DNA of 64,000 nt from a virus, in the IMG/VR virus record IMGVR_UViG_3300037047_000121. One strand, written 5' to 3'. Of the stretch, positions 1-64,000 are shown piece after piece (positions within the stretch are counted from its first letter, which is position 1; every line of letters starts with the position of its first letter). The position numbers and the translations under genes are program-made. The notes beneath the pieces are model-generated. The model was not told the DNA's origin. It did no database searches and worked only from the letters and a program-made list of their open reading frames with translations.

Positions 1-161
1 AGATGCACGTGTGCGTGTACCCCAAGCTGGGGATCCTCTCGGAGACCGAGGTCACGGCGCTCCTGGGTCGCCTCTCGGTCGACTGGGGCGGGCTCGTCAC
101 GGCGACGCAGATGGAAGAGGGCCTGGAGATCACGTTCCACGCGGGACCGAGGAGCTAAGTC

Positions 162-557
162 ATGACCAAGGACAACCTGATCCGGGAACTCGCCCGGTAC
201 AGCTTCGAGGAGCGGAGGGAGATCGTCGAGGCCGCGAGAATGCTCCGGCCGACCCGTCAGGTGCTGGTCGAGGTCAAGTGGGAGATTTTCGTCCCCCAGC
301 CGGAATTCGCGGACTGGAATGGGGCGCTGATGGCGCTCCGGCGAACCGGGCTGCCCATGTCCGAGGTCAAGGAGATTCTCGGCTGGCTGCGGGAAGGCCA
401 GCACCTCGACGAACACGAGTGGGCCGAGGACGGCCGGTACCCCGATGTGCGAGTCCCCCTGCTGACCCTCCGGGGGATCGCAGGGTTCGTCGTCAACGAA
501 GAAGGAGTATATCAGAAAGAGGTCGAGCCTCGTGTCTCCCCGCTGCCGATGGCCTGA
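162..557 (+). CDS. hypothetical protein (131 aa)
   Basis: ATG preceded by GAGGAG RBS; uninterrupted ORF in gene-dense + block. Confidence 0.6.
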   Translation: MTKDNLIRELARYSFEERREIVEAARMLRPTRQVLVEVKWEIFVPQPEFADWNGALMALRRTGLPMSEVKEILGWLREGQHLDEHEWAEDGRYPDVRVPLLTLRGIAGFVVNEEGVYQKEVEPRVSPLPMA

Positions 558-804
558 GGTGCTGATGTCCCACGAAGAACTCATCCAGGAACTGGCAGCG
601 CTGCCCTGCACTCGGGGTTCTGTGCCTCGATACCACACTGGACGCCGCCCGGTGGGTGTGCAGTCAGTTGGGGTGGGATGCCGTAGGGGCCGTTTTCGCC
701 GCGATCTGGGTGACTGCTATCGGCATCCTGGCGCAGATCGGACTCACCCTGTATCACAAGTGCAAGATGCGCAGGGCACTGGACGCCATCAAACGGATGC
801 ATGA
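556..804 (+). CDS. hypothetical small protein
   Basis: ATG with GAGGTG RBS overlapping upstream stop; coding potential uncertain. Confidence 0.3.
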   Translation, partial: EVLMSHEELIQELAALPCTRGSVPRYHTGRRPVGVQSVGVGCRRGRFRRDLGDCYRHPGADRTHPVSQVQDAQGTGRHQTDA

Positions 805-1025
805 GCCAACGAATGGGTGAAAACGCAGCCGCCCTCAGAAGACGGGTTGAGGTGCTAGAGGCACAGCGGGATACCTTACGGGAGGTCGCCGTGTTAGCAG
901 CTAACACAGAGTGCCCTCAGGGGGGAGGATGCCTGGAGCGGGAAATGACTCCAGGATCTGAGTGTCTCTCCTGTGTTGCTCGAAGCTACCTCGGGATGTG
1001 TGACAGGCTAGAGAAGACAACCTGA
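801..1025 (+). CDS. hypothetical Cys-containing small protein
   Basis: ORF in frame continuity with + block; CxxxxC motifs. Confidence 0.45.
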   Translation: MSQRMGENAAALRRRVEVLEAQRDTLREVAVLAANTECPQGGGCLEREMTPGSECLSCVARSYLGMCDRLEKTT

Positions 1026-1040
1026 GCAAGTAGGTGTGAA

Positions 1041-1325
1041 ATGTCGATGGACGATCAGATTGACTTGGAGGAAGAACGGAGCGCTCATCTCGCAACCCGT
1101 GAGGTTCTGGAGCGATACAAGCGGAAGCTACAGGAGGAGCAGTACACCAGCGCGGGGCTCCAGCTTACGATCGACGCCATCGGCACAGAGGTTGGCTTGT
1201 ACGGCGTAATGAAAAATGGCCACAGGGTCGTTGAAGCCGTCAAGGCGGTCGTCCTCGACCACAACAGGGCACTGAGGGAACTCGAAGAGTGCCAGCGCAA
1301 ACTTCTGCACATGGGGGCACTGTGA
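1041..1325 (+). CDS. hypothetical protein (94 aa)
   Basis: ATG with AGGTG RBS. Confidence 0.6.
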   Translation: MSMDDQIDLEEERSAHLATREVLERYKRKLQEEQYTSAGLQLTIDAIGTEVGLYGVMKNGHRVVEAVKAVVLDHNRALRELEECQRKLLHMGAL

Positions 1326-1630
1326 CACGCACTTACGACACTCGGGAGATCCCGGCAAGCACGGAACAGATCTGCACAGATGTCACATGCAGCATCTGTG
1401 GTGAGACTCACGGGCGGGACACAATCGGTCCCGGGGTCAATTGGGGCACCGAACCGTATCAGGTCGAAACAATCATCGTCGCCCGGCGGGTGGGAACCGA
1501 GAACCCATACCAGGGGACGTTGGAGACGACGGAGTATGATGTCTGCTCCTCGTGCTATCAGAAGCACATCCTAGCTGCTCTGGAGGCTCTGGGTGCTGTC
1601 CCTACCGTCACGAAACGAGAATGGGGATGA
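1322..1630 (+). CDS. hypothetical Cys-rich protein (CxxC...CxxC)
   Basis: GTG start overlapping upstream stop (GTGA); alternative ATG at 1289. Confidence 0.4.
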   Translation: MTRTYDTREIPASTEQICTDVTCSICGETHGRDTIGPGVNWGTEPYQVETIIVARRVGTENPYQGTLETTEYDVCSSCYQKHILAALEALGAVPTVTKREWG

Positions 1631-1917
1631 AAGTCAAACCGCTCATCTGCTATGTGTGCCACACTGGCGGGTGTGAACAGGGCATCGCTTTCGACGGTCG
1701 TCCCGAGTTCCACTGCACCAAATGCAATCATTGGTGGACGAGTGGACACGATGGGGCGCCGTACTACGACAAACGGCGTCCGAATACGTTCGACCACCGG
1801 GGGGAGCATCTCCGTGGGAAACTGCCCCGGCAAACAGCGGAGGATCGGAAAATCCACTACGAACTGTTCGGGGAACCGATGCCGAAAGACGGTCGTCGCA
1901 GCCGTCGGGAGGACTGA
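1627..1917 (+). CDS. zinc-ribbon-like protein (CxxC/CxxC pairs)
   Basis: ATGA overlap with upstream gene; Cys pairs CYVCH...CTKCNH. Confidence 0.55.
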   Translation: MKVKPLICYVCHTGGCEQGIAFDGRPEFHCTKCNHWWTSGHDGAPYYDKRRPNTFDHRGEHLRGKLPRQTAEDRKIHYELFGEPMPKDGRRSRRED

Positions 1918-1920
1918 GGG

Positions 1921-2157
1921 ATGAGTTTTCAAGACGGGCAAACGGAGTGGCCGAAAAAGGTCGGGTGGTACTGGTTCTATGGGTGCCAATTCCCCGACCG
2001 GACGGATCTGACGGTACTCTCCGTCCAGGTAGAGAAAGCCGGGCGTAACGGGTCGTTCCTGATCTACCTCACGGGCGGATACTTCATGGAGCCCGAGGAA
2101 ACCGGGAAAGGCCGCTGGTATCGCGCGTCCCTGCCCGAGATGCAGCCCCCTCCCTGA
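1921..2157 (+). CDS. hypothetical protein (78 aa)
   Basis: ATG with GGAGG RBS. Confidence 0.55.
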   Translation: MSFQDGQTEWPKKVGWYWFYGCQFPDRTDLTVLSVQVEKAGRNGSFLIYLTGGYFMEPEETGKGRWYRASLPEMQPPP

Positions 2158-2163
2158 TTTTCT

Positions 2164-2194
2164 GGGATCATCGCAGCCCCCTTCCGAGTAGCTC
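2164..2194 (+). promoter_or_regulatory. phage bipartite promoter-like motif (GGGATCATC-N13-GAGTAGCTC)
   Basis: matches repeated intergenic motif seen more than 15 times; precedes ATG 2216. Confidence 0.45.
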
Positions 2195-2215
2195 ATCTTG
2201 AAAGGGGGGTTGTCC

Positions 2216-2452
2216 ATGTCAGCGCTCAGACGGAACCAGTCCGAAGACGGTCGATGGCGTCACATCTATGATGGCCGGGACCCCAAGCGATACGTGTCGC
2301 ACACATACGACGCGAACCTGGGAGTCCTCCATTCGACCCGAGGAGGGCGGGGGGGTAAGCTGCGGAGGACGATCCCTTCGCTGGATCAGGGAGAGTTCGA
2401 GCGCCTCTGGGCGATGGCGGAGGATCTGCCGGAAACCCCGAAGTCCAAGTAG
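2216..2452 (+). CDS. hypothetical protein (78 aa)
   Basis: ATG after AAGGGGGG RBS; listed ORF starts at an upstream TTG. Confidence 0.55.
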   Translation: MSALRRNQSEDGRWRHIYDGRDPKRYVSHTYDANLGVLHSTRGGRGGKLRRTIPSLDQGEFERLWAMAEDLPETPKSK

Positions 2453-2472
2453 AGCCCGTCGGGGGGGAGACG

Positions 2473-2853
2473 ATGACTGCTGAGGAGATAGAGCGCAACG
2501 GCATCCGTGCGATGTGGGATGCGATCATGGTCTACGTCGAGGCATGCGGCGGAGACACGGGGCGTGTCCACATGGAGGCCAAGTTGCGTGCCGTCCCTAT
2601 CGTGTCCCAGGCCATGGACAACGTCGTCAACGCCGCCCTGGCCGCAGAACGGGAGCGGTACGAGGAGTCCCGACGTGCCGCCGAAACACGCGCTGCACGA
2701 ACGGCAGCGGCACTCGGGAGGTACGGCACGCACCTGGACGGGTGTTTGACGCAGCAGCGGACGGTGTCTTTGGCACCGGAACCGTACATGGTCCGGTGTA
2801 CATGCGGGTTGCTCGCAGCGATAGTCGACGCCGGTCCGGCGAGGGGGGTGTAG
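2473..2853 (+). CDS. hypothetical protein (126 aa)
   Basis: ATG with GGGGGGAG RBS. Confidence 0.6.
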   Translation: MTAEEIERNGIRAMWDAIMVYVEACGGDTGRVHMEAKLRAVPIVSQAMDNVVNAALAAERERYEESRRAAETRAARTAAALGRYGTHLDGCLTQQRTVSLAPEPYMVRCTCGLLAAIVDAGPARGV

Positions 2854-2854
2854 C

Positions 2855-3397
2855 GTGGGGGATGAGACGGCGTATGCCACGCAGCTCTCCGCTGCGCGGG
2901 ATGCTCTGGATGCCATTCAGGCTATCCTTGATGCTGAGCGTGAACGGTACGAGGCCCTGCGTCGAGAACGAGACGAGTACGTCGACATCGCTCTTCGCCA
3001 GCGGGGGGAATCCAACCGGGAGGCCAAGGGGTTCCTCCAACTCACGGATCGCCTGAAGCGCGAACGCGATGAGGCACGCGAGGACGCCCGGCGCCAGTGG
3101 GAATGGCGGAACGGAGTCACCGCGGCGTGGCGTGACATCCGGGGCATCTCCGGTCCCGGACTCGCGCCGCACGAGCAGGTGATCAAGGCCCTCAAAGAGG
3201 GAGCCGTCGCATCCACACTGGTGGAGGGGCTGCTGAAAGCCGGAGAGGCGCTGTACTGGGCTGCCTGCTCGGATCCCCGGGCCGGTGACCGTTACGAGCG
3301 CGCCCGCCGCGCCGCCGTCGACGGATGGGATGCGATTTCCCTTCCGCTGCTGGGCAAGTCCCGGGAAACCGTACCGCCCGCGGGGGAGTCCCCATGA
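2855..3397 (+). CDS. hypothetical coiled-coil protein (180 aa)
   Basis: GTG start adjacent to upstream stop; charged helical sequence. Confidence 0.5.
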   Translation: MGDETAYATQLSAARDALDAIQAILDAERERYEALRRERDEYVDIALRQRGESNREAKGFLQLTDRLKRERDEAREDARRQWEWRNGVTAAWRDIRGISGPGLAPHEQVIKALKEGAVASTLVEGLLKAGEALYWAACSDPRAGDRYERARRAAVDGWDAISLPLLGKSRETVPPAGESP

Positions 3398-3981
3398 AAC
3401 AGATCGGGAACTGCCCCGGGTGTGATCGGCCGCTGTTCAAGGAGGACAACCTCGAACTGTGCGACGTGTGCAGAACCGCGGCAGATCTCGCGGATGCACG
3501 CACCGAGATCGCACGGCTGAAAACGGAACTCGACCGGGAACGAGCCATCGCCGCCCGGGAACATGACCTGTCCACCGTGGTTGAGCAGACGTCTTTCTTA
3601 ACCATGCACCGTGCCGTCACGGCGGAACTTCGGGCCGAAAAAACAGATCTCATCCTGGCGGGGATCTTGTCGCATGACAACAACGCCATCGACAAGATCG
3701 GACTGGCGCGGTCCACGCTCGCCGTTCCCTACAAAGGAACGGAACGACGGGATTCTGCGGCGGTCCTGATGGCAAACTGCCCCGTGCTGAAACTGTTGGC
3801 GGAAACTGCCGACTCTTGCGAGACTCAGGCGGCCGTGCATCTCCAGGCCCACTATCCCGGAACTGAGTGGCGGCGTTCCGGGAAAGAGGCCGCCGACGTT
3901 CTGAGCTATACGGCCCACGAGATGCGCCGTGTGCTCGCGGAGGCCAAGGCCCGTATCTGCCCCGGAAAGGAAACCCCATGA
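3394..3981 (+). CDS. hypothetical protein with N-terminal CxxC...CxxC
   Basis: ATGA overlap with upstream stop. Confidence 0.6.
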   Translation: MKQIGNCPGCDRPLFKEDNLELCDVCRTAADLADARTEIARLKTELDRERAIAAREHDLSTVVEQTSFLTMHRAVTAELRAEKTDLILAGILSHDNNAIDKIGLARSTLAVPYKGTERRDSAAVLMANCPVLKLLAETADSCETQAAVHLQAHYPGTEWRRSGKEAADVLSYTAHEMRRVLAEAKARICPGKETP

Positions 3982-4697
3982 CACAGCCCAACGTGGATCC
4001 CGTTCAGACGGGGTGTCTCATCCGCACAGGAGAACTCCCCCCGGATTTCGGGTGGCGCGTCCTCAGTCGCAAGGACAACGTGGCATGGATCTGTCTCGTC
4101 GTAGACGACCGGACGGAAGGAATCAGCCATCAGGTGGTTCCTATCCGTATTCGCTGGTCGGGGAATGCGAACGTCTGGTTCGACGACGAGGACAGCGAGA
4201 ATCCCGAGTCCTACGATTTCATCCGTTCAGATGACGAGGCCACGGAGAAAATCCTCGGAACCTGGACGCAGAAGGTCACGGGGGTCCTCGCACAGGCCGT
4301 CGGAATCCTCCAGACCACCCTCAGCGCCAAACGGGGTTTCGAGATCGTCTCAATCCCCGGCAAGGACGAGACAGCCGTGCTCGCCAGGGTCTATCACCGG
4401 GGCATCGTTCGGGCACTGCGAGCGCTCGATGCCTCGACCGACACCGAGGGGCTCGGGTGGGAGGACATGGAGATCGCACTCGCCTCCATCTCCGCCAGGG
4501 TCAAATCGGCATTCAGCAACCCGCTGGCGGTCGCAAGGGCACTGTTCACCCGGTTGCAGACCTTGGAGGACTTCGTCCGTGCTTACGACGAGTTCACCGG
4601 CCGCACCTGGGAGCAGGACTACGAGCAGGCCCGTCCGGTGGCAGACCCCAAGCAGAACAAGCTCAACGAGGCGCGCGACCGGGTAGGGTCGCTCTGA
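3978..4697 (+). CDS. hypothetical protein (239 aa)
   Basis: ATGA overlap; long ORF. Confidence 0.6.
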   Translation: MTQPNVDPVQTGCLIRTGELPPDFGWRVLSRKDNVAWICLVVDDRTEGISHQVVPIRIRWSGNANVWFDDEDSENPESYDFIRSDDEATEKILGTWTQKVTGVLAQAVGILQTTLSAKRGFEIVSIPGKDETAVLARVYHRGIVRALRALDASTDTEGLGWEDMEIALASISARVKSAFSNPLAVARALFTRLQTLEDFVRAYDEFTGRTWEQDYEQARPVADPKQNKLNEARDRVGSL

Positions 4698-4713
4698 CCA
4701 GAGGGAGATGCGA

Positions 4714-5205
4714 ATGGCACGCAAGCGGGAAGCTACACCGGCCGAAAATCTGGCCCATGTCACGGAACTCATGAAGGCAATCGACGAGCGGCGGGACGCC
4801 CTGAGCAACGAGTGGGTCAAACTCCGGCAAAAGCACAATCGGCTGGCCGTCGAGTGCCTCAGTGATGACACGATGCTGACCAGCCTCAACTGGAAACTTC
4901 GGGTCACGATCAAGAAGGACTGGGCGCTCGTTTTCGTTTCCCTGCGGGCTGAGAATCCCAGCTACGGGGTCGCGGATCGGCTCGGCCTGGGGCACCACGG
5001 AGACGTACAACTCCCCACGGGAGCGCGCCTGGGAAATGATGACGGGGAACTATACATCTCCGGGAGTGACGACCAGATCCTGGAAACGATGCGGCTCTAC
5101 AACCTGCGCCCGGAACCAGATCCGGAGTCGTTGGCGAAAATCAAAGCCCTCAGAACGGCCGCGGACCTCCTCGAACACGCCCTGAAAACCAACGTGCCGT
5201 CATGA
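4714..5205 (+). CDS. hypothetical protein (163 aa)
   Basis: ATG with AGAGGGAG RBS. Confidence 0.55.
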   Translation: MARKREATPAENLAHVTELMKAIDERRDALSNEWVKLRQKHNRLAVECLSDDTMLTSLNWKLRVTIKKDWALVFVSLRAENPSYGVADRLGLGHHGDVQLPTGARLGNDDGELYISGSDDQILETMRLYNLRPEPDPESLAKIKALRTAADLLEHALKTNVPS

Positions 5206-5468
5206 ACGGGAAACACACATTCGAGGAGCTAAGTCGCAAGCTACCAGATCCCGAGATGCCCCCGGCTCAGAAAAAGGCTCGGACATCCTACAAAAAACAG
5301 GCTGAGTCCCTAGAGTCCGAAAACGTCGGGCTACGGAGAAAGCTGGCACTAGCGACCCAGACCCTGGACAACATCCGGCTTTTGGCGGAGGACGGCAACC
5401 AGCAAGATCTGAAATCGATCGAATCTATCTGCCGTCACACCATTGGGATCATCTCCGTCCCGTCCTGA
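5202..5468 (+). CDS. hypothetical protein (88 aa)
   Basis: ATGA overlap. Confidence 0.55.
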   Translation: MNGKHTFEELSRKLPDPEMPPAQKKARTSYKKQAESLESENVGLRRKLALATQTLDNIRLLAEDGNQQDLKSIESICRHTIGIISVPS

Positions 5469-5475
5469 GTAGACC
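5443..5475 (+). promoter_or_regulatory. phage bipartite promoter-like motif (GGGATCATC-N13-GAGTAGACC)
   Basis: conserved motif upstream of ATG 5508. Confidence 0.45.
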
Positions 5476-5507
5476 TTCTGGTGGAAACCTGCAACAGGAG
5501 AGTCCCG

Positions 5508-6146
5508 ATGAGCATGACCAAGTTTCGGGATCTCACGCCTTCGACCCGAAAAGCGCTATCCAAAGGGTACACCCTTCAGGCCCTGAACATGATCGTGGAA
5601 CTGGGTCAGCGGGCGGGGACGGTTCGGAACGCGATTCAGTCCCAGCCGGAAACCAACATCGAAGACGCGGCCGAAACACTGTCCCAGTCCCTCGTCGCCA
5701 TCACCACGATCTGTCTCCAGGCAGCAGCCTACGGGCAGGATGTCCTGGGGGCTTGCCAGACCGCGGAGTCTCTGCGGCGAGCCGCAGAAACGATCCAGCG
5801 GGACATCCGGGACTCCGAGTACGGCGTGGTGTTCGACCGAAAGGATCGGGTCGAGGCCATGCTCGCGGAACTGGGGTGGTACGCGGTACACGTCGATTTC
5901 AGCGGGGAGAACCTGAACCTGAGCCTGAACCTGACCACCCGAGACAACTCCGTCGGCATCATGCTCCGGTGGGACAAGGAGGGCAACCTGACCCTGAGCA
6001 CGTTCAGGAGTCAGGGAAATACCCAGGGCGAGTGGCTGATCCCCATCACCGAGTCCGTGAAAGAAGAGGAGCCGTGGCAGTACGAGCGCTGGGCGGCCCG
6101 AAAACTCGCGGAGAAGCTCGGTGCTGAGATCACGCAGCTCTATTAA
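5508..6146 (+). CDS. hypothetical protein (212 aa)
   Basis: ATG with AGGAGAG RBS downstream of promoter motif. Confidence 0.6.
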   Translation: MSMTKFRDLTPSTRKALSKGYTLQALNMIVELGQRAGTVRNAIQSQPETNIEDAAETLSQSLVAITTICLQAAAYGQDVLGACQTAESLRRAAETIQRDIRDSEYGVVFDRKDRVEAMLAELGWYAVHVDFSGENLNLSLNLTTRDNSVGIMLRWDKEGNLTLSTFRSQGNTQGEWLIPITESVKEEEPWQYERWAARKLAEKLGAEITQLY

Positions 6147-6400
6147 TCCTGCCCCCTGACCCGGGTACTCTTGGTGGTGACGTGAACGGAGTTACCAGAT
6201 GAACCTTCCGGAACAGCCCTCCCGTCAGTCCGAACTGGTCTTCTGTGCCGTCGTAATCATCCTGCTTGGACTTCTGCTGAGTGTGCTTGGAACAGTTTCA
6301 CACATGTCTTGGTCGATCCAAAATGCCAATCCGACCGTGCTGTTCTCCGATCCGAAGGAGTAGATGTCCCTGACCCGATGCAACGGGTGAGGAGACGCAC

Positions 6401-9400
6401 ATGACGGATCGGACTTTCTCGGACGTGCTCGAAACGTCCCGGCTCTTTTCCCCTGTCCAAGATTTCATCCGGTGGGAAGCCGTCAGGCTAGGCCGCATGA
6501 GCCAAAGCTTCGCGGAGCGGTACATCCGTCAGATCCGCGCTTACCTCACTGCGTCCGGAAATCTGTACCCCGGCCAGAAGGAAATCTATGACGAGGACGC
6601 CGCGGAGAAGGGACAGGACATCTGGGACGCTTTCCAGCGTTGGATCGATGTCTATTTCTCCAAGGGAATTTCACACGAAGTGATGCTCTTCCTGGTGAAC
6701 CAGGGGGTCGTCCCTACGACTTCTCTGGTCAAAGACTACCTGGGGAAAAGGTGCGCCGGTCAGCCCGTGGGGGAAAAACCCCCGGCCGAGTTCGCTCGCC
6801 TCACGCATCGGATCGAGACCCGCTACGCTGTCGATTTGTTCCGCAGGCCGCCGGTGAACTATCCGACGGTGGACGAGGTGCGGGACGGCGGCCAGGGTTG
6901 GGAGCATTTCCTGCGCGAGTTGGGTTTCGAGCAGAAAACCATCACGGCGTATGTCAATAGGATCGTGCGGATCCTGTGTGACTTCGAGACCGATTTCCCG
7001 GGTCAGAAGGTGGTGACGTCGGAAACAGTCCGTGACGTGCTTTCCCGGATGGAAAGCAAGCGGGGCGGCGGGACGATCACGAAACCTCTGGATTACTGGA
7101 ACTGCTGGGCTGGCCCGTCCGGGTTCCTGACGTGGTGGCATCTCCAGCAGTACTACCTGCCCGTGGCCGATCTTCCGGCCGAGGCGGACACGTTGGACGC
7201 CCTGGCAGAGGATTTCCACCGTTCCTTGGATGAGGCGTTCGCGGACAAAAACGAGATGCCTCCGGCTCCCCCTGAGGTGGCCGACCTGCTTCGGGGTGTG
7301 GACTTGGCGCCCACTGCGCCCCCGAGAGCGCCCGTGGATCCGGCGCTGGCTGAGGTCATCGCGGCCAACGCCCCGGAGCCCGTGCCTCCCACCAAGGGCA
7401 CGAGAGGGACGGCGTTCACGTTCGTGAGTTCCCTTCCCTCCAAGTGCGTCGATGCCGTGGCGCTGGACCCGCCGTATGCGATCCCCTTCTCCCACAAGGG
7501 CAAAGTGGTCGGGTCGGCTACCAAAACGGGGGCAACGCCCGAAGGCAATCCGATTTTCACGGTCAAGATCACCGAGGATGCGGATGCGCTCCGCAAAGCC
7601 ATCAGGGGAGAAGCTCAGACCCTGGGGCTCAAAATGGCTTACGGTGGGGAAGACATCCCCCTGGCCCCCTTTGCTGTCAAAGACAAAACGGAGAACCCGT
7701 GGAAGAAGGCGTTCCGGGATTTCCTCCGGGAGATTGGGTGTGATCCGCTCCCGGCCGACGGCTCGCCGGAACACGCGGTCGATCAGGCATGTGGGTTTGT
7801 CAATCAGATGATGGAGGCCGACAGGCGGGCATGGCAGGCAGCCATGAACGATGTCCACTTGCATCTGATGGGAGAGCAGATCCCCGAGAGCGTAGACTGG
7901 AAGGATTCCGTCCAGATGGCTCGGGTTTTGTCCCAGAGGGTGGACACTATTCGGGTCGAGGCAGATCGGCGCCGGATGTGGCAGGGCGTCGTGTGGAACC
8001 TCATCGAGGACTTCGGTGATCAGAACGCTCGCAGTCAGGAACTGAGCATCACGGAATCCGAGGTGCGTCTCCGTGGGATCCTCACCGAAGGGTGGGACGC
8101 GAAACGTGCGCTGACCGGCCTGTGTAGGGAACTGGGTTTCAACGGGTCGCCGCACGATGAAAAACTGCTGGCCAAAACGATCGAGTTCATCACGGAGAAG
8201 ACGAAACAGCTCGAACCGTTGCAGGACATCGCGGCGTCCTTCGTTTTGGTGGCGACAGAGGCTGGGATCCATGTCAAGGATCCGGAGCATGACCACCTGC
8301 GTGTGCGGGAAGAGTTGGTCAAACGGCTGCGCCCGGCCAACGAGGAATCCTTCAAGCAGGAGATGCTCACCCTCGCGAAACTGATCGGATTCGATCTCGA
8401 CCAGTCCGGCCCGATGGGTTCCATGCGTTCCATGAATGCCCCCAACTTGAGGGCAGCGATGGCTCGCAAGTTCGACTCCCTCAAGGAGCAGGCGGACAAC
8501 GCCACGGCAGGTTCCGGGTGGAAGGAAGCGATGCATCGGATCGCCTCCAAGGTCGGTCTCGTGTCCGGCGAGGGCGCACCGCTTCTGCCCCAGCATCTGA
8601 TCCCGACACAGGTCGAGGAGGCGATTTACCTGGGGTTGAATCGGATGTTCCCCGCGACCCGTGCCGCCCTGGCTTTCCTGGATACGGCGGAGGGGCTCGG
8701 AATCAGCACCACGGTGCCGGATGCCCTGACTGGTAAGTCCAAGCCGCGGGATCCGGTTGACATGAAACTGGAGTTTTTCAACAAGTTCAAGAACTCCGGC
8801 GCCCCCCGCTCGGACTGGGAGACGGCCGCTCGTGATCTGGCCTTGGGTTTCGGGATGCTCTTCTCGGGCAACTGGACGCCCCAGGACTTCGTCAGCAAGT
8901 TCCAGAGTCACGTCCGGACTATGATCGGACGTGGGCCGGGCAACCCGCAGGCCATGTTGATGGATGCCTTGCGGGAAATCCTGAAACGGATGGGTGATGA
9001 CTCCGGGATGCTCGACGCGCTGACCGTGCCCCTGGCGGTCGATCATATCCAGAGGGTTCAGGATTCCCGCGTCGCGCGGCAGGTCGCACGAGAGATGCGG
9101 GTTTTGGGGGAAAAGATCAACCCCAAAGCGGTACGCCAGCTTCCGGAGACGGCCACGGTCAAGGACATCGTTGCCGCGTTGACAACCCCGCAGGCACCGC
9201 CCGTTCAGTCGAACGTCACGAACACGGCACCAACGGAGATGACGGTCCTGAGCGTGCCCGAAATCACGTTCACGGCGCTGTTCATGCGTGCCATGGCTGC
9301 CCGTTATGTAGAGCGGATGGCTACGACGCCCCCGCCCCTCCCGAACCACGTCGACGCATTTTTCGCGGCACTGGCGAGGATGCGCGCCAAAAGCGAGACC

Positions 9401-9412
9401 CTGGGCGAATGA
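6401..9412 (+). CDS. large hypothetical protein (1003 aa) with isolated VDAVALDPPYA motif
   Basis: 3-kb ORF; DPPY tetrapeptide resembles MTase motif IV but no FxGxG motif seen; the antisense 892-aa ORF is an artefact. Confidence 0.7.
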   Translation: MTDRTFSDVLETSRLFSPVQDFIRWEAVRLGRMSQSFAERYIRQIRAYLTASGNLYPGQKEIYDEDAAEKGQDIWDAFQRWIDVYFSKGISHEVMLFLVNQGVVPTTSLVKDYLGKRCAGQPVGEKPPAEFARLTHRIETRYAVDLFRRPPVNYPTVDEVRDGGQGWEHFLRELGFEQKTITAYVNRIVRILCDFETDFPGQKVVTSETVRDVLSRMESKRGGGTITKPLDYWNCWAGPSGFLTWWHLQQYYLPVADLPAEADTLDALAEDFHRSLDEAFADKNEMPPAPPEVADLLRGVDLAPTAPPRAPVDPALAEVIAANAPEPVPPTKGTRGTAFTFVSSLPSKCVDAVALDPPYAIPFSHKGKVVGSATKTGATPEGNPIFTVKITEDADALRKAIRGEAQTLGLKMAYGGEDIPLAPFAVKDKTENPWKKAFRDFLREIGCDPLPADGSPEHAVDQACGFVNQMMEADRRAWQAAMNDVHLHLMGEQIPESVDWKDSVQMARVLSQRVDTIRVEADRRRMWQGVVWNLIEDFGDQNARSQELSITESEVRLRGILTEGWDAKRALTGLCRELGFNGSPHDEKLLAKTIEFITEKTKQLEPLQDIAASFVLVATEAGIHVKDPEHDHLRVREELVKRLRPANEESFKQEMLTLAKLIGFDLDQSGPMGSMRSMNAPNLRAAMARKFDSLKEQADNATAGSGWKEAMHRIASKVGLVSGEGAPLLPQHLIPTQVEEAIYLGLNRMFPATRAALAFLDTAEGLGISTTVPDALTGKSKPRDPVDMKLEFFNKFKNSGAPRSDWETAARDLALGFGMLFSGNWTPQDFVSKFQSHVRTMIGRGPGNPQAMLMDALREILKRMGDDSGMLDALTVPLAVDHIQRVQDSRVARQVAREMRVLGEKINPKAVRQLPETATVKDIVAALTTPQAPPVQSNVTNTAPTEMTVLSVPEITFTALFMRAMAARYVERMATTPPPLPNHVDAFFAALARMRAKSETLGE

Positions 9413-9759
9413 CCATGAATCCGTGGGGCTCGAACAATCGGGTCAAAAGCTGGACACTGACCCCCGAGTGTCCAGGGTGCGGGATCCGCAGTAGGGAGGA
9501 GAGCTTTCGTCCTCCCTACTGTTCGGATTGCTTGCGGAAAATGGAGTCCATCAATTCCAGACGGATCTCCCGCCGGATCAAACCATTGCCCAATCCTGGA
9601 TCCGTGCTGGATTTGATCGAAAACCTTTTCAGAACTACCGAATCGGTAGTGGAAAACCCTCCTGACTCGCCGAAAACTCCCGTCCCTCCGAAAGGGGTAG
9701 AGTCGAAAGACGACCCCAACATCAACTGGCGTTTCAAAGTGCTGGAAATCGACGACTGA
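9409..9759 (+). CDS. hypothetical protein with CPGCG...CSDC Cys pairs
   Basis: ATGA overlap with the 1003-aa gene. Confidence 0.5.
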   Translation: MTMNPWGSNNRVKSWTLTPECPGCGIRSREESFRPPYCSDCLRKMESINSRRISRRIKPLPNPGSVLDLIENLFRTTESVVENPPDSPKTPVPPKGVESKDDPNINWRFKVLEIDD

Positions 9760-9760
9760 G

Positions 9761-9961
9761 ATGAAACACGACATCCGCGTCACGGACACGGGACTAGAGG
9801 GGTTCCATACCGGCAGGCCCAGGTACCGGCTGATTTGCTATACCTGCAAGGCCATCATCCATGAGGGAACCACTGGCCCGGGGTACTTTTTAAAGGCTCA
9901 TCTGGAGGGTCAGACCGCGGGAGAAAAACCGCTCCCTATGGGAGAGCAGACCCCAAGATGA
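9761..9961 (+). CDS. hypothetical small protein
   Basis: ATG 1 nt after upstream stop. Confidence 0.4.
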   Translation: MKHDIRVTDTGLEGFHTGRPRYRLICYTCKAIIHEGTTGPGYFLKAHLEGQTAGEKPLPMGEQTPR

Positions 9962-10170
9962 GCATGCCCGTCCGGTTGGTTGTGGCGGCGGGGCTGGGGT
10001 TTCTGTCTGGTACCTTTTGGTTGTTGACTCGGGACACAGAGTACACAGACCCCGTCCTGGTGACATGTCTGATCCTAGCTCTGCTTGGGTCACTGGCCGT
10101 CTTCCTATGGCCCTTCCCCCGAAACGAGGTTGAACATGGATCCAGTAATGATCACGGTGACGATGCCTGA
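9958..10170 (+). CDS. small membrane protein (2 predicted TM helices)
   Basis: ATGA overlap; hydrophobic stretches. Confidence 0.5.
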   Translation: MSMPVRLVVAAGLGFLSGTFWLLTRDTEYTDPVLVTCLILALLGSLAVFLWPFPRNEVEHGSSNDHGDDA

Positions 10171-10306
10171 TGGTTCCCAGTGGTCGTTGTCAGGTGAGAA
10201 ACTTCAGAGGTACATGGAATACGTGCGTGACTGTATTGCACGGGCGCAAGAGGCAGGGAAACCCATCGAGGACTGGAGCCAGTCTAAATGGGATCGGGAA
10301 AAGTAA
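10136..10306 (+). CDS. hypothetical small protein
   Basis: ATG with GAGG RBS; overlaps upstream gene end. Confidence 0.4.
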   Translation: MDPVMITVTMPDGSQWSLSGEKLQRYMEYVRDCIARAQEAGKPIEDWSQSKWDREK

Positions 10307-10750
10307 ATGGACATGTTGGGACCATCGTTAGCTCCTCGTATCCCGGAGATGGATTTGAAACGATGGCGAGGTTGGGAGTGGCGTCCCGGCTGTCGCGTCC
10401 TGCACTTTTGGACGGGAGCAAAAGCTACCGTCCTTCGTGCTTCGGGGGCTCAACTCCACGTAATCCGAGCGGGTCGAAATGAGACCTGGGACGTGGAGAA
10501 CACGCTCCCTGATCTCAGCGACCCTGGTGTTGCAGGGACACTGCTCACCCGACTACGGGAATGGTCTTCTGGCCAGATTCAAATCTGGCATGTGGCTTCC
10601 GACATCAACCATCCGGAAAATCCGGAGGCGCTCGACCTTCAGGCGCTGCACCCCCAAGATGGGGTTGTGGTCATGGTCGGAGATCGGCAGTTTCGAGACT
10701 TGACGCTGGGCAGGGCTCTCGCACGAGCTTGCATGGCAAGCGAGGGATAG
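10307..10750 (+). CDS. hypothetical protein (147 aa)
   Basis: ATG immediately after upstream stop. Confidence 0.5.
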   Translation: MDMLGPSLAPRIPEMDLKRWRGWEWRPGCRVLHFWTGAKATVLRASGAQLHVIRAGRNETWDVENTLPDLSDPGVAGTLLTRLREWSSGQIQIWHVASDINHPENPEALDLQALHPQDGVVVMVGDRQFRDLTLGRALARACMASEG

Positions 10751-10752
10751 AC

Positions 10753-11313
10753 ATGGCGGATAAGGCACCGGCGAAACATTTCGAGTTCATCAAACTTACT
10801 CTGACCGTCGGGTTCCCCGAGGGTGGCACCCGAGTCTTCTACCTGACCGTCAACCCGGAGACCTTCGAGTCCCATTGGCCGGACAACAGGTTCAGTATCA
10901 GGGGAGATCTGGAATCCCGAGAGGTAGTCGACCAACTGCCCCCGGGGGAACTACAAGAGCACGTAGTGTCTTCCCTACATGCTTTCTCAGTGCTCCTTGC
11001 CAATGCCCTCGCTGATGGGCATACCCTTGAGCCCCGGGACAGTGTCTTCGGTGCTTTTGGTAGGTGTGTGGGATATCTGGATGTGACCACGAACACCCAC
11101 ATGCTATGGCCAATCACATTGCAGTTACGTCTAGAGAACAGTATCGATTCCAGATTGCAGATCGATCAGTTCTGTTCCGATCTTGACAAGAACGACCCCA
11201 ACTCGGAGGGGTCGTTCTACAGTCTACTCCGAGATCTTGGGCGACGCATCGCGTGGGAAAAAGGAGTAGGGATCATCAAAAGGTCGAACCCGGCGTCGCA
11301 GCCTGGAGTGTGA
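10753..11313 (+). CDS. hypothetical protein (186 aa)
   Basis: internal ATG of listed ORF with GAGGGA RBS. Confidence 0.55.
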   Translation: MADKAPAKHFEFIKLTLTVGFPEGGTRVFYLTVNPETFESHWPDNRFSIRGDLESREVVDQLPPGELQEHVVSSLHAFSVLLANALADGHTLEPRDSVFGAFGRCVGYLDVTTNTHMLWPITLQLRLENSIDSRLQIDQFCSDLDKNDPNSEGSFYSLLRDLGRRIAWEKGVGIIKRSNPASQPGV

Positions 11314-11316
11314 CAC

Positions 11317-13632
11317 ATGAGTGAACAGCGAAATCAGCTTGAGAGCACCGTTGCAAGGTACAAGAGGGAAGAGCAGGATCTCCTGCGGGAACGGGAGATG
11401 GCTCGGGACATGCCCCTTGCAGCCGACTTGATCCGCAACCGCCTCGTGGAAGTCCAGTGTCGGTTGCAGGAAGCCCGGAACGAACTTGCGGAAAAGGCCA
11501 AACGGGCACGAGTCATGGTCGAGGCCACGGAGCAGGCGGAGGAATACCGCACCCACGCTGCACAAGAGGCCGCCAAAAGGCACGCCCAGTGGTTCATGAC
11601 CTCGATCATCCCCCTGCCATGCAGCAAGGAGGGGGACATCGTCGTCTGGCAGCACAGCCCATGTGGGACGAAAGAATCGACGAACAACCGGGAAAGGCGA
11701 CCCTACGCTTGTCCCAAGTGTGAGCCCCAAGTCGCCCAGTTGCACCGGGAAATCCAAAAGGGAGTCAAGGATGCACTGCAACCATTCGTAGGGGTCGACT
11801 GGTCGAAGAAATCCAATCGGACAGCCCTCACCGAAAAGCTTTTGCAGGGACTCCGTGACCCCCACCAGGAGGACGCGACTGCGCTTCCCCCCATCCATCT
11901 CATGGTCAACAAGGATCTGGTGAACCGTCATCCGGTGCATGGGAGCAACATCAAACGACTGTTCCTGACCGAAGGATCCGACGAGTTCGAGAAAAACCCC
12001 CAAACGATGGCACCGGCGACCTTCGAGGGTGACAGTGCTGAAAATCTGGTGGAGACGGTCATTGGGCTAATTGGCCTAGGGTGCTATGAATTCGCGGCCG
12101 AGTTCGGAGAAATCCCGAAATCCGTGTTTGTCTATGCCCCTGACCAGGGATGTTTCGAGAGGAATCCCTCAAACGTCAGGCTGCATCTGGCCATCGAAAT
12201 CAGCAGCACGGAACCCATGCGCTCCCGTGCAAGCACAGAGGCACAGTTCATCGCGGGACTCCGGGGAATTATCGGATCAGACCCTCCCAACAAAGGAGGC
12301 ACATCCTATCCTTACGATTTCGGTCAGAGTCTGAGCAAAGAGCCCGTGTTGCGGCATGGTCAGTTCACACTCAAGCCGGTGAACCTTTCGTGGGATCTCG
12401 TCAAGGACTATCTGCCCGCTTACCCGGGAGAGCCGTCCGTCCTCCTGCTTCGGCAGCAGACACCGAAACAGGACGAGTCCCGCACTCTGAATGCCCTCCG
12501 GCCGGATGGCACTATGGGCACATGGTCACCGTTCCCGACGGAGGTGGAAATTGGGTACAACTGGAAACCCGCAACCCCCAGGGCAACGGTCCATCTCTTC
12601 CCGTTAGAGAAACTGACGGTCCTGGCGGCGGGCAGCCATCCCGACGAATTCCGGTTCGAGAAACTTTCAGGTGTCTCCGGAACCCTGTTGGAGATCGTAG
12701 GGAGCGTCAGTTTCCAGGCGCAGTCCTCCCAAATGTTGATCACGGAGGTGCTGTGCGCCGTAGGCAGTATCAGGCAGGCGCACTACAAGGTCTGGCAGGA
12801 GCACCCCGCTCAGATCCTCGTGAGCAGCGAGTTCATCCAGGACAAGGACACCGGCGGCGTCCGAGTCTCGATGATCTCCTCCTCCAAGGTCAGGGAAAAC
12901 GGGCAGTACTTCACGCTCGGACAGTTCACGAAATACGTGGAGAACGTCCTCGGCATCAGCCACCCGACAGCCAAAAACCCCTGTGGTGAGATCCCGTCGG
13001 GCACCCATGAGATGGCCAAACAGCCCCCAGGAGAGGCCACCCTCCCACCGGAGCTTGAACCGCAGACACTAACCCTGATCAAAGGGCGCCATACAAACTG
13101 GGTGGCACTGAATTGGGCCTATGAGTACCTCCGTCAGGGTAAAAAGGTGATGCTTTTCTCCCCTGAACAATCCAATGCCACCCTTCTGGATGCCCTGCAA
13201 AGGGTTCATGGCCAGCAGAGACTCTCCGGTTGGAAAGATCTCGTCACTCGGGTGACCCCCGTGTCTGGTGACTACTCAATGGGGAAAGTGCCATCGCCCC
13301 AGGGTGTGGACGCGGTGTTCGTGCTTGACGCAAGTAAAATGCAGCCAAATTCGCGGCTGCTTCCATTCTCGTCTCTCCTTCAGGTGGATGAGATCCTGTT
13401 TGACGGGAAACGGTTTGCACGGGAACACAACGTTCCCGTTGTCATGGCTTATGACATCACACCTCGTGTCCCGTGGGGGATCGAGGGCACTCCCTACCCG
13501 ACACGAATGGAATATTTCCCGGACAACGTCTATATCTACAGGGGTGGAAACTACGCACACTGTAGGAAACGGCGCGCCGGGAAAACCCTGGACATCGCCA
13601 TCGGGGCCTACTTGAAGGACGGTACCGAATGA
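11317..13632 (+). CDS. putative replication protein, primase-like with PriCT-like C-terminal region
   Basis: 771 aa; C-terminal GRHTNWVALNWAYEYLRQG resembles PriCT motif (G-R-N-x-x-L-x-x-A); memory-based assignment. Confidence 0.6.
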   Translation: MSEQRNQLESTVARYKREEQDLLREREMARDMPLAADLIRNRLVEVQCRLQEARNELAEKAKRARVMVEATEQAEEYRTHAAQEAAKRHAQWFMTSIIPLPCSKEGDIVVWQHSPCGTKESTNNRERRPYACPKCEPQVAQLHREIQKGVKDALQPFVGVDWSKKSNRTALTEKLLQGLRDPHQEDATALPPIHLMVNKDLVNRHPVHGSNIKRLFLTEGSDEFEKNPQTMAPATFEGDSAENLVETVIGLIGLGCYEFAAEFGEIPKSVFVYAPDQGCFERNPSNVRLHLAIEISSTEPMRSRASTEAQFIAGLRGIIGSDPPNKGGTSYPYDFGQSLSKEPVLRHGQFTLKPVNLSWDLVKDYLPAYPGEPSVLLLRQQTPKQDESRTLNALRPDGTMGTWSPFPTEVEIGYNWKPATPRATVHLFPLEKLTVLAAGSHPDEFRFEKLSGVSGTLLEIVGSVSFQAQSSQMLITEVLCAVGSIRQAHYKVWQEHPAQILVSSEFIQDKDTGGVRVSMISSSKVRENGQYFTLGQFTKYVENVLGISHPTAKNPCGEIPSGTHEMAKQPPGEATLPPELEPQTLTLIKGRHTNWVALNWAYEYLRQGKKVMLFSPEQSNATLLDALQRVHGQQRLSGWKDLVTRVTPVSGDYSMGKVPSPQGVDAVFVLDASKMQPNSRLLPFSSLLQVDEILFDGKRFAREHNVPVVMAYDITPRVPWGIEGTPYPTRMEYFPDNVYIYRGGNYAHCRKRRAGKTLDIAIGAYLKDGTE

Positions 13633-13874
13633 CCGAGGCACAGGAAAATCTCGCCCTGGCACGACAGGATGCCGAGCAGGACGTGGCACGGCTCAAGGCC
13701 CGACTCGTAGCGACTGAGCAGGAACTGGCCCTCTTGGACGAACAGGTCACCCCGATCGCGGTGGAGCTACTGGAAAAACATTTCGGTCATGGTCGACTGC
13801 TTCTTCAGACGGCCTATGAAAACCTCAGACTGCTGACAACGGCAACGGAGGCATGTTCAGACACATGCGATTAG
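13629..13874 (+). CDS. hypothetical coiled-coil protein
   Basis: ATGA overlap. Confidence 0.5.
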   Translation: MTEAQENLALARQDAEQDVARLKARLVATEQELALLDEQVTPIAVELLEKHFGHGRLLLQTAYENLRLLTTATEACSDTCD

Positions 13875-14074
13875 TCAGTGCCTCGGGGGAGCCCATCCCC
13901 CGGCACATCCTGGAACCTATTGCTGGCCTGTGGGATTGCCCTTACTGCACACGACGGAATGGACCCCGCACCCGTCAGTGCCCAGGGTGTGGCTATCAAC
14001 GGACACTAGAGGACGTGCATCGAGCCGCATCCGTTCGATTACGGGGGGTGAGAAATCCATGTACACACAAGTGA
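13865..14074 (+). CDS. zinc-ribbon protein (CPYC...CPGC)
   Basis: small ORF with two CxxC pairs. Confidence 0.45.
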   Translation: MRLVSASGEPIPRHILEPIAGLWDCPYCTRRNGPRTRQCPGCGYQRTLEDVHRAASVRLRGVRNPCTHK

Positions 14075-14628
14075 AGACGTATGACCAAGTCCCGATGGAC
14101 AACCATGCCATTGTCCATCCCATTGCCTCACTGGAGGACGAGCACGGCGGGATCGCGCACTTCATTCTGGATGACGGCTGCTACGTTCTCATCCTCGGTG
14201 CCAAGGATCGCCGTTACCGGCACACCCCGTACCTTTTCACCGAGGCGTTCGAGGTGCTCCGCACGCTGCCACCCCCGTCAAAGCAACTCTCCTGGGACTT
14301 GTCGGAAAAAAGATCGCGGACACGGATGCACATCGTAAGGAGTAGATCCCCTAGAGGGAGGGAACACCACATGTACACCAGATGCCCCAAATGTGGACAT
14401 GAGTTCCGAAATCCTGATGAGCCCAGCCCCAAGATGGAGCCTTTGCCCAGCTATGGGGATCTCATGACCGTCGAGGAATTCCTGAACGAGTGCCATTCGG
14501 ATGACGACGGGACGGGGTATCTTGCCACGGAGACCGAGATGTCGGAGATCGAGATCTCGCCTTGTGCCCCGAACTGGACTCTGGAGGACTGGCCCGATTT
14601 CACCCATGTTATGTGGTTCAACAAGTGA
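14059..14628 (+). CDS. hypothetical protein; C-terminal domain (from internal ATG 14371 with GAGGGAGGG RBS) paralogous to 14943..15149
   Basis: ORF; internal strong RBS suggests the C-terminal domain may be separately translated. Confidence 0.5.
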   Translation: MYTQVKTYDQVPMDNHAIVHPIASLEDEHGGIAHFILDDGCYVLILGAKDRRYRHTPYLFTEAFEVLRTLPPPSKQLSWDLSEKRSRTRMHIVRSRSPRGREHHMYTRCPKCGHEFRNPDEPSPKMEPLPSYGDLMTVEEFLNECHSDDDGTGYLATETEMSEIEISPCAPNWTLEDWPDFTHVMWFNK

Positions 14629-14637
14629 GACATCGCC

Positions 14638-14940
14638 ATGCTAGTTCATTGTTGTGAGTGTGGCTGGGAACAGGAGGACTTCTGGACTCCTGAGAGCAAC
14701 CCCATTCGGGACGTAGTCCGCTGGGAGCAAGCCTTACTGGACCCCGCACAGATGAGTGCTGAGGTGGAGCCCTTTTCAGTGTGGAGGGCGCATGGTGTGA
14801 CCTACCGAGATGTCATCATCCGGGAACTGGAGATCGCCATACAAAGAATAGAGGACCATCCTTTCCAGACCCCGAGCGAAGCCAAAAACAAACCCTGCCC
14901 GGCGTGTGGGCACACGTGGTCGCTGGCAATCGAGGAGTAG
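14638..14940 (+). CDS. zinc-finger protein (CCECG...CPACG)
   Basis: ORF with Cys pairs at both ends. Confidence 0.5.
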   Translation: MLVHCCECGWEQEDFWTPESNPIRDVVRWEQALLDPAQMSAEVEPFSVWRAHGVTYRDVIIRELEIAIQRIEDHPFQTPSEAKNKPCPACGHTWSLAIEE

Positions 14941-14942
14941 AC

Positions 14943-15149
14943 ATGAGACCGATCCCTGAGTACGGCGACCTCATGACCGTGGGGGATTTCCTCGCTAGCT
15001 GCCAGTGTGGCCTTTTCATCGACTACGATGGGCAAAGATGTCTGGCCACCGAAACTGAGATGTCCAGTGTTACAGTCTATCCCTCGAATATCGAGGACAT
15101 GCTCGTCGAGCACCCTCAATACACACATGTCGTGTGGTTCAACAGGTGA
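14943..15149 (+). CDS. small protein paralogous to C-terminus of 14059..14628
   Basis: shared YGDLMTV...CLATETEMS...THV(M/V)WFN motifs; GAGGAG RBS. Confidence 0.5.
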   Translation: MRPIPEYGDLMTVGDFLASCQCGLFIDYDGQRCLATETEMSSVTVYPSNIEDMLVEHPQYTHVVWFNR

Positions 15150-15152
15150 CAC

Positions 15153-15566
15153 ATGAGCAAAACGATCCCACAGCCTGATGCCAAAAGGTACCGCGTCGTC
15201 CGAGTCACCCATCTTGACGGGGAACGCGAGTATTTCCTCCAGTTCAAAACTGGATTTCTGGGGCGCTGGAAATTCACATGTGGCTATCACCGGGGCGCTC
15301 CGGGTTACTTCAACTACCAGTTCTGCTCTGCGGGGAACCCCTACTATCACGTCGAGCATACGATCCCGGAGATCGAGGAGGAGCACCGCTCTCCTACCCT
15401 CTCGGCATATGACGTTGCCTCTTCCGTGGATCTACTCAAACCGGATCCCCGTCCGATCGACCTGACCCTCGACGTTCAGAAAGTCTGGGACGCCCTGGTG
15501 CGCCACCGGGAGAAAGGGTTTTCCCCCGCTGACCCCTACCCGAGTGTAGACGAGGCCCTCGGATGA
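15153..15566 (+). CDS. hypothetical protein (137 aa)
   Basis: ATG 1 nt after upstream stop. Confidence 0.55.
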   Translation: MSKTIPQPDAKRYRVVRVTHLDGEREYFLQFKTGFLGRWKFTCGYHRGAPGYFNYQFCSAGNPYYHVEHTIPEIEEEHRSPTLSAYDVASSVDLLKPDPRPIDLTLDVQKVWDALVRHREKGFSPADPYPSVDEALG

Positions 15567-15856
15567 AAGAGGTCTGGGCAGCTTTTGTCGGCATGTGCTT
15601 GGCGGGGGGAGTGTACCTGATAACCCAAGCCTACTCCTGTGGTCACCGAAATGGGGTCTACGAGGATCGATGTGTAAAAGCCTGCCAACATGAAGGGTAT
15701 GAAAGTGGGTCAGCCAACTTCGACGAGGATGACAAGTTCAATGGCTGCGATTGCAGATCCAACCACGACATCCCCATTGATCGTGTTCCAACCCCGGAGT
15801 GGAAATTCCCGGCTGACGCTGGAAGAATTCCTGTCGAGAGAGGAACTGTGGACTAG
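15563..15856 (+). CDS. Cys-rich small protein with N-terminal hydrophobic helix
   Basis: ATGA overlap; overlaps next gene in another frame. Confidence 0.45.
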   Translation: MKEVWAAFVGMCLAGGVYLITQAYSCGHRNGVYEDRCVKACQHEGYESGSANFDEDDKFNGCDCRSNHDIPIDRVPTPEWKFPADAGRIPVERGTVD

Positions 15857-16196
15857 GTGCGTAGGCGCCCGAACCAGGGAACCCGCTCAGGGCCTGATCG
15901 TCAAAACGGATGATCTCCCCCCAGCCGTGTGCATCTTGGGTGAAGACGGGGACTCCCACTGGTGCAGTCCGAGTCAACTAGAGTTCGACCTGAGTCACCC
16001 GGCAACGGCTGGAGTACTCTGGGGTATGCTCGTCGCTTGTCATCCAGGTCGCTGCCTTGAGGTCGAGTGGGACGGTTCCCCTGACGGTCAATACACCGTC
16101 AGTGTGCAGCATGAAAAAGATCGCTACCTGGATCGGCACACAGGCAAGATGTTTGGCCATGCGATCTCCAACGCCCTCCTGGGGATCGAGGAATGA
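15783..16196 (+). CDS. hypothetical protein, paralog of 17135..17473; start unclear (GTG 15783 or frameshift from upstream gene)
   Basis: LEEFLSREELWTRCVGAR and ATAGVLWGML align with the 17135 protein; no ATG near the homologous N-terminus. Confidence 0.35.
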   Translation: MFQPRSGNSRLTLEEFLSREELWTRCVGARTREPAQGLIVKTDDLPPAVCILGEDGDSHWCSPSQLEFDLSHPATAGVLWGMLVACHPGRCLEVEWDGSPDGQYTVSVQHEKDRYLDRHTGKMFGHAISNALLGIEE

Positions 16197-16417
16197 GAAC
16201 CCGTCCCATTCCACCCCTCGACCCTCATGCGTGGGATGATCCTTTCGAGGATGATGAGATTCAATGCGAGTGGTGTGGCTACCCCGCAACCACCCTTTGG
16301 GAGTGCATGGGGCGATTCGTGTGCGGATCCTGCAAAGAGGATATGATCTCCCAATGGGTCGAGTCGGACGATCCCGAGGACCCGCCTGAGCAGGAAAACC
16401 CTGAAACGAGTAGATGA
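16193..16417 (+). CDS. zinc-ribbon acidic protein
   Basis: ATGA overlap; CEWCG...CGSC. Confidence 0.5.
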   Translation: MRTRPIPPLDPHAWDDPFEDDEIQCEWCGYPATTLWECMGRFVCGSCKEDMISQWVESDDPEDPPEQENPETSR

Positions 16418-16446
16418 TCGCGAGGGATTAGCCCAGAGGAGCGATC

Positions 16447-17169
16447 ATGCCCGTCTGCCCAGGACACACGTACTCTGATGGCAAGCACACATGGAGTGTG
16501 GATCGTCTGATCCAACTCTCCACCAGTCTCCAGCCTCACCGGGTGCCGCTTGCCTCTCTCGTGGATCTGGACGAGGTCTTCTGGGAAGACCCCCTGACCG
16601 TCCGACAAGCCATCTCCCATCTACGCCGGATCCTGCAAGCAGACTTGTCGTGTCCGATCATCCTTTCCGCATCCGGTCATGTCATGGACGGCTATCACCG
16701 GATCGCCAAAGCGATCATCGATGGGCATACGGACATCCTCGCCGTTCAATTCAACTGGGACCCGCCGCCGGATGACCCAGACCCGACCGTTGAACAGAGG
16801 ATCAAGGATCTCAAACAGCAGGGACACACCCTGGAGTCTTGCGCCCGAACGCTGCTCGATGAGGCGCAGGTGGCCTCCTACAACGCCCAGCTTGCCCCCG
16901 CGTGGCAACAGTTCATGGAGGACACCAGGCAAGCCGAGAAGGTGTTCCAGAAGGCGCTAGAAGCACCGTGGGCGCGTTTCCAGGCCGCGGAACCGACACG
17001 TACCCGGCTGGAACAGTACGTTGATGAGGTGGGGCCGGTGCATAAGACATACGACGCGGCACAGCAAGAAGCCTGGGCCAAACTGGAGGCCGTCCGGTAC
17101 AGTCTGATCTGTGACCTATACGGGAGGGCTTCACATGAGACGACTGGAACAGTACCTGACAAAACATGA
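16447..17169 (+). CDS. ParB-like nuclease domain protein
   Basis: ILSASGHVMDGYHRIAKAI resembles ParB N-terminal/sulfiredoxin fold (DGxHR motif). Confidence 0.6.
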   Translation: MPVCPGHTYSDGKHTWSVDRLIQLSTSLQPHRVPLASLVDLDEVFWEDPLTVRQAISHLRRILQADLSCPIILSASGHVMDGYHRIAKAIIDGHTDILAVQFNWDPPPDDPDPTVEQRIKDLKQQGHTLESCARTLLDEAQVASYNAQLAPAWQQFMEDTRQAEKVFQKALEAPWARFQAAEPTRTRLEQYVDEVGPVHKTYDAAQQEAWAKLEAVRYSLICDLYGRASHETTGTVPDKT

Positions 17170-17473
17170 CCTCTGGGGTGAGTGTCTGGGTGCAAAAGTG
17201 TCCGTAGCTGGACAGTCCGGATTCCTCATCGAAATCCGATTCAATCGGGCGTATTGTGGTGTGCTCCTAGCCCAGAAATGGGCTCCCGTCAGTTTCCCCC
17301 TAGCCGATGTCACACTCGACGTCAGTGCTCCATCTACCTGGGGGGTTCTGCTTCATCTTCTGATGTCCAGGTTCGGGTTCCCAATTATGTTCCGAGCTAA
17401 AGATTCGGACGCGGATCTCAAGCCATTGGGCGAGACTCTTCTGGATATCCTGTTAGCCTCGATCCCGGAGTAG
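17135..17473 (+). CDS. hypothetical protein, paralog of 15783..16196
   Basis: ATG with GGGAGGG RBS; overlaps upstream gene end. Confidence 0.5.
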   Translation: MRRLEQYLTKHDLWGECLGAKVSVAGQSGFLIEIRFNRAYCGVLLAQKWAPVSFPLADVTLDVSAPSTWGVLLHLLMSRFGFPIMFRAKDSDADLKPLGETLLDILLASIPE

Positions 17474-17476
17474 TCC

Positions 17477-17689
17477 ATGAGTCCTAAAAATGTCGCCAAA
17501 TTGCAGCATCGGTATGACGCTATGGTGAGATGGTTGCAGGAAGATCACCCCGAAGTGTCCCAGCAGAAACACTTGAACGCGGGATCTGTCGAGCAAGCCT
17601 ACTGGCACTATGGGTATGCCATAGCCCTTCGGGACGTGTTGACTCTCCTGCAAAAAGAGGACGAGGAACCCGGCGATGCGAATCCCTGA
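17477..17689 (+). CDS. hypothetical protein (70 aa)
   Basis: ATG preceded by GGAGTAGTCC. Confidence 0.5.
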   Translation: MSPKNVAKLQHRYDAMVRWLQEDHPEVSQQKHLNAGSVEQAYWHYGYAIALRDVLTLLQKEDEEPGDANP

Positions 17690-18092
17690 GAACCCATGGA
17701 CACTAGATAGTGTCATCCCTATGGGGGGGAGATCCAACCCGATTGTCTGGTGGACACATAGCTGCGGGAAACGAGCCGACACAGATGACGAGAACACTGT
17801 CCCGTCATTGTGCCCGGGTTGCCGCGCCCGCACCCCCAAATCCTGGAAAACCGGATGGCCTGCTGAGGTGGGCTTCGAAAGAGTAGATCTCTACGGCGAC
17901 CCGGTGATCGTGTTCAAGTACAGCGGCGGATACTGGCTCGTATGGGACCCGGCCACGATCTCAACCGATGACGCGATCGATTTCGCGTATGACCGAGGAA
18001 ACGAGCCCGACCCCGATTTCATGGCTGGGATGTTGGGCAAACACCGCGTCTGCCGTCTTCGTAAGGTAACCCGCACCCAAGATGAGGGGTGA
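17676..18092 (+). CDS. hypothetical protein with CPGC motif
   Basis: ORF overlapping upstream stop. Confidence 0.5.
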   Translation: MRIPENPWTLDSVIPMGGRSNPIVWWTHSCGKRADTDDENTVPSLCPGCRARTPKSWKTGWPAEVGFERVDLYGDPVIVFKYSGGYWLVWDPATISTDDAIDFAYDRGNEPDPDFMAGMLGKHRVCRLRKVTRTQDEG

Positions 18093-18093
18093 C

Positions 18094-18663
18094 ATGACTG
18101 ATTGGATCGATTTCGGCAACTCGTTTGACTTCTCTTATGTCAACATCCCGGATGTCGCGGACGAGTCCGACCCTCCGGATCTCTCTGCCCAAGAGCGGGC
18201 GCTTTTCGGCGTCACGTACCAGGAACTGCACCAGCAGTTGTCCGAGAACGAGGAGACCACGATCACCGACATCCTCGTCGAGGCCCGCATCGAGGTAGCA
18301 GAAGAGTGGCAGGACACCTGGATCAACCAGAAACTGGCCGAGCACAAGCTGACAGAACGGTACGCCCTCTTCCAGCGGATGATCGAGATCGGCAAATGGC
18401 AAGAGGAGCAGCCCGAATGGAAGGCGTGGGAAGACTCAGTGTGGGGTGCAAGGCAACGATACATCGCGGAGCAGGAAACCCAGACGTTCCGCGGTCAGGG
18501 ACTGAACAAGCCCGGCACGCTGATTGAGCTAGAGGACGGCCGTCAGTTTCTGATCGGCCACGTCAACATCTATCGAGGAGGGTGCGACCACTGCCCCGAG
18601 TTCGAGCAGGACGCTGTGGTCAAACGCTATGCGGTCATCTGGACACCAGAAATGACCCCGTGA
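18094..18663 (+). CDS. hypothetical protein; C-terminal Cys-containing domain paralogous to 41183..41737
   Basis: GTLIELEDGRQFLIGHVNIYRGGCDHC vs GTQIEIEGGKRLLIGDINPLGGICDDC. Confidence 0.55.
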   Translation: MTDWIDFGNSFDFSYVNIPDVADESDPPDLSAQERALFGVTYQELHQQLSENEETTITDILVEARIEVAEEWQDTWINQKLAEHKLTERYALFQRMIEIGKWQEEQPEWKAWEDSVWGARQRYIAEQETQTFRGQGLNKPGTLIELEDGRQFLIGHVNIYRGGCDHCPEFEQDAVVKRYAVIWTPEMTP

Positions 18664-18725
18664 CACACTGTCGCACTCAACCTAAGTGTGCGCGCGGCCG
18701 GAGGGGCCGCGGGAAGGTAACGAAC

Positions 18726-18938
18726 ATGACGACGAGACTCCGGATCGTGGTGGTCCGCGACGGGCACGAGCCCGCCGTGGTGGTGGACGCGCCGATCGAG
18801 GGAGACGCGGAGCAGGTGTGCCTGCGCGCGGGCCTGCCGTACATGCGCGGGGCCAGCGCCGACGGCGTGATCGGCTACGTCCGCGCTGCCGACGGCGCAC
18901 CAGGGCCGACCTACCCGTCGCTTGGCATGCAGTGGTGA
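18726..18938 (+). CDS. hypothetical small protein in locally about 70% GC segment
   Basis: ATG with GGGAAGG RBS. Confidence 0.4.
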   Translation: MTTRLRIVVVRDGHEPAVVVDAPIEGDAEQVCLRAGLPYMRGASADGVIGYVRAADGAPGPTYPSLGMQW

Positions 18939-18960
18939 GCAATGGTGAACGAGAAACACC

Positions 18961-19239
18961 ATGACCCGGCAGATCCACTGTAACCACTCGACCTACTGGA
19001 GTGCCCGGCCGGATTGCCCCAAATGTCGCACGCTATTCGGTCACATCCCAGAGTCCCCGGCCTTCACGGGCAACTGGGTTGAGAGACGGCTGCTCCTGCT
19101 GATCGGAAAAATCCGACACGTCATGCGGGAGCGTAATCTGGATGGCTTGCACTGGTGGAATGCCCTGGGATCACTTCCTGGCCGAGCGCTCGCAAAGGCA
19201 GAGCGTCGGTTGCGCCATGTGCAAGGGAACAGGAGATAG
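18961..19239 (+). CDS. zinc-ribbon protein (CNH...CPKC)
   Basis: ORF; Cys/His pairs. Confidence 0.45.
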   Translation: MTRQIHCNHSTYWSARPDCPKCRTLFGHIPESPAFTGNWVERRLLLLIGKIRHVMRERNLDGLHWWNALGSLPGRALAKAERRLRHVQGNRR

Positions 19240-19241
19240 GC

Positions 19242-19466
19242 ATGAAAGTGTTCGCAGTCGATGTTCGGTTTTACACTCCTGACTATGGCGGAATCGGGTA
19301 CCTCGTCCTGGCGGAGAGCGAAAACGAGGCTGAGGAGATGATCAACAAAGATCAGACTCAAAACGAGGGGCCTCCTGAGTTCCAAATCGCCAGTATCGAG
19401 TTGATCTGTGAGGCCGTAGAAGGCACAAAACCCGGTGTCCACTACTGTGGTGGTTACCTGGACTAA
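19242..19466 (+). CDS. small protein ending YCGGYLD, paralog of next gene
   Basis: AGGAGA RBS; paralogy. Confidence 0.5.
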   Translation: MKVFAVDVRFYTPDYGGIGYLVLAESENEAEEMINKDQTQNEGPPEFQIASIELICEAVEGTKPGVHYCGGYLD

Positions 19467-19469
19467 GCT

Positions 19470-19691
19470 ATGAACGTTTACACAGTGACCGTTAGATATC
19501 GGTTTCTTGAGTTCGGAGAAGAGCACTTCGCGGTAGTTGCGGAGGACGAGCAGGCGGCCGAATCCAGTGTCCTTCAGGATGTGGGGGAAAACTACCACCC
19601 CCCCAAGGACACGATCATGGTCAAGAAAATCTGTGCTGCATCCTCTGACAGTGTGCCCGCGGTAACCTACTGTGGTGGTCACGTGGAGTAA
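19470..19691 (+). CDS. small protein ending YCGGHVE, paralog of previous gene
   Basis: tandem paralog. Confidence 0.5.
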   Translation: MNVYTVTVRYRFLEFGEEHFAVVAEDEQAAESSVLQDVGENYHPPKDTIMVKKICAASSDSVPAVTYCGGHVE

Positions 19692-19693
19692 AA

Positions 19694-20326
19694 ATGATCG
19701 TTATCACCCTTGCCCGGAAACCCCTCGCGGAGTCCACTGTCGCTCGCAATGTTCTGCACTATGGGACTGGCTCCCTCAACATCGAGGCCAGCAGGATCGG
19801 CGCCCCGTTCCTGTCCGCCGGGGGGAACAATTTTGAGGCATGGCGAGCGGGTGAGAGTCGCGCAGACCGGCCAGCACAACACGGGACGACAACCTCGAAA
19901 GTCCCGAGCGGCCGTTGGCCGACGAATTTCATCCTCGAACATTTCCCGGGGTGCCGCTGCCAAGGCTTGAAACGAGTCCCTGCCAATCAGTCCACCAGAA
20001 TCGGGTCCGGCAAGGGCTCTGCCGAGACGAGTGGGCACATCTTTGGTCATTTCGGGGGGACAGTGAAACCGTCAACCGCGGGGCCAGACGGGCGCGAAAC
20101 GGTCGAAAACTGGATCTGCGCGCCGGGGTGTCCAGTCGCTCAACTGGACGAAGAGTCGATTGCTGGCGGAATGCACGGGGCTGGAACGAAAAGGGAACCC
20201 GGGCTCTCCGTCCAGACAAACGATGGATGCCTCTTCGGTCTGAGCAACTACGAGGGCAACGGGGTACGGTTCGGAGACGCCGGAGGCGCCTCTCGGTTTT
20301 TCAAGCAGTTCCAGTCATGCAAGTGA
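19694..20326 (+). CDS. member 1 of tandem triplicated protein family (210 aa)
   Basis: shared N-terminus MIVITLARKPL..NVL.YGTG.LNI, central RWPTNFILEH, C-terminal AARFFKQ. Confidence 0.6.
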   Translation: MIVITLARKPLAESTVARNVLHYGTGSLNIEASRIGAPFLSAGGNNFEAWRAGESRADRPAQHGTTTSKVPSGRWPTNFILEHFPGCRCQGLKRVPANQSTRIGSGKGSAETSGHIFGHFGGTVKPSTAGPDGRETVENWICAPGCPVAQLDEESIAGGMHGAGTKREPGLSVQTNDGCLFGLSNYEGNGVRFGDAGGASRFFKQFQSCK

Positions 20327-20796
20327 TCACCGTTGCGAGAAAACCGATCGACCAACCGACGATCACCGAAAATGTTCTACACTGGAACACAGGCGCCTTG
20401 AACATCGACGGATGTCGTGTCCCCTGTGAAGGTGGAAGCCCTACCGCCCGCATGAGAGAGAAACTCAACCCAGTAGACAACCTGAGCTATGGGAAAAGGG
20501 GGACGTTCCGAGCAACCTATCAAGTCCCGAAACCCGGCGAGACGCTCGGCAGGTTCCCATCCAATTTCATCCTTGAGCACACAGCGGATTGCACACCGGA
20601 GGTCTGTAGTTCGGAGTGCCCGGTGTTCGCTCTGGGGGTCCAGAGCGGAGTCACTCAATCTGTCGTGACAGAGAAAAATGGCGACAACTTGCCTGGGGTG
20701 ACGTATACACTTGGGAACAGGAACAACATCCGAGTAACCGGGTTCCTCGACAAAGGAACTGCCGCGCGGTTTTTCAAACAGGTGAGAAGAGACTGA
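20326..20796 (+). CDS. member 2 of tandem triplicated protein family (156 aa)
   Basis: ATG overlapping upstream stop; same three motifs. Confidence 0.6.
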   Translation: MTVARKPIDQPTITENVLHWNTGALNIDGCRVPCEGGSPTARMREKLNPVDNLSYGKRGTFRATYQVPKPGETLGRFPSNFILEHTADCTPEVCSSECPVFALGVQSGVTQSVVTEKNGDNLPGVTYTLGNRNNIRVTGFLDKGTAARFFKQVRRD

Positions 20797-20799
20797 GCC

Positions 20800-21045
20800 A
20801 TGCCCTTCTACGACTACCAGTGTCAAAAGTGTGGTCATATCTTCGAGGTCTTCCAACACATGGACGACCCCGACCCCCGATGCCCAAGCACCGGCGACAT
20901 CCACGTCCCGGACTGGGATTTTGAGCAAGAGGGTGAGCCGCCCGTGTGCGGCGGACACAGTAGACGGCTCATCTCCCAGACGAACTTCGTTCTGAAGGGC
21001 GACGGGTGGGCTGCTGACGGATACTCCTCCGGAGGCAAACGATGA
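20800..21045 (+). CDS. FmdB-family zinc-ribbon protein
   Basis: N-terminal MPFYDYQCQKCGHIFE matches the FmdB zinc-ribbon signature. Confidence 0.6.
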   Translation: MPFYDYQCQKCGHIFEVFQHMDDPDPRCPSTGDIHVPDWDFEQEGEPPVCGGHSRRLISQTNFVLKGDGWAADGYSSGGKR

Positions 21046-21665
21046 TCGTCATCACAATGGCCCGAAAACCACTCTCAGAGCCTACCGTCGCAGCGAACGT
21101 GACCCTATATGGTACTGGTGCCCTGAACATCGACGGATGTCGGGTCGGTACAAACCCCGGCTACAGCTACCATGCCGATCGGAATGGCACCACTTTCCAC
21201 GGTGAGGTCGGAGATCGGAAATTTCAGTCGGCTGAGAAACGGGGATCGGAACTCATCCAGTCAACCAAAGGTCGTTGGCCTGCCAATTTCATCCTCGAAC
21301 ATCTTCCCGTTTGCATTTTTCTCGGCACACAAGCGACGCCCGGCTACTCCATCAATCGATGGTCAGATGGAATGAAACCATTTGGGGGTGGCGCAGGACA
21401 TACCTACACCCAGGACACACAGGCAAATCTATCGAGTGAGATGTGGGATTGTACCCCCGGTTGTCCTGTGTCAGATCTGGATGCTCAAAGCGGGGATCGG
21501 GTAGCGGGGGGCGCCAGGAAACCAATACACGGGCCTGCTGGTCAGATTTTCATGCACGGTGGGCCTTGTGAGTCCTACGCGGATCAGGGGACGGCGGCAC
21601 GGTTCTTCACACAGGTCAACCGAAAAACATATCGGAGTGCTCCTCCACCGCCAGAAGGCACGTAG
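21042..21665 (+). CDS. member 3 of tandem triplicated protein family (207 aa)
   Basis: ATGA overlap; same three motifs. Confidence 0.6.
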   Translation: MIVITMARKPLSEPTVAANVTLYGTGALNIDGCRVGTNPGYSYHADRNGTTFHGEVGDRKFQSAEKRGSELIQSTKGRWPANFILEHLPVCIFLGTQATPGYSINRWSDGMKPFGGGAGHTYTQDTQANLSSEMWDCTPGCPVSDLDAQSGDRVAGGARKPIHGPAGQIFMHGGPCESYADQGTAARFFTQVNRKTYRSAPPPPEGT

Positions 21666-21881
21666 CTGCCAGTTCCGGGAACTCCTCTACCTCCCGATGT
21701 TCCCGGATGAAATCCAGAACATCGGGGCTCTGCGAGCCTTTCCTCTGAATGAGCCACATCAGTCGTCCCAGCAACCGACGCAACGTCAGATCATCCACTT
21801 GAGTCGACATCTCGGGTGCCTCATCCAAGGGGGGTCCGTTTCCACCCTACCTCTGACCCCTTAGAACATGCAAATCGTCGG

Positions 21882-22067
21882 TTAGAGGCGAACTTGCTTG
21901 CGGAAACGTTGGATTTCTTCCAGATCGAGGTCGGCGTGAACGCGAAACCGCTCCAGTTCCTGGATCAGGTCCTGAAGGAGATCCGCGCCCGGTTCCTTGG
22001 AACCGAGGATGAACAGGCGTTCACTTAGTTCATCCCGGACATCGGATTGGATTTGGGAGATCTTCAT
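21882..22067 (-). CDS. hypothetical small protein
   Basis: ATGA overlap with upstream minus-strand gene. Confidence 0.4.
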   Translation of the reverse strand: MKISQIQSDVRDELSERLFILGSKEPGADLLQDLIQELERFRVHADLDLEEIQRFRKQVRL

Positions 22068-22426
22068 ACCAGCAGAGCCTCCTGTAACGCCACCTCATAG
22101 GCAAAGGGGACGTTCCGAAGATCCCCCTGTGCCACGGGCTGGCATACGGGACACCAGATCGGAGGCCCCTGGGCGAAACGCCGTTCGACCCACTTTTCGA
22201 TGAACCGCATGTCCAGGGGGGATTCCTCTCGTGCCCGGAAAAACACGAGCAGGGTCCTGTGTCCGAGGGCACACTGCACGTGTAGTTCCGTCTTGCTTCG
22301 GTTCTGCACGTACTGCATGAGAGGCAGCCGGGCAACCTTCGCCCGGCTGGCCGTACAAGCCTCCGACCCCGCCTTGGCACGACACGTCTTGCGCTTCGGA
22401 CACCCCGCGTCACATTCCCAATGCAC
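22064..22426 (-). CDS. Cys-rich hypothetical protein (120 aa)
   Basis: GTG start with AAGGGAGG RBS; promoter motif upstream. Confidence 0.5.
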   Translation of the reverse strand: MHWECDAGCPKRKTCRAKAGSEACTASRAKVARLPLMQYVQNRSKTELHVQCALGHRTLLVFFRAREESPLDMRFIEKWVERRFAQGPPIWCPVCQPVAQGDLRNVPFAYEVALQEALLV

Positions 22427-22472
22427 GATGGAAACCTCCCTTTTCGTAGGGTCGTCCCGGTGATACGATACG

Positions 22473-22501
22473 TCCTACTCGAAATGCCTAGGGGATGATC
22501 C
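22473..22501 (-). promoter_or_regulatory. phage bipartite promoter-like motif (reverse orientation)
   Basis: CCTACTC-N12-GGATGATCC on + strand, upstream of the minus-strand gene start 22426. Confidence 0.4.
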
Positions 22502-22516
22502 GGAAAAACCTGGGGG

Positions 22517-22963
22517 TCAGGAAATTTTTAGGAACCAACCCTCAGTCACGACTCCGGGCTTGAGGGTTCGTCGCTCCCCGTCCCTGTGGGCAACGTAGAG
22601 GTCGAAATCCCGAAGGTGGTAGTGGCTGCTGTTGAGGGAACGGACACCGATCAAACCCGCCTTGACCCGTTTCCCGAGCCTCAGCGCCTGAGATTCCGAG
22701 AGCCGCCCCTCAAGCTCAACCGCCCACGACCGATTCCGGCGGAAAATGAACACCTTGGGCTCACCTATCAGCCCCAGCACCTCGGGTTTCAAGTACTCCC
22801 GGGCGTTGCGGTACTCCTCTAGCTCACCCAATTCCGTTGCCAAAGCCTGGACCGGGCTGACAACTACCTCATCCGGCTCCGGCACGTCAAAAAAGTCGAA
22901 GCCCGGCGGAAAACCACCGGAATTCAGGTAACGCTGTGCCAGTTTGCGACTTGCATCCGTCAT
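22517..22963 (-). CDS. hypothetical protein (148 aa)
   Basis: ATGA overlap with stop of metalloprotease-like gene; the listed 200-aa ORF N-terminus is overlap artefact. Confidence 0.5.
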   Translation of the reverse strand: MTDASRKLAQRYLNSGGFPPGFDFFDVPEPDEVVVSPVQALATELGELEEYRNAREYLKPEVLGLIGEPKVFIFRRNRSWAVELEGRLSESQALRLGKRVKAGLIGVRSLNSSHYHLRDFDLYVAHRDGERRTLKPGVVTEGWFLKIS

Positions 22964-24981
22964 GGAAGGCTCTCGAACATCCCCTTGATGTGGCCGAGCA
23001 CGTTCGGGATAGACATGTGTGCAATCAGCGAGAGCGGGATGGTCTTCCACTCCAGTTTGGTGTCCGTTTCTGGATCCAACCAGATAAACATGATAGAGCC
23101 ATCGCGCGTCATGCTGCACTCTAGTTTATACGCTAGATCGTGGAACGTCGCCACAAACCCACTGGCGAATTCCTCCGTCACGAACGACGTGTGCTGTTCT
23201 TTCGCAAACAGTGACACGACCTTCAACAGATAGGCTCGCACGAAACCCATCAGGGTCGGATCCCCGACCTCCGCCATCAAAGCTGCCCTCACGTACCGTT
23301 GTGCAACCCTGGAAACCGTCTTCATGTCGCGCTCCTGTCCCAAACCGTTGAGCGATGCCACTTTCGGATGGCCATAAAGGGCTTTTTCCTTCGCCCCCAG
23401 AGCCCCGATATCCCGCTTGTACCAGCCGTCCCCCTCCCACACGAGATCCTTGCCCTGGAGAACGCGTCTGACCACTTCCTCGTCCACGATGCGACGAACC
23501 CCGGCACCCTCAATGATCTGAGTCGGCTTACCAGAAGCCTCCATGTACCAACCGGGCTTGCGCAACAGGGAGACCGCCTGTTCAACTACCGCACGCTTGG
23601 CCTGAGACGACCCGTCACTACCCATCAGCCCTAGTTTGTTACCAAATCGCGTTCGCTTGTAGGCCAAGAAAGCATCGATGCTGTTGTCTCCGTCGATGTC
23701 ATTGAGCCAGAAGATGTCGTACTTGGTCAACATCTCGGAGAGACTGCCGACGTGTGTCCCGATGGCACCATAAGAGGTGTGGTAAATGTCCCACATCTCT
23801 TGCTGCTGGTCGATGTCGAGATCCCGCGGAAAACCCTCTACCCAGGTCGCCCGAGGAAGATTGACCCGAGCTAGAACGGAACGCAGTGACTCCATCTGGT
23901 CTCTGGTCATGTCGTTTCCCATCACCAAATAGGCCATCGCTTCCGCAAACCCCTCCGCTGGATGCTTCGTGCCGTAATCGGAAACGGCGGGGACACGCCC
24001 CGAAGTCAGCCAGTCCGAAAATCGAGCCCTCTCTGGTTCTCGCATCTCTTTGAACCAGTACCGATGTGCCATCTCATGGGTAATCACCTCCGGAGTACTC
24101 TTGTCCGGATACATATAGACGTAGATGCGATCCTTCGATATATCGTATCGAGCCGCGACCCCTAATCCAGGACCATACTGATTTACCCCCGCCAAACTCT
24201 TAGGCTTGACGAAGATCTCACCCCGCCAGACTTGACCCAAACCCTTTTGTCGCAGCCGATGATAAGCCTCCTTGAAGGCTCGGGTGTACCAGTCTACGAG
24301 CTTGGGTTTGACCTCTGGGTCCTCTATGATGACCTTCACGCCGAACAGGTCGAACTCAGTGTCGATCTCCTCCAGGGCTGGCGGATCCAACTGCACAACC
24401 TTCTCCGCTTCCTGGTAAAGAAAACTCAGCAGATCGTCAAATGGTTTGACCAGTTTTTTCAGATCCTTGCGAAATCCGGACTTCAGGTACTCCTCCGACT
24501 TTTTCTGAGCCTCTAACCACCGTCGTCCGATCCTCTCTAGTGCCGGATATTTTTGGAACAGCGCCTCGTAGTACTGATCATTCGTAGACACATGTGACAA
24601 CTCATCTTCACTCAGGAAAGGAGCTTTCCCTGTTGCCTTTTCGACATCCCGCGCTTTGTCCTGATATTCGCCCAGATAAAACCGAGAGTCTCCTTCAACC
24701 CCAGAGGATCTAAACTCGAACCACTGGACCTTTTTCTCTACAGCTGATAGCAGATCAAGAAACTTCTTGCCCTCATCTGACCACCACTCATGCACATACA
24801 CCCCTTGGTGATGAAACTGAACCTGCTCCCGCAATCGAGACAAAAACACCCGAAACTGTTTCAGGATTGAGTCGTATTGGAGAGCACTTTGGGGCTTGGC
24901 ATTTTGGATCAGATGCATCCACCCACGTCGGATCCCATCAAGCCACTGACGGTCTAGCAGTTTTGCTTGCTTTCTAGTCAT
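22960..24981 (-). CDS. HEXXH zinc-metalloprotease-like protein (673 aa)
   Basis: VITHEMAHRYWF zincin motif; operonic with ligase gene. Confidence 0.65.
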   Translation of the reverse strand: MTRKQAKLLDRQWLDGIRRGWMHLIQNAKPQSALQYDSILKQFRVFLSRLREQVQFHHQGVYVHEWWSDEGKKFLDLLSAVEKKVQWFEFRSSGVEGDSRFYLGEYQDKARDVEKATGKAPFLSEDELSHVSTNDQYYEALFQKYPALERIGRRWLEAQKKSEEYLKSGFRKDLKKLVKPFDDLLSFLYQEAEKVVQLDPPALEEIDTEFDLFGVKVIIEDPEVKPKLVDWYTRAFKEAYHRLRQKGLGQVWRGEIFVKPKSLAGVNQYGPGLGVAARYDISKDRIYVYMYPDKSTPEVITHEMAHRYWFKEMREPERARFSDWLTSGRVPAVSDYGTKHPAEGFAEAMAYLVMGNDMTRDQMESLRSVLARVNLPRATWVEGFPRDLDIDQQQEMWDIYHTSYGAIGTHVGSLSEMLTKYDIFWLNDIDGDNSIDAFLAYKRTRFGNKLGLMGSDGSSQAKRAVVEQAVSLLRKPGWYMEASGKPTQIIEGAGVRRIVDEEVVRRVLQGKDLVWEGDGWYKRDIGALGAKEKALYGHPKVASLNGLGQERDMKTVSRVAQRYVRAALMAEVGDPTLMGFVRAYLLKVVSLFAKEQHTSFVTEEFASGFVATFHDLAYKLECSMTRDGSIMFIWLDPETDTKLEWKTIPLSLIAHMSIPNVLGHIKGMFESLP

Positions 24982-26636
24982 GTCCGGTTCCCGAAGGATG
25001 CCAAATATTTGTGAGCCACCCGTTTGCGGATGTTCTTGATCCCCCGCAGTTCGGGATGCACCCCACCCCAGAGGGACTCCTCGGAGATGGCCTTCTGGAA
25101 TTCCAGATTGATGAACTTGCCAAACACGCCAGTACGCAAGTTCTTGACGACGATGCCCTCAGCCGTCCCGGCTCCGAACGAGGAAAACCGATCCGCGAGC
25201 TTCGGCAGATCCTCGGGGGCCACCGTCCCCTTGAACACTAGCGGAACGAGCGGCGCACCTACCATCTGGCACACGGCCTCTTTCTCACCCCGAGTCAGCC
25301 ACTTGCCGGTACCCTGCCCCTGCCGATACGGAGGACGATCCTCACCCTCCATGATCTCGTACACAACCGTCATGTCCGGCCAACCGGACTCCGAGTAGGG
25401 GACGTTATCATAAGACACCGTGTGCTGGATCCGAAGGGACTCGCAAAAGAAGGTGTATCCGCCGTACAAGATGACCACCGGATGGCCATCGACCTTCTCC
25501 TCGATGACCACCTCACCCTTGAACAAACGCTCCATCTCGGAGTCCTTCAGGTAATCTTTACCCCGAATCCTCAACCCGTACCGATCAATGTCAGCATTCC
25601 CAACAACAACAGTCTCCTGTTTCGTTCGGGGGTCTACATTCCGAGCGATCGGAATCCGCCGGACACCCGTAATCTGCTTGTAACCACGAACGAAGTCGAT
25701 GACCTCGAACGGTTCCCCAGCGTCCACGGCCGTCCTGACGGAGCCAAACCGATGAGCGAAACTGATCTCCATCTCGTTGTCTTTCCGACCGGCCCAGAAA
25801 AGTTTGTACTTGCGAGGAAGACTCTCCTCTAGGAACTCAAGCACCTCGCGGTAAGCGCCCTCCTCGTCGGGACGAGCCGAGAACTGCATCATCCCCGTGC
25901 GACTCACCCAGATCTGGTCCCGAGAGTCCAGTTCCGCCGGGATCCCCAAGTCATCGAGCTTCTTGAGCAGCATCTGCAACCTCTCAAGACGCTCCAGTTC
26001 ATCGTGCATCTTGCGACGCAAGGCTGGATCATCCTCTTTCTGAGCCCTCCAGTCGAGTTCCAGGATGCGGTGCTTGAGGCTTGCCATGTTTGCATACCTG
26101 TTGCTGCCTGTATCAACGACCCAGGCTTGATCCGAGTCAAACAGAACGATCTCGTCGATCCGACTACCCTTCGACACGATGCTGCCAAACCCCCGCGCAT
26201 ACCGAGCACCCGGCGACTCTTTCCGAAGATGATCCGCCAGCAACTCCAACGCTGTCGATTTGTTATCCACCCGACGAACCCCCTTCGACTCCAGTAGCTT
26301 CGGGATCCGGTTCAACTCTTTGGCGAACGCTTTCAGCCCACTCCGCCACTCGTCCGGAGCCATCGCAGTCCGAGTCAAAAGATGCCCATGCTCAGCTAAT
26401 CCAGCCTTGCACACATACCATGGGTCACCAGACACTGGATCATCCCGATCCAAAGCAGGGGTGAGAGAACAATGCACCCACACTGGTGCCCCACCCTTGA
26501 ATTCATACCCCAGCATCTCAACCCGCACGTACCCTCGATCCCTCCACTCAGGCTCAGAGCCAAACGTAGATGCCCACCTCTGAACCAAACGATAAAAAGC
26601 ATCGAGCGCTTTTTGCTTTGTAACACCAAGTCCCAT
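24978..26636 (-). CDS. ATP-dependent RNA/DNA ligase-family nucleotidyltransferase with N-terminal extension
   Basis: motif I EEKVDGHPV (KxDG), motif IV AEGIVVKN, downstream GKFIN; 552 aa. Confidence 0.65.
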   Translation of the reverse strand: MGLGVTKQKALDAFYRLVQRWASTFGSEPEWRDRGYVRVEMLGYEFKGGAPVWVHCSLTPALDRDDPVSGDPWYVCKAGLAEHGHLLTRTAMAPDEWRSGLKAFAKELNRIPKLLESKGVRRVDNKSTALELLADHLRKESPGARYARGFGSIVSKGSRIDEIVLFDSDQAWVVDTGSNRYANMASLKHRILELDWRAQKEDDPALRRKMHDELERLERLQMLLKKLDDLGIPAELDSRDQIWVSRTGMMQFSARPDEEGAYREVLEFLEESLPRKYKLFWAGRKDNEMEISFAHRFGSVRTAVDAGEPFEVIDFVRGYKQITGVRRIPIARNVDPRTKQETVVVGNADIDRYGLRIRGKDYLKDSEMERLFKGEVVIEEKVDGHPVVILYGGYTFFCESLRIQHTVSYDNVPYSESGWPDMTVVYEIMEGEDRPPYRQGQGTGKWLTRGEKEAVCQMVGAPLVPLVFKGTVAPEDLPKLADRFSSFGAGTAEGIVVKNLRTGVFGKFINLEFQKAISEESLWGGVHPELRGIKNIRKRVAHKYLASFGNRT

Positions 26637-26804
26637 AACACACCTCCAAAAAGACGCCTACCCACTACCCACTATCACCTTTCTACCGTATCAGCCGAAA
26701 CTCAGCCGAACCCAATACTTGATTTTCTCCAGCATTTGCGGTATTTCTCTCCCCTGGAGGCACGACACCCCCCGAGAATTCCCCCTCACCCATAGGACAT
26801 CACC

Positions 26805-27314
26805 ATGACGGTAGCAGTAGCCATCCGAGACCCAGAGTCCAAGACCTCCCTGTTGGCCTCCGACCGCCGTACCACCGATGGTTCCCTTATCTGTCCCCCA
26901 TGCAACAAAATTCAGCACTCAGACTTCGCAGCTTGGACAGGAGCCGGGGACTCAGCCGACGTGCTCAAAGCACTCGACATCCTAAGCCAGCATGACCCGA
27001 TCACGTCCGATGCCAAAGCGAAAGAGACCAGCCAAGCCCTCTCCGAGATCGACTCAGATGGGATGGAACTCCTCTATGTCACCCCTACCGATATCTGGTA
27101 TTTCGACAGCGACGGAGTCTACCAAAAACTCATCTCCAACTGCGTAGCCATCGGTGACGGACTCGAATCCGCCCTCGCCATCCTATACGACCATGAATAT
27201 GACATGCCCCCTATAGCCCGAGCCATCCGAGCACTCGAAATCGCCAGCCGCATTTCTAACACATGCGGAGACGGCTACGACCTCGTAACACTTCCCAAAA
27301 ACAAGACCGTTTGA
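26805..27314 (+). CDS. HslV/proteasome-like Ntn-hydrolase peptidase
   Basis: N-terminal MT-VAVAI...DRRTTDG and ISNCVAIGDG / CGDGYD segments align with HslV; Thr at position 2. Confidence 0.6.
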   Translation: MTVAVAIRDPESKTSLLASDRRTTDGSLICPPCNKIQHSDFAAWTGAGDSADVLKALDILSQHDPITSDAKAKETSQALSEIDSDGMELLYVTPTDIWYFDSDGVYQKLISNCVAIGDGLESALAILYDHEYDMPPIARAIRALEIASRISNTCGDGYDLVTLPKNKTV

Positions 27315-27323
27315 GATAGTTCC

Positions 27324-27354
27324 GTGTCCGTTTCCTCCCAGTTGAAACGGACAC
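27324..27354 (+). terminator. perfect 11-bp stem hairpin directly after the hslV-like gene (no U-tract)
   Basis: gtgtccgtttc-ctcccagtt-gaaacggacac. Confidence 0.3.
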
Positions 27355-27932
27355 TAGCTGGGGATCCGCCCCCCGTGAGCCGATCCCTTTCTCACCATTG
27401 TTGAGGGGCTCACTCGGGGGAGAAAAAGGGGCTGAAAAATGCGAGAATCGCGAAAGTGAGCGTAAGGACTAAAGAAATCCAGACGGGGGATTTGGGTGTG
27501 ACGTGGCTTTATCTCAAACCCCCATGGAAAAAGAGGCGAGAGTGGCCGTACTGACAGTACAATCGGGGTGTGTGGGTGTGATGTTAAACGGGGGATTAGG
27601 TGAGGTGAGACATGGAAACCACTGAGATTACAAGAGAAGACATGAGACGGTTAGGTGAGTTATTTCTGGGTCTGGCGGGCGGGAAAGGAGTAAAGAGAAG
27701 TAGGCGGGAGGATACTCCGGCGCGTCGTGCTCGTTTGAAAAGGAATCGAAAGCGGCATCGGTACCTTCAGTGAGGTGGTGAGATGAGTGCTCCGAGGGAT
27801 GACGGGTGTTCCCACTAGGGGGAAAACGTCACTTGAGAATCCGAGAACGTGATTACGCGGAGTTACGAGACTCGGATGTCGGAAATGGGTGGGGTTTGGG
27901 TCTAGGCGGAACACAACGGGGGAGAAATTGAG
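27355..27932. other. about 0.6-kb ORF-free purine-rich structured region (candidate ncRNA or ori)
   Basis: no credible ORF; repeated TTAGGTGAG, GGGTGTG and GAGACATG elements; imperfect hairpin at about 27386-27430. Confidence 0.3.
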
Positions 27933-28121
27933 ATGGGTGAGACATACTTTGTCGTGGTTGTAGTGACACCTGATGGGGCACGGGCGGCTATTTTCTACAC
28001 TGAGGAGGTGGCTCGGAGGGTGTGCTCTCAGGCTGCTGAGGAGTTTGGGGTGGGGAACGTCTCGATGCATCGTCAGTGGCTTCGGGGTCGGGAGGCGTCT
28101 TTCTGGCGGGAGGGTTGCTGA
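27933..28121 (+). CDS. hypothetical small protein
   Basis: ATG with GGGGGAG RBS; TGATG 1-nt overlap with next gene. Confidence 0.4.
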   Translation: MGETYFVVVVVTPDGARAAIFYTEEVARRVCSQAAEEFGVGNVSMHRQWLRGREASFWREGC

Positions 28122-28603
28122 TGTTTGTCCAGACGCTGGGTGAGCTACTGTCTCTGGTAGTTGAGAAAGTTCGGGCTGGTGAGCATGTGGTCAACCTGGG
28201 TCAGCCTGGGACTTGTGGCGTGCTGTGTTACTCATGGGGCGAGGATGAGGCTGAGCGGGTTGAGATGTCTTGGGTGTTTTTCCGGGATGGTCGGTGGGGG
28301 GATCTGAGTCGGGTGCCTGAGTGGTTTGGGGAATCGTGGGAGACTGTGGCGCATTGGTTGGAGACTCCGAGGGGTCGGGATCGGTTGCCCTATCTGGTTC
28401 TGAGTCTCTGCTGTGCTTGTGGGAAACCGATTCCGTTTTTGGACACGATGAGTTTCAGTCACTGGCACTGGCACCCTGAGTGTCTGTTGCGGGGGTTGAA
28501 TGTCATGCGGGTTGATGGGGGTTTTCCGCTGGTGACGATGGAAGAGTTCCGGGAGATCCACAAGGCAGCGTTCGAGTCGAACAAACGCTTTCTTCAGAGA
28601 TGA
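28121..28603 (+). CDS. hypothetical Cys/His-containing protein (160 aa)
   Basis: ATG overlapping upstream stop. Confidence 0.5.
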   Translation: MFVQTLGELLSLVVEKVRAGEHVVNLGQPGTCGVLCYSWGEDEAERVEMSWVFFRDGRWGDLSRVPEWFGESWETVAHWLETPRGRDRLPYLVLSLCCACGKPIPFLDTMSFSHWHWHPECLLRGLNVMRVDGGFPLVTMEEFREIHKAAFESNKRFLQR

Positions 28604-28626
28604 AGAAGGGGAGATGGGATTAGGAG

Positions 28627-29499
28627 ATGGAGCAAATACTCTACTCACGGTCGGATGATGGGTTGTTGCCTGTACGGATCCGGGAGGAGTCGGGACAGCG
28701 GAGGTATAGCTTGGAGGGGCCTGGTGGGGTGGTGGTGTATCCCTCGGCTCGGCAGTTGTTGTGTGCGCTTACGGGGCACCCTGAGGCGCGGCATTGGCCG
28801 TTTGATCGGTATTTCCGGCAGGGTCGGTATGCACCGAAGGGTGTGAGTGCTGACTTTCCGTTGTTGGAGATGGTGGGTCCTGGTGGTTGGGCGCTGGGTC
28901 GGCCGGAGGTTTTGGCGACGAGTGGTGGTCCTCGGTGGATTCGTCGGGACTCGTTGGGGATCGACCTTCAGGCTCGGGGCAAAGAGGTTGCGAAGCTGTT
29001 GTTTCATGGTTTTGGGTCGATGATTCACTCTGCTGGGTATGACCCGGATGATGTTCTGCAGGAGGTGTACAAGGGGATTCTGATTCGGAACTCGGGGTCG
29101 TGCCCATTTGATGCTCGCAAGGCGTCGTTTGGTCACTATGTCCACATGGTGTGTCGGTGCGTACTGGCGAACTATCACCGGAAGAGTCAGCGGACACGCT
29201 CTATGGAGCAGTCTGGCATCCCTGGCTGGGATGAGAATGGCGACAAGGGGATGATAGACGCGGGTGAGACGGGTGAGCTAGTGGCTGCTGCAGGTTTGGA
29301 GGACGAAGCTGTACTGGAAGACTTCATGTCGGCCTTGGAGGATTCCCCCTTGCGGGGCATGGCTCTCAGGGTCTTGCCGTTGGTTCGGGATGGGTATGAG
29401 AGATCTGAGATTGCCGCTCAGCTTGGGGTGGCGAAGCCTACGGTCTCACGGGCGCTGACGTACATCCGGGATCAGTTCCGGCGGTGGTATGCGAACTAG
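28627..29499 (+). CDS. phage-encoded sigma-70-family (ECF-like) sigma factor
   Basis: region-2-like FGHYVHMVCRCVLANYHRK and region-4 HTH ERSEIAAQLGVAKPTVSRALTYIRDQFRRW. Confidence 0.55.
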   Translation: MEQILYSRSDDGLLPVRIREESGQRRYSLEGPGGVVVYPSARQLLCALTGHPEARHWPFDRYFRQGRYAPKGVSADFPLLEMVGPGGWALGRPEVLATSGGPRWIRRDSLGIDLQARGKEVAKLLFHGFGSMIHSAGYDPDDVLQEVYKGILIRNSGSCPFDARKASFGHYVHMVCRCVLANYHRKSQRTRSMEQSGIPGWDENGDKGMIDAGETGELVAAAGLEDEAVLEDFMSALEDSPLRGMALRVLPLVRDGYERSEIAAQLGVAKPTVSRALTYIRDQFRRWYAN

Positions 29500-29738
29500 G
29501 GATTGTTCCACGAGATGTGGTACATGAGGCAGTCGAGTTCGTCGGTGCAGGTGACGGTGTATCCCGCCTTCTGGAGATCCTCGACGAGTCCGGGAAAGTT
29601 TGGCCCTCCGATCTCGATGTGGGAGCGTTCGTTGTCCGCGGCCTCTTCGATGGCCTGGATGACCCTGTTGCGGAACAGGGTCAGGGACATGGCACGGGCA
29701 TCTTCGGTTCGCTGTCGTGCTTCCTCGGCTGTCAGCAT
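29496..29738 (-). CDS. small protein, member of three-gene tandem paralog family
   Basis: shares ..EEAA.E..S...I....F..L...L...GY.V.......W pattern with 30261 and 30539 genes. Confidence 0.55.
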   Translation of the reverse strand: MLTAEEARQRTEDARAMSLTLFRNRVIQAIEEAADNERSHIEIGGPNFPGLVEDLQKAGYTVTCTDELDCLMYHISWNNP

Positions 29739-29776
29739 GTGTGGTCTCCTCTTGTTCTATCCCTCTGAGGGACTAT

Positions 29777-30256
29777 TCAGGGTGTGCTGGGGGTAAGCCC
29801 GGACTTGGGGGCACTCTGTTCCTGGTGCCACTCTTCCACAATGGGGATGAGATCGAAGGGTCTCGTGGCTCGGTACAGTGAGAACCCCAGTGAGATCCTG
29901 TGGCATCCGTTCGAGAGCAGCCACTTGTACCACTCTCGGCGTGTCGGTCCCTGTCCCTGCACGAAACAGATGTCGAGCAGCATCCCGTCCCGGCGGGTGT
30001 CGTACTCTTTGTGGAGGGAGGACACGGCGAAGGTCTGACGCACGAGAGTATCGATGACGGGGACGTGTTCGTACATGGGGCAGAGGAGATCGCCCTGGAT
30101 GGGTCGATCCCACCGTTTCGTTTTAGCCTTCTGACGCTCATCGTCGGCCATCTGGCGGATGGTTTCCTGCCAGTGGGGCTTTACGGTACGCCATCCGGAC
30201 TTGTCCATGTCGACGATGCCCTGTCTGGTGTACCCTGTGGTTCGCTTCTTGCCCAT
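29777..30256 (-). CDS. hypothetical protein (159 aa)
   Basis: ORF with basic N-terminus. Confidence 0.55.
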   Translation of the reverse strand: MGKKRTTGYTRQGIVDMDKSGWRTVKPHWQETIRQMADDERQKAKTKRWDRPIQGDLLCPMYEHVPVIDTLVRQTFAVSSLHKEYDTRRDGMLLDICFVQGQGPTRREWYKWLLSNGCHRISLGFSLYRATRPFDLIPIVEEWHQEQSAPKSGLTPSTP

Positions 30257-30260
30257 GATT

Positions 30261-30551
30261 TTACCGTCCCCAGCCGATCAGGTAGATGCACATCGACACC
30301 TGCTCGACGTAGCGGCGCTCGACTGCGTATCCGAGCCCTCGGAGTTCATCTATGATGTCGATGAAGTCGTAAAGGGACGAGACGCCCACGTGGTACCGAC
30401 CTTCGGCCGCAGCCTTCTGGATCTCGGCGTCGACCTGCTGACGGAATGCTGTGTTTTCCTCGTCCCAGCGCTGGTGCTTTGCCTTCCGGGTGGGATCGTC
30501 AGCGAGCTTCCTCGCGTCCTCGGCCTTGATGATGCCCATCATTTCCTCCAA
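30261..30551 (-). CDS. small protein, paralog family member
   Basis: paralogy with 29496 and 30539 genes. Confidence 0.55.
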   Translation of the reverse strand: MEEMMGIIKAEDARKLADDPTRKAKHQRWDEENTAFRQQVDAEIQKAAAEGRYHVGVSSLYDFIDIIDELRGLGYAVERRYVEQVSMCIYLIGWGR

Positions 30552-30805
30552 CGGATCGAGTAGGTGTGCCCCAGGCTATCGGGGTCGAGGGTACACTCCG
30601 CCGAGAAACCCATCTCTACCGAGTTGAGTTCGGCCACCACATCGTCGAAACGGTGGCCCCAGGGGATCTCCACGGAGTGTGCCCCCTCCGCAGCCGCCTC
30701 TCGGATCTTCTCCCCGATGCAAAGCCAGAGCGCCCTGCGATCCTCGTGGATCCGCACCATCAGCGCATTCTCGGTGATCCGTCTCGTTTCCGCCGCCGTG
30801 ATCAT
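30539..30805 (-). CDS. small protein, paralog family member
   Basis: paralogy; 13-nt overlap with downstream gene. Confidence 0.5.
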   Translation of the reverse strand: MITAAETRRITENALMVRIHEDRRALWLCIGEKIREAAAEGAHSVEIPWGHRFDDVVAELNSVEMGFSAECTLDPDSLGHTYSIRWRK

Positions 30806-30814
30806 CGGTCCCTC

Positions 30815-31279
30815 TCAGTCTGCCAGATACTGCATGGTGTCATTCACCCGGGTGGCTGCCAGCCAGTTCCGCAGTCGGGCGAGGCTGATCCGCGCGCGCT
30901 CGGTGTGGATCTGGGGCTCCCCCACGGGGCCGGGGACGACCAGCATCGTCCCCGCCGCGTAGGTGAACACCTCCCACCGCTCCTGACCGTCCTTGGGGGA
31001 CGCCCCCCGCTGCTCCTGGAGACGAACCGAGATCTGCCAGCACTCGACGTGGTCGAACACGGTGATCCAGGGGCCTGTCACCCCCCTCAGGTTGCGCTCC
31101 AGGCACTTGATGGCGGCCTCGGCTGCCTCGATCGGCTCCATGCCCCACTTCGTGCCACAGGAGCGGCACACGCCGCGTTCCGTGCGAACGACGTGGAGAT
31201 CCCGCGGGGGCGCCGGGAACAGGTCCTGGTAGCACTTGTTGCACAGGGTGCTGGCATTCTCGACCCAGTAGCCCTTCAT
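30815..31279 (-). CDS. hypothetical Cys-containing protein (154 aa)
   Basis: internal ATG with GGGTGAGG RBS; upstream part of the listed 318-aa ORF is the alternate frame of the next gene. Confidence 0.5.
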   Translation of the reverse strand: MKGYWVENASTLCNKCYQDLFPAPPRDLHVVRTERGVCRSCGTKWGMEPIEAAEAAIKCLERNLRGVTGPWITVFDHVECWQISVRLQEQRGASPKDGQERWEVFTYAAGTMLVVPGPVGEPQIHTERARISLARLRNWLAATRVNDTMQYLAD

Positions 31280-31289
31280 TGGCCTCACC

Positions 31290-31634
31290 CTACAGTTCCC
31301 AGCCGCTTTCGAGCGCCTTGGCGTTCCGCTGCCAGCACTCGAACTCGTCCTTCTCGACCGCCTTGGCCAGTTCCTCCCAGCCCTCTTCGGTCCCCGGGAT
31401 GATGGCCGCTTTGCCCCGGCCGCCCTCGACCGTGACCACCGCCAGACCCTCGACCCGCCCCTGACCGTTCCACTTGATGAGCATCGCCGTACCCTTGGCG
31501 AACTGGATCCCGGCGCTGAGACCCGTCTCCCCCAATTGCGGGGAATCCGTTGCCCAGCCATTCCGCTTGAGAACGTTGAACGTCGCCCGGGTCGCCTGCG
31601 CCTGATGCTTACGGATGAGGTCCAGAATGTCCAT
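31290..31634 (-). CDS. hypothetical protein (114 aa)
   Basis: ORF. Confidence 0.55.
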   Translation of the reverse strand: MDILDLIRKHQAQATRATFNVLKRNGWATDSPQLGETGLSAGIQFAKGTAMLIKWNGQGRVEGLAVVTVEGGRGKAAIIPGTEEGWEELAKAVEKDEFECWQRNAKALESGWEL

Positions 31635-31668
31635 GTGATCTTTTCACGTCGGAGCAGCGTGCCGCCCG

Positions 31669-32316
31669 TTACTTTTCGGAGAGAGCCCGCGCCAGCGTAG
31701 TTGCGACGGAGCAATTCGGGCATTTGGTAGGGACGCCATTCACGCCCACGTGAACCTGCCATCCCGCCCACCCGAAATCGCCTACGTGCAAGGTGCGAAA
31801 CACGACTTTGCCATCCGACCGATGGATCGCGTGTATTTCTCTCCTTGGGACGAAGTGTGCACTGAAACAGGAGTACCTGACACCTTCGGACTCGAACGTG
31901 CTGACCCAGGCGAAGGGCTCGCCCTTCCCCTGGATCGGGGGCAGATTATTGGTGACCTCTTCCCACCACGCTTGACGAGTCTCGAATTTGGGGGAACTCT
32001 GCATCGCAGCTTTCGCCCAGAGGACAACGGACTCCCCGTCCAGGGGGAAACGACTCTCACAACGACGGCGGCCGTTGCCCTGACGGGGCACGATGGCGGC
32101 ATCGACATCACCCGACGCCGAGATCCGCATGTGCGCCACGAATCGGGGGTTCAGGATGAAACGCAGGAGCGCATCGTTCCCGTCGCGGGTCACGATGGTC
32201 AGAGGCACACCCTGATGCCCCAGGAACATCTGAAGGACCTGAGCGCGCTCGATCACGTTCGTGGTCGACGCCTCGACCCCCATCTCCTGAAAACAGCGAT
32301 CCATGGTGTCTGCCAT
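31669..32316 (-). CDS. hypothetical protein (215 aa), C-terminal CPNC
   Basis: ORF directly downstream of promoter motif. Confidence 0.6.
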   Translation of the reverse strand: MADTMDRCFQEMGVEASTTNVIERAQVLQMFLGHQGVPLTIVTRDGNDALLRFILNPRFVAHMRISASGDVDAAIVPRQGNGRRRCESRFPLDGESVVLWAKAAMQSSPKFETRQAWWEEVTNNLPPIQGKGEPFAWVSTFESEGVRYSCFSAHFVPRREIHAIHRSDGKVVFRTLHVGDFGWAGWQVHVGVNGVPTKCPNCSVATTLARALSEK

Positions 32317-32335
32317 TTTGGCCCCCTTCTGAGAG

Positions 32336-32366
32336 GACTACTCTGAGAGAGGCAGAAATGATCCCG
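32336..32366 (-). promoter_or_regulatory. phage bipartite promoter-like motif
   Basis: GGACTACTC-N12-AAATGATCCC. Confidence 0.5.
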
Positions 32367-32579
32367 CTACTTTCGGTAGTCCTCGAAATCGGGGCACTTC
32401 TGAGCCTTCTCCAGCGTCATCCGGAACTCCTCCTGCGAGGGCGCGAACGTCCCCGAGAGGTAGTAGTGACGCATACGGCAGGTGAGACTCCAACTCGTCC
32501 CCGGGGTCAGATCGGACATGTCGGGCATGCCCGAGTCGAAGTCGAAGTGCTTGCACGAGATGCAGGTTCGCTCGTTCAT
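32367..32579 (-). CDS. zinc-ribbon small protein (CISC...C)
   Basis: ORF. Confidence 0.5.
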   Translation of the reverse strand: MNERTCISCKHFDFDSGMPDMSDLTPGTSWSLTCRMRHYYLSGTFAPSQEEFRMTLEKAQKCPDFEDYRK

Positions 32580-32589
32580 GGTCTCACCC

Positions 32590-32928
32590 TTACCGGGAAA
32601 GGAAGCGCAGGATCGACCGCACCTCCGTCATGGGCAGGCTGCCCAGATCCTCTCTGAGCGACTTGAGTCTGCGAGCCAGCATGTCTCGGACCTTCTGCTC
32701 GAACTCGCGAATCTCAGTTTCCGACGTGATGTGCCTCGCGTAGGGACACCCGCTCCAAAAGCCGGACCTCCCACCGACCATCTTGCTGGTTTTCCGCATG
32801 TACCGCGCCACGCCGACCGAGATCTGGGTGTCCGTCGTGCGGGTCACACGCTCGACGCCGGTGAACAGCCCCGTGGCATCGAACAGCGCCACCAGATCAC
32901 CTTTCTGCACCTGACTCAGATCGCGCAT
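32590..32928 (-). CDS. hypothetical protein (112 aa)
   Basis: ATG with GAGGGAGGG RBS, 20 nt after motif. Confidence 0.55.
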   Translation of the reverse strand: MRDLSQVQKGDLVALFDATGLFTGVERVTRTTDTQISVGVARYMRKTSKMVGGRSGFWSGCPYARHITSETEIREFEQKVRDMLARRLKSLREDLGSLPMTEVRSILRFLSR

Positions 32929-32948
32929 CGTAGTCCCTCCCTCAGGAA

Positions 32949-32979
32949 GGACTACTCGCTAGGGGTGTGAAATGATCCC
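32949..32979 (-). promoter_or_regulatory. phage bipartite promoter-like motif
   Basis: GGACTACTC-N12-AAATGATCCC. Confidence 0.5.
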
Positions 32980-32993
32980 AGGAAAGGGACTCG

Positions 32994-33359
32994 TCAGGGG
33001 CACTCGCAGGCTCCCAGCGCCTGCATCACCTTGCGCTGATCCACGTGGGAGAGCAGCGCGTAGTCCGCCTCCGCCTGCTGCCGGATCTCGACCGCCCTCG
33101 GGTCGTTCAGGACCACCCCCACCGCCATCCGGCTGAACATCTTCACCACCTGCGTCCACGACTCCACCACCTGCACGCTCACCTCGACCTCCACCGCCTC
33201 GATCCGAGGGTCGCCCTTCACAGCCTGAAGAGCCTTCCTCTTGGTGGCGAAGTGACGCGCCGTCTCGATGTGATCCGTGCTCAGGCGGTTGGCGTCCGAG
33301 TCCACGACGTTGTGGGCCACGAAAGACCCGTCGTTCCATCTCAGCACCCAGCGTCGCAT
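32994..33359 (-). CDS. hypothetical protein (about 121 aa)
   Basis: internal ATG (MRRWVLRW) with GAGGGGAGGGG RBS; N-terminal part of the listed 238-aa ORF is Arg/Gly-rich overlap artefact. Confidence 0.5.
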   Translation of the reverse strand: MRRWVLRWNDGSFVAHNVVDSDANRLSTDHIETARHFATKRKALQAVKGDPRIEAVEVEVSVQVVESWTQVVKMFSRMAVGVVLNDPRAVEIRQQAEADYALLSHVDQRKVMQALGACECP

Positions 33360-33373
33360 GGTCACCCCTCCCC

Positions 33374-33688
33374 TCAGCCGTTCGGGCAGCGGGCGAACCA
33401 GCCCGCGATGTAGGCCACAGGCACGTACAGATCCGTGAAACGACCGATTTCCCGCGTGTGGCCGAGACGATGCCGCTGTCGCAGCACCCACTGGATGTCC
33501 TCCTCGTCCCGAGCCTCCAGGTGCATCACGGGGATGATCATGAAGGACCCACCCTCGATCTCCATCATGGCGCAGTAGTCCTTGGGCCGCTCGTAAGGCA
33601 GATCCACGTCCCAGTCCACGCCCTCGACCTTCAGTTCCAGGCCGAAAAGCACGAACAGGTACTTGAGCCGATCCACGCTGAATTCCAT
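33374..33688 (-). CDS. hypothetical protein (104 aa)
   Basis: ORF. Confidence 0.5.
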   Translation of the reverse strand: MEFSVDRLKYLFVLFGLELKVEGVDWDVDLPYERPKDYCAMMEIEGGSFMIIPVMHLEARDEEDIQWVLRQRHRLGHTREIGRFTDLYVPVAYIAGWFARCPNG

Positions 33689-33700
33689 GACTGTCCCCCC

Positions 33701-33955
33701 TCAGCCCCACGAGACCGTGGTGTAGACCTGGAACATGCTCACCGAGCCCGGCACATGCTCCTCAGCCGACTTGACGCGGAAACTGCGAGCCAGAAGGCTC
33801 ACGATGTCCCGGCTCCAGAGCAGCCCCCGAAACTTGACCTGGAACACTCCGATCGGAACCAGCGCCGAGATCGCCGCCTCCACCTCCGACAGCGTGTACA
33901 CGCGCGGACTCTGATGCGCCCGCCGGGCAGTGACTCGGGCCTCGTTGGCATCCAT
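33701..33955 (-). CDS. hypothetical protein (84 aa)
   Basis: ORF after promoter motif. Confidence 0.5.
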   Translation of the reverse strand: MDANEARVTARRAHQSPRVYTLSEVEAAISALVPIGVFQVKFRGLLWSRDIVSLLARSFRVKSAEEHVPGSVSMFQVYTTVSWG

Positions 33956-33978
33956 CCGTCAGTCCCTCCTTGTCAGAA

Positions 33979-34009
33979 GGACTACTCAGGACCCCTCCGA
34001 AATGATCCC
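33979..34009 (-). promoter_or_regulatory. phage bipartite promoter-like motif
   Basis: GGACTACTC-N12-AAATGATCCC. Confidence 0.5.
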
Positions 34010-34012
34010 AGA

Positions 34013-34249
34013 TTACTCGGGGCGCTTCACCCCCCGGCCGTCCATATCCGCCGCCAGGGCCTCCAGACGGTCCGCCTGACGCCGCAGCCGACGCACCTCG
34101 TCTCGCAGCCTCTGTGCGAACGTGGGCGACGCCCTGCGGGCCTTCTGACGCTCGCGACGCTCCGCCTGACGGGCCTCCAACTCCACCCGCTTGGCCTCCA
34201 TCGCCGCAGCCACCTGAGCCTTCGCCTTGTCGAAAATCCCCATCCTCAT
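34013..34249 (-). CDS. Arg-rich coiled-coil small protein
   Basis: ORF; ATGA overlap with upstream gene. Confidence 0.45.
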   Translation of the reverse strand: MRMGIFDKAKAQVAAAMEAKRVELEARQAERRERQKARRASPTFAQRLRDEVRRLRRQADRLEALAADMDGRGVKRPE

Positions 34250-34722
34250 CCTCCTCCTCGACGCCGTTCCAGATACGAATGGATCTCAGGGGGGACGAAC
34301 AGCTTCGCCCGATCGACCTCCCCGAAAGAAAGTAGCTCCCTCACCACCGACGAAGAGACGTGTGCCACGTCGTCCCCAGTCGGAATGAACACCGTCGAGA
34401 CGCCCAGCGCCTTGTTCACATGCGCCTGAGCCATCTCAGCCTCGAAATCGCTCACCGTCCGAAGCCCCCGGATGAGCACCCTCGGCACCTTGGGCTTGTA
34501 GTCCACCAGCAGACCGTCCCAGACCTCGATCTGTACCTCCCAGCCCAGGGTCATGTCCCGGAGCATCTCCCGACGCTCCTCCGCCGGGAACAGCGGAGTC
34601 TTCTTCGGATTCGTGGCCACCAGCACCACCAACCGCGGGAACAGCGGCAGCACCTCCGCCAGTGCCCGCTGATGGCCCTTGGTCGGGGGATCGAACGTCC
34701 CCGCGTAGATAGCTAGCACCAT
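34246..34722 (-). CDS. phosphopantetheine adenylyltransferase (CoaD)-like cytidylyltransferase-family protein
   Basis: AIYAGTFDPPTKGH (H/TxGH), LIRGLRTVSDFEAE and ISSSVVREL match the CoaD pattern. Confidence 0.6.
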   Translation of the reverse strand: MVLAIYAGTFDPPTKGHQRALAEVLPLFPRLVVLVATNPKKTPLFPAEERREMLRDMTLGWEVQIEVWDGLLVDYKPKVPRVLIRGLRTVSDFEAEMAQAHVNKALGVSTVFIPTGDDVAHVSSSVVRELLSFGEVDRAKLFVPPEIHSYLERRRGGG

Positions 34723-35096
34723 GACCCCTCCCCCCTCAGCGGGCCAGCCGCCGCACCTTCTGAGCCGCCTCCTTCAGGTAGGGCAGCCACGTCCGCGGGT
34801 ACGGGCTCGGACGCGGGGCATCCGCCAACGGCGGCTCCGGCACCCGACCCTCGCTCGTCGCGAGGTACAGGGCTACGTGGGTCCGCAGCGCCCGCAGTTC
34901 CCCACCCGCCTCGTCCGCCCGCCCGCTCCTTGTACAGGAGCACCATGTCCATCAGCGACAGGGTCAGCAGCCCCTTGCCGTTGCACAGCGGGCACGTCCG
35001 CTCCACCCCACCGACCCCATCGCTCCACTCGTGCTCGCCGTACACGTGACCCTTGCCCTCACAGTACGGGCACTGGCTGACGGTCTGGCTGGACAT
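34713..35096 (-). CDS. DnaJ-type zinc-finger (CxxCxGxG x2) protein with Gly/Ala-rich tail
   Basis: CPYCEGKG...CPLCNGKG; low-complexity tail may be real or reflect a frameshift. Confidence 0.4.
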   Translation of the reverse strand: MSSQTVSQCPYCEGKGHVYGEHEWSDGVGGVERTCPLCNGKGLLTLSLMDMVLLYKERAGGRGGWGTAGAADPRSPVPRDERGSGAGAAVGGCPASEPVPADVAALPEGGGSEGAAAGPLRGEGSWC

Positions 35097-35120
35097 GGGC
35101 TCCCTCGCCCCCTCACACCA

Positions 35121-35151
35121 GGACTACTCTGTGCCTGGAGAGAGTGATCCC
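35121..35151 (-). promoter_or_regulatory. phage bipartite promoter-like motif
   Basis: GGACTACTC-N13-AGTGATCCC. Confidence 0.45.
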
Positions 35152-35159
35152 AGCGTCAG

Positions 35160-35467
35160 TCGTTCTCAGTGGGCGTGAGTCAGTCCCCATGAGCCTGACA
35201 GCATGAGCCATGAGTGTGCCGTGGTGAGTCCAGGAGTGTGGGTGGGAGCGTGTGAGAATTCTCATAGGCCATGAGACATGAGTGCATCAGAGTCTCATGT
35301 CTCACCACGAGACACCAAAACCGCTTGAAAAACTCATCAACCGGGGTCCCCATGCCGAAAAAGCCGTATTGAATCTGCATCGAAAATGAAACGCCTGAAA
35401 TCGAATCGGGTGTCTGTGGCCTAGGGGAATCCCCCTGGTGCCGCTCCCGATGCGTCTTGGCGGGCTA
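35160..35467. other. 0.3-kb ORF-free region with CATGAG repeats and perfect 10-bp hairpin (gagacatgag...ctcatgtctc, about 35270-35300)
   Basis: no credible ORF; candidate terminator or small RNA between two minus-strand transcription units. Confidence 0.35.
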
Positions 35468-35854
35468 TTACTCCTCGCTCAGGGCGGGAGCGCTCAGTTT
35501 GCCCCGGAGGTAGGCCGTGATCCGGTAGGTGGGGATGTCCCGCATGGCGATGCTCAGGGCGAGTTCCCGGGACGCGGGGTCCTTTGCCTTGTGCGCGGCC
35601 TGCAGGATCTCCCAGTCCACCTGATGCAGGCGGGTGGAGATGGTTTTGGCCAGGTTGAAGGTGGCCACGTCGGGGAGGGAGATCGTCGCGTGGAGGATCG
35701 CGGCGACCACATCACCGAAGAACCGGGGCCAGTTCATCCGGGGAACACCGGGCGGGACGCGCTCCGCGAACCAGTCGAGCGCGGTGCCGTGGAAGTCCTG
35801 AACGCGAACCGTACCGTCCTTGTGGATCGTAACGTCGTTGCCGTAGGTCGCCAT
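35468..35854 (-). CDS. hypothetical protein (128 aa)
   Basis: ORF after promoter motif. Confidence 0.55.
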   Translation of the reverse strand: MATYGNDVTIHKDGTVRVQDFHGTALDWFAERVPPGVPRMNWPRFFGDVVAAILHATISLPDVATFNLAKTISTRLHQVDWEILQAAHKAKDPASRELALSIAMRDIPTYRITAYLRGKLSAPALSEE

Positions 35855-35875
35855 GTGTTTCTACCCTCCTTACCT

Positions 35876-35906
35876 GGACTACTCTGGGTTGGTCTGGAAT
35901 GATCCC
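35876..35906 (-). promoter_or_regulatory. phage bipartite promoter-like motif
   Basis: GGACTACTC-N13-AATGATCCC. Confidence 0.5.
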
Positions 35907-36026
35907 AGATTGTTTCGGGCAGATGGCTAGAACCGCTGCGATGGATTTTTGAAACCTGGATTGGAAACTGAAGTTTTCCGATTTTGTTGTCCTGAAATTT
36001 TTGGGGCTCGAAGTTGAATCGGGGTG

Positions 36027-36320
36027 CTAGGGCTTGTTTGGTTTCCAGTGGTCGATTTCCACGTCGTAGATGCTCACGTAGGCTTCGGCTCCGTGAATGG
36101 TCACGGGGATCTCGGCGGTATAGATCATGTGGGTGTCCCCTGAGCTGTGGTCTTGTTCCTGATCCAGGGTGACGAGGATGGGGACGTTCTCTGTGATGGT
36201 TCCGTCGGGCCAGAGGACGGAGGCGGTTCCGTTCTCTTTGATGTCCTGCGACTCCCAGTGGGGGCATTCGGTGGTGTCGTAGACACCGGAGATTTTCCGC
36301 TCTGATTTGCTGAATGCCAT
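36027..36320 (-). CDS. hypothetical protein (97 aa)
   Basis: ORF. Confidence 0.5.
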   Translation of the reverse strand: MAFSKSERKISGVYDTTECPHWESQDIKENGTASVLWPDGTITENVPILVTLDQEQDHSSGDTHMIYTAEIPVTIHGAEAYVSIYDVEIDHWKPNKP

Positions 36321-36323
36321 GGT

Positions 36324-36809
36324 TCAGTTTCCCATCACGATCTTGTGGATCCCGTAGGTGTGGGGGACCACCGTGAGTCCCGCGGCTTCGAGATCCCGGC
36401 ACAGGGATTCCTCGGATGGGATCTCCGCCAGTTTCTCCCACTTGTGGATGCGTCCCTCGTACCGGGGGTCTCCGAAGCTGGCGATCTTGTAACCTGAGAC
36501 CAGGACCTTGTTCCCCCCGCTGTCTTCGAACAGGTAGACCTTGCTGTCCCGGATCGTCAGACCGTTCAGCAGACAGCCAAAAAGCGAGTCCTCGTCCTGT
36601 CCGAAACGCTCCAGGATGTCCGGGCGGATGAATTCGCGTGCGTCGGGGGTGTACCTCTCCCGGCCGCAGGTCGGGCAGTACCTCATACCCGCGCCGTTTC
36701 CGGGCTTCGGGCAGTGGCACCACTGCTCGGCGGGGGTGTCCTGTTGGAACATGGAGTTGAGGGGCAACTGCACGCCGACGATCACGGTTGTCCAATAGGT
36801 TGTTCCCAT
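36324..36809 (-). CDS. hypothetical protein with CHC...CPTC zinc-binding pairs
   Basis: ORF. Confidence 0.55.
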   Translation of the reverse strand: MGTTYWTTVIVGVQLPLNSMFQQDTPAEQWCHCPKPGNGAGMRYCPTCGRERYTPDAREFIRPDILERFGQDEDSLFGCLLNGLTIRDSKVYLFEDSGGNKVLVSGYKIASFGDPRYEGRIHKWEKLAEIPSEESLCRDLEAAGLTVVPHTYGIHKIVMGN

Positions 36810-36816
36810 GGGCAGG

Positions 36817-37242
36817 TTACTCCGTCTCCGGCAGGTTCCGGAATCGGGCGAACGAGTCGAGGGTGTACTGATCGAGGATGGCGCGGGTCAAAACGCCGCC
36901 CGTTTCTCCCCGGTCTTTCAAAAACTGGATCCCATCCCGGAGGCTGGCCTGAAGTTCCTGGAGTTCCTTGTTGGTGAGACCGTCCCCGTGGTCGAACTTG
37001 CTCCACAGGGTGCTCTTCTTGGCGGAACGATCCAGCACGAAGGCTGGTGGTTTACCTTGAGCCAGATACCCGAAGGTATCTCGGTCGAACCTGACGGTGG
37101 CGAGCAGTCCCCCGCTTTCTCCTCGGGTGGAGAGGAACAGGATCCCCTGGTTGGCGGATCTGATGAGTTCCTGGATCTCGTCCGGGGAGAGGAGGCCAGG
37201 GTGCTGGTCGTATTTGGCCCACAGGGCGCTGATGTCATTCAT
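36817..37242 (-). CDS. protein with internal tandem duplication (two copies of about 45 aa)
   Basis: internal ATG with AGGAG RBS; repeats LWAKYDQHPGLLSPDEIQELIRS..FLSTRGESGGLLATV and LWSKFDHGDGLTNKELQELQAS..FLKDRGETGGVLTRA. Confidence 0.5.
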   Translation of the reverse strand: MNDISALWAKYDQHPGLLSPDEIQELIRSANQGILFLSTRGESGGLLATVRFDRDTFGYLAQGKPPAFVLDRSAKKSTLWSKFDHGDGLTNKELQELQASLRDGIQFLKDRGETGGVLTRAILDQYTLDSFARFRNLPETE

Positions 37243-37381
37243 ACGAGGAACTCCTGGGGGTCTCCCCCGTGCAGGACGAAGGTGTCGAGGACGAGACGGC
37301 CGTCGCCCAACAGGGAAACCGCGACGTAGGTGCCTTTGTCCACGATCATGTTGTTGATCCTCGGAGACTCTCCTATCCGGG

Positions 37382-37720
37382 TCAGCCGCGGTAGTTCGTG
37401 CCACCGACTTTCGAGGTGGCCTTGTGGAACACGGTCACTCCGCCTTCGGGGCTGTGGAACATGAGCGGGATTCCCGGGGACACGTTCGGGTCGAACGGGA
37501 CCTGGATCCCCTGGTAGACGGATCCAGGCACGAGGTTGAGGAACTGCACCGTGTTGTCCTTGATCCCGGCGCAGATCATGGGGCCTTCGGGACCGATGCC
37601 GTGGGTGGCGGCCCAGACGACATCACCCGGGTGCAGATTGTCGATCTGCTGCACGTTCCAGATTTTGGAGGGGTCACTCTGGAAAGAAACGACCAACTGA
37701 TGTGTTACCTGCATGTTCAT
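37382..37720 (-). CDS. hypothetical protein (112 aa)
   Basis: ORF. Confidence 0.55.
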   Translation of the reverse strand: MNMQVTHQLVVSFQSDPSKIWNVQQIDNLHPGDVVWAATHGIGPEGPMICAGIKDNTVQFLNLVPGSVYQGIQVPFDPNVSPGIPLMFHSPEGGVTVFHKATSKVGGTNYRG

Positions 37721-37775
37721 ACCTCATCCATCCAACGTTTTCGGGTCTACTCTGAACCCTGGGGAATGATCTGAT

Positions 37776-38177
37776 TTAATCGCGCGAGTAATCCAACATC
37801 AGTTGGTGCTGCCGGAGGCTCATGGAGATGTACGAGCCCTCGGGGCTACGCATCCCGGCCTGGATCAGGGATGCGAGTTCCCGAAGTCGCGCCAGATCCA
37901 AATCCCGGTCGTGCACCTCGAACTCGTCCCCCGCCAAACGGGGCTTCAACGGCTTGTCATGTCGCCACCGTCGCCACCTGGGAAGGCGTTCGTACTCCTG
38001 AAGCCGTTTCTGGTAATTCTCCATCATTTCCTGGAGGAATTCGTCGCGGCGTCTCTGTGCCTCTCGGTCCTGTTCTTCCCAGAACAGTTCTCGGGACTCG
38101 ATCTGGGCATTCAGCCGTCTCAGGATCTGGCTGAGCATGTTCCGATCGGAGGTTGGGACATTGACGCATCCATTCAT
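37776..38177 (-). CDS. hypothetical coiled-coil protein
   Basis: ATGA overlap with upstream gene stop. Confidence 0.5.
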   Translation of the reverse strand: MNGCVNVPTSDRNMLSQILRRLNAQIESRELFWEEQDREAQRRRDEFLQEMMENYQKRLQEYERLPRWRRWRHDKPLKPRLAGDEFEVHDRDLDLARLRELASLIQAGMRSPEGSYISMSLRQHQLMLDYSRD

Positions 38178-38464
38178 GGGATGTACACCGTCTTGCATAC
38201 TGAACACGTCACGGTTTCGCCGCTCTCGTCCCAGACGAGAAGGTCGACCGCCCGGTTCATGCATCGGGGGCAACCATCGTCCTCGGGGAGCAGATCCATG
38301 TGGCCGACGATCTCGTACTTGTCGACCCCGGGGATAGGGGACAGGGATCGACAGTTGTCCCAGAAGACATGTCCCTTGTCGTCCAGCACGGTGCCCAGCG
38401 TCCCCGGGGGAACGGGGTCGGGGTCGTCCATGAGGATGAGGCGGATGCGGTCACCGGGCTTCAT
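38174..38464 (-). CDS. hypothetical protein with CPRC...CSVC
   Basis: ORF. Confidence 0.55.
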   Translation of the reverse strand: MKPGDRIRLILMDDPDPVPPGTLGTVLDDKGHVFWDNCRSLSPIPGVDKYEIVGHMDLLPEDDGCPRCMNRAVDLLVWDESGETVTCSVCKTVYIP

Positions 38465-38473
38465 GTCCTCCTC

Positions 38474-38818
38474 CTACCAGCGCAGGATTTCGCGAAGCTG
38501 CTCCCAGGTCGTCCGCTGCCGGGGCTTGAAGTTCGGCAGGGGCGGCAGTTCGTTCTTGCCGGGGAACACCTGGAGGTGCCACGTGTCCAGACTGTGGCCC
38601 ACTTCCACGACCTGGAAACCACGCTTTTCGAGTACCTCGATGACGAGGTTGTCATCGAAGTCGGAAGTCGTGCTCGGCCACCCCTGAGGGTGGAACAGAT
38701 CGAGCGGTCGTCCGAACTGGCGCTCCTGTGGGGTCCACTGGGACAGATCGACGAAAGCCCGTACTGCGGACACGTCCTCGTCCGAGATGACGCCAAGACG
38801 CATGTTGATCACTGCCAT
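38474..38818 (-). CDS. hypothetical protein
   Basis: internal ATG; weak RBS. Confidence 0.4.
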   Translation of the reverse strand: MAVINMRLGVISDEDVSAVRAFVDLSQWTPQERQFGRPLDLFHPQGWPSTTSDFDDNLVIEVLEKRGFQVVEVGHSLDTWHLQVFPGKNELPPLPNFKPRQRTTWEQLREILRW

Positions 38819-38832
38819 TCTGAGGGTTCCTT

Positions 38833-39342
38833 TCAACGGCTCAGAAGGTTGTAGGTTTCCCAGTCCTCGTAGCGAACCGTCACGACGTCGCCTTTTCGGT
38901 CGCCCCACATGGGGCCGCAGAGTCCGTCGATCACCGGCTGCCCCTGGAGTTCCGGCTTGAGGTGTCGGTAGTTCGGACCCGTGGATTCACCCGTGGCTGT
39001 GTAGCGTGCGAGGAGCGCCTCACGGGAACGGAACGTCTCAATGCCGTTCTTGCTGACGACCAGATAGTGGGTTTCGGTTCCCGGCAGGGCGGCCTCCAGG
39101 GAAGTCACGATCGCGCTCTTCGTGGCTTTGCACCCGAACCCGACCTGCCGTCCGCGGATTTTGCCCTCGACGCTGACCTGCCCGTCCGCGTGCAGCTTGA
39201 TCCCCAGGTTGTTGTCGGCGTTCTCGTACCAGAGGATGTCCCCCTCGACGAACCCGCGGATCGACCCGTGGGGAACCCCGAGCGCATTCCAGATGCTGGG
39301 GTACGGGATTTCGAGTTCCTGCTTGAGTCGCTCCAGAATCAT
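38833..39342 (-). CDS. hypothetical protein (169 aa)
   Basis: ATG with GAGGGAGG RBS directly after promoter motif. Confidence 0.55.
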   Translation of the reverse strand: MILERLKQELEIPYPSIWNALGVPHGSIRGFVEGDILWYENADNNLGIKLHADGQVSVEGKIRGRQVGFGCKATKSAIVTSLEAALPGTETHYLVVSKNGIETFRSREALLARYTATGESTGPNYRHLKPELQGQPVIDGLCGPMWGDRKGDVVTVRYEDWETYNLLSR

Positions 39343-39361
39343 GAGATACCTCCCTCTGAAT

Positions 39362-39392
39362 GGACTACTCGGATGCCGGACGAGATGATCCC
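39362..39392 (-). promoter_or_regulatory. phage bipartite promoter-like motif (followed by a degenerate divergent copy)
   Basis: GGACTACTC-N12-AGATGATCCC. Confidence 0.5.
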
Positions 39393-39418
39393 GACGGATC
39401 GTTCCGCGGAAACTCCGC

Positions 39419-39751
39419 TCAGCGGGTGGGGTTCTCTTTCGGGACACAGAGGGCAAAAGCATCTGGGTCGACCTGGGTTGCCAGGAAAGCACCACCCCCC
39501 GGGGGGATGCAGATGTACGGGGTGTTTCTCACACGCCGCAACTGGAACTGCGTGCCGAGTTCCATTCCTCGCTGGTGGCAGTCCTGGGAGCGCAAGGCTT
39601 TGATGCACCGCTGCTCATCCTGCTGACTGTTGAAATCGAGCACCGCCATGAACAGCGTCGTCAGTCCGACGGTAAGGGCAATGAGGCATGCCATCGAGGT
39701 AAGGAAAAAGAACAGGATCGGGCACGACTTTGTCTGGTTTGTATCCGTCAT
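39419..39751 (-). CDS. small membrane protein (one TM helix)
   Basis: hydrophobic stretch ILFFFLTSMACLIALTVGLTTLFMAVL. Confidence 0.5.
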   Translation of the reverse strand: MTDTNQTKSCPILFFFLTSMACLIALTVGLTTLFMAVLDFNSQQDEQRCIKALRSQDCHQRGMELGTQFQLRRVRNTPYICIPPGGGAFLATQVDPDAFALCVPKENPTR

Positions 39752-39760
39752 GGGTTTCCG

Positions 39761-40036
39761 TTACCGATTGGAGTTGTCGACGATGGAGTCCGGATTCGGC
39801 TTCAATATCAGCAGGAGTCGTTCGAGATGCAGTGCCTTCTGTCGTCCGTGAACGAAAAACGTGGTAAATCCGACTCGAACGCTCAGGGTACTCCAGGAGC
39901 GCCAGAAGAACCAGGAGTCGACGTCTGCCTGAATGTCGCCCTCCCACATGAGGTCCGCCTGGAACCGCACTTTCCCTTTTTCATTAGAGAGCGTGACGAT
40001 CAGATCTGGGGTTACGGTGCAGATCGGGAGAGTCAT
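39761..40036 (-). CDS. hypothetical protein (91 aa)
   Basis: ORF. Confidence 0.5.
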   Translation of the reverse strand: MTLPICTVTPDLIVTLSNEKGKVRFQADLMWEGDIQADVDSWFFWRSWSTLSVRVGFTTFFVHGRQKALHLERLLLILKPNPDSIVDNSNR

Positions 40037-40049
40037 CTTGTTCTCCTGT

Positions 40050-40310
40050 TCAGGTAGCGTTCTGCCGTCGTGCCAGAATGGCCGTTGACACCGCGAGCGC
40101 CAGTGCCCTCAGGCACGTCGGGGAAACGATCAGGTCGGAGTCCCTGATATCCTGCTGGAGGGTTTCGGTGTCGACCGGCCACTGGTCGAAGGGAACCCCG
40201 GGGGCCACGTAGGTCTGGTACCAGTCGAGAGCGGACTGGCGATTGAACCAGTCCTCTCGGATGTCCCCATTGCTGTAGAGGATGAACCCGTCGTCCTCGA
40301 ACCGCGTCAT
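40050..40310 (-). CDS. hypothetical protein (86 aa)
   Basis: ORF. Confidence 0.5.
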   Translation of the reverse strand: MTRFEDDGFILYSNGDIREDWFNRQSALDWYQTYVAPGVPFDQWPVDTETLQQDIRDSDLIVSPTCLRALALAVSTAILARRQNAT

Positions 40311-40525
40311 TCCCGACCTCCGTCGATCACCCGCAGCCAGTCCGGGGTACCCGGGACCCTTTTTCCGGGACGTTCCGGTGAAGGGATGGGGGTCGCCTCC
40401 ACCTGCACTTGCACGGTCACCTCGGGGTTTGGGTACACGAACCTGCGGGGATTCTGTTTTTCACCAGCCCACGTTTCCGCGAGTTGTGCCCACTCTCGCC
40501 CACAGCGCTCCCAGTCGTCCATCAT
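40307..40525 (-). CDS. hypothetical protein (72 aa)
   Basis: ATGA overlap. Confidence 0.45.
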   Translation of the reverse strand: MMDDWERCGREWAQLAETWAGEKQNPRRFVYPNPEVTVQVQVEATPIPSPERPGKRVPGTPDWLRVIDGGRE

Positions 40526-40785
40526 GCCCTTGCAACTCCGCTCTCATCGTCCGAAACGATGAAGAACTCGACGCCCTCGTCCTGGTGGTTTTCGACCCAG
40601 TCCGCGGCGATGTCCAGATCCATGGTCGGGTCGTGCCGCTCCATGAACATGCGACCGTCGGTGTAGCAGGTGTAACCGAACCGAGGATCTTTGTCGATCC
40701 AGAGTCGAGGGGTGCCCTCTGCCGTCACCAGTACTTTTTTGACCAAGTCAGTCCTCCCGATCGGCCTCGATCTCGTCGTGCGCAA
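40522..40785 (-). CDS. hypothetical protein (87 aa)
   Basis: ATGA overlap. Confidence 0.45.
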   Translation of the reverse strand: MRTTRSRPIGRTDLVKKVLVTAEGTPRLWIDKDPRFGYTCYTDGRMFMERHDPTMDLDIAADWVENHQDEGVEFFIVSDDESGVARA

Positions 40786-41083
40786 CCAGCTTCATGCGGT
40801 ACGACACGTGGGAGATGTAGATGCTCTCCGCTTTCTGTCTGTCTCCCCAAAACTCCCAGGCCCCTCTGGAGTATCGTGCCCAGACGCGATCGTCGCTCCG
40901 CACCTCCTGTTTCGGGTTCACCAGGAAGTTGGCGTCCGGGTAAACCCCCGAGTGCCCCGCCGGGAGGACGAACACCTCCAGGGTATCAGTTTCCAGCGGG
41001 AGCAGGAACAGCGCCGGACCCGGTGCCCTGGCCAGGGTTCTGGTGTTCCAAATGACCTGTGTGAGCAGAGCCTCGAAATCCAT
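40748..41083 (-). CDS. hypothetical protein (111 aa)
   Basis: ATG right after promoter motif; remainder of the listed 333-aa ORF is antisense artefact. Confidence 0.5.
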   Translation of the reverse strand: MDFEALLTQVIWNTRTLARAPGPALFLLPLETDTLEVFVLPAGHSGVYPDANFLVNPKQEVRSDDRVWARYSRGAWEFWGDRQKAESIYISHVSYRMKLVAHDEIEADRED

Positions 41084-41100
41084 GTGCGTCCTCCTTATGG

Positions 41101-41131
41101 GATCTACTCTGTCCGGGTTTGAGATGATCCC
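41101..41131 (-). promoter_or_regulatory. phage promoter-like motif, minus-direction half of divergent pair
   Basis: ATCTACTC-N12-AGATGATCCC. Confidence 0.5.
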
Positions 41132-41162
41132 GGGATCATTCCGCGGGAACTCCGAGTAGTGG
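41132..41162 (+). promoter_or_regulatory. phage promoter-like motif, plus-direction half of divergent pair
   Basis: GGGATCATT-N13-GAGTAGTGG; the two upstream elements abut as palindrome GATGATCCCGGGATCATT. Confidence 0.5.
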
Positions 41163-41182
41163 TGGTAGGAGGGCAGGAAACC

Positions 41183-41737
41183 ATGAGCCAGAACTGGATC
41201 GAGTGCGGGTTGCCGTGGAGGAACTACGAGTTCCCGAACCTGGATGCTCCCGATCTTCAGGAGGAGATGAGAGCGGATTTCGGGGAGACGTTCGACGAGG
41301 TCGTCGCGCGGATCGATTTCGACCTGATCACTGGGATCAAAGAGGATATCTCCGCGGATCTCGTGGACGCCGGATGGGATCCGAACAGCCCGGAGTTCGA
41401 AAAGGAAGTTCAGCTTCAGTACGAGAAGGAGATGCGACGGCTGGGCAACGACGTGATGTTCAAGGACAACGAGAAGCGCCGCACGATGTTGGAGTGGCGA
41501 CGGGACCACCCCAAACTGCTGGTTTTCAACCAGGAGTGCGCCCGGCTGAACGAGGAACTGAACCGGAGGTGTTTCAAGGGAGCGGGTCTCGCCTTGCCGG
41601 GAACCCAGATCGAGATCGAGGGTGGCAAGCGGCTGCTGATCGGGGATATCAATCCGCTGGGCGGAATCTGCGACGACTGCGCCGGGATCGACGACGACAC
41701 GATCATCGTCCGGTACCGCGTGTTCGACCTGACCTGA
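41183..41737 (+). CDS. hypothetical protein; C-terminus paralogous to 18094..18663
   Basis: ATG with AGGAGGG RBS. Confidence 0.55.
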   Translation: MSQNWIECGLPWRNYEFPNLDAPDLQEEMRADFGETFDEVVARIDFDLITGIKEDISADLVDAGWDPNSPEFEKEVQLQYEKEMRRLGNDVMFKDNEKRRTMLEWRRDHPKLLVFNQECARLNEELNRRCFKGAGLALPGTQIEIEGGKRLLIGDINPLGGICDDCAGIDDDTIIVRYRVFDLT

Positions 41738-41748
41738 GGAGAAACACA

Positions 41749-41997
41749 ATGACCCGTGCAGAGAGACTGCGCTCCGAGGCCGAGGGGATACTGTGTGTCA
41801 ACAACTGCCTCACCACGATGAACAGCATCGGGTGGGCTCGCGGCATCCTGGATCGGGACCTGGGCCTCTGCCTTTCCGAGAGAGGCGAGTGTTCCGAGGA
41901 CTGGTTCGAAGGGTACCAGGAGGGTTGGTGCTCGATGGACGATGCCCTGAAGGCGGAGGCATGGGTGAACAGCCTCCGTGCCTCAGTTTCGGAGTAG
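41749..41997 (+). CDS. small protein, paralog of next gene
   Basis: GAGGAG RBS; GWARGILDRDLG...EGWCSMDDALKAE. Confidence 0.5.
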   Translation: MTRAERLRSEAEGILCVNNCLTTMNSIGWARGILDRDLGLCLSERGECSEDWFEGYQEGWCSMDDALKAEAWVNSLRASVSE

Positions 41998-42017
41998 TCC
42001 TAGAGAGGATGTCTGTC

Positions 42018-42260
42018 ATGCCGGACATGAAACCGTCGGAGCAGCGGCTTTTTGACGCGGTGATGATTTTCAGTTCCCCTACGTCCAGTCCCCGTCAGGT
42101 GGGCTGGGCAACGGGAGTCATCGATCGGTACGAGCCCGGCAACGAGTTGTTCCCGCACCTTCTCCAAAAAGAGTGGCAGGAAGGTTTCGCCGCGGGATGG
42201 GCTGAAATGGACGAGGCCCTCACGACGGAACTGGGATCATTTCGGCGGGGTCCTGAGTAG
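42018..42260 (+). CDS. small protein, paralog of previous gene
   Basis: GWATGVIDRYEPG...AGWAEMDEALTTE. Confidence 0.5.
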   Translation: MPDMKPSEQRLFDAVMIFSSPTSSPRQVGWATGVIDRYEPGNELFPHLLQKEWQEGFAAGWAEMDEALTTELGSFRRGPE

Positions 42261-42262
42261 TC
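42233..42262 (+). promoter_or_regulatory. phage bipartite promoter-like motif (overlaps 3' end of upstream gene)
   Basis: GGGATCATT-N12-GAGTAGTCC. Confidence 0.5.
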
Positions 42263-42278
42263 CTTGCAAGGAGGGAAC

Positions 42279-42530
42279 ATGAAGATCACGCAGCTTCAGG
42301 AGACCCCGCACCCGGTGTTCGAGGCCGAGGTCACGTCCAAGAGGGACATCTGGGCGCTGGCCGACTGGTTGATGGAAAGGGATCGGCCGGAGGACATGTC
42401 CATCTCCCTGGACGGGTGCATGTTTACGTTCCGGACACGGGTCGAGGCATGCCAGTTCGCCCTCGGTCTCACGAAGGCTCTGGGTTTCGTCAACGTTTTC
42501 GAAGCTCGTGAGCTGGGGATTTCCGCATAA
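42279..42530 (+). CDS. hypothetical protein (83 aa)
   Basis: ATG with AAGGAGGGAAC RBS. Confidence 0.5.
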   Translation: MKITQLQETPHPVFEAEVTSKRDIWALADWLMERDRPEDMSISLDGCMFTFRTRVEACQFALGLTKALGFVNVFEARELGISA

Positions 42531-42539
42531 GGAGGGGAC

Positions 42540-42743
42540 GTGAACGACTACGGAAGCAACCAGAAGAACGGTCATCCAGGAAGTCCGTCGGCTGATCCAG
42601 GACAAGCCCTGGTTTCGGGGCATCTGCCTGGACCAGCTTCCCACGGAGCAGGAGTGTCAGGAGAACTTCCAGGGCTCCGTGGACACGGTGATGATGGACA
42701 CGATGTACTGGGATGCCCCCACCGAAGAGATGTTCGGGTAAGC
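42540..42743 (+). pseudogene. small gene with apparent +1 frame change (GTG start frame differs from protein-like frame)
   Basis: AAGGAGGGG RBS + GTG 42540 in frame A; high-GC3 protein-like frame B (..VIQEVRRLIQDKPWFRGICLDQL..) lacks a start codon. Confidence 0.35.
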
Positions 42744-42753
42744 TGACTGATCT

Positions 42754-42784
42754 GGGATCATTTCTGGGCTCCGCGGAGTAGTTT
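42754..42784 (+). promoter_or_regulatory. phage bipartite promoter-like motif
   Basis: GGGATCATT-N13-GAGTAGTTT. Confidence 0.5.
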
Positions 42785-42802
42785 CTCTGGATGGAGGAAC
42801 TC

Positions 42803-43213
42803 ATGAGCCCGGAACAGCTTTTCGAGATCGGGATGCAGATCCGGCAGGAAGTTTCTCATTTGGGGGATCTCGAAAACCCTACGGAGAAAGCGTTCCCTCC
42901 GGATCTGGAAACGGCTTGCGCGGTCGCGTCGTACCGACTGGCGAAGGCGCTCCAGGAAAAGGGTCTCCCGGCGGTTCTCGTGCAGGGGCTGTTTTTTCGG
43001 CCTCAAAATGACTGGGGACTCGATCACTGCTGGGTCGAAATCGCGGGACAGATTCTGGACGTGACTGCCACTCAGTTCAACGTCAAGGAAAAGGTGCTGA
43101 TCGTTCCCGCGACGGATCCCCGGTTTCGCCCGATCCACCGAGGGGACGCGGCACTGAAAGACCTGACGGAGTGGCCGAGCGAGCAGCAGCCCTGGAACTA
43201 TTACGAGGAGTAA
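42803..43213 (+). CDS. hypothetical protein (136 aa)
   Basis: ATG with GGAGG RBS. Confidence 0.55.
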   Translation: MSPEQLFEIGMQIRQEVSHLGDLENPTEKAFPPDLETACAVASYRLAKALQEKGLPAVLVQGLFFRPQNDWGLDHCWVEIAGQILDVTATQFNVKEKVLIVPATDPRFRPIHRGDAALKDLTEWPSEQQPWNYYEE

Positions 43214-43336
43214 AAAATGAACAAGCGTCCCGGACATCCGAACAATCTCGTGGCCACCCCACTCGACGAGGACATGACGGAGATGTTCGGATCTCCATTC
43301 TGTTTCAACGGGGTAAATAAAATTCACCCCTGATCA

Positions 43337-43717
43337 GTGGGGGGGCGATACTCCGGGCCTACTGCTATGACCCGGCCGAGACAGAGCGTTCTGTGGAAGA
43401 AGGTCGGGTCAAGCACCGCGAGACTCAGCAGCGGCTGGAAAAAGCCCGGAGTGAATCTCCTCTCCACCAGCAACGATATATGCCCGACCTGCAGCCATTC
43501 GATGAAGAAGGAGTGCGGCAGTTCCTCGAAGCCGGGAGTTTCCGGAACATCGGAAGGGAAGCCTCCCAGGACGGCCCTGCGGGTGATGGCTTTCCTCGCC
43601 AAGTTCCTGTCCCCTGGAGAAGACCCCGTCAAAACGGTGGCAGGGCTGATGGCCACGGCGGGGTGGGACGTCGACCCCGAGGTCATGGACTGGGTCGACA
43701 GCGATCCAGAGGACTAG
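43337..43717 (+). CDS. hypothetical protein; start uncertain
   Basis: higher GC3 than the overlapping 43393 frame; C-terminal DPEVMDWVDSDPED. Confidence 0.35.
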   Translation: MGGRYSGPTAMTRPRQSVLWKKVGSSTARLSSGWKKPGVNLLSTSNDICPTCSHSMKKECGSSSKPGVSGTSEGKPPRTALRVMAFLAKFLSPGEDPVKTVAGLMATAGWDVDPEVMDWVDSDPED

Positions 43718-44253
43718 TTCTCAACGGGACTGGCCATTTTGCGGTAACCCTGAGTTCTTGCCAGCAACTCGCGGATCTCATCCTCCGGGGCGCCGGTACT
43801 CCGAACGTTGGCCTCCACGAGCACCTCGGTCATGGTAAGGTCGTGGGCCTCTTCAAAGGCAGGGTCGACCTGTCCTTTCATCTCCCGGAGGAGAGTTTCC
43901 CGATCTTTCCGGGAGATGAAAAGCAACCTGTGGGGCCAAGAAGCCATCCGGTAATACATTCCCCTGGGGAAACGTTCTTTGACCGCAGCCTCGATAGACC
44001 CCATCACCAGGGAAAGCTGATGCCGCCAACAAGAGAAAACGCGGTCGGGAGACAATCGAACCTCAAAGGGACGATCCATTTTGCTGATCATCCCCCCGAA
44101 ATCCATGTGCGCGATCTCTTGCTTTTCAATTTGTATGGGCCGGAACAACCGTCTGGTTGCAACGTCCTCGATCCGCTGTCTGGCAACACTTGGGTGGCAG
44201 ATGTGCATTTTCAGTTTGGCATCATCGGCATACCGGAAATAGACCCATTTCAT
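43714..44253 (-). CDS. hypothetical protein (179 aa), lone minus-strand gene inside + block
   Basis: ATG with GGAAGGAG RBS; degenerate promoter-like motif upstream (44263-44300). Confidence 0.55.
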   Translation of the reverse strand: MKWVYFRYADDAKLKMHICHPSVARQRIEDVATRRLFRPIQIEKQEIAHMDFGGMISKMDRPFEVRLSPDRVFSCWRHQLSLVMGSIEAAVKERFPRGMYYRMASWPHRLLFISRKDRETLLREMKGQVDPAFEEAHDLTMTEVLVEANVRSTGAPEDEIRELLARTQGYRKMASPVEN

Positions 44254-44332
44254 TCAAAAGCTCCTTCCCTCTGGATCCTACTCCAACGGGAACGGAAAGA
44301 GACCCAAAGACCTGGAACAGGGTATAAGTGAT

Positions 44333-44363
44333 GGGATCATTCCGGATCCTTTCAGAGTAGAAG
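44333..44363 (+). promoter_or_regulatory. phage bipartite promoter-like motif
   Basis: GGGATCATT-N14-GAGTAGAAG. Confidence 0.45.
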
Positions 44364-44383
44364 CTCTGAAAGGGGTAGAAACC

Positions 44384-44590
44384 ATGAAGAACGATTACAG
44401 ACTCCAGGCCGCCGCCAAGCTGATCCCGGATCCGGCGGTACAGCGCCAGGATTCTCTGACGGATCAGATGGTGACCCTGATGGATCTCGCCCGCCGCGCG
44501 GGCTGCTACGACGCCGCCGACTGGCTCCAGCAGGAGTGGCTGCGGCGCTGCGAACTTCACCAGCCGGGCGTTGCCCGCAATCATCGGTAA
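44384..44590 (+). CDS. hypothetical protein (68 aa)
   Basis: ORF after promoter. Confidence 0.5.
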   Translation: MKNDYRLQAAAKLIPDPAVQRQDSLTDQMVTLMDLARRAGCYDAADWLQQEWLRRCELHQPGVARNHR

Positions 44591-44624
44591 CGGTATGCAG
44601 ACAAGGTCAGAGGAGAACGGTTCG

Positions 44625-44999
44625 ATGCACACCGAGGTCGAGCACATCTGTGCCCTGCTTCAGGGAGACCAGATCAATGAATGCTCCTGCTCCCTCCGGG
44701 CACGGCGCTCCGGGCGAGTCCTGACGCACAGGAGCCCCCTCCTGTGGCATCTTCGTCCCGGTCCGGGCCGCCCGGCGCTCGTCTCCGAGCCCACCGGCGA
44801 CTGGTACGACGGAGATGATGACGGCCACGAGTGGCAGCTTCGGTACGCGATCTTTTTCTGCCCCGGAGACCGCACCGTGGACGGTGCGGTCGGGTATGAG
44901 ATCTATACCGACGACGGACGCGGGAACGGGGATCAGATCGGGTTCGAGTCGAACCTCATCGATGCCATCGAGACCTGCGAGAGCGGTCGGCTCCAGTAG
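44625..44999 (+). CDS. hypothetical protein
   Basis: ATG with GAGGAG RBS (alternative ATG 44595). Confidence 0.5.
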   Translation: MHTEVEHICALLQGDQINECSCSLRARRSGRVLTHRSPLLWHLRPGPGRPALVSEPTGDWYDGDDDGHEWQLRYAIFFCPGDRTVDGAVGYEIYTDDGRGNGDQIGFESNLIDAIETCESGRLQ

Positions 45000-45042
45000 C
45001 CGTTATACGTTCGAAGTTTTCTGCAACGTATAACTCCCATCT

Positions 45043-45073
45043 GGGATCATTCCCCCAGATCCAGAGTAGTCCT
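45043..45073 (+). promoter_or_regulatory. phage bipartite promoter-like motif
   Basis: GGGATCATT-N13-GAGTAGTCC. Confidence 0.5.
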
Positions 45074-45105
45074 TCTGAGGCAAGGGAAGCCGAGAGGGGG
45101 ACGAA

Positions 45106-45360
45106 ATGGACACCCAGACCTTCAATCCGGCCGACTTCGCGTTCGAGTGGACCCCGGATTGGTACGACTGGGACTCGGCAGCGGCGCACAACATGGCGCG
45201 GGACGCCCGGGACACGGAGGCCAAACGGCTGAAGGCCCAGGGTTTCCGGGTCAAGAAGTGGTCCAGCCCGAACCAACTCATCACGCGGGGCGGAATCGGA
45301 ACGCCCCATCCCGAGATCGACATGGTGGTCACGGTCTACTGCGTCACCATCCGGCACTAA
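45106..45360 (+). CDS. hypothetical protein (84 aa)
   Basis: ATG with GAGAGGGGGA RBS. Confidence 0.5.
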   Translation: MDTQTFNPADFAFEWTPDWYDWDSAAAHNMARDARDTEAKRLKAQGFRVKKWSSPNQLITRGGIGTPHPEIDMVVTVYCVTIRH

Positions 45361-45372
45361 GGAAAGGGCAAT

Positions 45373-45615
45373 ATGGCGGCTCCGCGGATTCCGACGCTGT
45401 TCCTGGGAGACATGGTCGAGGTCAAGTCAGGTCGACACGAGGGGAAACGGGGGACGGTCATCGAGGTCATCCCGGATCTCGGAAAGGATCAGAAACCCGA
45501 TCCGAAGATCGTCATCCAGCAGGATGGGGGACATACCCTCAAGGTGTCCGCAATCGAAACCCGCCTCGTGAAGCGCGGTAGCGTGCTCCCCAACGTTCCT
45601 TCGGACGAAGAGTAG
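45373..45615 (+). CDS. small KOW-like protein
   Basis: GDMVEVKSGRHEGKRGTVIEV resembles a KOW motif. Confidence 0.45.
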   Translation: MAAPRIPTLFLGDMVEVKSGRHEGKRGTVIEVIPDLGKDQKPDPKIVIQQDGGHTLKVSAIETRLVKRGSVLPNVPSDEE

Positions 45616-45660
45616 GTCCAATCATCCCTCCCTTGGAGTAGACCCCGGGGAGGAGGTGCT

Positions 45661-46059
45661 ATGGACCTGTTTCAGCCACTGACGAGCGCCCAACAAAGCT
45701 GCTCCGAGACCTGCCCCATCCTGGGGATCGTTCGAGACCAGCTTATGGCCGGGAACTGGGGGATGGCGATCCGCTATCTCCGGCAACTAGGGGTGTGCGG
45801 AATCCGGTTGGCCGACTGTCATCCAGAACTGAAACCGCTGGAAAAACATCTGGTAGAGGAAGAGCGCCAACGGATCAGCGACATCTGGCAGAACGCCTTC
45901 CACGGTGCTGTTCAGGTCGACTTCGTTTGCGCGAATCAGGTCAAAATGCAAGCCCTCCAGGCTGCGATGCAGGTCTCGGATATCGTTCCGATGTCGTTCA
46001 ACATCCGACCCGTTGAAGATGGCCACTGGGACCGGATGCGCGTCTCCATTGAAATCTAG
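45661..46059 (+). CDS. hypothetical protein (132 aa)
   Basis: ATG with GGGAGGAGG RBS; degenerate promoter motif upstream. Confidence 0.5.
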   Translation: MDLFQPLTSAQQSCSETCPILGIVRDQLMAGNWGMAIRYLRQLGVCGIRLADCHPELKPLEKHLVEEERQRISDIWQNAFHGAVQVDFVCANQVKMQALQAAMQVSDIVPMSFNIRPVEDGHWDRMRVSIEI

Positions 46060-46069
46060 GGGGAGTTCC

Positions 46070-46714
46070 ATGACGAAGAGTGAACTGAAAAAGCAGTACC
46101 TGCGGCTGGCCGAGGATTATGACGTCCTCAAGGACGAGGACCTCGAGGAGATGACGAACCAGTCCTTGCGGGCTCTGGCTGAGTCCTCGCGGGAAGAGCA
46201 GATCCGGTTCCTGGAGGAGCATGTCGACAGCGACGATCTCTTCAACGATTACATTGAGGAGATCCTGCCGCCCCGGGAAACGGAGTCTCAGAAGCGCAAG
46301 TTCATCCGTGACGGCATGGAAAACCCTACGATTCTGGACCAGCTTGTCGAGGTCTGCGAGGAGGCACAGTATCAGGAAATGTCGAGTCTTCCCGTCCCCG
46401 ACCTGTTCGAGCGCCTTCGTGATCGGATCGGACCCACTCGGGAAAACGAGATCAGGAAAAGCGAAATCGAGAGGGCGGCAGAGGACTTCGACCCCGACTT
46501 TTTCGGAGATCTCAACCCGGAGGAGTTCTTCGAGAAGGCGTATGAGATCCTCGGTCCCGCTCTGATCGAGGAGCGGATCGCGGAAACCCGAACGGATCAT
46601 GAGATCCCGGAGGAGGCTCTCTCCGACGACGTGGGTTCCGACGAGGCTCTGCTTCGGTCCCTGATCCGCAAGCACGGGCGCGAGAAGGCCCGTCGTATGA
46701 TCGAGTCACTCTGA
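46070..46714 (+). CDS. acidic hypothetical protein (214 aa)
   Basis: internal ATG with GGGGGAG RBS; about 30% D/E. Confidence 0.55.
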   Translation: MTKSELKKQYLRLAEDYDVLKDEDLEEMTNQSLRALAESSREEQIRFLEEHVDSDDLFNDYIEEILPPRETESQKRKFIRDGMENPTILDQLVEVCEEAQYQEMSSLPVPDLFERLRDRIGPTRENEIRKSEIERAAEDFDPDFFGDLNPEEFFEKAYEILGPALIEERIAETRTDHEIPEEALSDDVGSDEALLRSLIRKHGREKARRMIESL

Positions 46715-46983
46715 TGAAAGTCACACTGGGCAAAGAGGGCTGTTCCAAAACGTGGCAGGATGACTTCCCGGAAACGACGGCGTGTCGTCGTTGTGGGGGT
46801 TTGTCCCGCATCGCGTTCGTGGCTCATGAGGGCATGACTCCGGAGGACGATGGTCAACAGTCCGTCGCCAGCCTCCATCAAAACGGGGGTCGGGGCGACT
46901 ACTGGCTGCATGACTACTGTGCCGTAGCGGTGTACTTCTGTCGGGATTGCCTGGAGCCCACGGCGCATTACAACCAGGGGTGA
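46714..46983 (+). CDS. zinc-binding small protein (CRRCGG...CRDC)
   Basis: ATG overlapping upstream stop. Confidence 0.45.
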   Translation: MKVTLGKEGCSKTWQDDFPETTACRRCGGLSRIAFVAHEGMTPEDDGQQSVASLHQNGGRGDYWLHDYCAVAVYFCRDCLEPTAHYNQG

Positions 46984-46987
46984 GATC

Positions 46988-47929
46988 TTAGAATCCGAGG
47001 GACTCCTTCTGATAATCCTCGACTGCTTTCAGGATCCGTCCGACCAACGGATGGCGCACGACATCATCGCCGGTGAACGTGTGGACGTGGATCCCCTCTA
47101 CGTTCCCCAATGCACGCGCAATGTGCGACAGACCCTCAGTGCCGGGACGCAAGTCCGACTGGGATAGGTCTCCCGTTACGATGCATTTCGACCCGTGCCC
47201 CAAACGAGTCAGTAGCATGACCAACTGGGGCCATGTGCAGTTCTGAGCCTCGTCCAAAATGATGAATGCATCCTCTAGCGTTCGACCGCGCATATACGCG
47301 AGGGGGGCGATCTCGATCAGCCCTTTTTTCTGGAATGCCTCCGTAGCCGCTTTCCCCAAAAAACAATGAAGCCCATCAAACAGCGGCTGCAAATAAGGAT
47401 GCACCTTCTCCGCGAAAGTACCTGGAAGAAACCCCAAACGCTCACCCGCTTCAATGGCCGGACGGGTCAGGATAATCCGCTGCACCCGACCTTGTTGGAA
47501 TGCCTGTACGGCACACGAAACGGCAATAAACGTCTTCCCGGTACCGGCCGGGCCGAGGCCGAAAATGATGTCGTGCTGGTCAATAGCCTCCAGGTACTGG
47601 GCCTGCCCCGGAGTCTTTGGTGAGACGGCTGGGTGACTCTTGGTACCTTGGGGACGGGATCTTTGCATGTGTGACCTCACAACTTTGGGTGAAAGCGTCT
47701 GCCCCTTCAGGACACGTTGGAGCGCAAACTGAACCAGTTCCTCCGCGGACACTAAATCCTGCTCGGTGTCTGCATCGAGTAAAACTTTCCGTGCATGCAG
47801 CCTGATCTGGATACCAGGGAGTTGCAGGGCTGGCAGATAATCCTGGAGAACGGTAGAGTTAGGAAGTTTGATGGATTTGTAATAGGCTTTGCGGCTCAAA
47901 ACTCCTCCTTCCCATAGAGACCAGAACAT
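46988..47929 (-). CDS. phoH: PhoH-like ATPase
   Basis: Walker A GPAGTGKT plus conserved PhoH segments (IILTRPAIEAGERLGFLPG, IVTGDLSQSD). Confidence 0.75.
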   Translation of the reverse strand: MFWSLWEGGVLSRKAYYKSIKLPNSTVLQDYLPALQLPGIQIRLHARKVLLDADTEQDLVSAEELVQFALQRVLKGQTLSPKVVRSHMQRSRPQGTKSHPAVSPKTPGQAQYLEAIDQHDIIFGLGPAGTGKTFIAVSCAVQAFQQGRVQRIILTRPAIEAGERLGFLPGTFAEKVHPYLQPLFDGLHCFLGKAATEAFQKKGLIEIAPLAYMRGRTLEDAFIILDEAQNCTWPQLVMLLTRLGHGSKCIVTGDLSQSDLRPGTEGLSHIARALGNVEGIHVHTFTGDDVVRHPLVGRILKAVEDYQKESLGF

Positions 47930-47952
47930 AACCTGACTAGCGGGAGAGACGT

Positions 47953-48831
47953 ATGCGTAGGGCGTTTGTTTTCGATATGGAGACCGGAGATCCGGATGAT
48001 TTTTTCACGTTGGCATTTCTCTGCACACATCCAGATGTTGCACTAAAAGCGGTTACTGTTACCCCGGGCACTCCCCATCAGGTAGGCGTGGTTCACTACT
48101 GTCTGGAACGCCTGGGGCTCCAGATCCCTGTGGGGGCTTTCAACCTGAGTCACGGGGGGGGAGACAAAACGTGCGTGTCCCCGTGGCACTACAACACGTT
48201 CGGCAACATCCCCCCTAGGACGGACGCCCTCCCAGGCTGGCGTGTGCTAGAGGGGCACCTGAACCCCGACACGACGCTTGTGACGGGGGCACCGCTCAAG
48301 AACGTAGGCAAACTCCTATCAGAACGTCCGGATATCAAGTTGGGAGACATCGTTGTCCAGGGTGGGTTCGCTGGGGAGGGTGTAGTTCCGCCGGAACGTC
48401 AACTCCCCAAGTTCAGAGGGAAACGTACCCGCCCGACCTACAATCTGAACGGGGATCCGAAAAGCGCACTGCGGGTGATTGCGTCTACCCAATTCACGCG
48501 TCGACGTTTCGTCTCCAAGAACGTCTGCCACGGAGTCGTGTATGACCAGGAGATGCATGCACGTGTGATGCAAGTGCAGCACCCGCACCCAGGTCTGAAA
48601 CTCATCCAGGAAGGGATGGACAAATATCTCCGGAAACATCCTGAGGGGAAAAAGTTTCATGACCCCCTTGCAGCGTGCTGTGCCATCGACCCGGAGATCG
48701 GTCAGTGGTCAGAGGTGGAACTATTTCGAGAGGGAGGGGAATGGGGCGCCCGCTTGTGTCCCGGATCGGGAGTGGAGATCATCACCGGGTATGACCATGA
48801 GAGGTTCTTGCATGTGTTACTGAGGACTTGA
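47953..48831 (+). CDS. inosine-uridine-preferring nucleoside hydrolase-family protein
   Basis: N-terminal VFDMETGDPDDFFTLAFL matches the IU_nuc_hydro aspartate cluster (DxDxxxDD). Confidence 0.65.
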   Translation: MRRAFVFDMETGDPDDFFTLAFLCTHPDVALKAVTVTPGTPHQVGVVHYCLERLGLQIPVGAFNLSHGGGDKTCVSPWHYNTFGNIPPRTDALPGWRVLEGHLNPDTTLVTGAPLKNVGKLLSERPDIKLGDIVVQGGFAGEGVVPPERQLPKFRGKRTRPTYNLNGDPKSALRVIASTQFTRRRFVSKNVCHGVVYDQEMHARVMQVQHPHPGLKLIQEGMDKYLRKHPEGKKFHDPLAACCAIDPEIGQWSEVELFREGGEWGARLCPGSGVEIITGYDHERFLHVLLRT

Positions 48832-48844
48832 GGTTTCACTCAAA

Positions 48845-48889
48845 CGCGGGGTTTCAACGGTCTGCTGAAAACTGAAACCCCGCTTTTTT
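48845..48889 (+). terminator. rho-independent terminator (11-bp perfect stem + T6)
   Basis: gcggggtttca-N17-tgaaaccccgc-tttttt between convergent genes; overlaps the last codons of the minus-strand gene. Confidence 0.6.
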
Positions 48890-50524
48890 CTTAAGCTCTT
48901 CAGCGAAATCCTGCGGGGTTTTTTCTGTTTTCGGGTGCTCGTCCTTGTATCTCTTGAAAAGTTTCAAGGCACGTTCTTTCAAGGTCCCTTTTTCGGATTT
49001 CTCTTTTTGCTTTTTCTGCTTGCTGTTGTTCTTATGGATGTCCTCGCGGTGTTTCGACGTCACCTGATTCCATCCCCTAGTCATCCAGTCATTGATCATT
49101 TCATGATGGGCATTAATCCGAGCTTGGGTTATTTGATCAGTGATGCGACGAGTGCCGTTAGCCTTATCCTCCTCGTCTTCCTTTCTGATTTCCGACTCAA
49201 TCCGGTCTTTGAGTCTTTTTTCGGTGCGGCGGTAAACTTGGCTCCACTCTTGGTGTCCCCACTCCTGAAGATCCGGAGGCACCTTTTCCTCATAGACTAA
49301 GTCTACCGCCGAGTCATACCACTCTCTGGGAAAATCTATGGGGTTTGCCCTAGCGTGGTATTCCTGAACCCCGAGGTCTTTTGGCCCGAACTTCGGTACC
49401 TTTGGATCTGGTTTATGCTTCTGTCCAGATTTTTTCTCCATTGTCATGGCTTCATGCTGGAGGATCGGGACCAGATGTTTCCGAGTCTCGGGGAACTCAT
49501 GTGCCAGCCGGATGATTTCCTCCCTGAGGACGGAAGCGTTTTTGCCCCGCTGGGTCTTTTTATGATACTTGTCTTTGCGTTTCTTGATCTCATCGGGAAG
49601 GGCAATCGGTTTGCCCTGGAAGTCTTCCCGGTATACACCCGGTAGCTCATCCGCCCGGTCGAGCATCTCTTTCATGGGCATGTCGACCTGGATGACGTTC
49701 ATCGTTCGGGACGGGTCAATCGTCAGAAGTGCCGCCCACCTGTGATGACCATCCAGGATGTGACCGTCACTGGAGATGACAATCTGATCCCCGATGCTTG
49801 GGAACTTTCCTTTCAGGTGAGCATCGGCCATCCCAAACGTTTTGCCCGCTTTGATCTCACTCTGTGTTGCTTTCAGTTGTCCTACGGGAATCTTTTTAGG
49901 CTCGATTTTGACACCCTCAGACTTGAAAGTATCCAGCATCTGTTTCAAAATTGTTCGGTCATCATCCGGATCCGCTCCGGCTTCAACCGCGGCACGACCT
50001 TTCGCACGGGTACCCTCGTCCGGAGTGCCGTCCTTGTTCGTGGCTTTCAGCATCTGTTTGACGGACAGATCTCCCGGGATCTGGGGCATCTTATCGCGGG
50101 ACAATCCCAGGTTCCCCTGGCAGACAGGAGGAGACAGTTTACAAACGTCAGCGGATTTATCGACCCCCTCAATAATCTTTTGAGCAATGTTGATGGCCTG
50201 ATCGATATCATCCCCCACAACGTCAAGGTGATACTCATTGAGTCGGTCCTTGACCTCGGGGGGAATTTTTTTGGCCTTCGCTTTGGCCTTCTCGACTACT
50301 GACGTGCTGGGTGTTTTCCCGTCAGATTTCTCCTTTTGGGATTTCTCTTTTGGTTTTGTTTCCACCACCTGATGGCGTTTGGGATCCGCTTGCGGGTGCT
50401 CCTTCAAATACTCCCGCAGTGCATTTTGACTGGGGAAATCTTTGGCTCGTTTCAGAATGGGCATCAGGTGCCGACGGGTGGCCGGTACCTCTTGCGCCAG
50501 CTTGAGTAGATCGTCTCTCAACAT
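48854..50524 (-). CDS. ParB-like nuclease-domain protein with two copies of a conserved N-terminal-type peptide
   Basis: DGHILDGHHRWAALL (ParB/Srx fold); MLRDDLLKLAQEVPATRRHLMPILK repeated at residue about 330 and at the N-terminus of 50916..51758. Confidence 0.6.
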   Translation of the reverse strand: MLRDDLLKLAQEVPATRRHLMPILKRAKDFPSQNALREYLKEHPQADPKRHQVVETKPKEKSQKEKSDGKTPSTSVVEKAKAKAKKIPPEVKDRLNEYHLDVVGDDIDQAINIAQKIIEGVDKSADVCKLSPPVCQGNLGLSRDKMPQIPGDLSVKQMLKATNKDGTPDEGTRAKGRAAVEAGADPDDDRTILKQMLDTFKSEGVKIEPKKIPVGQLKATQSEIKAGKTFGMADAHLKGKFPSIGDQIVISSDGHILDGHHRWAALLTIDPSRTMNVIQVDMPMKEMLDRADELPGVYREDFQGKPIALPDEIKKRKDKYHKKTQRGKNASVLREEIIRLAHEFPETRKHLVPILQHEAMTMEKKSGQKHKPDPKVPKFGPKDLGVQEYHARANPIDFPREWYDSAVDLVYEEKVPPDLQEWGHQEWSQVYRRTEKRLKDRIESEIRKEDEEDKANGTRRITDQITQARINAHHEMINDWMTRGWNQVTSKHREDIHKNNSKQKKQKEKSEKGTLKERALKLFKRYKDEHPKTEKTPQDFAEELKKKAGFQFSADR

Positions 50525-50536
50525 GGAGTCCCTCCG

Positions 50537-50965
50537 TTAGTCCCGAAGCTGGGCAAGGATTTTCTGAGCCATACTGGAAACTGCGATTTGCACCGCACGT
50601 TCCAACTTGAAAGGTCCAACCAGGACTGAGGGTTCCCCACCGGACAGAGACTGCTGGTAGGCAGCACCCAACACGCCATTGGGCTCGAACCCCAGGTAGA
50701 CATAGTCGTACCCGATATCCGCTGGGATCAGAAGTTTCGCGGAAGCAAACCCGTTTGGTTCTACTGAGGCCCCTTTGAATTTTTTTGCCACCATTTCGAG
50801 TACACTCATGCACCATGCTTGCATGGCATCCCCGAGATTCGTATTGTTTGAGATTGCAAGATTCACATTGCCTCCTAGCCTTTTCGGATCCTGTTTGAGG
50901 AAATCTATAACCGGCCTACCGATTTTTCTGGACATGTACCAGAAAAACGGCGTACCCAGTTTCAT
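50537..50965 (-). CDS. hypothetical protein (142 aa or shorter)
   Basis: ORF; start may be the internal ATG. Confidence 0.45.
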   Translation of the reverse strand: MKLGTPFFWYMSRKIGRPVIDFLKQDPKRLGGNVNLAISNNTNLGDAMQAWCMSVLEMVAKKFKGASVEPNGFASAKLLIPADIGYDYVYLGFEPNGVLGAAYQQSLSGGEPSVLVGPFKLERAVQIAVSSMAQKILAQLRD

Positions 50966-51758
50966 TCGATTTCACCTCAACCCGGCTCCCCGCCCCCGCT
51001 GCGGATTCCAATTTCTTGGCCATCAGGGATGCGTGATCACTGAGCATTCGGCTCTCTGAGTTTTTGAATGTCAGATGCAGTTTCAGGTCACCACCTGGAT
51101 GAGTTGATATCTCAGGGGTGAATTTGCGCTTGGTGGACATCTCTTTGAGCGCCGGGGCTAGACTGGTAGCAGCCTGCTGGACCTCCTCCGGAAGTTTGGC
51201 AAACTCCTGTTTGTTTCTAAACATAGCCGGGGCTTTGGTTTTCGGGACGTCCTGTTTGACTCCTTTGGAAGGCTTCGGTTTGACCACCACCGTAACAACG
51301 TTTTTGTCCCCCGAAGTCACCTCGAAGTCAAACTGAGATTCCCTTTCCCCTAAAGCTTTCTGTGCTTCCTGCAACACATCTTTTTCGAGTTTACGCTGTG
51401 CTGCTGATCCACTGGGCTTTTTCTTGTACGTGTCACTCGTAATCGCTTGAAGCTCGAAAGATCCGTCCTCCCGCTGGGTCAGGTCAAGTAGCTGACGACC
51501 TTTGCCAAGTGCCCGACTGATGGTGTCATATTTCTGATGGAGCATTTGGAGCCCAGAGTCTGCAGTCTCTTTTTGATGCTGCTCCTGGGTTTTTTGCACC
51601 GTATGATTGTGCGGATCTGCCCCGGGATGTTCCTGGAGGTATTTTTTGCGTGCCTCCTCACTCGGATGCTCCATCCCAGTTTTCAACAGAGGAACGAGGT
51701 ACCGTCGAGTTGCAGGAACCGCGTGTGCCAAACGTAGGATTTCGTCGCGCAGAATCAT
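50916..51758 (-). CDS. protein with shared N-terminal peptide (280 aa)
   Basis: N-terminus MILRDEILRLAHAVPATRRYLVPLLK...YLQEHPGADP matches repeats in 48854..50524. Confidence 0.55.
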   Translation of the reverse strand: MILRDEILRLAHAVPATRRYLVPLLKTGMEHPSEEARKKYLQEHPGADPHNHTVQKTQEQHQKETADSGLQMLHQKYDTISRALGKGRQLLDLTQREDGSFELQAITSDTYKKKPSGSAAQRKLEKDVLQEAQKALGERESQFDFEVTSGDKNVVTVVVKPKPSKGVKQDVPKTKAPAMFRNKQEFAKLPEEVQQAATSLAPALKEMSTKRKFTPEISTHPGGDLKLHLTFKNSESRMLSDHASLMAKKLESAAGAGSRVEVKSNETGYAVFLVHVQKNR

Positions 51759-51840
51759 ACCAGCACCTCCTGTCCTACCGGAGCCTATAGACCAAAAACC
51801 AAGCGCGGTTGGTATGGTTCAGACGACAGGAGGATAGGAC

Positions 51841-52596
51841 ATGAAATTGAGGCTAGGGGATTTCGGTTATCTCCAGATGTGGTTCGGATCACACCAGAGC
51901 ATCACTCCTCATCTGGTAGACATCCGGCTTATGCTCTATTGGCCGTATCGGGTAGTCCGTAAATTCCATCTCGGGGAAAAAGGCATCTACCTGAACCCCG
52001 GAGAAATTCTGGGTCGTCTGCCCAATGGGGACTTGCACTACGAAAGGTTTGTGCTGGAGAACAGGTGGCTCCAGGGTGCCCTGGCTGACGGTTTGGTTGA
52101 GCCCCTGTACCGTGTGCCGAGCCGAAAAAACTTGACCTGGGGTGCTTTTCGTGGGTGGGTGCGGCGTTGGCCCAGCATCAAAAAGCAGAGCACCCCGAAT
52201 ACCAACTGGCCATCGTCCACACGTTCCCTCGAGGAGCGCAACGAAACCCAGAAAGATCCTGTCCCGGATGCGTACCCATACACACCAGGGACGGATTCTG
52301 GGGACGCGACGAGGATTTATTTCGGGGGGGCGATCTGCGCTGAACCGGACCCGCCAGTGCTGCACGAGCTACTGGAAAAGATGCGGGAAAACCCCGAGGA
52401 GTTCTCGCCTGATCCCAGACATGGGTACCCGGACTATTTCAACTGGACGGTCTTGTCGAACGACTACTGGATGCGGAAACAGCCAGTAGCGGAGTCCGAG
52501 GATGAGACGGGGATGGAGCTTGAGGTAGGTCCATTCGCAGCGGAGTGTCCGGAACCTCCTCCGGTTCCGGACATTACCTCTCCGGAGAGTGCTTAG
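51841..52596 (+). CDS. hypothetical protein (251 aa)
   Basis: ATG with CAGGAGGATAGG RBS; convergent with the MVP gene. Confidence 0.55.
   Translation: MKLRLGDFGYLQMWFGSHQSITPHLVDIRLMLYWPYRVVRKFHLGEKGIYLNPGEILGRLPNGDLHYERFVLENRWLQGALADGLVEPLYRVPSRKNLTWGAFRGWVRRWPSIKKQSTPNTNWPSSTRSLEERNETQKDPVPDAYPYTPGTDSGDATRIYFGGAICAEPDPPVLHELLEKMRENPEEFSPDPRHGYPDYFNWTVLSNDYWMRKQPVAESEDETGMELEVGPFAAECPEPPPVPDITSPESA

Positions 52597-64000: not shown

Follow-up and report, generated by a model that had tools for sequence, protein, structure and literature searches.

A three-gene phage operon combines a predicted compact RNA ligase, a zincin-GNAT protein and an orphan protein that share a peptide tag

The window, by which we mean the whole 64,000-nt stretch of viral DNA analysed here (IMG/VR record IMGVR_UViG_3300037047_000121), carries on its minus strand three overlapping genes whose ORF calls give products of 552, 673 and 148 aa. 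Both junctions are ATGA stop/start overlaps, which bears out the translational coupling proposed in the initial annotation; the ORFs, the motif strings EEKVDGHPV and AEGIVVKN and the HEXXH string VITHEMAHRYWF are likewise all present where it had placed them. Codon-position GC is coding-like in both large ORFs. The start of the ligase gene is ambiguous between the ATG at 26636, which has a strong GGAGG Shine-Dalgarno sequence 8 nt upstream, and M92 (nt 26363), at which the JGI gene call (P0001) begins; GC3 is 0.47 in codons 1-91 vs 0.71 in the remainder. For the 148-aa protein, neither a family nor a homologue was found in Pfam, the protein databases or the fetched loci. The features of the locus are as follows.

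22517..22963, minus: orphan 148-aa gene (length from its ATG); ORF, ATGA overlap with the HEXXH gene
22925-22945, minus: tag KLAQRYL, residues 7-13 of the 148-aa protein
22960..24981, minus: HEXXH multidomain gene, 673 aa; ORF, ATGA overlap with the ligase gene
22963..23289, minus: orphan C-terminal domain of the HEXXH protein, residues 565-673; its only homologue is its own copy; low pLDDT
23290..23310, minus: tag RVAQRYV at the GNAT/C-terminal domain junction, HEXXH protein residues 558-564
23362..23850, minus: GNAT-fold domain, HEXXH gene, residues 378-540
23866..24369, minus: zincin metallopeptidase domain, HEXXH gene, residues 205-372
23932-23964, minus: candidate third zinc ligand E343 in AEGFAEA, zincin domain
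24064-24078, minus: HEMAH of VITHEMAHRYWF, zincin domain
24397..24981, minus: helical N-domain (predicted four-helix bundle), HEXXH gene, residues 1-195
24978..26636, minus: ligase gene, 552 aa; ORF, first of the three
25002..25022, minus: tag RVAHKYL, ligase protein C-terminus, residues 539-545
25023..25715, minus: compact RNA-ligase nucleotidyltransferase (NTase) domain, residues 308-538, assigned by PF09414, invariant columns and PDB profile matches
25107-25124, minus: motif V FGKFIN, ligase gene
25140-25163, minus: motif IV AEGIVVKN, ligase gene
25434-25457, minus: motif III YTFFCESL, ligase gene
25479-25502, minus: motif I EEKVDGHP, with K381 at nt 25494-25496
25716..26636, minus: orphan N-terminal region of the ligase protein, residues 1-307; no homologues
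26571-26591, minus: tag-like RLVQRWA, ligase protein residues 16-22
26637..26804, no strand assigned: divergent intergenic region upstream of the operon, the sole candidate promoter region

Sequence comparison supports placing the 552-aa protein in the ATP-dependent RNA-ligase family, as initially annotated, and not among the DNA ligases or capping enzymes. PF09414 (RNA_ligase) is its only Pfam match (34.1 bits vs a cutoff of 27, residues 394-502) and scores 35-88 bits in its relatives; no DNA-ligase or capping-enzyme model of Pfam matches at E<=1. The PDB profile matches are led by Rnl3-type ligases (3qwu, 1.3e-11; Palaeococcus Rnl 8uce, 6.7e-9; Pab1020, 2e-8), followed by the weaker NgrRnl (Rnl5; 2.4e-5) and T4 Rnl2 (0.012). 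Across 36 diverse relatives, EEKxDG of motif I, the glutamate of motif III, EGxxxK of motif IV and the lysine of motif V are invariant, and an aromatic-D pair is kept at the position of motif IIIa. The invariant residues in alignments A1 and A2 (E380, K381, D383, G384, E399, E493, G494, K498 and K507) align with the same motifs in Pab1020, 3qwu and 8uce. Identity of 60-77% holds across contigs of GC 34-71%; the window ligase belongs to a small, compact and apparently virus-only clade, whose members were detected in viral or metagenomic contigs alone.

Only 18 residues lead from K381 to E399 in this protein, an ~40-aa segment between motifs I and III being absent; aligned with the PDB ligases and with the relatives P0064, P0081, P0088, P0094 and P0101, the protein shows a gap of some 34-43 columns. 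The segment is also deleted in mini relatives of ~185 aa and is present in solved ligases and some relatives. We take it to be the carrier of motif Ia, and consequently the catalysis of the ligase may be altered. An extra conserved block (R327, K360; YKxxxxxRRIP...GKxY) stands upstream of motif I. The AF2 model of the ligase is poor (pLDDT 52.8), and its top fold matches, to Rnl3 ligases, are non-significant at an E of 0.028.

The N-terminal extension of about 300 aa described in the initial annotation is real and stands without detected relatives: it has no homologue except itself among 5.8 billion proteins, none in the phage database or the fetched loci, no family match, and low AF2 confidence. 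Walker A, DxDxT, paired HxT and calcineurin motifs are absent from the N-terminal ~310 aa of the protein, and with this negative motif check and no family match the suggestion of a kinase or phosphatase there finds no support.

The AF2 model of the 673-aa protein is of better quality (mean pLDDT 76.8), with a low-confidence linker (residues 543-557) between GNAT and tag. The protein models as a four-helix bundle, a zincin resembling anthrax lethal factor (LF) and PPEP, a RimI-like GNAT and an orphan tail, its fold matches being PPEP/lethal factor, RimI-type GNATs and four-helix bundles. Its zincin-like nature, surmised initially from the HEXXH string, is thus upheld by the fold, together with the HEXXH helix and the candidate downstream Glu ligand; no peptidase Pfam model rises above threshold for the window protein (Peptidase_Mx 15.5 bits, SprT-like 12.1 bits), and ATLF (PF07737) is sub-threshold in relatives (13.4-19.7 bits). 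The following domain adopts the predicted GNAT fold and reads GSDGSSQAKR in the beta4-alpha3 loop, at the place of the acetyl-CoA pyrophosphate-binding Q/RxxGxG/A motif; Pfam returns no GNAT match for the window protein. IMG/VR yields 58 loci of the zincin family, most of them on contigs of 100-530 kb, and giant proteins are seen that contain the zincin alongside PolyA_pol and TopoIB. In polyvalent-type phage proteins (Iyer et al. 2017, PMC5512222) it is the peptidase that forms the hub.

Common to all three genes, and confined to them within the window, is a peptide tag with the consensus (S/A)xRVAxRYL. The tag sits at every module boundary, inside proteins or at gene ends, and borders unrelated folds (ligase, Ntn, PolyA_pol, TopoIB, 2H/GNAT and the orphan 148-aa protein). 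It matches 29 times vs 2.1±1.5 in shuffles in the ligase and zincin families, and 36 times vs 6.8±2.3 in the 58 zincin-family loci, an enrichment of 5–14-fold in which many instances lie in related proteins, so that the counts are not independent events. In those 58 loci the tag is terminus-biased, 23 of the 36 matches lying <=30 residues from a protein terminus. Since the three copies in the window differ in codons, selection acts on the peptide. At one related locus (L001) the tag is on the enzymes and absent from the adjacent upstream genes, including terminase and portal. Roughly three quarters of zincin-family ORFs lack the strict tag; in canonical members of that family the motif forms the start of helix 1 of the N-domain, and the L089 lineage has a different N-terminal peptide in its place.

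Huge phages shuffle one domain set, made up of the ligase, a CCA-adding enzyme, 2H/HAD phosphoesterases, GNAT, zincin/Ntn peptidases and topoisomerase IB, and the set appears as giant "polyvalent" proteins or as strings of genes. Polyvalent relatives of 1,359-3,098 aa carry PolyA_pol, two MPTase domains, TopoIB, ligase and HAD_SAK. The ligase is fused to PolyA_pol in P0002 and P0005, to 2H in P0008 and to HAD_SAK_1 in P0025; it shares a polypeptide with TopoIB in P0023, P0025 and P0026 and a cassette with it at L001 and L078. The gene order at L001 is HAD_SAK_1+2H+GNAT, then PolyA_pol, then ligase; L078 encodes PolyA_pol, ligase, GNAT+2H, an Ntn-like protein and PAP2+TopoIB, and L089 encodes ligase, zincin and a CCA-adding enzyme with an HD domain. 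Such fusion or adjacency of relatives to CCA-adding/PolyA_pol, 2H phosphoesterase and HAD_SAK_1 domains supports a putative RNA-repair role for the ligase. Among the 75 ORFs of the window, Pfam detects no end-healing enzyme (Pnkp, 2H, HAD or CCA-adding). Pairing of ligase and zincin recurs and is not obligatory: they are adjacent or fused in the window, at L089 (ligase 48% identical, GC 0.49) and in the fusion P0018, and far apart in one polypeptide in P0025/L079, and most ligase loci are without a zincin.

At five related loci (L001, L003, L015, L064 and L079) the tagged cassette directly follows terminase and portal and is co-oriented with them, a gene order that points to probable late expression and packaging instead of the early expression from host-type promoters initially predicted. 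No MuF or portal fusion was found, and in the window the module has no recognisable portal/terminase neighbour, the nearest detected virion gene being 33 kb off. The early-expression prediction itself gained no support. Sigma-70-like sites are no commoner than in shuffled sequence, and 26637..26804 contains neither such a site nor a copy of the repeated phage DNA motif CTACTC-N13-RATGATCCC (14 copies vs 0 expected). That this motif is absent from the module, as had been noted, is correct; it is also absent from the whole of 5.5-32.3 kb on both strands, and its absence consequently says nothing specific about the module.

We consider it somewhat better than an even bet (probability roughly 0.55) that the three coupled genes represent, in split form, a multi-enzyme "polyvalent" effector protein of the kind that large and huge phages carry, and that the tag is a targeting or processing signal. 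The 673-aa protein itself combines zincin and GNAT with two further domains. This reading builds on the domain identities, fusions, synteny and tag statistics, from which we infer an RNA substrate, tag cleavage and packaging. The ATP-dependent ligase domain would be adenylylated on K381, hand the AMP to a 5'-phosphate RNA end and seal a 3'-OH/5'-PO4 RNA break, most likely in tRNAs or other RNAs of translation that host defence nucleases have cleaved. The GNAT would be a member of the RNA-repair set, to which we assign it on the strength of its fusion, at other loci, with a 2H phosphoesterase beside a ligase. The zincin would serve as a processing or effector hub of polyvalent proteins and not as a catalytic partner in ligation. 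The tag would be a targeting and/or cleavage signal common to these enzymes, an analogue of the T4 capsid-targeting sequence (CTS); it may direct them all to one place, probably the capsid, from which they would be injected along with the DNA, and/or mark the sites at which the zincin cuts. A bolder and more tentative proposal, which we regard as possible, is that the tag is the address label of an as yet unrecognised sorting or processing system of huge phages. A whole toolkit (compact RNA ligase, CCA-adding enzyme, 2H/HAD/PAP2 phosphoesterases, GNAT and topoisomerase IB) would then be capsid-loaded and co-injected, the tag's cognate reader or cutter would be the LF-like zincin with its four-helix bundle, and repair of host-inflicted tRNA damage would begin before any phage gene expression.

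A reading along the lines of the initial annotation makes the two a dedicated anti-defence pair, both expressed early: the zincin would destroy a host anticodon nuclease or another defence protein, and the ligase would repair the cut tRNA. The independent recurrence of ligase-zincin adjacency or fusion and their distal positions in one polypeptide speak for it, and, according to PMC5512222, zincins of polyvalent proteins may themselves be effectors. Yet no ligase lies within 10 kb at any of the 58 loci of the zincin family, the zincin is here fused to a GNAT, most ligase loci do without a zincin, both domains combine freely with unrelated enzymes (TopoIB, carbonic anhydrase, C39 peptidase), and the promoter searches gave no support for early expression; we therefore think a dedicated partnership unlikely. 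A similar doubt attaches to the view that the tag has no signalling role, being a helix cap or linker inherited by domain shuffling among independent accessory genes. Its place at the start of helix 1 in canonical zincin-family proteins and the partial non-independence of the counts would fit, but the tag flanks unrelated folds with a bias to termini, is conserved in peptide and not in DNA, and is missing from upstream genes of the same locus (terminase and portal at L001 included).

Two further alternatives concern the ligase chemistry. Action on DNA or DNA-RNA junctions, together with topoisomerase IB at nicks in phage or host DNA, would suit the shared polypeptides and cassettes with TopoIB, and the depositors called two of the best PDB matches "DNA ligase". 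We rate it as improbable, however, given the lack of any matching Pfam model for DNA ligases or capping enzymes, the titles of the 8uc* PDB entries (RNA ligase), the RNA-end enzymes that accompany the ligase (CCA-adding, 2H, HAD_SAK) and the absence of an OB or DNA-binding domain after the NTase domain. Pab1020, MthRnl and NgrRnl, moreover, are RNA ligases by depositor names, and we take them to be such. More improbable still is that the compact domain joins no strands and only adenylylates, its target being a protein, say, or an RNA 5' end that is modified in this way; the ~40-aa deletion in the window clade and in the mini relatives is what suggests it, but all catalytic motifs, IV and V included, are invariant, the upstream block with R327 and K360 could replace the missing segment, and the consistent company of RNA end-healing domains argues for ligation.

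The main known example of phage counter-defence by RNA repair is T4 Rnl1/Pnkp, synthesised after infection. The present data point to a broader RNA-repair kit, to date only in uncultivated phages, that is built around a stripped-down ligase; shuffling brings this ligase together with peptidases and topoisomerase IB in polyvalent proteins beside the portal. If the tag is a sorting or cleavage signal, it would account for the co-occurrence of ligase and "protease" without shared chemistry, and would let huge-phage genomes be searched for packaged effectors by a simple sequence rule, besides supplying a directly testable candidate pair of protease and site and a minimal RNA ligase of ~230 aa without motif Ia, of possible biotechnological interest.

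The Rnl3 ligases (Pab1020 from Pyrococcus abyssi, MthRnl from Methanobacterium, Palaeococcus pacificus Rnl and Aquifex 3qwu) are the best profile matches (E 1e-11 to 1e-4), with alignments that span motifs I, III, IIIa, IV and V and are restricted to the NTase part (e.g. residues 88-252 of 389 in 2vug). Only this domain is common to both; the N-terminal, dimerisation and C-terminal domains of Rnl3 are absent from the window ligase, whose clade is viral and not archaeal and, unlike Rnl3, lacks the motif I-III segment and carries the YKxxxxxRRIP...GKxY block instead. T4 Rnl1/Pnkp and Rnl2 likewise involve a phage ATP-dependent RNA ligase, and the relatives of the window ligase similarly accompany end-healing or nucleotide-adding enzymes. 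However, T4 Rnl2 is matched only weakly (E 0.012), no PF09511-type (Rnl1) model is among the Pfam matches, and Pnkp is missing from the window, healing in the relatives presumably coming from 2H, HAD_SAK, PAP2 and CCA-adding domains; unlike the T4 system, the window genes carry a peptide tag and the relatives' cassettes sit behind the portal. Polyvalent proteins, as described by Iyer et al. 2017 (PMC5512222), likewise string together disparate enzyme domains around a lethal-factor-related MPTase hub, with RimI-like GNATs, 2H, Pol-beta NTases and head-gene linkage; the authors report that they never saw their 2H domains with RNA ligases, and the passages searched do not treat a ligase, TopoIB or a junction motif as components. 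Here the set is partly split into separate genes, and no MuF fusion was detected. Compared with anthrax lethal factor/PPEP (MEROPS M34, Pfam ATLF), the window zincin scores below the Pfam threshold and stands in a different context, with a four-helix-bundle N-domain and a GNAT. The T4 CTS, finally, is a short near-N-terminal peptide common to otherwise unrelated internal proteins. The tag may be its analogue, as a short peptide on unrelated proteins whose cassette lies beside head genes in relatives, although its sequence differs and it also occurs at C-termini and internal domain junctions.

The module lies on the minus strand of the window and comprises three genes:

24978..26636, minus strand, ligase, 552 aa
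22960..24981, minus strand, HEXXH protein with zincin and GNAT-like domains, 673 aa
22517..22963, minus strand, orphan protein, 148 aa counted from its ATG

These genes form a real, coherent module. The three ORFs are joined by ATGA stop/start overlaps, codon-position GC is coding-like in both large ones, and every sequence string quoted in the initial annotation was found in the window. The HEXXH and orphan proteins are co-translated with the ligase. The true start of the ligase, 26636 or 26363, is uncertain, since a GGAGG preceding the ATG at 26636 at the proper distance favours the former, while the lower GC3 of codons 1-91 (26364-26636, minus strand; 0.47 vs 0.71 in the remaining codons) and the JGI gene call, which puts the start at M92, conflict with it. 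Single-sequence searches of PDB, NCBIfam and PHROGs returned no match for any of the three proteins; tblastn against 50,697 phage records returned none for the ligase, the ligase N-terminus or the 148-aa protein, and an IMG/VR scan none for the 148-aa protein.

The window, part of a contig of 137,889 bp, is phage DNA. It encodes a virion structural protein at 58019..59245 (phrog_1645, E 4.5e-81), distant relatives of which occur in cyanomyoviruses and huge uncultured phages, as well as PhoH, an ECF-sigma-like protein, an RNB+dsRBD RNase and an MVP-like protein. A Pfam screen of 62 window ORFs, reported without ORF-by-ORF positions, also yielded an IU_nuc_hydro nucleoside hydrolase, an HD_4 (RelA/SpoT-type HD) protein and an Rv2179c-like 3'-5' exoribonuclease. 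Three tandem paralogues of ~200 aa on the plus strand (19694-20326, about 20323-20796 and 21042-21665) have in common ARKPL...GTGxLNI(D/E)xxR...GRWPxNFILEH...ARFF(K/T)Q; a Zn-ribbon gene (PF09723) lies among them at 20800-21045, and the one paralogue tested matched no Pfam family. The bipartite DNA motif CTACTC-N13-RATGATCCC is present in 14 copies on both strands, with 0 expected (positions 2164, 5445, 32338, 32952, 33982, 35879, 39365, 41104/41132, 42233, 42754, 44333, 45043 and 62087). It clusters at 32-45 kb and includes one back-to-back pair (41104/41132); a role as promoter or regulatory site specific to the phage is possible, perhaps for the ECF-sigma-like gene at 28627..29499. The initial annotation had taken the lack of this motif in the module as a sign of early expression from host-type promoters. 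The motif is indeed missing there, but its absence is not specific to the module, and we found no evidence for host-type early promoters.

Assignment of the ligase to the RNA-ligase family was confirmed, PF09414 (RNA_ligase) being the sole Pfam match, above threshold. Only 18 relatives came out of a whole-database search, and their similarity, at 60-77% identity, is limited to the last 230-250 aa at the C-terminus. When 1.84 billion cluster representatives were searched with a profile, 203 proteins matched, made up of one tight clade and many mini-proteins of ~185 aa. In a 36-sequence alignment, motif I (EEKxDG), the E of motif III, motif IV (EGxxxK) and the K of motif V are invariant, and motif IIIa is kept as an aromatic-D pair. 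Profile matches in the PDB were to 3qwu (1.3e-11), the Palaeococcus pacificus RNA ligase 8uce (6.7e-9), Pab1020 (2e-8), Naegleria Rnl5 (2.4e-5), MthRnl (1.4e-4) and T4 Rnl2 (0.012). Together, motif conservation and these matches identify the C-terminal domain as a nucleotidyltransferase of the RNA-ligase type, with Rnl3 and Rnl5 as the nearest enzymes. Unlike these, the window ligase does not have the domains that flank their nucleotidyltransferase and carries its own conserved upstream block, including R327 and K360; it also lacks the ~40-aa segment that separates motifs I and III in all solved relatives. This RNA-ligase clade is compact and new; it is absent among 185,579 species genomes and found in viral and metagenomic contigs of GC 0.34 to 0.71. 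AF2 modelling of the full ligase was poor (pLDDT 52.8, 17 sequences), and Foldseek with this model ranked Rnl3 top, below significance. For the N-terminal 300 aa, AF2 gave no usable model and a search for relatives found none; a kinase or phosphatase there, for which the initial annotation had suggested a test, was ruled out, neither motifs nor families of either kind being present.

In homologous proteins (P numbers) and related loci on other contigs (L numbers), the ligase keeps the following company:

Partners of the ligase in fusions, giant proteins and gene strings
P0002, P0005: fusion to a PolyA_pol/CCA-type nucleotidyltransferase
P0008: fusion to a 2H phosphoesterase
P0012: fusion to an M78-like HEXXH domain and DUF3072
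P0015, P0016: fusion to an Ntn/AAT hydrolase
P0018: fusion to a zincin of the window type
P0023: giant protein, Ntn + HEXXH + ligase + GNAT + TopoIB
P0025: giant protein, ligase + TopoIB + HAD_SAK_1 + HEXXH
P0026: giant protein, TopoIB + carbonic anhydrase + ligase
L001: gene string, HAD_SAK_1+2H+GNAT, PolyA_pol, Ntn+ligase, 1123-aa protein, TopoIB
L078: gene string, PolyA_pol, ligase, GNAT+2H, Ntn-like protein, PAP2+TopoIB
L089: gene string, ligase, window-type zincin, CCA-adding enzyme with HD domain

Because nucleotide-adding and end-healing partners recur, which is the main argument, we infer that the ligase works in RNA repair. No end-healing enzymes were detected within the window; either the half of the contig beyond the window encodes them, or the breaks that reach the ligase have 3'-OH/5'-P ends from the start. 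'Swiss Army Knife' RNA-repair proteins are said to originate with Burroughs and Aravind, in NAR in 2016.

AF2 resolved five parts in the HEXXH protein (15 sequences, mean pLDDT 76.8). Residues 1-195 form a helical N-domain and residues 205-372, approximately, the zincin domain; the GNAT-like domain, modelled with very high confidence, spans residues 380-540 and is followed by a disordered linker (543-557) and a C-terminal tail of low confidence. The zincin family keeps H302, E303, H306 and E343 and occurs at 58 IMG/VR loci; most of the contigs concerned measure 100-530 kb, and tandem paralogues are frequent. Among cellular genomes it was found only on three MAG contigs (L069-L071; Phycisphaerae, Terrimicrobiaceae and Omnitrophota), a hint at phage hosts from the PVC group. 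Giant proteins of 3,098 aa (L015, 7817-17110) and 2,531 aa (L064, 5891-13483) contain it twice each; they also hold PolyA_pol and a eukaryotic-type topoisomerase IB, their zincins are LF-like, and their genes directly follow the portal gene. The GNAT-like domain is found elsewhere fused to TopoIB and SAP (P0020), to a C39-like peptidase (P0022) and, beside a ligase, to a 2H phosphoesterase (L078).

The zincin had been regarded as an unusual, one-off partner of the ligase. This was not borne out: besides the window, L089 and the fusion P0018 show independent recurrences of the pairing, and P0025/L079 a distal one. An obligate pair is ruled out by the co-occurrence counts, a ligase lying within 10 kb of the zincin at 0/58 zincin loci and the window-type zincin being absent from all of the first seven ligase loci. 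We read the association of ligase and zincin as common membership of one shuffled effector set, not as common chemistry.

A short peptide tag, consensus (S/A)xRVAxRYL, is found in the homologues at N-termini, C-termini and internal domain junctions. A six-frame search of the window gave only three copies of the strict pattern:

25002-25022, minus strand, RVAHKYL, ligase C-terminus
23290-23310, minus strand, RVAQRYV, GNAT/tail junction of the HEXXH protein
22925-22945, minus strand, KLAQRYL, residues 7-13 of the 148-aa protein

Across both protein families the tag is seen 29 times vs 2.1±1.5 in shuffles (maximum 7 in 500 shuffles), and in 1,296 ORFs of the 58 zincin loci 36 times vs 6.8±2.3, an enrichment of 5-14-fold in counts that take in related proteins, so that the events are not independent. 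At the zincin loci, 23/36 tags sit ≤30 residues from a terminus. The flanked folds are unrelated to one another. P0023, P0025, P0026, L001, L015 and L078 are also tagged; in L001 the enzymes carry the tag and the genes upstream, including terminase and portal, do not. The ligase C-terminal tag, read on into the opening residues of the HEXXH protein, aligns with the single N-terminus that canonical zincin proteins have (RVARRYLVGEILAKDWL...RRGW, P0166), so that the window arrangement resembles a fusion divided at the tag. In L089, adjoining ORFs at 2442-7124 (95 aa, 122 aa, zincin and CCA-adding enzyme) have another N-terminal peptide in common, xVAxELxxIKTLIAG, which may be a lineage-specific form of the tag; signal-reader co-evolution would yield such a pattern.

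We considered other explanations of the tag. A DNA-level recombination site is ruled out because the three window copies differ in their codons, and a general trait of this phage's proteins because only the module is tagged in 64 kb. The MVP-like protein (MVP shoulder 6e-21, Vault_3) adjoins the RNase II/R-type RNB protein, which ends in a C-terminal dsRNA-binding motif (52593-55211 and 55777-57528, minus strand); both are unusual for phages. A vault/MVP cage as destination of tagged proteins is unsupported, homologues of the MVP-like protein being absent from all related loci; the RNB protein has none there either. A 169-aa gene (26805-27314, plus strand) is divergent from the operon, and its product, which begins MTVAV..., may be an N-terminal-Thr hydrolase; as processing protease it was rejected, with only a sub-threshold Pfam match to Proteasome (PF00227) and no match in a PDB sequence search.

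The tag would be a targeting and/or cleavage signal, with the zincin as its candidate protease and the four-helix bundle of the zincin protein as a possible reader, while the predicted ligase would reseal 3'-OH/5'-P breaks in RNA. In L001/L002, L003/L072, L015, L064 and L079 the tagged cassette comes immediately after the portal gene, with terminase also upstream in L001 and L015. The region behind the portal gene is the usual place of genes for head-associated and ejected proteins, and delivery of the tagged proteins together with DNA is a speculative extension. Since no homologue of the related loci's portal was found in the window, packaging of the window module proteins is an extrapolation.

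The module holds a member of a new compact RNA-ligase clade within a variant of the polyvalent-protein theme. In the polyvalent proteins of Iyer et al. 2017 (PMC5512222), a lethal-factor-related zincin is the hub domain, and the paper states that its 2H domains were never seen with RNA ligases. The conserved junction/terminal tag and the portal-adjacent synteny appear undescribed in the papers searched. The zincin/GNAT shuffling of the HEXXH family fits the concept of that paper, and the position of the cassette beside the portal gene agrees with polyvalent-protein logic.

Follow-up and report, generated by a model that had tools for sequence, protein, structure and literature searches.

Two questions are raised by the gene at positions 28627–29499 of the IMG/VR virus record IMGVR_UViG_3300037047_000121: whether its 290-aa product is a sigma factor, and whether this product reads a motif that is repeated in the surrounding DNA. 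The window, as the term is used here, is the whole stretch of DNA that was analysed (64 kb). Our answer, to which we assign a probability of about 0.72 jointly with the mechanism proposed below, is that the product is predicted to be an alternative sigma factor from the sigma-70 family that is specific to phages and ECF-like, with regions 2 and 4 placed behind an N-terminal domain particular to its own family.

A predicted ECF-like sigma factor

The open reading frame runs on the plus strand from an ATG (28627) to a TAG (29499), and the gene and the parts of its product are as follows.

28627–29499, plus strand: predicted gene for a sigma factor of 290 aa, sigma-70 family, ECF-like and extended at the N terminus
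28627–28854, plus strand: N-terminal domain, residues 1–76, helices and four beta strands, with R61 and Y62 invariant
28855–28947, plus strand: linker, residues 77–107, low-confidence (pLDDT <50), poorly conserved and of variable length in the alignment
28954–29205, plus strand: sigma region 2, residues ~110–193, with the DDVLQEVY core-binding motif and FGHYVHMVCRCVLANYHRK as the −10 recognition/melting segment
29353–29496, plus strand: sigma region 4 helix-turn-helix, residues ~243–290, the expected reader of a −35 box

The preliminary description had recognised sigma-70 region 2-like and region 4 segments in this protein, and the translation has both of them, LQEVYKGILIRN...FGHYVHMVCRCVLANYHRK spanning residues 144–186 and ERSEIAAQLGVAKPTVSRALTYIRDQFRRW spanning residues 258–287. 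Region 2 has the features of its class, namely D..QE for core binding and an aromatic/basic segment for −10 recognition, and the helix-turn-helix of region 4 is present at the C terminus. In the AF2 model of the protein (pLDDT 86), regions 2 and 4 are joined by a connector of ~50 residues that includes a long helix and a beta hairpin. Neither region 3 nor region 1.1 was matched by HMM in the 290-aa protein, which contains the extra N-terminal domain and the 50-residue connector; the former (~76 conserved residues, small beta/alpha) has no recognisable fold.

The HMM search that had been suggested as a check gave a divided result. The Pfam model PF07638 (Sigma70_ECF) matches residues 161–286 with 25.2 bits, above its gathering cut-off of 21.1, whereas TIGR02937 aligns with residues 133–285 at 27.0 bits, under its cut-off of 42.9, the Pfam model Sigma70_r2 gives no match, and Sigma70_r4_2 alone reaches just E = 0.21. 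Membership of the ECF sigma factors (group 4) is thus borderline as judged by HMM, and the resemblance to cellular sigma factors is weak at the sequence level; hhalign against one RpoE sequence gives a probability of 2%. A profile built from 68 homologues matches sigma-H (3mzy) at E = 1e-5 across regions 2–4. The best structural matches in Foldseek are SigH, Thermus thermophilus SigA, RpoE, Mycobacterium tuberculosis SigH, SigW and AlgU, with sigma factors aligned across 95–120 residues including the helical bundle of region 2, and regions 2 and 4 of Escherichia coli RpoE align colinearly with the phage protein. In all, four independent lines of evidence agree on the sigma assignment. Phage libraries gave no matches beyond phrog_1740, named 'RNA polymerase sigma factor' (E = 0.0015), and weaker ones, and the sole GenBank phage match is an unannotated metagenomic phage of 485 kb.

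Several generic helix-turn-helix Pfam families also match residues 246–282, and the sigma-specific Pfam models for regions 2 and 4 stay below significance, as would be expected if the protein were a LuxR/GerE-like activator or repressor that resembles sigma factors in region 4 only and does not replace the host sigma. However, the LuxR-type matches are restricted to ~50–70 residues of the C-terminal helix-turn-helix, the homologue of sigma region 4, and it is the sigma factors that align over the longer stretch with the region 2 bundle; the ECF model that exceeds its cut-off is a whole-protein model, and the sigma-H profile match covers both domains. Furthermore, conservation within the family is strongest in region 2 (DVLQEVY and FGHYVHMV) rather than in the helix-turn-helix. 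We consider such a regulator improbable and prefer the sigma factor.

A repeated bipartite motif

The motif yGGGATCATyyC-N-TyCnGAGTAGTCC is present in 19 copies in the 64-kb window, where about 0.1–0.3 would be expected. The simpler pattern GATCAY-N10–20-AGTAG has 18 matches in the window (0.26 expected), and a weight-matrix scan with a threshold of ≥14 bits returned exactly 19 sites, against about 0.1 in shuffled sequence.

2164–2191, plus strand: promoter-like site, GGGATCAT-N14-GAGTAG; 34.0 bits
5445–5472, plus strand: promoter-like site; 34.7 bits
22475–22502, minus strand: promoter-like site, CGGATCAT variant, intergenic; 25.2 bits
32338–32365, minus strand: promoter-like site, intergenic, 21 nt from GAGTAG box to start codon; 36.6 bits
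32952–32979, minus strand: promoter-like site; 34.5 bits
33982–34009, minus strand: promoter-like site; 38.0 bits
35124–35151, minus strand: promoter-like site, GGGATCAC variant; 31.7 bits
35879–35906, minus strand: promoter-like site; 38.9 bits
37747–37773, minus strand: promoter-like site with 13-nt spacer, CAGATCAT; 32.5 bits
39365–39392, minus strand: promoter-like site; 36.5 bits
41104–41131, minus strand: promoter-like site, back-to-back in a divergent pair with the plus-strand site at 41132; 35.7 bits
41132–41159, plus strand: promoter-like site, divergent partner of 41104–41131; 33.1 bits
42233–42260, plus strand: promoter-like site; 38.0 bits
42754–42781, plus strand: promoter-like site; 31.4 bits
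44333–44360, plus strand: promoter-like site; 35.0 bits
45043–45069, plus strand: promoter-like site with 13-nt spacer; 38.9 bits
57552–57579, minus strand: promoter-like site, ATGATCAT variant, before an RNB/dsRBD nuclease gene; 21.4 bits
60802–60828, minus strand: weakest promoter-like site, GGGATGAC variant with 13-nt spacer, before the operon to which a virion structural protein gene belongs; 17.6 bits
62087–62113, minus strand: promoter-like site with 13-nt spacer; 28.5 bits

Seven sites lie on the plus strand (2164, 5445 and 41132–45043) and 12 on the minus strand (22502, 32365–41131, 57579, 60828 and 62113), and they flank the sigma gene on both sides. The earlier count of more than 20 motif-preceded genes, all placed downstream, is therefore replaced by 19 sites that flank the gene and are spread over both strands. 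The accompanying observation that the motif does not precede the sigma gene itself holds, because weight-matrix and pattern scans found no site between 22502 and 32338, and hence none before the gene or its operon.

All 19 copies have the same orientation as a downstream Shine–Dalgarno sequence and ATG, and the ribosome-binding site/start begins about 20–30 nt (up to 48) past the GAGTAG box. According to independent gene calls, the motif is intergenic in all eight cases that could be judged, and seven of the 11 gaps of ≥40 nt contain a copy. The motif has two conserved boxes, the sequence between them varies while the length of the spacer is fixed at 13–14 nt, and there is no dyad symmetry. 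Fixed spacing, co-orientation, intergenic position and enrichment over chance support the prediction that the motif is a sigma-dependent bipartite promoter. Late promoters of the T4 gp55 type were considered and rejected: TATAAATA with ≤1 mismatch occurs at two sites against 3.3 expected, and the protein has a region 4.

The sequence that follows GAGTAG, TCCTTC.., could in many copies pair with the next AAGGAGG ribosome-binding site, to which it is complementary, and this makes a role at the RNA level conceivable. It nevertheless seems very improbable that the motif terminates transcription, serves as a site of RNA processing or as a translational operator, is a repeat used in packaging or replication, or is a mobile mini-element, since it has no stem-loop, T-run or flanking direct repeats, its two conserved boxes stand at a constant distance with non-conserved sequence between them, it always stands 5′ of the Shine–Dalgarno sequence and ATG of the next gene in the same orientation, and the back-to-back pair at 41104–41159 falls exactly between divergent operons.

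The operon and control region of the sigma gene

Two further features lie upstream of the sigma gene.

27395–27545, plus strand: putative early control region, with a degenerate TTGAGG −35-like box (~27405) and a leader box TCAAACC..AAAAAGA (27513–27545)
27933–28603, plus strand: two small ORFs packed directly 5′ of the sigma gene, 27933–28121 (62 aa) and 28121–28603 (160 aa), from independent gene calls

Both small ORFs have the unusual G3/T3 codon bias of the sigma gene, and they are probably co-transcribed with it. They have no Pfam match, the 160-aa ORF being Cys/His-rich, and they are not conserved beside the sigma gene in relatives. No anti-sigma factor or other partner conserved beside the sigma homologues emerged when the eight proteins encoded next to the gene were compared by tblastn with 60 related loci. 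The typical ECF traits, a co-transcribed cognate anti-sigma factor and an autoregulatory promoter, are thus not seen here, where the neighbours are unconserved and no motif lies upstream.

The control region aligns with a TTTTCTTGAC(A)-N17-TAGGAA promoter and an invariant CAAACC box that precede the sigma genes of eight relatives. A canonical TTGAC(A)-N17-TAnnAA promoter is conserved 5′ of the sigma gene in the relatives, which implies that the host primary sigma reads a different, ordinary promoter; the copy in the window is weak and degenerate. The canonical sigma-70 promoter TTGAC-N14–19-TAnnnT has no match in the window (3.6 expected), consensus promoter scans around the sigma gene yielded nothing useful, and TAGATTCTGTGGG, the early-type motif of the relative L002, is absent from the window.

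Distribution of the family and co-variation with the motif

A library-wide profile search gathered 790 clusters of the sigma family; the profile reaches its own family and not cellular ECF sigmas. Hardly any member exists among 185,579 cellular genomes, and the three matches in cellular genome collections, on short MAG contigs assigned to unrelated taxa, are probably binning contamination. Many members sit on contigs of 188–618 kb. General statements on sigma factors in huge/jumbo phages can be found in the literature; we found neither the family nor the motif described there.

At least 10 distinct related phage genomes have a bipartite motif of equal geometry, GGnnnn-N16-nGTAG. In two contigs, the 528-kb Ga0208769_1000001 and one of 188 kb, the sigma factors are 51–53% identical and the very same motif recurs 7–9 times per 20 kb; L060 (48–49% identity) has six copies. 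More distant relatives have variants with the same 16-nt geometry: GGCTCA..CGTAG in L061, GGCTTA..CGTAGA in L062 and L006, GGCTTA..AGTAG in L016, GGTAAC..AGTAG in L007, and GGTTCC..CGTAwAG in L011 and L012. These motif classes track sigma identity, which is 55% between L062 and L006, 49% between L011 and L012, and 49–53% among the window, L002 and L060. An exact-motif scan of IMG/VR gave multi-hit contigs solely at 53–64% GC; several have proteins in common with the window, and the 188-kb sigma-bearing contig is among them with 11 matches. The link between sigma and motif is thus a comparative one, suggested by the same motif at 48–53% sigma identity and by variants of the same geometry that follow relatedness in distant relatives.

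Within the protein, the near-invariant region 2 segment FGHYVHMV..NYHRK parallels, family-wide, the GTA core of the −10 box, which is likewise near-invariant. The recognition helix of region 4 is poorly conserved among three genomes with an identical −35 box (TVSRAL, TMSKAY and VTAKAL), and a simple residue-to-base code in this helix was unsupported with the few genomes compared.

Simple scans showed no clear motif at several homologue loci, namely L013, L015, L020 and L026. Other candidate signals were discarded: the enriched 8-mers GGGGTCA and GGGATCA of L012, L015, L016 and L020 are scattered coding-sequence words and not promoters, GGTCT..GTCTA in L009 and GGTTC..CGCAC in L033 come from tandem or long repeats, and GTTCG..ACCAT in L027 derives from tRNA T-arms.

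Proposed programme of transcription

The sigma protein most likely redirects the host RNA polymerase to the 19 look-alike promoters of the window. In the proposed sequence of events, the sigma operon would be an early transcript of the host holoenzyme, started at a host-type promoter within the non-coding stretch at 27.3–27.9 kb. Region 2 of the product would, to judge from homology, bind the host core RNA polymerase, and comparative evidence suggests that region 4 would read the −35 box GGGATCAT and region 2 the −10 box GAGTAG, 16 nt past GGATCA. Transcription would start a few nucleotides past the −10 box, giving short leaders with little beyond the ribosome-binding site. At least 19 transcription units of the window would be turned on, among them many small genes to the left and right of the sigma gene, the RNase II-like nuclease and the virion structural protein operon. 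An early-to-middle/late sigma cascade had been proposed from the start, and it is now supported by inference from the sigma assignment, the placement of the motif, the co-variation and the canonical promoter of the relatives; the term 'master regulator' would apply to the sigma protein in the same inferential sense.

The motif might instead be a real promoter with another reader, while the sigma-like protein has targets elsewhere. Candidate readers would be a host alternative sigma, a host primary sigma remodelled by the phage, or a factor or polymerase encoded outside the window; T4 MotA/AsiA is an example of phage co-factors that remodel the host primary sigma. This possibility draws on the comparative rather than experimental nature of the sigma-to-motif link and on the differing recognition helices at the same −35 box. 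Moreover, the 64 kb seen here may belong to a much larger genome in which a phage RNA polymerase or more sigma factors lie elsewhere, and the relatives on contigs of 188–528 kb could encode additional transcription factors. Yet the motif is lineage-specific and shifts among related phages in step with sigma relatedness, and GAGTAG is unlike the −10 box of a primary sigma, the same relatives having the canonical promoter before the sigma gene. The near-invariance of FGHYVHMV..NYHRK matches that of the GTA core, and the 85 ORFs of the window yielded neither a second sigma nor a MotA/AsiA-like protein nor a subunit of RNA polymerase. Another reader is therefore judged unlikely, and the encoded sigma factor remains our preferred reader. 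The window and its relatives have rIIB and PhoH; tRNAs and RNAs known to Rfam were not found in the window.

A more tentative proposal, which we think doubtful, is that the N-terminal domain adds a function that ordinary ECF sigmas lack, and that the family forms a natural orthogonal library of sigma/promoter pairs with modularly recombined boxes. The domain may evict the host sigma or out-compete it on the core, contact DNA 5′ of the −35 box, or sense a host or phage signal. The box set in such a library comprises GGATCA, GGCTCA, GGCTTA, GGTAAC and GGTTCC at −35, and AGTAG, CGTAG and CGTAwAG at −10.

Significance

The strategy is a known viral one, and phage sigma cascades being familiar, the surprise for specialists is modest; the predicted sigma family is phage-only, previously undescribed and equipped with an extra N-terminal domain. 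About 800 clusters, mostly 'hypothetical' in public annotation, are now brought together as a predicted sigma family. For a clade of large uncultivated phages whose genes are mostly unannotated, a testable transcription programme is obtained, in which one regulator and an easily recognised promoter mark out transcription units. The lineage-specific promoters of the same geometry could yield orthogonal sigma/promoter pairs, and they also give a natural data set on how ECF-type specificity is encoded.

Comparison with known systems

Phage sigma cascades are a textbook strategy, with T4 gp55 and the Bacillus phage SPO1 proteins gp28 and gp33-34 as systems for comparison. T4 gp55 has a region 2-like domain only and works with a single TATAAATA box and a sliding clamp, whereas the window protein has a region 4 and a bipartite promoter.

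Cellular ECF sigma factors (E. coli sigmaE, M. tuberculosis SigH and SigL, Bacillus subtilis SigW; PF07638) share with the window protein the two-domain core of regions 2 and 4 and a bipartite promoter whose −35 box is rich in G (GGnTC, compare GGAAC) and whose short −10 box contains GT as its core, the two being set ~16 nt apart. In contrast, the window sigma has neither a conserved co-transcribed anti-sigma factor nor an autoregulatory promoter, it adds the ~76-residue N-terminal domain with its linker and the ~50-residue connector with a beta hairpin between regions 2 and 4, and the two groups do not reach each other in the library-wide profile search.

The phage-encoded sigma factors of coliphage phiEco32 (gp36) and Salmonella phage 7-11 drive middle/late genes with the host core polymerase. 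The window sigma may be comparable to gp36 in kind, the likeness being one of description. Both systems have a highly divergent phage-encoded sigma-70-family protein, conserved phage-specific promoters recognised by their intergenic repetition, and host-type promoters for early genes (PMC4331800). However, in phiEco32 and 7-11 the sigma gene also has phage-specific promoters and comes with an inhibitor that acts on the host holoenzyme, whereas no motif precedes the window gene and no such partner was found near it; the present family also differs in its conserved N-terminal domain and in having many members on 188–618 kb contigs.

The 'group 2' jumbo phages are T4-related and large, have no RNA polymerase of their own, and encode sigma factors and rIIB (PMC7824862). 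The window and its relatives are similar in having rIIB and PhoH and no RNA polymerase subunit, a likeness that we do not take as group membership of the window. Two types of sigma have been reviewed for jumbo phages, one minimal with a single HTH and one RpoD-like (PMC7824862), and the window protein differs from both in being ECF-like with a novel N-terminal domain.

Identity of the sigma gene product

Translation of the window gives a gene on the + strand, from the ATG at 28627 to the TAG at 29499, that encodes 290 amino acids and contains both peptide segments that the preliminary description had assigned to sigma-70 regions 2 and 4. A 45.6-kb Logan contig in which this sequence was assembled independently yields the identical gene call, and the start codon is backed by homologues sharing the same first residues, M-x-Q-I-L-Y-(S/T)-R. 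The sigma-family HMM search gave a divided answer: PF07638 (Sigma70_ECF, Pfam) matched residues 161-286 above its gathering score (25.2 versus 21.1 bits), but TIGR02937 (NCBIfam, sigma70-ECF superfamily), aligned to residues 133-285, fell below its cut-off (27 versus 42.9 bits). Sigma matches in PHROGs were weak. A profile of 68 homologues matched a single PDB sigma factor, sigma-H of F. nucleatum (3mzy, E = 1.1e-5), and the alignment spans region 2 through region 4. The AlphaFold2 model obtained from the 68-homologue alignment has a mean pLDDT of 86 (>94 in both helical domains), and its best Foldseek matches are all sigma factors, namely SigH, T. thermophilus SigA (initiation complexes), E. 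coli sigmaE, M. tuberculosis SigH, SigW and AlgU.

Domains of the 290-aa protein in the AlphaFold2 model
Residues 1-76: compact domain, four beta strands and short helices
Residues 77-107: low-confidence linker
Residues ~110-193: region 2
Residues 198-210: beta hairpin
Residues 212-236: long helix
Residues 243-289: region 4

The protein is colinear with E. coli RpoE: DPDDVLQEVY pairs with DVPDVVQEAF, ASFGHYVHMVCRCVLANY of the phage protein pairs with SAFYTWLYRIAVNTAKNY of RpoE, and the C-terminal HTH aligns with region 4 of RpoE; hhalign assigns this single sequence a low probability. A plain HTH regulator is unlikely, because conservation and match quality both peak in region 2. We conclude that the product belongs to the sigma-70 family, with an ECF-like architecture and very divergent sequence; that it is a sigma factor is very probable.

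Distribution of the sigma family

Word-indexed searching recovered 329 homologues, all metagenomic and nearly all full-length (40-55% identity), whose contigs reach 528 kb. When 1.84 billion cluster representatives were searched exhaustively with a profile, 790 proteins matched at E <= 1e-3 (361 at E <= 1e-30); these form a closed family with no run-over into cellular ECF sigmas. In a set of 185,579 species genomes of bacteria and archaea, relatives are confined to three short MAG contigs, whereas IMG/VR contains 52 homologue loci, many on 180-618 kb contigs. The sole match among GenBank phages is an unannotated 485-kb 'uncultured phage'. The family is phage-restricted, and a literature search found no description of it or of the repeated motif. 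The window is itself phage-like: most of its ORFs are unannotatable, and those that can be named include PhoH, rIIB, a virion structural protein and a nuclease resembling RNase II.

The repeated motif

Repeat finding in the window revealed a bipartite element with the consensus yGGGATCATyyC, a variable spacer and TyCnGAGTAGTCC, in which GATxA and GAGTAG are invariant. The strict pattern has 18 matches (0.26 expected); 19 sites are credible when up to two mismatches are allowed, and a weight matrix at >=14 bits recovers exactly the same 19 (~0.1 in shuffles). The spacer from GGGATCAT to GAGTAG is 14 nt, or 13 nt in five sites. Read as GGATCA-N16-AGTAG, the motif has the geometry of ECF-type promoters. 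All 19 sites are oriented toward a Shine-Dalgarno sequence and start codon, and two stand back to back between divergent operons (41104-41159). Where independent gene calls are available (18.6-39.5 kb), all eight sites are fully intergenic, 7/11 intergenic gaps of at least 40 nt hold a site, and the distance from the GAGTAG box to the start codon is 21-31 nt in seven cases and 48 nt in one. A non-promoter role of the motif fits neither this anatomy nor this placement.

The preliminary description placed the motif before more than 20 genes downstream of the sigma gene. The corrected count is 19 sites, distributed over the two strands and flanking the sigma gene on either side. The sigma gene was correctly described as having no motif of its own: mismatch and weight-matrix scans found no site in its operon or within 6 kb upstream.

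The bases following GAGTAG are often TCCTTC(TGA), which can pair with the AAGGAGG ribosome-binding site that comes 10-15 nt later (for example, 32928-32951, 33955-33981 and 42261-42290); given a sufficiently early transcription start, a hairpin in the leader could hide the ribosome-binding site. At 29496-29499 the palindrome CTAG forms the stop codons common to the sigma gene and the convergent gene 29496-29738 (-), with no terminator between the two. Transcripts of the motif-driven - strand operon (promoters 32365 and beyond) would enter the sigma gene antisense, which could serve as a late shut-off by interference.

Co-variation of motif and sigma factor

Motifs were compared among loci that hold a sigma homologue in related phage contigs (L numbers).

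Motifs at loci with a sigma homologue (locus; sigma identity to window; motif; sites)
L002/L003, 528-kb contig; 51-53%; GGATCATC-N-GAGTAG; 7-9 per 20 kb, each before a gene
L005, 188-kb IMG/VR contig; 51%; as in the 528-kb contig; 7-9 per 20 kb near the sigma gene
L060; 48-49%; AGATCATC..GAGTAG; 6
L061; 47-50%; GGCTCAGA..GGCGTAGT; 8
L062, L006; 51%, 45-46%; GGCTTACTT..GCGTAGATC; 4, 3
L016; 41-43%; GGCTTAC..GGAGTAGTC; 3
L007; 42-49%; GGTAAC..AAGTAGGT; 5
L011; 36-39%; GGGGTTCC..CCGTAwAG; 7-9
L012; 37-39%; GGGGTTCAAC..CCGTATAG; 3

The 188-kb contig has 11 exact full-pattern matches contig-wide. In nearly all listed loci the first box begins 22 nt before the nGTAG box (23 in L012) and the GTA core is kept; this core and the fixed geometry fit the near-invariant region 2 segment FGHYVHMV..NYHRK. 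Motif classes track sigma relatedness among the loci compared: the L062 and L006 sigmas are mutual best matches (55% identity), those of L011 and L012 group together (49%), and those of the window, L002 and L060 share 49-53%. Four homologue loci gave no clear motif. The recognition helix is L(V/I)(G/A)(K/R)(T/M)L in the GGTTC class and (T/S)(V/I)SRA(L/M) in the window, L061, L062 and L006; L002 and L060 depart from this pattern, and the helix is not conserved among three genomes with an identical -35 box.

Reciprocally, when all IMG/VR contigs were scanned with the exact 15-base pattern, multi-match contigs were found only at 53-64% GC, and several of them share proteins with the window (up to 72% identity), which is consistent with the link between sigma and motif. 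Window proteins 48857-50524 (-) and 62478-63404 (-), with close relatives (72% and 53% identity) on the motif-rich IMG/VR contigs 3300023257_000008 and 3300022890_000067, could help to assemble the clade and to locate the window within a complete genome.

Recognition of the motif by a factor other than the 290-aa protein is disfavoured: the motif is lineage-specific and co-varies with the sigma, and the 85 window ORFs yielded neither a second sigma nor any RNA polymerase subunit or MotA/AsiA-like protein. From these sequence comparisons, we put the probability that the sigma factor reads the repeated motif at roughly 0.7.

Three loci with distant homologues, in which only the core sigma is shared (31-55% over regions 2-4), each have a striking, repeated promoter-like motif of their own.
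L034 12200-19200: CGATTCTTGGTTAC-N15-CTCCGTGGTG, 13 copies, ATG ~7 nt after the motif in most
L018 450-19100: GTTGTGTAAC-N13-CGTGCTACACT, 8 copies, one preceding a tRNA
L032 11500-15300: TAGTACCGAG-N-GAACTAACC, 6 copies

Expression of the sigma gene

An element (CC)GTTTTCTTGAC(A)-N17-TAGGAA/TAAGAA/TACAAC, which reads as a textbook primary-sigma promoter, is conserved 100-220 nt before the sigma gene in L002, L060, L061, L062, L006, L009 and L016. This promoter, TTGAC(A)-N17-TAnnAA, is preceded by a conserved CACCGTTTTC and followed by ~100 nt of variable sequence and then, ~60 nt before the sigma start codon in the relatives, by an invariant leader box, (T)CAAACC..CAC..AAAA.GA. The box has no match in Rfam; candidate roles are an RNA element, an operator or a second promoter.

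Conserved architecture upstream of sigma genes
Window: 27513-27545
L002: 9811-9990
L060: 5108-5290
Also L016, L062, L061, L009, L006 and L007

The window keeps the leader box (27513-27545) and has, at the promoter position, only TTGAGG with a poor -10. Between leader and sigma gene lie a possible 53-aa ORF at 27612 and the ORFs 27933-28121 and 28121-28603. The conserved promoter supports early expression of the sigma genes by the host holoenzyme, with greater force for the relatives than for the window; the hosts' primary sigma would read this ordinary promoter, not the repeated motif. From the host-type promoter before the sigma gene in relatives and the sigma-motif co-variation, we infer an early-to-middle/late sigma cascade, as initially proposed.

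The 528-kb contig (L002) has additional features: a Cas12f/TnpB-like gene (325-1791) at a distance of 8 kb from the sigma gene; a further class of promoter-like elements, TTGACT-N12-14-TAGATTCTGTGGG (9960-12240), whose seven copies cluster near the sigma gene, with one of them 40 nt upstream of the sigma ATG; and a tandem GCCAGTGC repeat array (15900-16100). None of these is present in the window.

Other features of the window

The sigma gene lies within ~1.5 kb of, or on, a sharp change in the sign of GC skew. In the window (22500-29500) the switch is near 27320: upstream the skew is about -0.2 to -0.37, and over the sigma operon it is +0.25 to +0.39; AT skew flips too. The skew is independent of gene orientation, the + strand gene 26805-27314 being C-rich, and third positions in the sigma operon are extremely biased (G 0.50, T 0.28, C 0.15, A 0.06). 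Seven relatives (L002, L060, L061, L062, L006, L016 and L007) show the same switch at the sigma gene; the switch could correspond to a replication origin or to the genome end that is first to enter or to be transcribed.

Additional genes in the window
52593-55211 (-): 872-aa ORF with PF11978 major vault protein shoulder (75 bits, E = 6e-21) and PF17795 vault repeat (34 bits)
55777-57528 (-): 583-aa protein, RNB (RNase II/R) domain and two double-stranded-RNA-binding motifs, directly downstream of promoter-like site 57552-57579
24978-26636 (-): 552-aa protein, C-terminal RNA-ligase domain
26805-27314 (+): 169-aa gene, weak proteasome-like match

A vault domain is unusual in a phage. The RNB protein may provide a phage-controlled RNA degradation function, and an HslV-family peptidase match in PHROGs plausibly corresponds to the 169-aa gene. 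An HD phosphohydrolase, a cytidylyltransferase, a nucleoside hydrolase, a 3'-5' exoribonuclease and a KOW-motif protein were also matched in the window, whereas DNA and RNA polymerases were not detected.

Comparison with known systems

The functional paradigm, a phage-encoded sigma factor, is that of phiEco32 gp36 and phage 7-11 (PMC4331800), and the general picture is that of large phages encoding sigma factors rather than polymerases (PMC7824862). The present family differs in having a conserved N-terminal domain, no autoregulatory promoter and no detectable partner protein, and in residing on many contigs of 180-618 kb. It is a phage-restricted sigma family with a clean regulon open to experiment.

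Follow-up and report, generated by a model that had tools for sequence, protein, structure and literature searches.

We find that a bipartite motif, consisting of GGGATCAT, 14 non-conserved bases and GAGTAG, recurs across 64,000 nt of IMG/VR record IMGVR_UViG_3300037047_000121 (hereafter the window, which is part of a probably much larger genome), and its features make it probable that the copies represent approximately 20 promoters read by host core RNA polymerase together with an ECF-like sigma factor encoded by the phage (28627-29499). The full consensus in the window is cTGGGATCAT(y)(y)C-N11-(c)aGAGTAG(tcc). An exact search for GGGATCATT-N10-15-GAGTAGTCC gave six matches in the window and none in 100 shuffles, while a looser pattern (GGGATCA with at most one mismatch, N14-15, GAGTAG) matched 17 window sites as compared to approximately 0.1 expected by chance, by our own estimate. 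Measured between its first G and the last base of GAGTAG, the motif spanned 28 nt at 13 of these loosely matched sites and 27 nt at the other four, and exact pair counting placed GGATCA-N15-GAGTA(G) at 15 window sites. A two-block weight matrix, trained on the very sites that it scored, gave 18 window sites with scores of at least 16 (0.07 expected) and a clear gap between sites and noise, which stayed below 10. Indeed, all 17 main positions listed in the original prediction hold a copy of the motif, 16 of them strong and the one at 57552 weak.

The positions of these sites relative to genes were decidedly non-random. Fifteen of 19 lie wholly inside non-coding DNA, which makes up 11% of the window (binomial ~1e-11, our own estimate), three overlap the final codons of the upstream gene and one is internal to a gene. 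A downstream gene could be assigned to 18 of 20 sites, and all 18 are oriented with that gene, as had been predicted, none of them being antisense to it. At 42233..42260 the TAG of the motif is itself the stop codon of the gene in which it lies, and at the divergence point 41131/41132 the -35 boxes of two back-to-back sites abut as ATGATCCC and GGGATCAT. GAGTAG mostly ends 18-36 nt before the start codon (extremes 9 and 48 nt) and hence roughly 5-20 nt ahead of the ribosome-binding site, so that the uniform 15-20 nt first suggested was an overstatement; this distance is variable, whereas the distance between the boxes is fixed. It was likewise too much to say that the motif precedes most small genes, given that the 29.4-47 kb region has 15 sites for 45 genes. 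Rather, of the 16 intergenic gaps in this region that measure 35 nt or more, 13 contain a site, and the sites head operons, not individual small genes.

Four further, degenerate copies had been proposed, and two of these (44263(-) and 45618(+)), where GAGTAG and a decayed -35 box lie just upstream of a gene, are plausible weak sites. The copy at 55250(-) consists of GAGTAG only, and that at 63405(-) of the -35 half only, within coding sequence; the latter is taken to be a lost promoter, because the homologous gene junction in a relative (L075, 3929-3956) bears the full motif.

Motif sites in the window and the candidate sigma factor gene. Scores are from the two-block weight matrix; "new" denotes sites absent from the original prediction.
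Feature	Coordinates	Strand	Score	Next gene	Remarks
Motif site	2164..2191	+	32.3	2216-2452	Intergenic
Motif site	5445..5472	+	34.9	5508-6146	Overlaps final codons of 5202-5468; start 35 nt downstream
Motif site	22475..22502	-	21.4	22064-22426	cGGATCAT variant; start 48 nt downstream
Divergent sigma-70-family factor, ECF-like (sigma2 + sigma4)	28627..29499	+			290 aa; proposed motif reader; adjoins densest site cluster
Weak site, new	29773..29800	-	15.7	29496-29738	GGGCTTAC...GAATAG; overlaps end of 29777-30256
Motif site	32338..32365	-	35.3	31669-32316	Exact match
Motif site	32952..32979	-	36.3	32590-32928	Exact match
Motif site	33982..34009	-	38.8	33701-33955	Exact match
Motif site	35124..35151	-	32.8	34713-35096	Next gene: zinc-finger-like CXXC protein
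Motif site	35879..35906	-	37.7	35468-35854	Exact match
Motif site, new	37747..37773	-	24.5	37382-37714	CAGATCAT...; spacing 27
Motif site	39365..39392	-	34.4	38833-39342	
Motif site	41104..41131	-	34.1	40748-41083	Leftward half of divergent back-to-back pair
Motif site	41132..41159	+	32.2	41183-41737	Rightward half of divergent back-to-back pair
Motif site	42233..42260	+	38.8	42279-42530	Exact match; within final codons of 42018-42260
Motif site	42754..42781	+	32.1	Start 42803 (GGAGG 5 nt upstream) or 42791	
Degenerate site	44278..44305	-		43714-44253	GGGTCTCTT...GAGTAG; predicted as 44263; divergent from 44333(+)
Motif site	44333..44360	+	30.2	44384-44590	
Motif site	45043..45069	+	37.3	45106-45360	Exact match; spacing 27
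Degenerate site	45614..45641	+		45661-46059	CCAATCATCC...GAGTAG; predicted as 45618
Weak site	57552..57579	-	9.7	55777-57528	GATGATCAT...GAGTAG; next gene: RNB + dsRBD ribonuclease, start 23 nt downstream
Doubtful site, new	60802..60828	-	17.0		Within gene 60680-60919; no start codon downstream
Motif site	62087..62113	-	26.9	61512-62078	Next gene: HD domain

The motif is also conserved in relatives of this phage, whose nucleotide identity to the window is only 70-75% and is confined to two genes. For example, a 188-kb IMG/VR contig with a sigma protein 51% identical to that of the window (L124) carries at least 32 sites over 127 kb, and a 528-kb contig (L121) carries nine over 21 kb, every one of them on the gene strand; five of these nine end 20-43 nt upstream of independently called gene starts. 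Across the relatives, 74 of 88 sites have a ribosome-binding site with start codon and ORF within the next 60 nt, as compared to 20% of random positions, and divergent site pairs are present in L005, L025, L026 and L051 as well. The conserved core is GGGATCAT...GAGTAG; the flanking T9 and TCC that had been included in the predicted motif are specific to the window.

Near more distant sigma orthologues the box sequences differ while the geometry is the same as in the window. L123, whose sigma protein is 42% identical, carries GGTAAC-N15-GAGTAG, and the variant in L130 is GGGGTTCC-N15-CCGTA (also given as GGTTCC-N15-CCGTA); GGTTGG...CCGT is found in L139, GGTTG...CCGTATA in L144 and GGTTAC-N15-TCCGTGGTG (also given as GGTTAC-N15-TCCGT) in L153. 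In L153, 11 of 13 sites are followed at a fixed 4-5 nt by ATG without a ribosome-binding site, implying that this variant sets the transcription start. Sites lie within 10 kb of the sigma gene in L121, L123, L130, L139, L144 and L153, and no recurrent bipartite motif was found within that distance of it in L125, L128, L131, L134 and L135. With that of the window included, the box pairs can be written as GGATCA/GAGTAG, GGTAAC/GAGTAG, GGTTCC/CCGTA, GGTTAC/TCCGT and GGTTGG/CCGT.

Several analyses place the protein encoded at 28627-29499 among the sigma factors. It scores above the cut-off for Pfam Sigma70_ECF (25.2 bits against 21.1) and matches positions 21-162 of the 165 in NCBIfam TIGR02937 with E=3e-6, which is below the NCBIfam cut-off; an extra conserved domain of ~110 aa forms its N-terminus. 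Similarly, a profile built from 32 homologues matched sigma-H (PDB 3mzy) over both domains (E=1.5e-5), and a Foldseek search of the PDB with an AF2 model of the protein (pLDDT 85) returned sigma factors as 20 of the 25 best matches, including the top 20, albeit with weak E-values. The family comprises 329 homologues on contigs of up to 528 kb and 52 IMG/VR loci on contigs of up to 619 kb, and in a set of 185,579 species genomes it appeared on only three short MAG contigs; it is thus found almost only on huge-phage contigs, with next to no presence in bacterial genomes. An anti-sigma gene was not recognised beside the window sigma gene, where the upstream neighbour (28121-28603) lacks a Pfam match and the downstream neighbour is convergent. 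Among other window proteins, three large ones (1003, 771 and 673 aa) could not be assigned to a family.

Like sigma-70-family promoters, whose hexamers are separated by a nearly constant 15-18 nt or so, the sites combine a -35-like and a -10-like box around a spacer that is fixed in length but not in sequence, followed by a ribosome-binding site at variable distance. The original interpretation of the motif as a promoter recognised through a phage-encoded specificity factor is supported computationally by every feature that can be checked in the sequence, and of the two readers first proposed it is the sigma factor that has support. As also predicted, the boxes do not match TTGACA/TATAAT, with the A at position 2 and T at position 6 of its -10, and housekeeping sigma-70/sigma-A promoters were rejected as an identity for the sites; a consensus scan found no TTGACA/TATAAT-like sites in 26.5-46.4 kb (4.1 expected) and two in 1-20 kb (4.7 expected). 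In the mechanism that we propose, host core RNA polymerase bearing the phage ECF-like sigma would recognise GGGATCAT in the -35 role and GAGTAG in the -10 role, with transcription probably starting ~7-9 nt past GAGTAG. Sigma-70-family transcripts begin 5-9 nt past the -10 box, and the short start-codon distances at 62087 and in L153 are indirect evidence on this point. A weakly conserved s-T-r triplet 6-8 nt past GAGTAG, present in the window and its relatives, is compatible with such a transcription start region. The resulting leaders would be ~10-30 nt long, ribosome-binding site included, and each site would be followed by a short operon with 1-5 small genes whose functions are unassigned. 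At 62087..62113 the ATG of the HD-domain gene begins 9 nt past GAGTAG without a ribosome-binding site, a leaderless-like arrangement that would yield a nearly leaderless mRNA. The sigma gene has no upstream motif scoring at least 8 in 26.8-28.7 kb, and its L121 orthologue none scoring at least 12, which suggests that it is presumably first expressed from another promoter and would then activate the motif regulon. No host-type promoter able to start this cascade was found in the window, and the small-gene arrays look like 'early' genes, which are usually driven by host sigma, a resemblance that counts against our reading.

Four known systems come closest to the motif. ECF promoters, such as those of B. 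subtilis sigma-W/X/M, have AAC in the -35 region and CGT in the -10 region, and ECF sigma genes have an upstream promoter of their own and are autoregulated (PMC5758882). As in these group 4 systems, the proposed reader is a two-domain sigma2 + sigma4 protein, and the sites are rigidly bipartite, with ~16-17 nt between cores and G-rich bases ahead of the -35 core; in fact, GGTAAC, GGTTAC and GGTTCC with CCGTA in the relatives fit the ECF pattern closely. The window boxes, however, have ATC and AGTAG in place of AAC and CGT, and the window sigma gene differs from typical ECF systems in lacking its own motif promoter and a recognisable anti-sigma partner, as does its product from ECF sigmas in being phage-specific, in its N-terminal extension and in its subthreshold NCBIfam score. 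Phage sigma factors with their own promoter classes include SPO1 gp28 and gp33/34, T4 gp55 and phiEco32 gp36. As in those systems, the phage sigma would redirect host core polymerase to a consensus unlike TTGACA/TATAAT and thereby produce a temporal transcript class. The window differs from them in its consensus and in the family of its sigma; conservation is strong in both boxes, whereas T4 gp55 relies on a -10-like element and a clamp only, and the sites head small-gene arrays, not genes that are evidently late or structural. According to reviews, jumbo phages that lack a polymerase 'likely' employ their sigma homologues at phage-specific promoters (PMC7824862, PMC13282480), and we found no published promoter consensus in the literature for the uncultivated clade of this phage.

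The other two systems share individual features with the window, and phage-polymerase promoters have a different form. T4 middle promoters, which combine a MotA box at -30 with the -10 element of host sigma-70 (sigma appropriation), similarly have, in place of the -35 element, a phage-specific upstream box whose distance to the -10 is fixed. Here, by contrast, the -10 is GAGTAG, the position matching the final T of TAnnnT varies in relatives, making host primary sigma an unlikely reader, and no MotA/AsiA homologues were seen among the 51 window proteins scanned. The start-associated sequences of cluster K mycobacteriophages, which lie at the start codon and replace the ribosome-binding site, resemble the motif as short conserved sequences recurring just upstream of many small phage genes, but the window motif is bipartite and stands at a variable distance from a separate ribosome-binding site. 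The known promoters of phage polymerases consist of one uninterrupted block adjoining the start site.

Because the proposed link between sigma factor and motif comes from co-occurrence and shared geometry, and is thus correlative, the same promoter anatomy is compatible with another reader, either a hijacked host alternative sigma or an additional sigma or activator of the phage encoded beyond the window, where further sigma or polymerase genes may sit. Some sigma-bearing loci have no detectable motif, and the GGTAAC, GGTTAC, GGTTCC and CCGT boxes of the relatives resemble ordinary bacterial ECF promoters and might belong to host sigmas. We nevertheless consider this unlikely, as genes for a sigma family essentially confined to phages adjoin the densest site cluster of the window and lie near sites in six relatives, and boxes that vary by phage clade at constant geometry are more easily explained by a fast-evolving phage factor.

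Less probable still is that the motif is not a promoter at all and instead serves as an operator for a DNA-binding regulator, or as an RNA signal (a processing site or translational operator) in the 5' region of a polycistronic transcript. The sites are close to ribosome-binding sites, with which TAGTCCTTCC after GAGTAG can pair at a few of them (32952, 33982), and few intrinsic terminators were found between operons, so that read-through RNA would carry the motif; copies of GAGTAG with no -35 box are also found repeatedly at gene ends, where five genes terminate in GAG-TAG as compared to 1.4 expected. Against this reading, the boxes have neither dyad nor direct-repeat symmetry and the two halves are dissimilar. 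A structured RNA element was rejected, as complementarity between the spacer and its cognate downstream sequence was absent (permutation p=0.40) and no Rfam family matched. The fixed distance between boxes at variable distance from ribosome-binding site and start codon, and the constant distance in L153 between the variant and start codons with no ribosome-binding site, also speak against it. The least credible alternative is a T7-like single-subunit or phiKZ-like multisubunit phage RNA polymerase encoded elsewhere in the genome, the other reader originally proposed besides a phage sigma, for which 64 kb visible out of a probably much larger genome and large proteins of no recognisable family leave some room, but the motif is split by non-conserved bases instead of forming one block, no phage RNA polymerase domain was found in the 51 window proteins scanned, and jumbo phages with their own sigma are described as polymerase-less (PMC7824862, PMC13282480).

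The motif is most likely an ordinary kind of phage control element, previously undescribed in this phage group, and the proposed reading by a phage sigma is textbook phage biology that would be a modest surprise for a specialist. Since these sites head early-looking arrays and the window shows no host-type promoter, the sigma factor might even need to be delivered in the virion or to be made by some unusual route. For huge phages known only as metagenome sequence, these results provide a specific promoter consensus along with a candidate for its reader, from which operon maps and regulon predictions could be drawn for hundreds of genes of unassigned function, and they make the reviews' statement on jumbo-phage sigma homologues directly testable. 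It is tempting, though still speculative, to suppose that an uncultivated clade of huge phages (up to ~0.6 Mb) runs much of its expression through this phage-specific sigma family and its unique N-terminal domain, with boxes diversified in each clade at fixed geometry. If so, the clade would hold a natural set of orthogonal sigma-promoter pairs, and its box variants could provide such pairs for synthetic biology.

The two boxes of the motif, an upstream (-35-like) element and the (-10-like) GAGTAG, owe their significance to occurring together. The exact pattern GGGATCATT-N10-15-GAGTAGTCC is present six times in the window and never in 100 dinucleotide-preserving shuffles, while either half by itself is only mildly enriched, indicating that the signal resides in the pairing. 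Similarly, a loose search (GGGATCA allowing one mismatch, then 14-15 free bases and GAGTAG) recovered 17 sites against our own estimate of about 0.1 by chance. A two-block weight matrix found 18 sites scoring at least 16, where Markov shuffles predict 0.07, real sites (15-39) being well separated from noise (below 10); since this matrix was built from the same loosely matched sites that it scores, the independent evidence is that of the exact-pattern and loose-search counts. In the window the consensus reads cTGGGATCAT(y)(y)C-N11-(c)aGAGTAG(tcc); measured from G1 to the last base of GAGTAG, 13 of the 17 sites recovered by the loose search span 28 nt and the remaining four 27 nt. All 17 main coordinates of the original prediction hold a copy, that at 57552 being weak, and three sites can be added (Table). 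Its four "degenerate copies" fared unevenly: 44263(-) and 45618(+) are GAGTAG with a decayed upstream box right before a gene, while 55250(-) is GAGTAG alone and 63405(-) the upstream half alone. As a separate observation, GATC occurs 590 times in the whole window against about 236 expected from base composition, and the motif supplies only about 20 of these.

A self-trained gene call of the window gave about 120 genes, with 89% of the sequence coding. The motif had been described as intergenic or at gene ends, which is largely correct: 15 of 19 sites lie wholly in the 11% of non-coding DNA and three run into the final codons of the gene upstream, leaving one that is internal to a gene. At 42233, for example, the TAG of GAGTAG is the upstream gene's stop codon. 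Every site with an adjacent gene (18 of 18) points towards that gene, as had been proposed. Between the end of GAGTAG and the start codon there are 9-48 nt (18-36 nt in the typical case), which usually include a GGAGG-type ribosome-binding site; at 62087 the ATG of an HD-domain gene lies 9 nt past GAGTAG without such a site. The claim that most small genes are preceded by the motif did not survive, as the region of 29.4-47 kb has 15 sites for 45 genes. Indeed, 13 of the 16 intergenic gaps of at least 35 nt in this region contain the 15 local sites, and the motif thus stands at the head of operons of one to five genes. A back-to-back pair at 41131/41132 (ATGATCCC adjoining GGGATCAT) is located precisely where the leftward and rightward arrays diverge. 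For the genes that come first after the sites, PHROGs and Pfam scans found no functions; the one exception is 34713-35096, which has a CXXC zinc-finger-like match under the Pfam cut-off.

The window itself has a GC content of 52-64%. Its 32-46 kb portion has no megablast match among INPHARED cultured phages, a 1003-aa ORF has no tblastn match in INPHARED and its protein no relatives in IMG/VR, and neither this protein nor one of 771 aa has a sequence match in the PDB. The recognisable genes include a nucleoside hydrolase, a cytidylyltransferase and an RNA-metabolism set comprising an RNA ligase, PhoH, an RNB ribonuclease fused to two dsRNA-binding motifs (dsRBD), an Rv2179c-like 3'-5' exoribonuclease and an HD-domain protein (24978-26636, 46988-47929, 55777-57528, 60127-60687 and 61512-62078, all on the minus strand). 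Within this set the HD-domain gene has a motif site ahead of it and the RNB ribonuclease gene a weak one. Unusually for a phage, an 872-aa protein (52593-55211, minus strand) is similar to the major vault protein, with matches to the shoulder domain (E=6e-21) and to a vault repeat; its gene is preceded by a GAGTAG (55254-55259) that has no -35 box.

The motif is also found in other genomes. A scan of IMG/VR for GGGATCAT-N14-GAGTAG returned many single hits, as chance predicts for 14 specified bases, together with contigs containing many hits. The latter are diverged relatives rather than copies of the window, with 70-75% identity over two genes only and several proteins 35-72% identical. Three relatives have 2.5-3.8 sites per 10 kb, a figure biased upwards because their loci were fetched around hits, compared to 2.7 in the window. 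In relatives, 74 of 88 sites have, within the next 60 nt, a ribosome-binding site and start codon with an ORF of 40 aa or more, as compared to 20% of random positions, and the median distance is 23.5 nt. In their logo, GGGATCAT and GAGTAG are nearly invariant and positions 11-22 (12 bases) are almost without information except for a C at 21. A weak G-T-G follows 6-8 nt past GAGTAG, and about ten window sites have (C/G)-T-(G/A) in the same place. In the 188-kb and 528-kb relatives (L015, L020, L026, L121), many sites also have a conserved hairpin, GGGGCAAATGACCCC, downstream of the presumed start and ahead of the ribosome-binding site; the window lacks it. One relative helps to explain the half site at 63405-63432(-), which is now coding: gene 63401-63982 is extended at its C-terminus by VDHSHTEDSR, and its stop codon overlaps the following ATG. 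At the homologous gene boundary, the 188-kb relative (L075, 3929-3956) has the motif in full; thus the window appears to have lost a promoter here, with the upstream protein now reading through the remnant. GAGTAG copies that lack an upstream box (Table) may represent promoters that are weaker or activated differently, or may be due to chance; genes ending in GAG-TAG number five, including the full motif site at 42255, versus 1.4 expected.

Table. Added motif sites, lone GAGTAG copies (no upstream box; at gene ends just ahead of the next gene) and box variants near sigma orthologues. L-numbers are loci of related contigs; stop codons follow our gene calls.
Feature	Locus	Position	Strand	Remark
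Added motif site	Window	37747-37773	-	Not in original prediction
Added motif site, weak	Window	29773-29800	-	Not in original prediction
Added motif site, doubtful	Window	60802-60828	-	Within gene; not in original prediction
Lone GAGTAG	Window	6358	+	TAG is stop codon
Lone GAGTAG	Window	14935	+	TAG is stop codon
Lone GAGTAG	Window	16408	+	
Lone GAGTAG	Window	17468	+	
Lone GAGTAG	Window	41992	+	TAG is stop codon
Lone GAGTAG	Window	45610	+	TAG is stop codon
Lone GAGTAG	Window	55259	-	
GGTAAC-N15-GAGTAG	L123 (402-kb contig)			About 10 sites; sigma 42% identical
GGGGTTCC-N15-CCGTA(A/T)AG	L130			
TGGTTGGAGCG...CCGT	L139			
GCGGTTG...CCCGTATA	L144			
CGATTCTTGGTTAC-N15-TCCGTGGTG	L153	12200-19200		13 copies; 67% GC relative

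A candidate reader of these sites is encoded in the window at 28627-29499(+). This 290-aa protein exceeds the curated cut-off for Pfam Sigma70_ECF (25.2 versus 21.1 bits) and its match to NCBIfam TIGR02937 covers nearly the full model but falls short of the cut-off there (E=3e-6), with E=1.4e-10 for an orthologue. A profile of 32 homologues matches both domains of the solved sigma-H chain 3mzy (E=1.5e-5), and the alignment includes the usual region 2 (DVLQEVYKGIL...SFGHYVHMVC.CVLSNYHRK) and region 4.2 helix-turn-helix. Sigma factors account for 20 of the 25 best PDB matches to its AlphaFold model (pLDDT 85), including the top 20, although global scores are weak, as is expected when a flexible linker joins two domains. 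Residues 1-110 (28627-28960) form a conserved N-terminal domain of about 110 aa, beta-rich then helical (LYSR..DG..PV...SARQLL..LTGHPEARHWTFDRYFR.GR), with no Pfam family match. The family is large and tied to phages: there are 329 homologues at E<=0.001, some on contigs of 402-528 kb, and 52 loci in IMG/VR on contigs up to 619 kb. Among about 50,000 INPHARED records the single match is an unannotated uncultured 485-kb phage, and one genome each from 185,579 bacterial and archaeal species yielded only three short MAG contigs. The 188-kb relative likewise encodes the sigma factor (L124), 51% identical. In turn, the 528-kb JGI contig found via the sigma factor (L121) has nine sites in 21 kb. Each lies on the same strand as the genes, and five end 20-43 nt ahead of gene starts called independently by the database. 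This contig also encodes, at a distance of 8 kb from its sigma gene, a 488-aa Cas12f1-like/TnpB-like protein (325-1791, minus strand).

To examine more distant orthologues we counted gapped pairs instead of plain k-mers, whose enrichment was mostly of codon-driven words within genes (GGATGAT, GGTCATC, GGGATCA) and was discarded. Near these orthologues we found bipartite repeats with the geometry of the window motif and different boxes (Table). In all variants 15 bases separate a hexamer starting GG from a pentamer that has GT at its core, comparable to GGATCA-N15-GAGTA. In L153 an ATG follows 4-5 nt past the motif, without a ribosome-binding site, at 11 of 13 sites; these copies are predicted to be a leaderless-type promoter family, and the fixed distance is as expected of a promoter that defines the transcription start. 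On L123, many genes in 1-9000 consist of 69-nt (23-aa) tandem repeats, and a separate 126-nt tandem array (13464-13921) overlaps the GGTAAC-N15-GAGTAG sites 13630 and 13369. Five other sigma loci (L125, L128, L131, L134, L135) have no recurrent motif within 10 kb, and therefore the association is not universal in the sequence visible. Comparison of sigma residues between motif classes gave no readable recognition code.

Altogether, the sites are very likely promoters, with GGGATCAT serving as the -35 element, GAGTAG as the -10 element and transcription putatively beginning about 7-9 nt past GAGTAG. That the window's own ECF-like sigma factor reads them on the host core polymerase is probable, though the link is correlative and leaves room for a host alternative sigma or another phage factor. 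Against these alternatives are the phage specificity of the sigma family, the gene's closeness to the sites and boxes that change between clades. The original prediction had favored phage-specific recognition by either a sigma factor or an RNA polymerase, and the two-box geometry and the sigma gene in the window support the former; a phage polymerase promoter is unlikely, given that non-conserved bases split the motif and that no polymerase gene was seen among the 51 window proteins scanned, from the 64 kb of the genome that are visible. A regulator's operator or an RNA element fits poorly with boxes that lack symmetry, box spacing that is fixed where the distance to the ribosome-binding site varies, spacer-downstream pairing no better for cognate than for swapped partners (p=0.40) and empty Rfam and tRNA scans of the window. 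At a few sites, e.g. 32952-32925 and 33982-33950 (minus strand), TAGTCCTTCC right after GAGTAG can pair with the ribosome-binding site GGAGGGACTA; speculatively, any read-through transcripts would have this ribosome-binding site masked by TAGTCCTTCC, with transcripts started at the motif left open.

A sigma-read promoter also agrees with known systems. ECF promoters usually combine AAC in the -35 region with a -10 box that differs by group, CGT being one example (PMC5758882); the window motif, counted as ATC-N17-AGTA, matches them in geometry, and AAC and CGT themselves occur in the relatives' variants. Promoters of the housekeeping type are missing or under-represented in the window (0 versus 4.1 expected at 26.5-46.4 kb; 2 versus 4.7 expected at 1-20 kb). 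The sigma gene, at the outer end of the leftward array and convergent with it, has no motif upstream in either the window or L121, and thus a cascade, in which the sigma factor would be produced first and its regulon then switched on, is the simplest model. A search for host-type promoters upstream of the sigma genes yielded a single weak candidate, TTGCTT-N16-TAGATT in L121, and no convincing one in the window. There, about 600 bp of G-/purine-rich non-coding DNA (27314-27933), upstream of small ORFs leading to the sigma gene, contains two copies of CGGGG..T.TGGGTGTGA.GT 80 nt apart and no recognisable promoter; GC skew is +0.27 at 28-30 kb. Reviews state that sigma homologues of jumbo phages lacking a polymerase "likely" act at phage-specific promoters (PMC13282480, PMC7824862), and a huge-phage survey mentions phage sigma-70 genes and no promoter motif (PMC7162821). 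Our literature search found no paper giving the consensus, and searches by motif sequence strings returned unrelated primer hits only. The consensus is new, and the kind of system, the promoters of a phage-encoded sigma factor, is a known one, here in a lineage of uncultivated huge phages.
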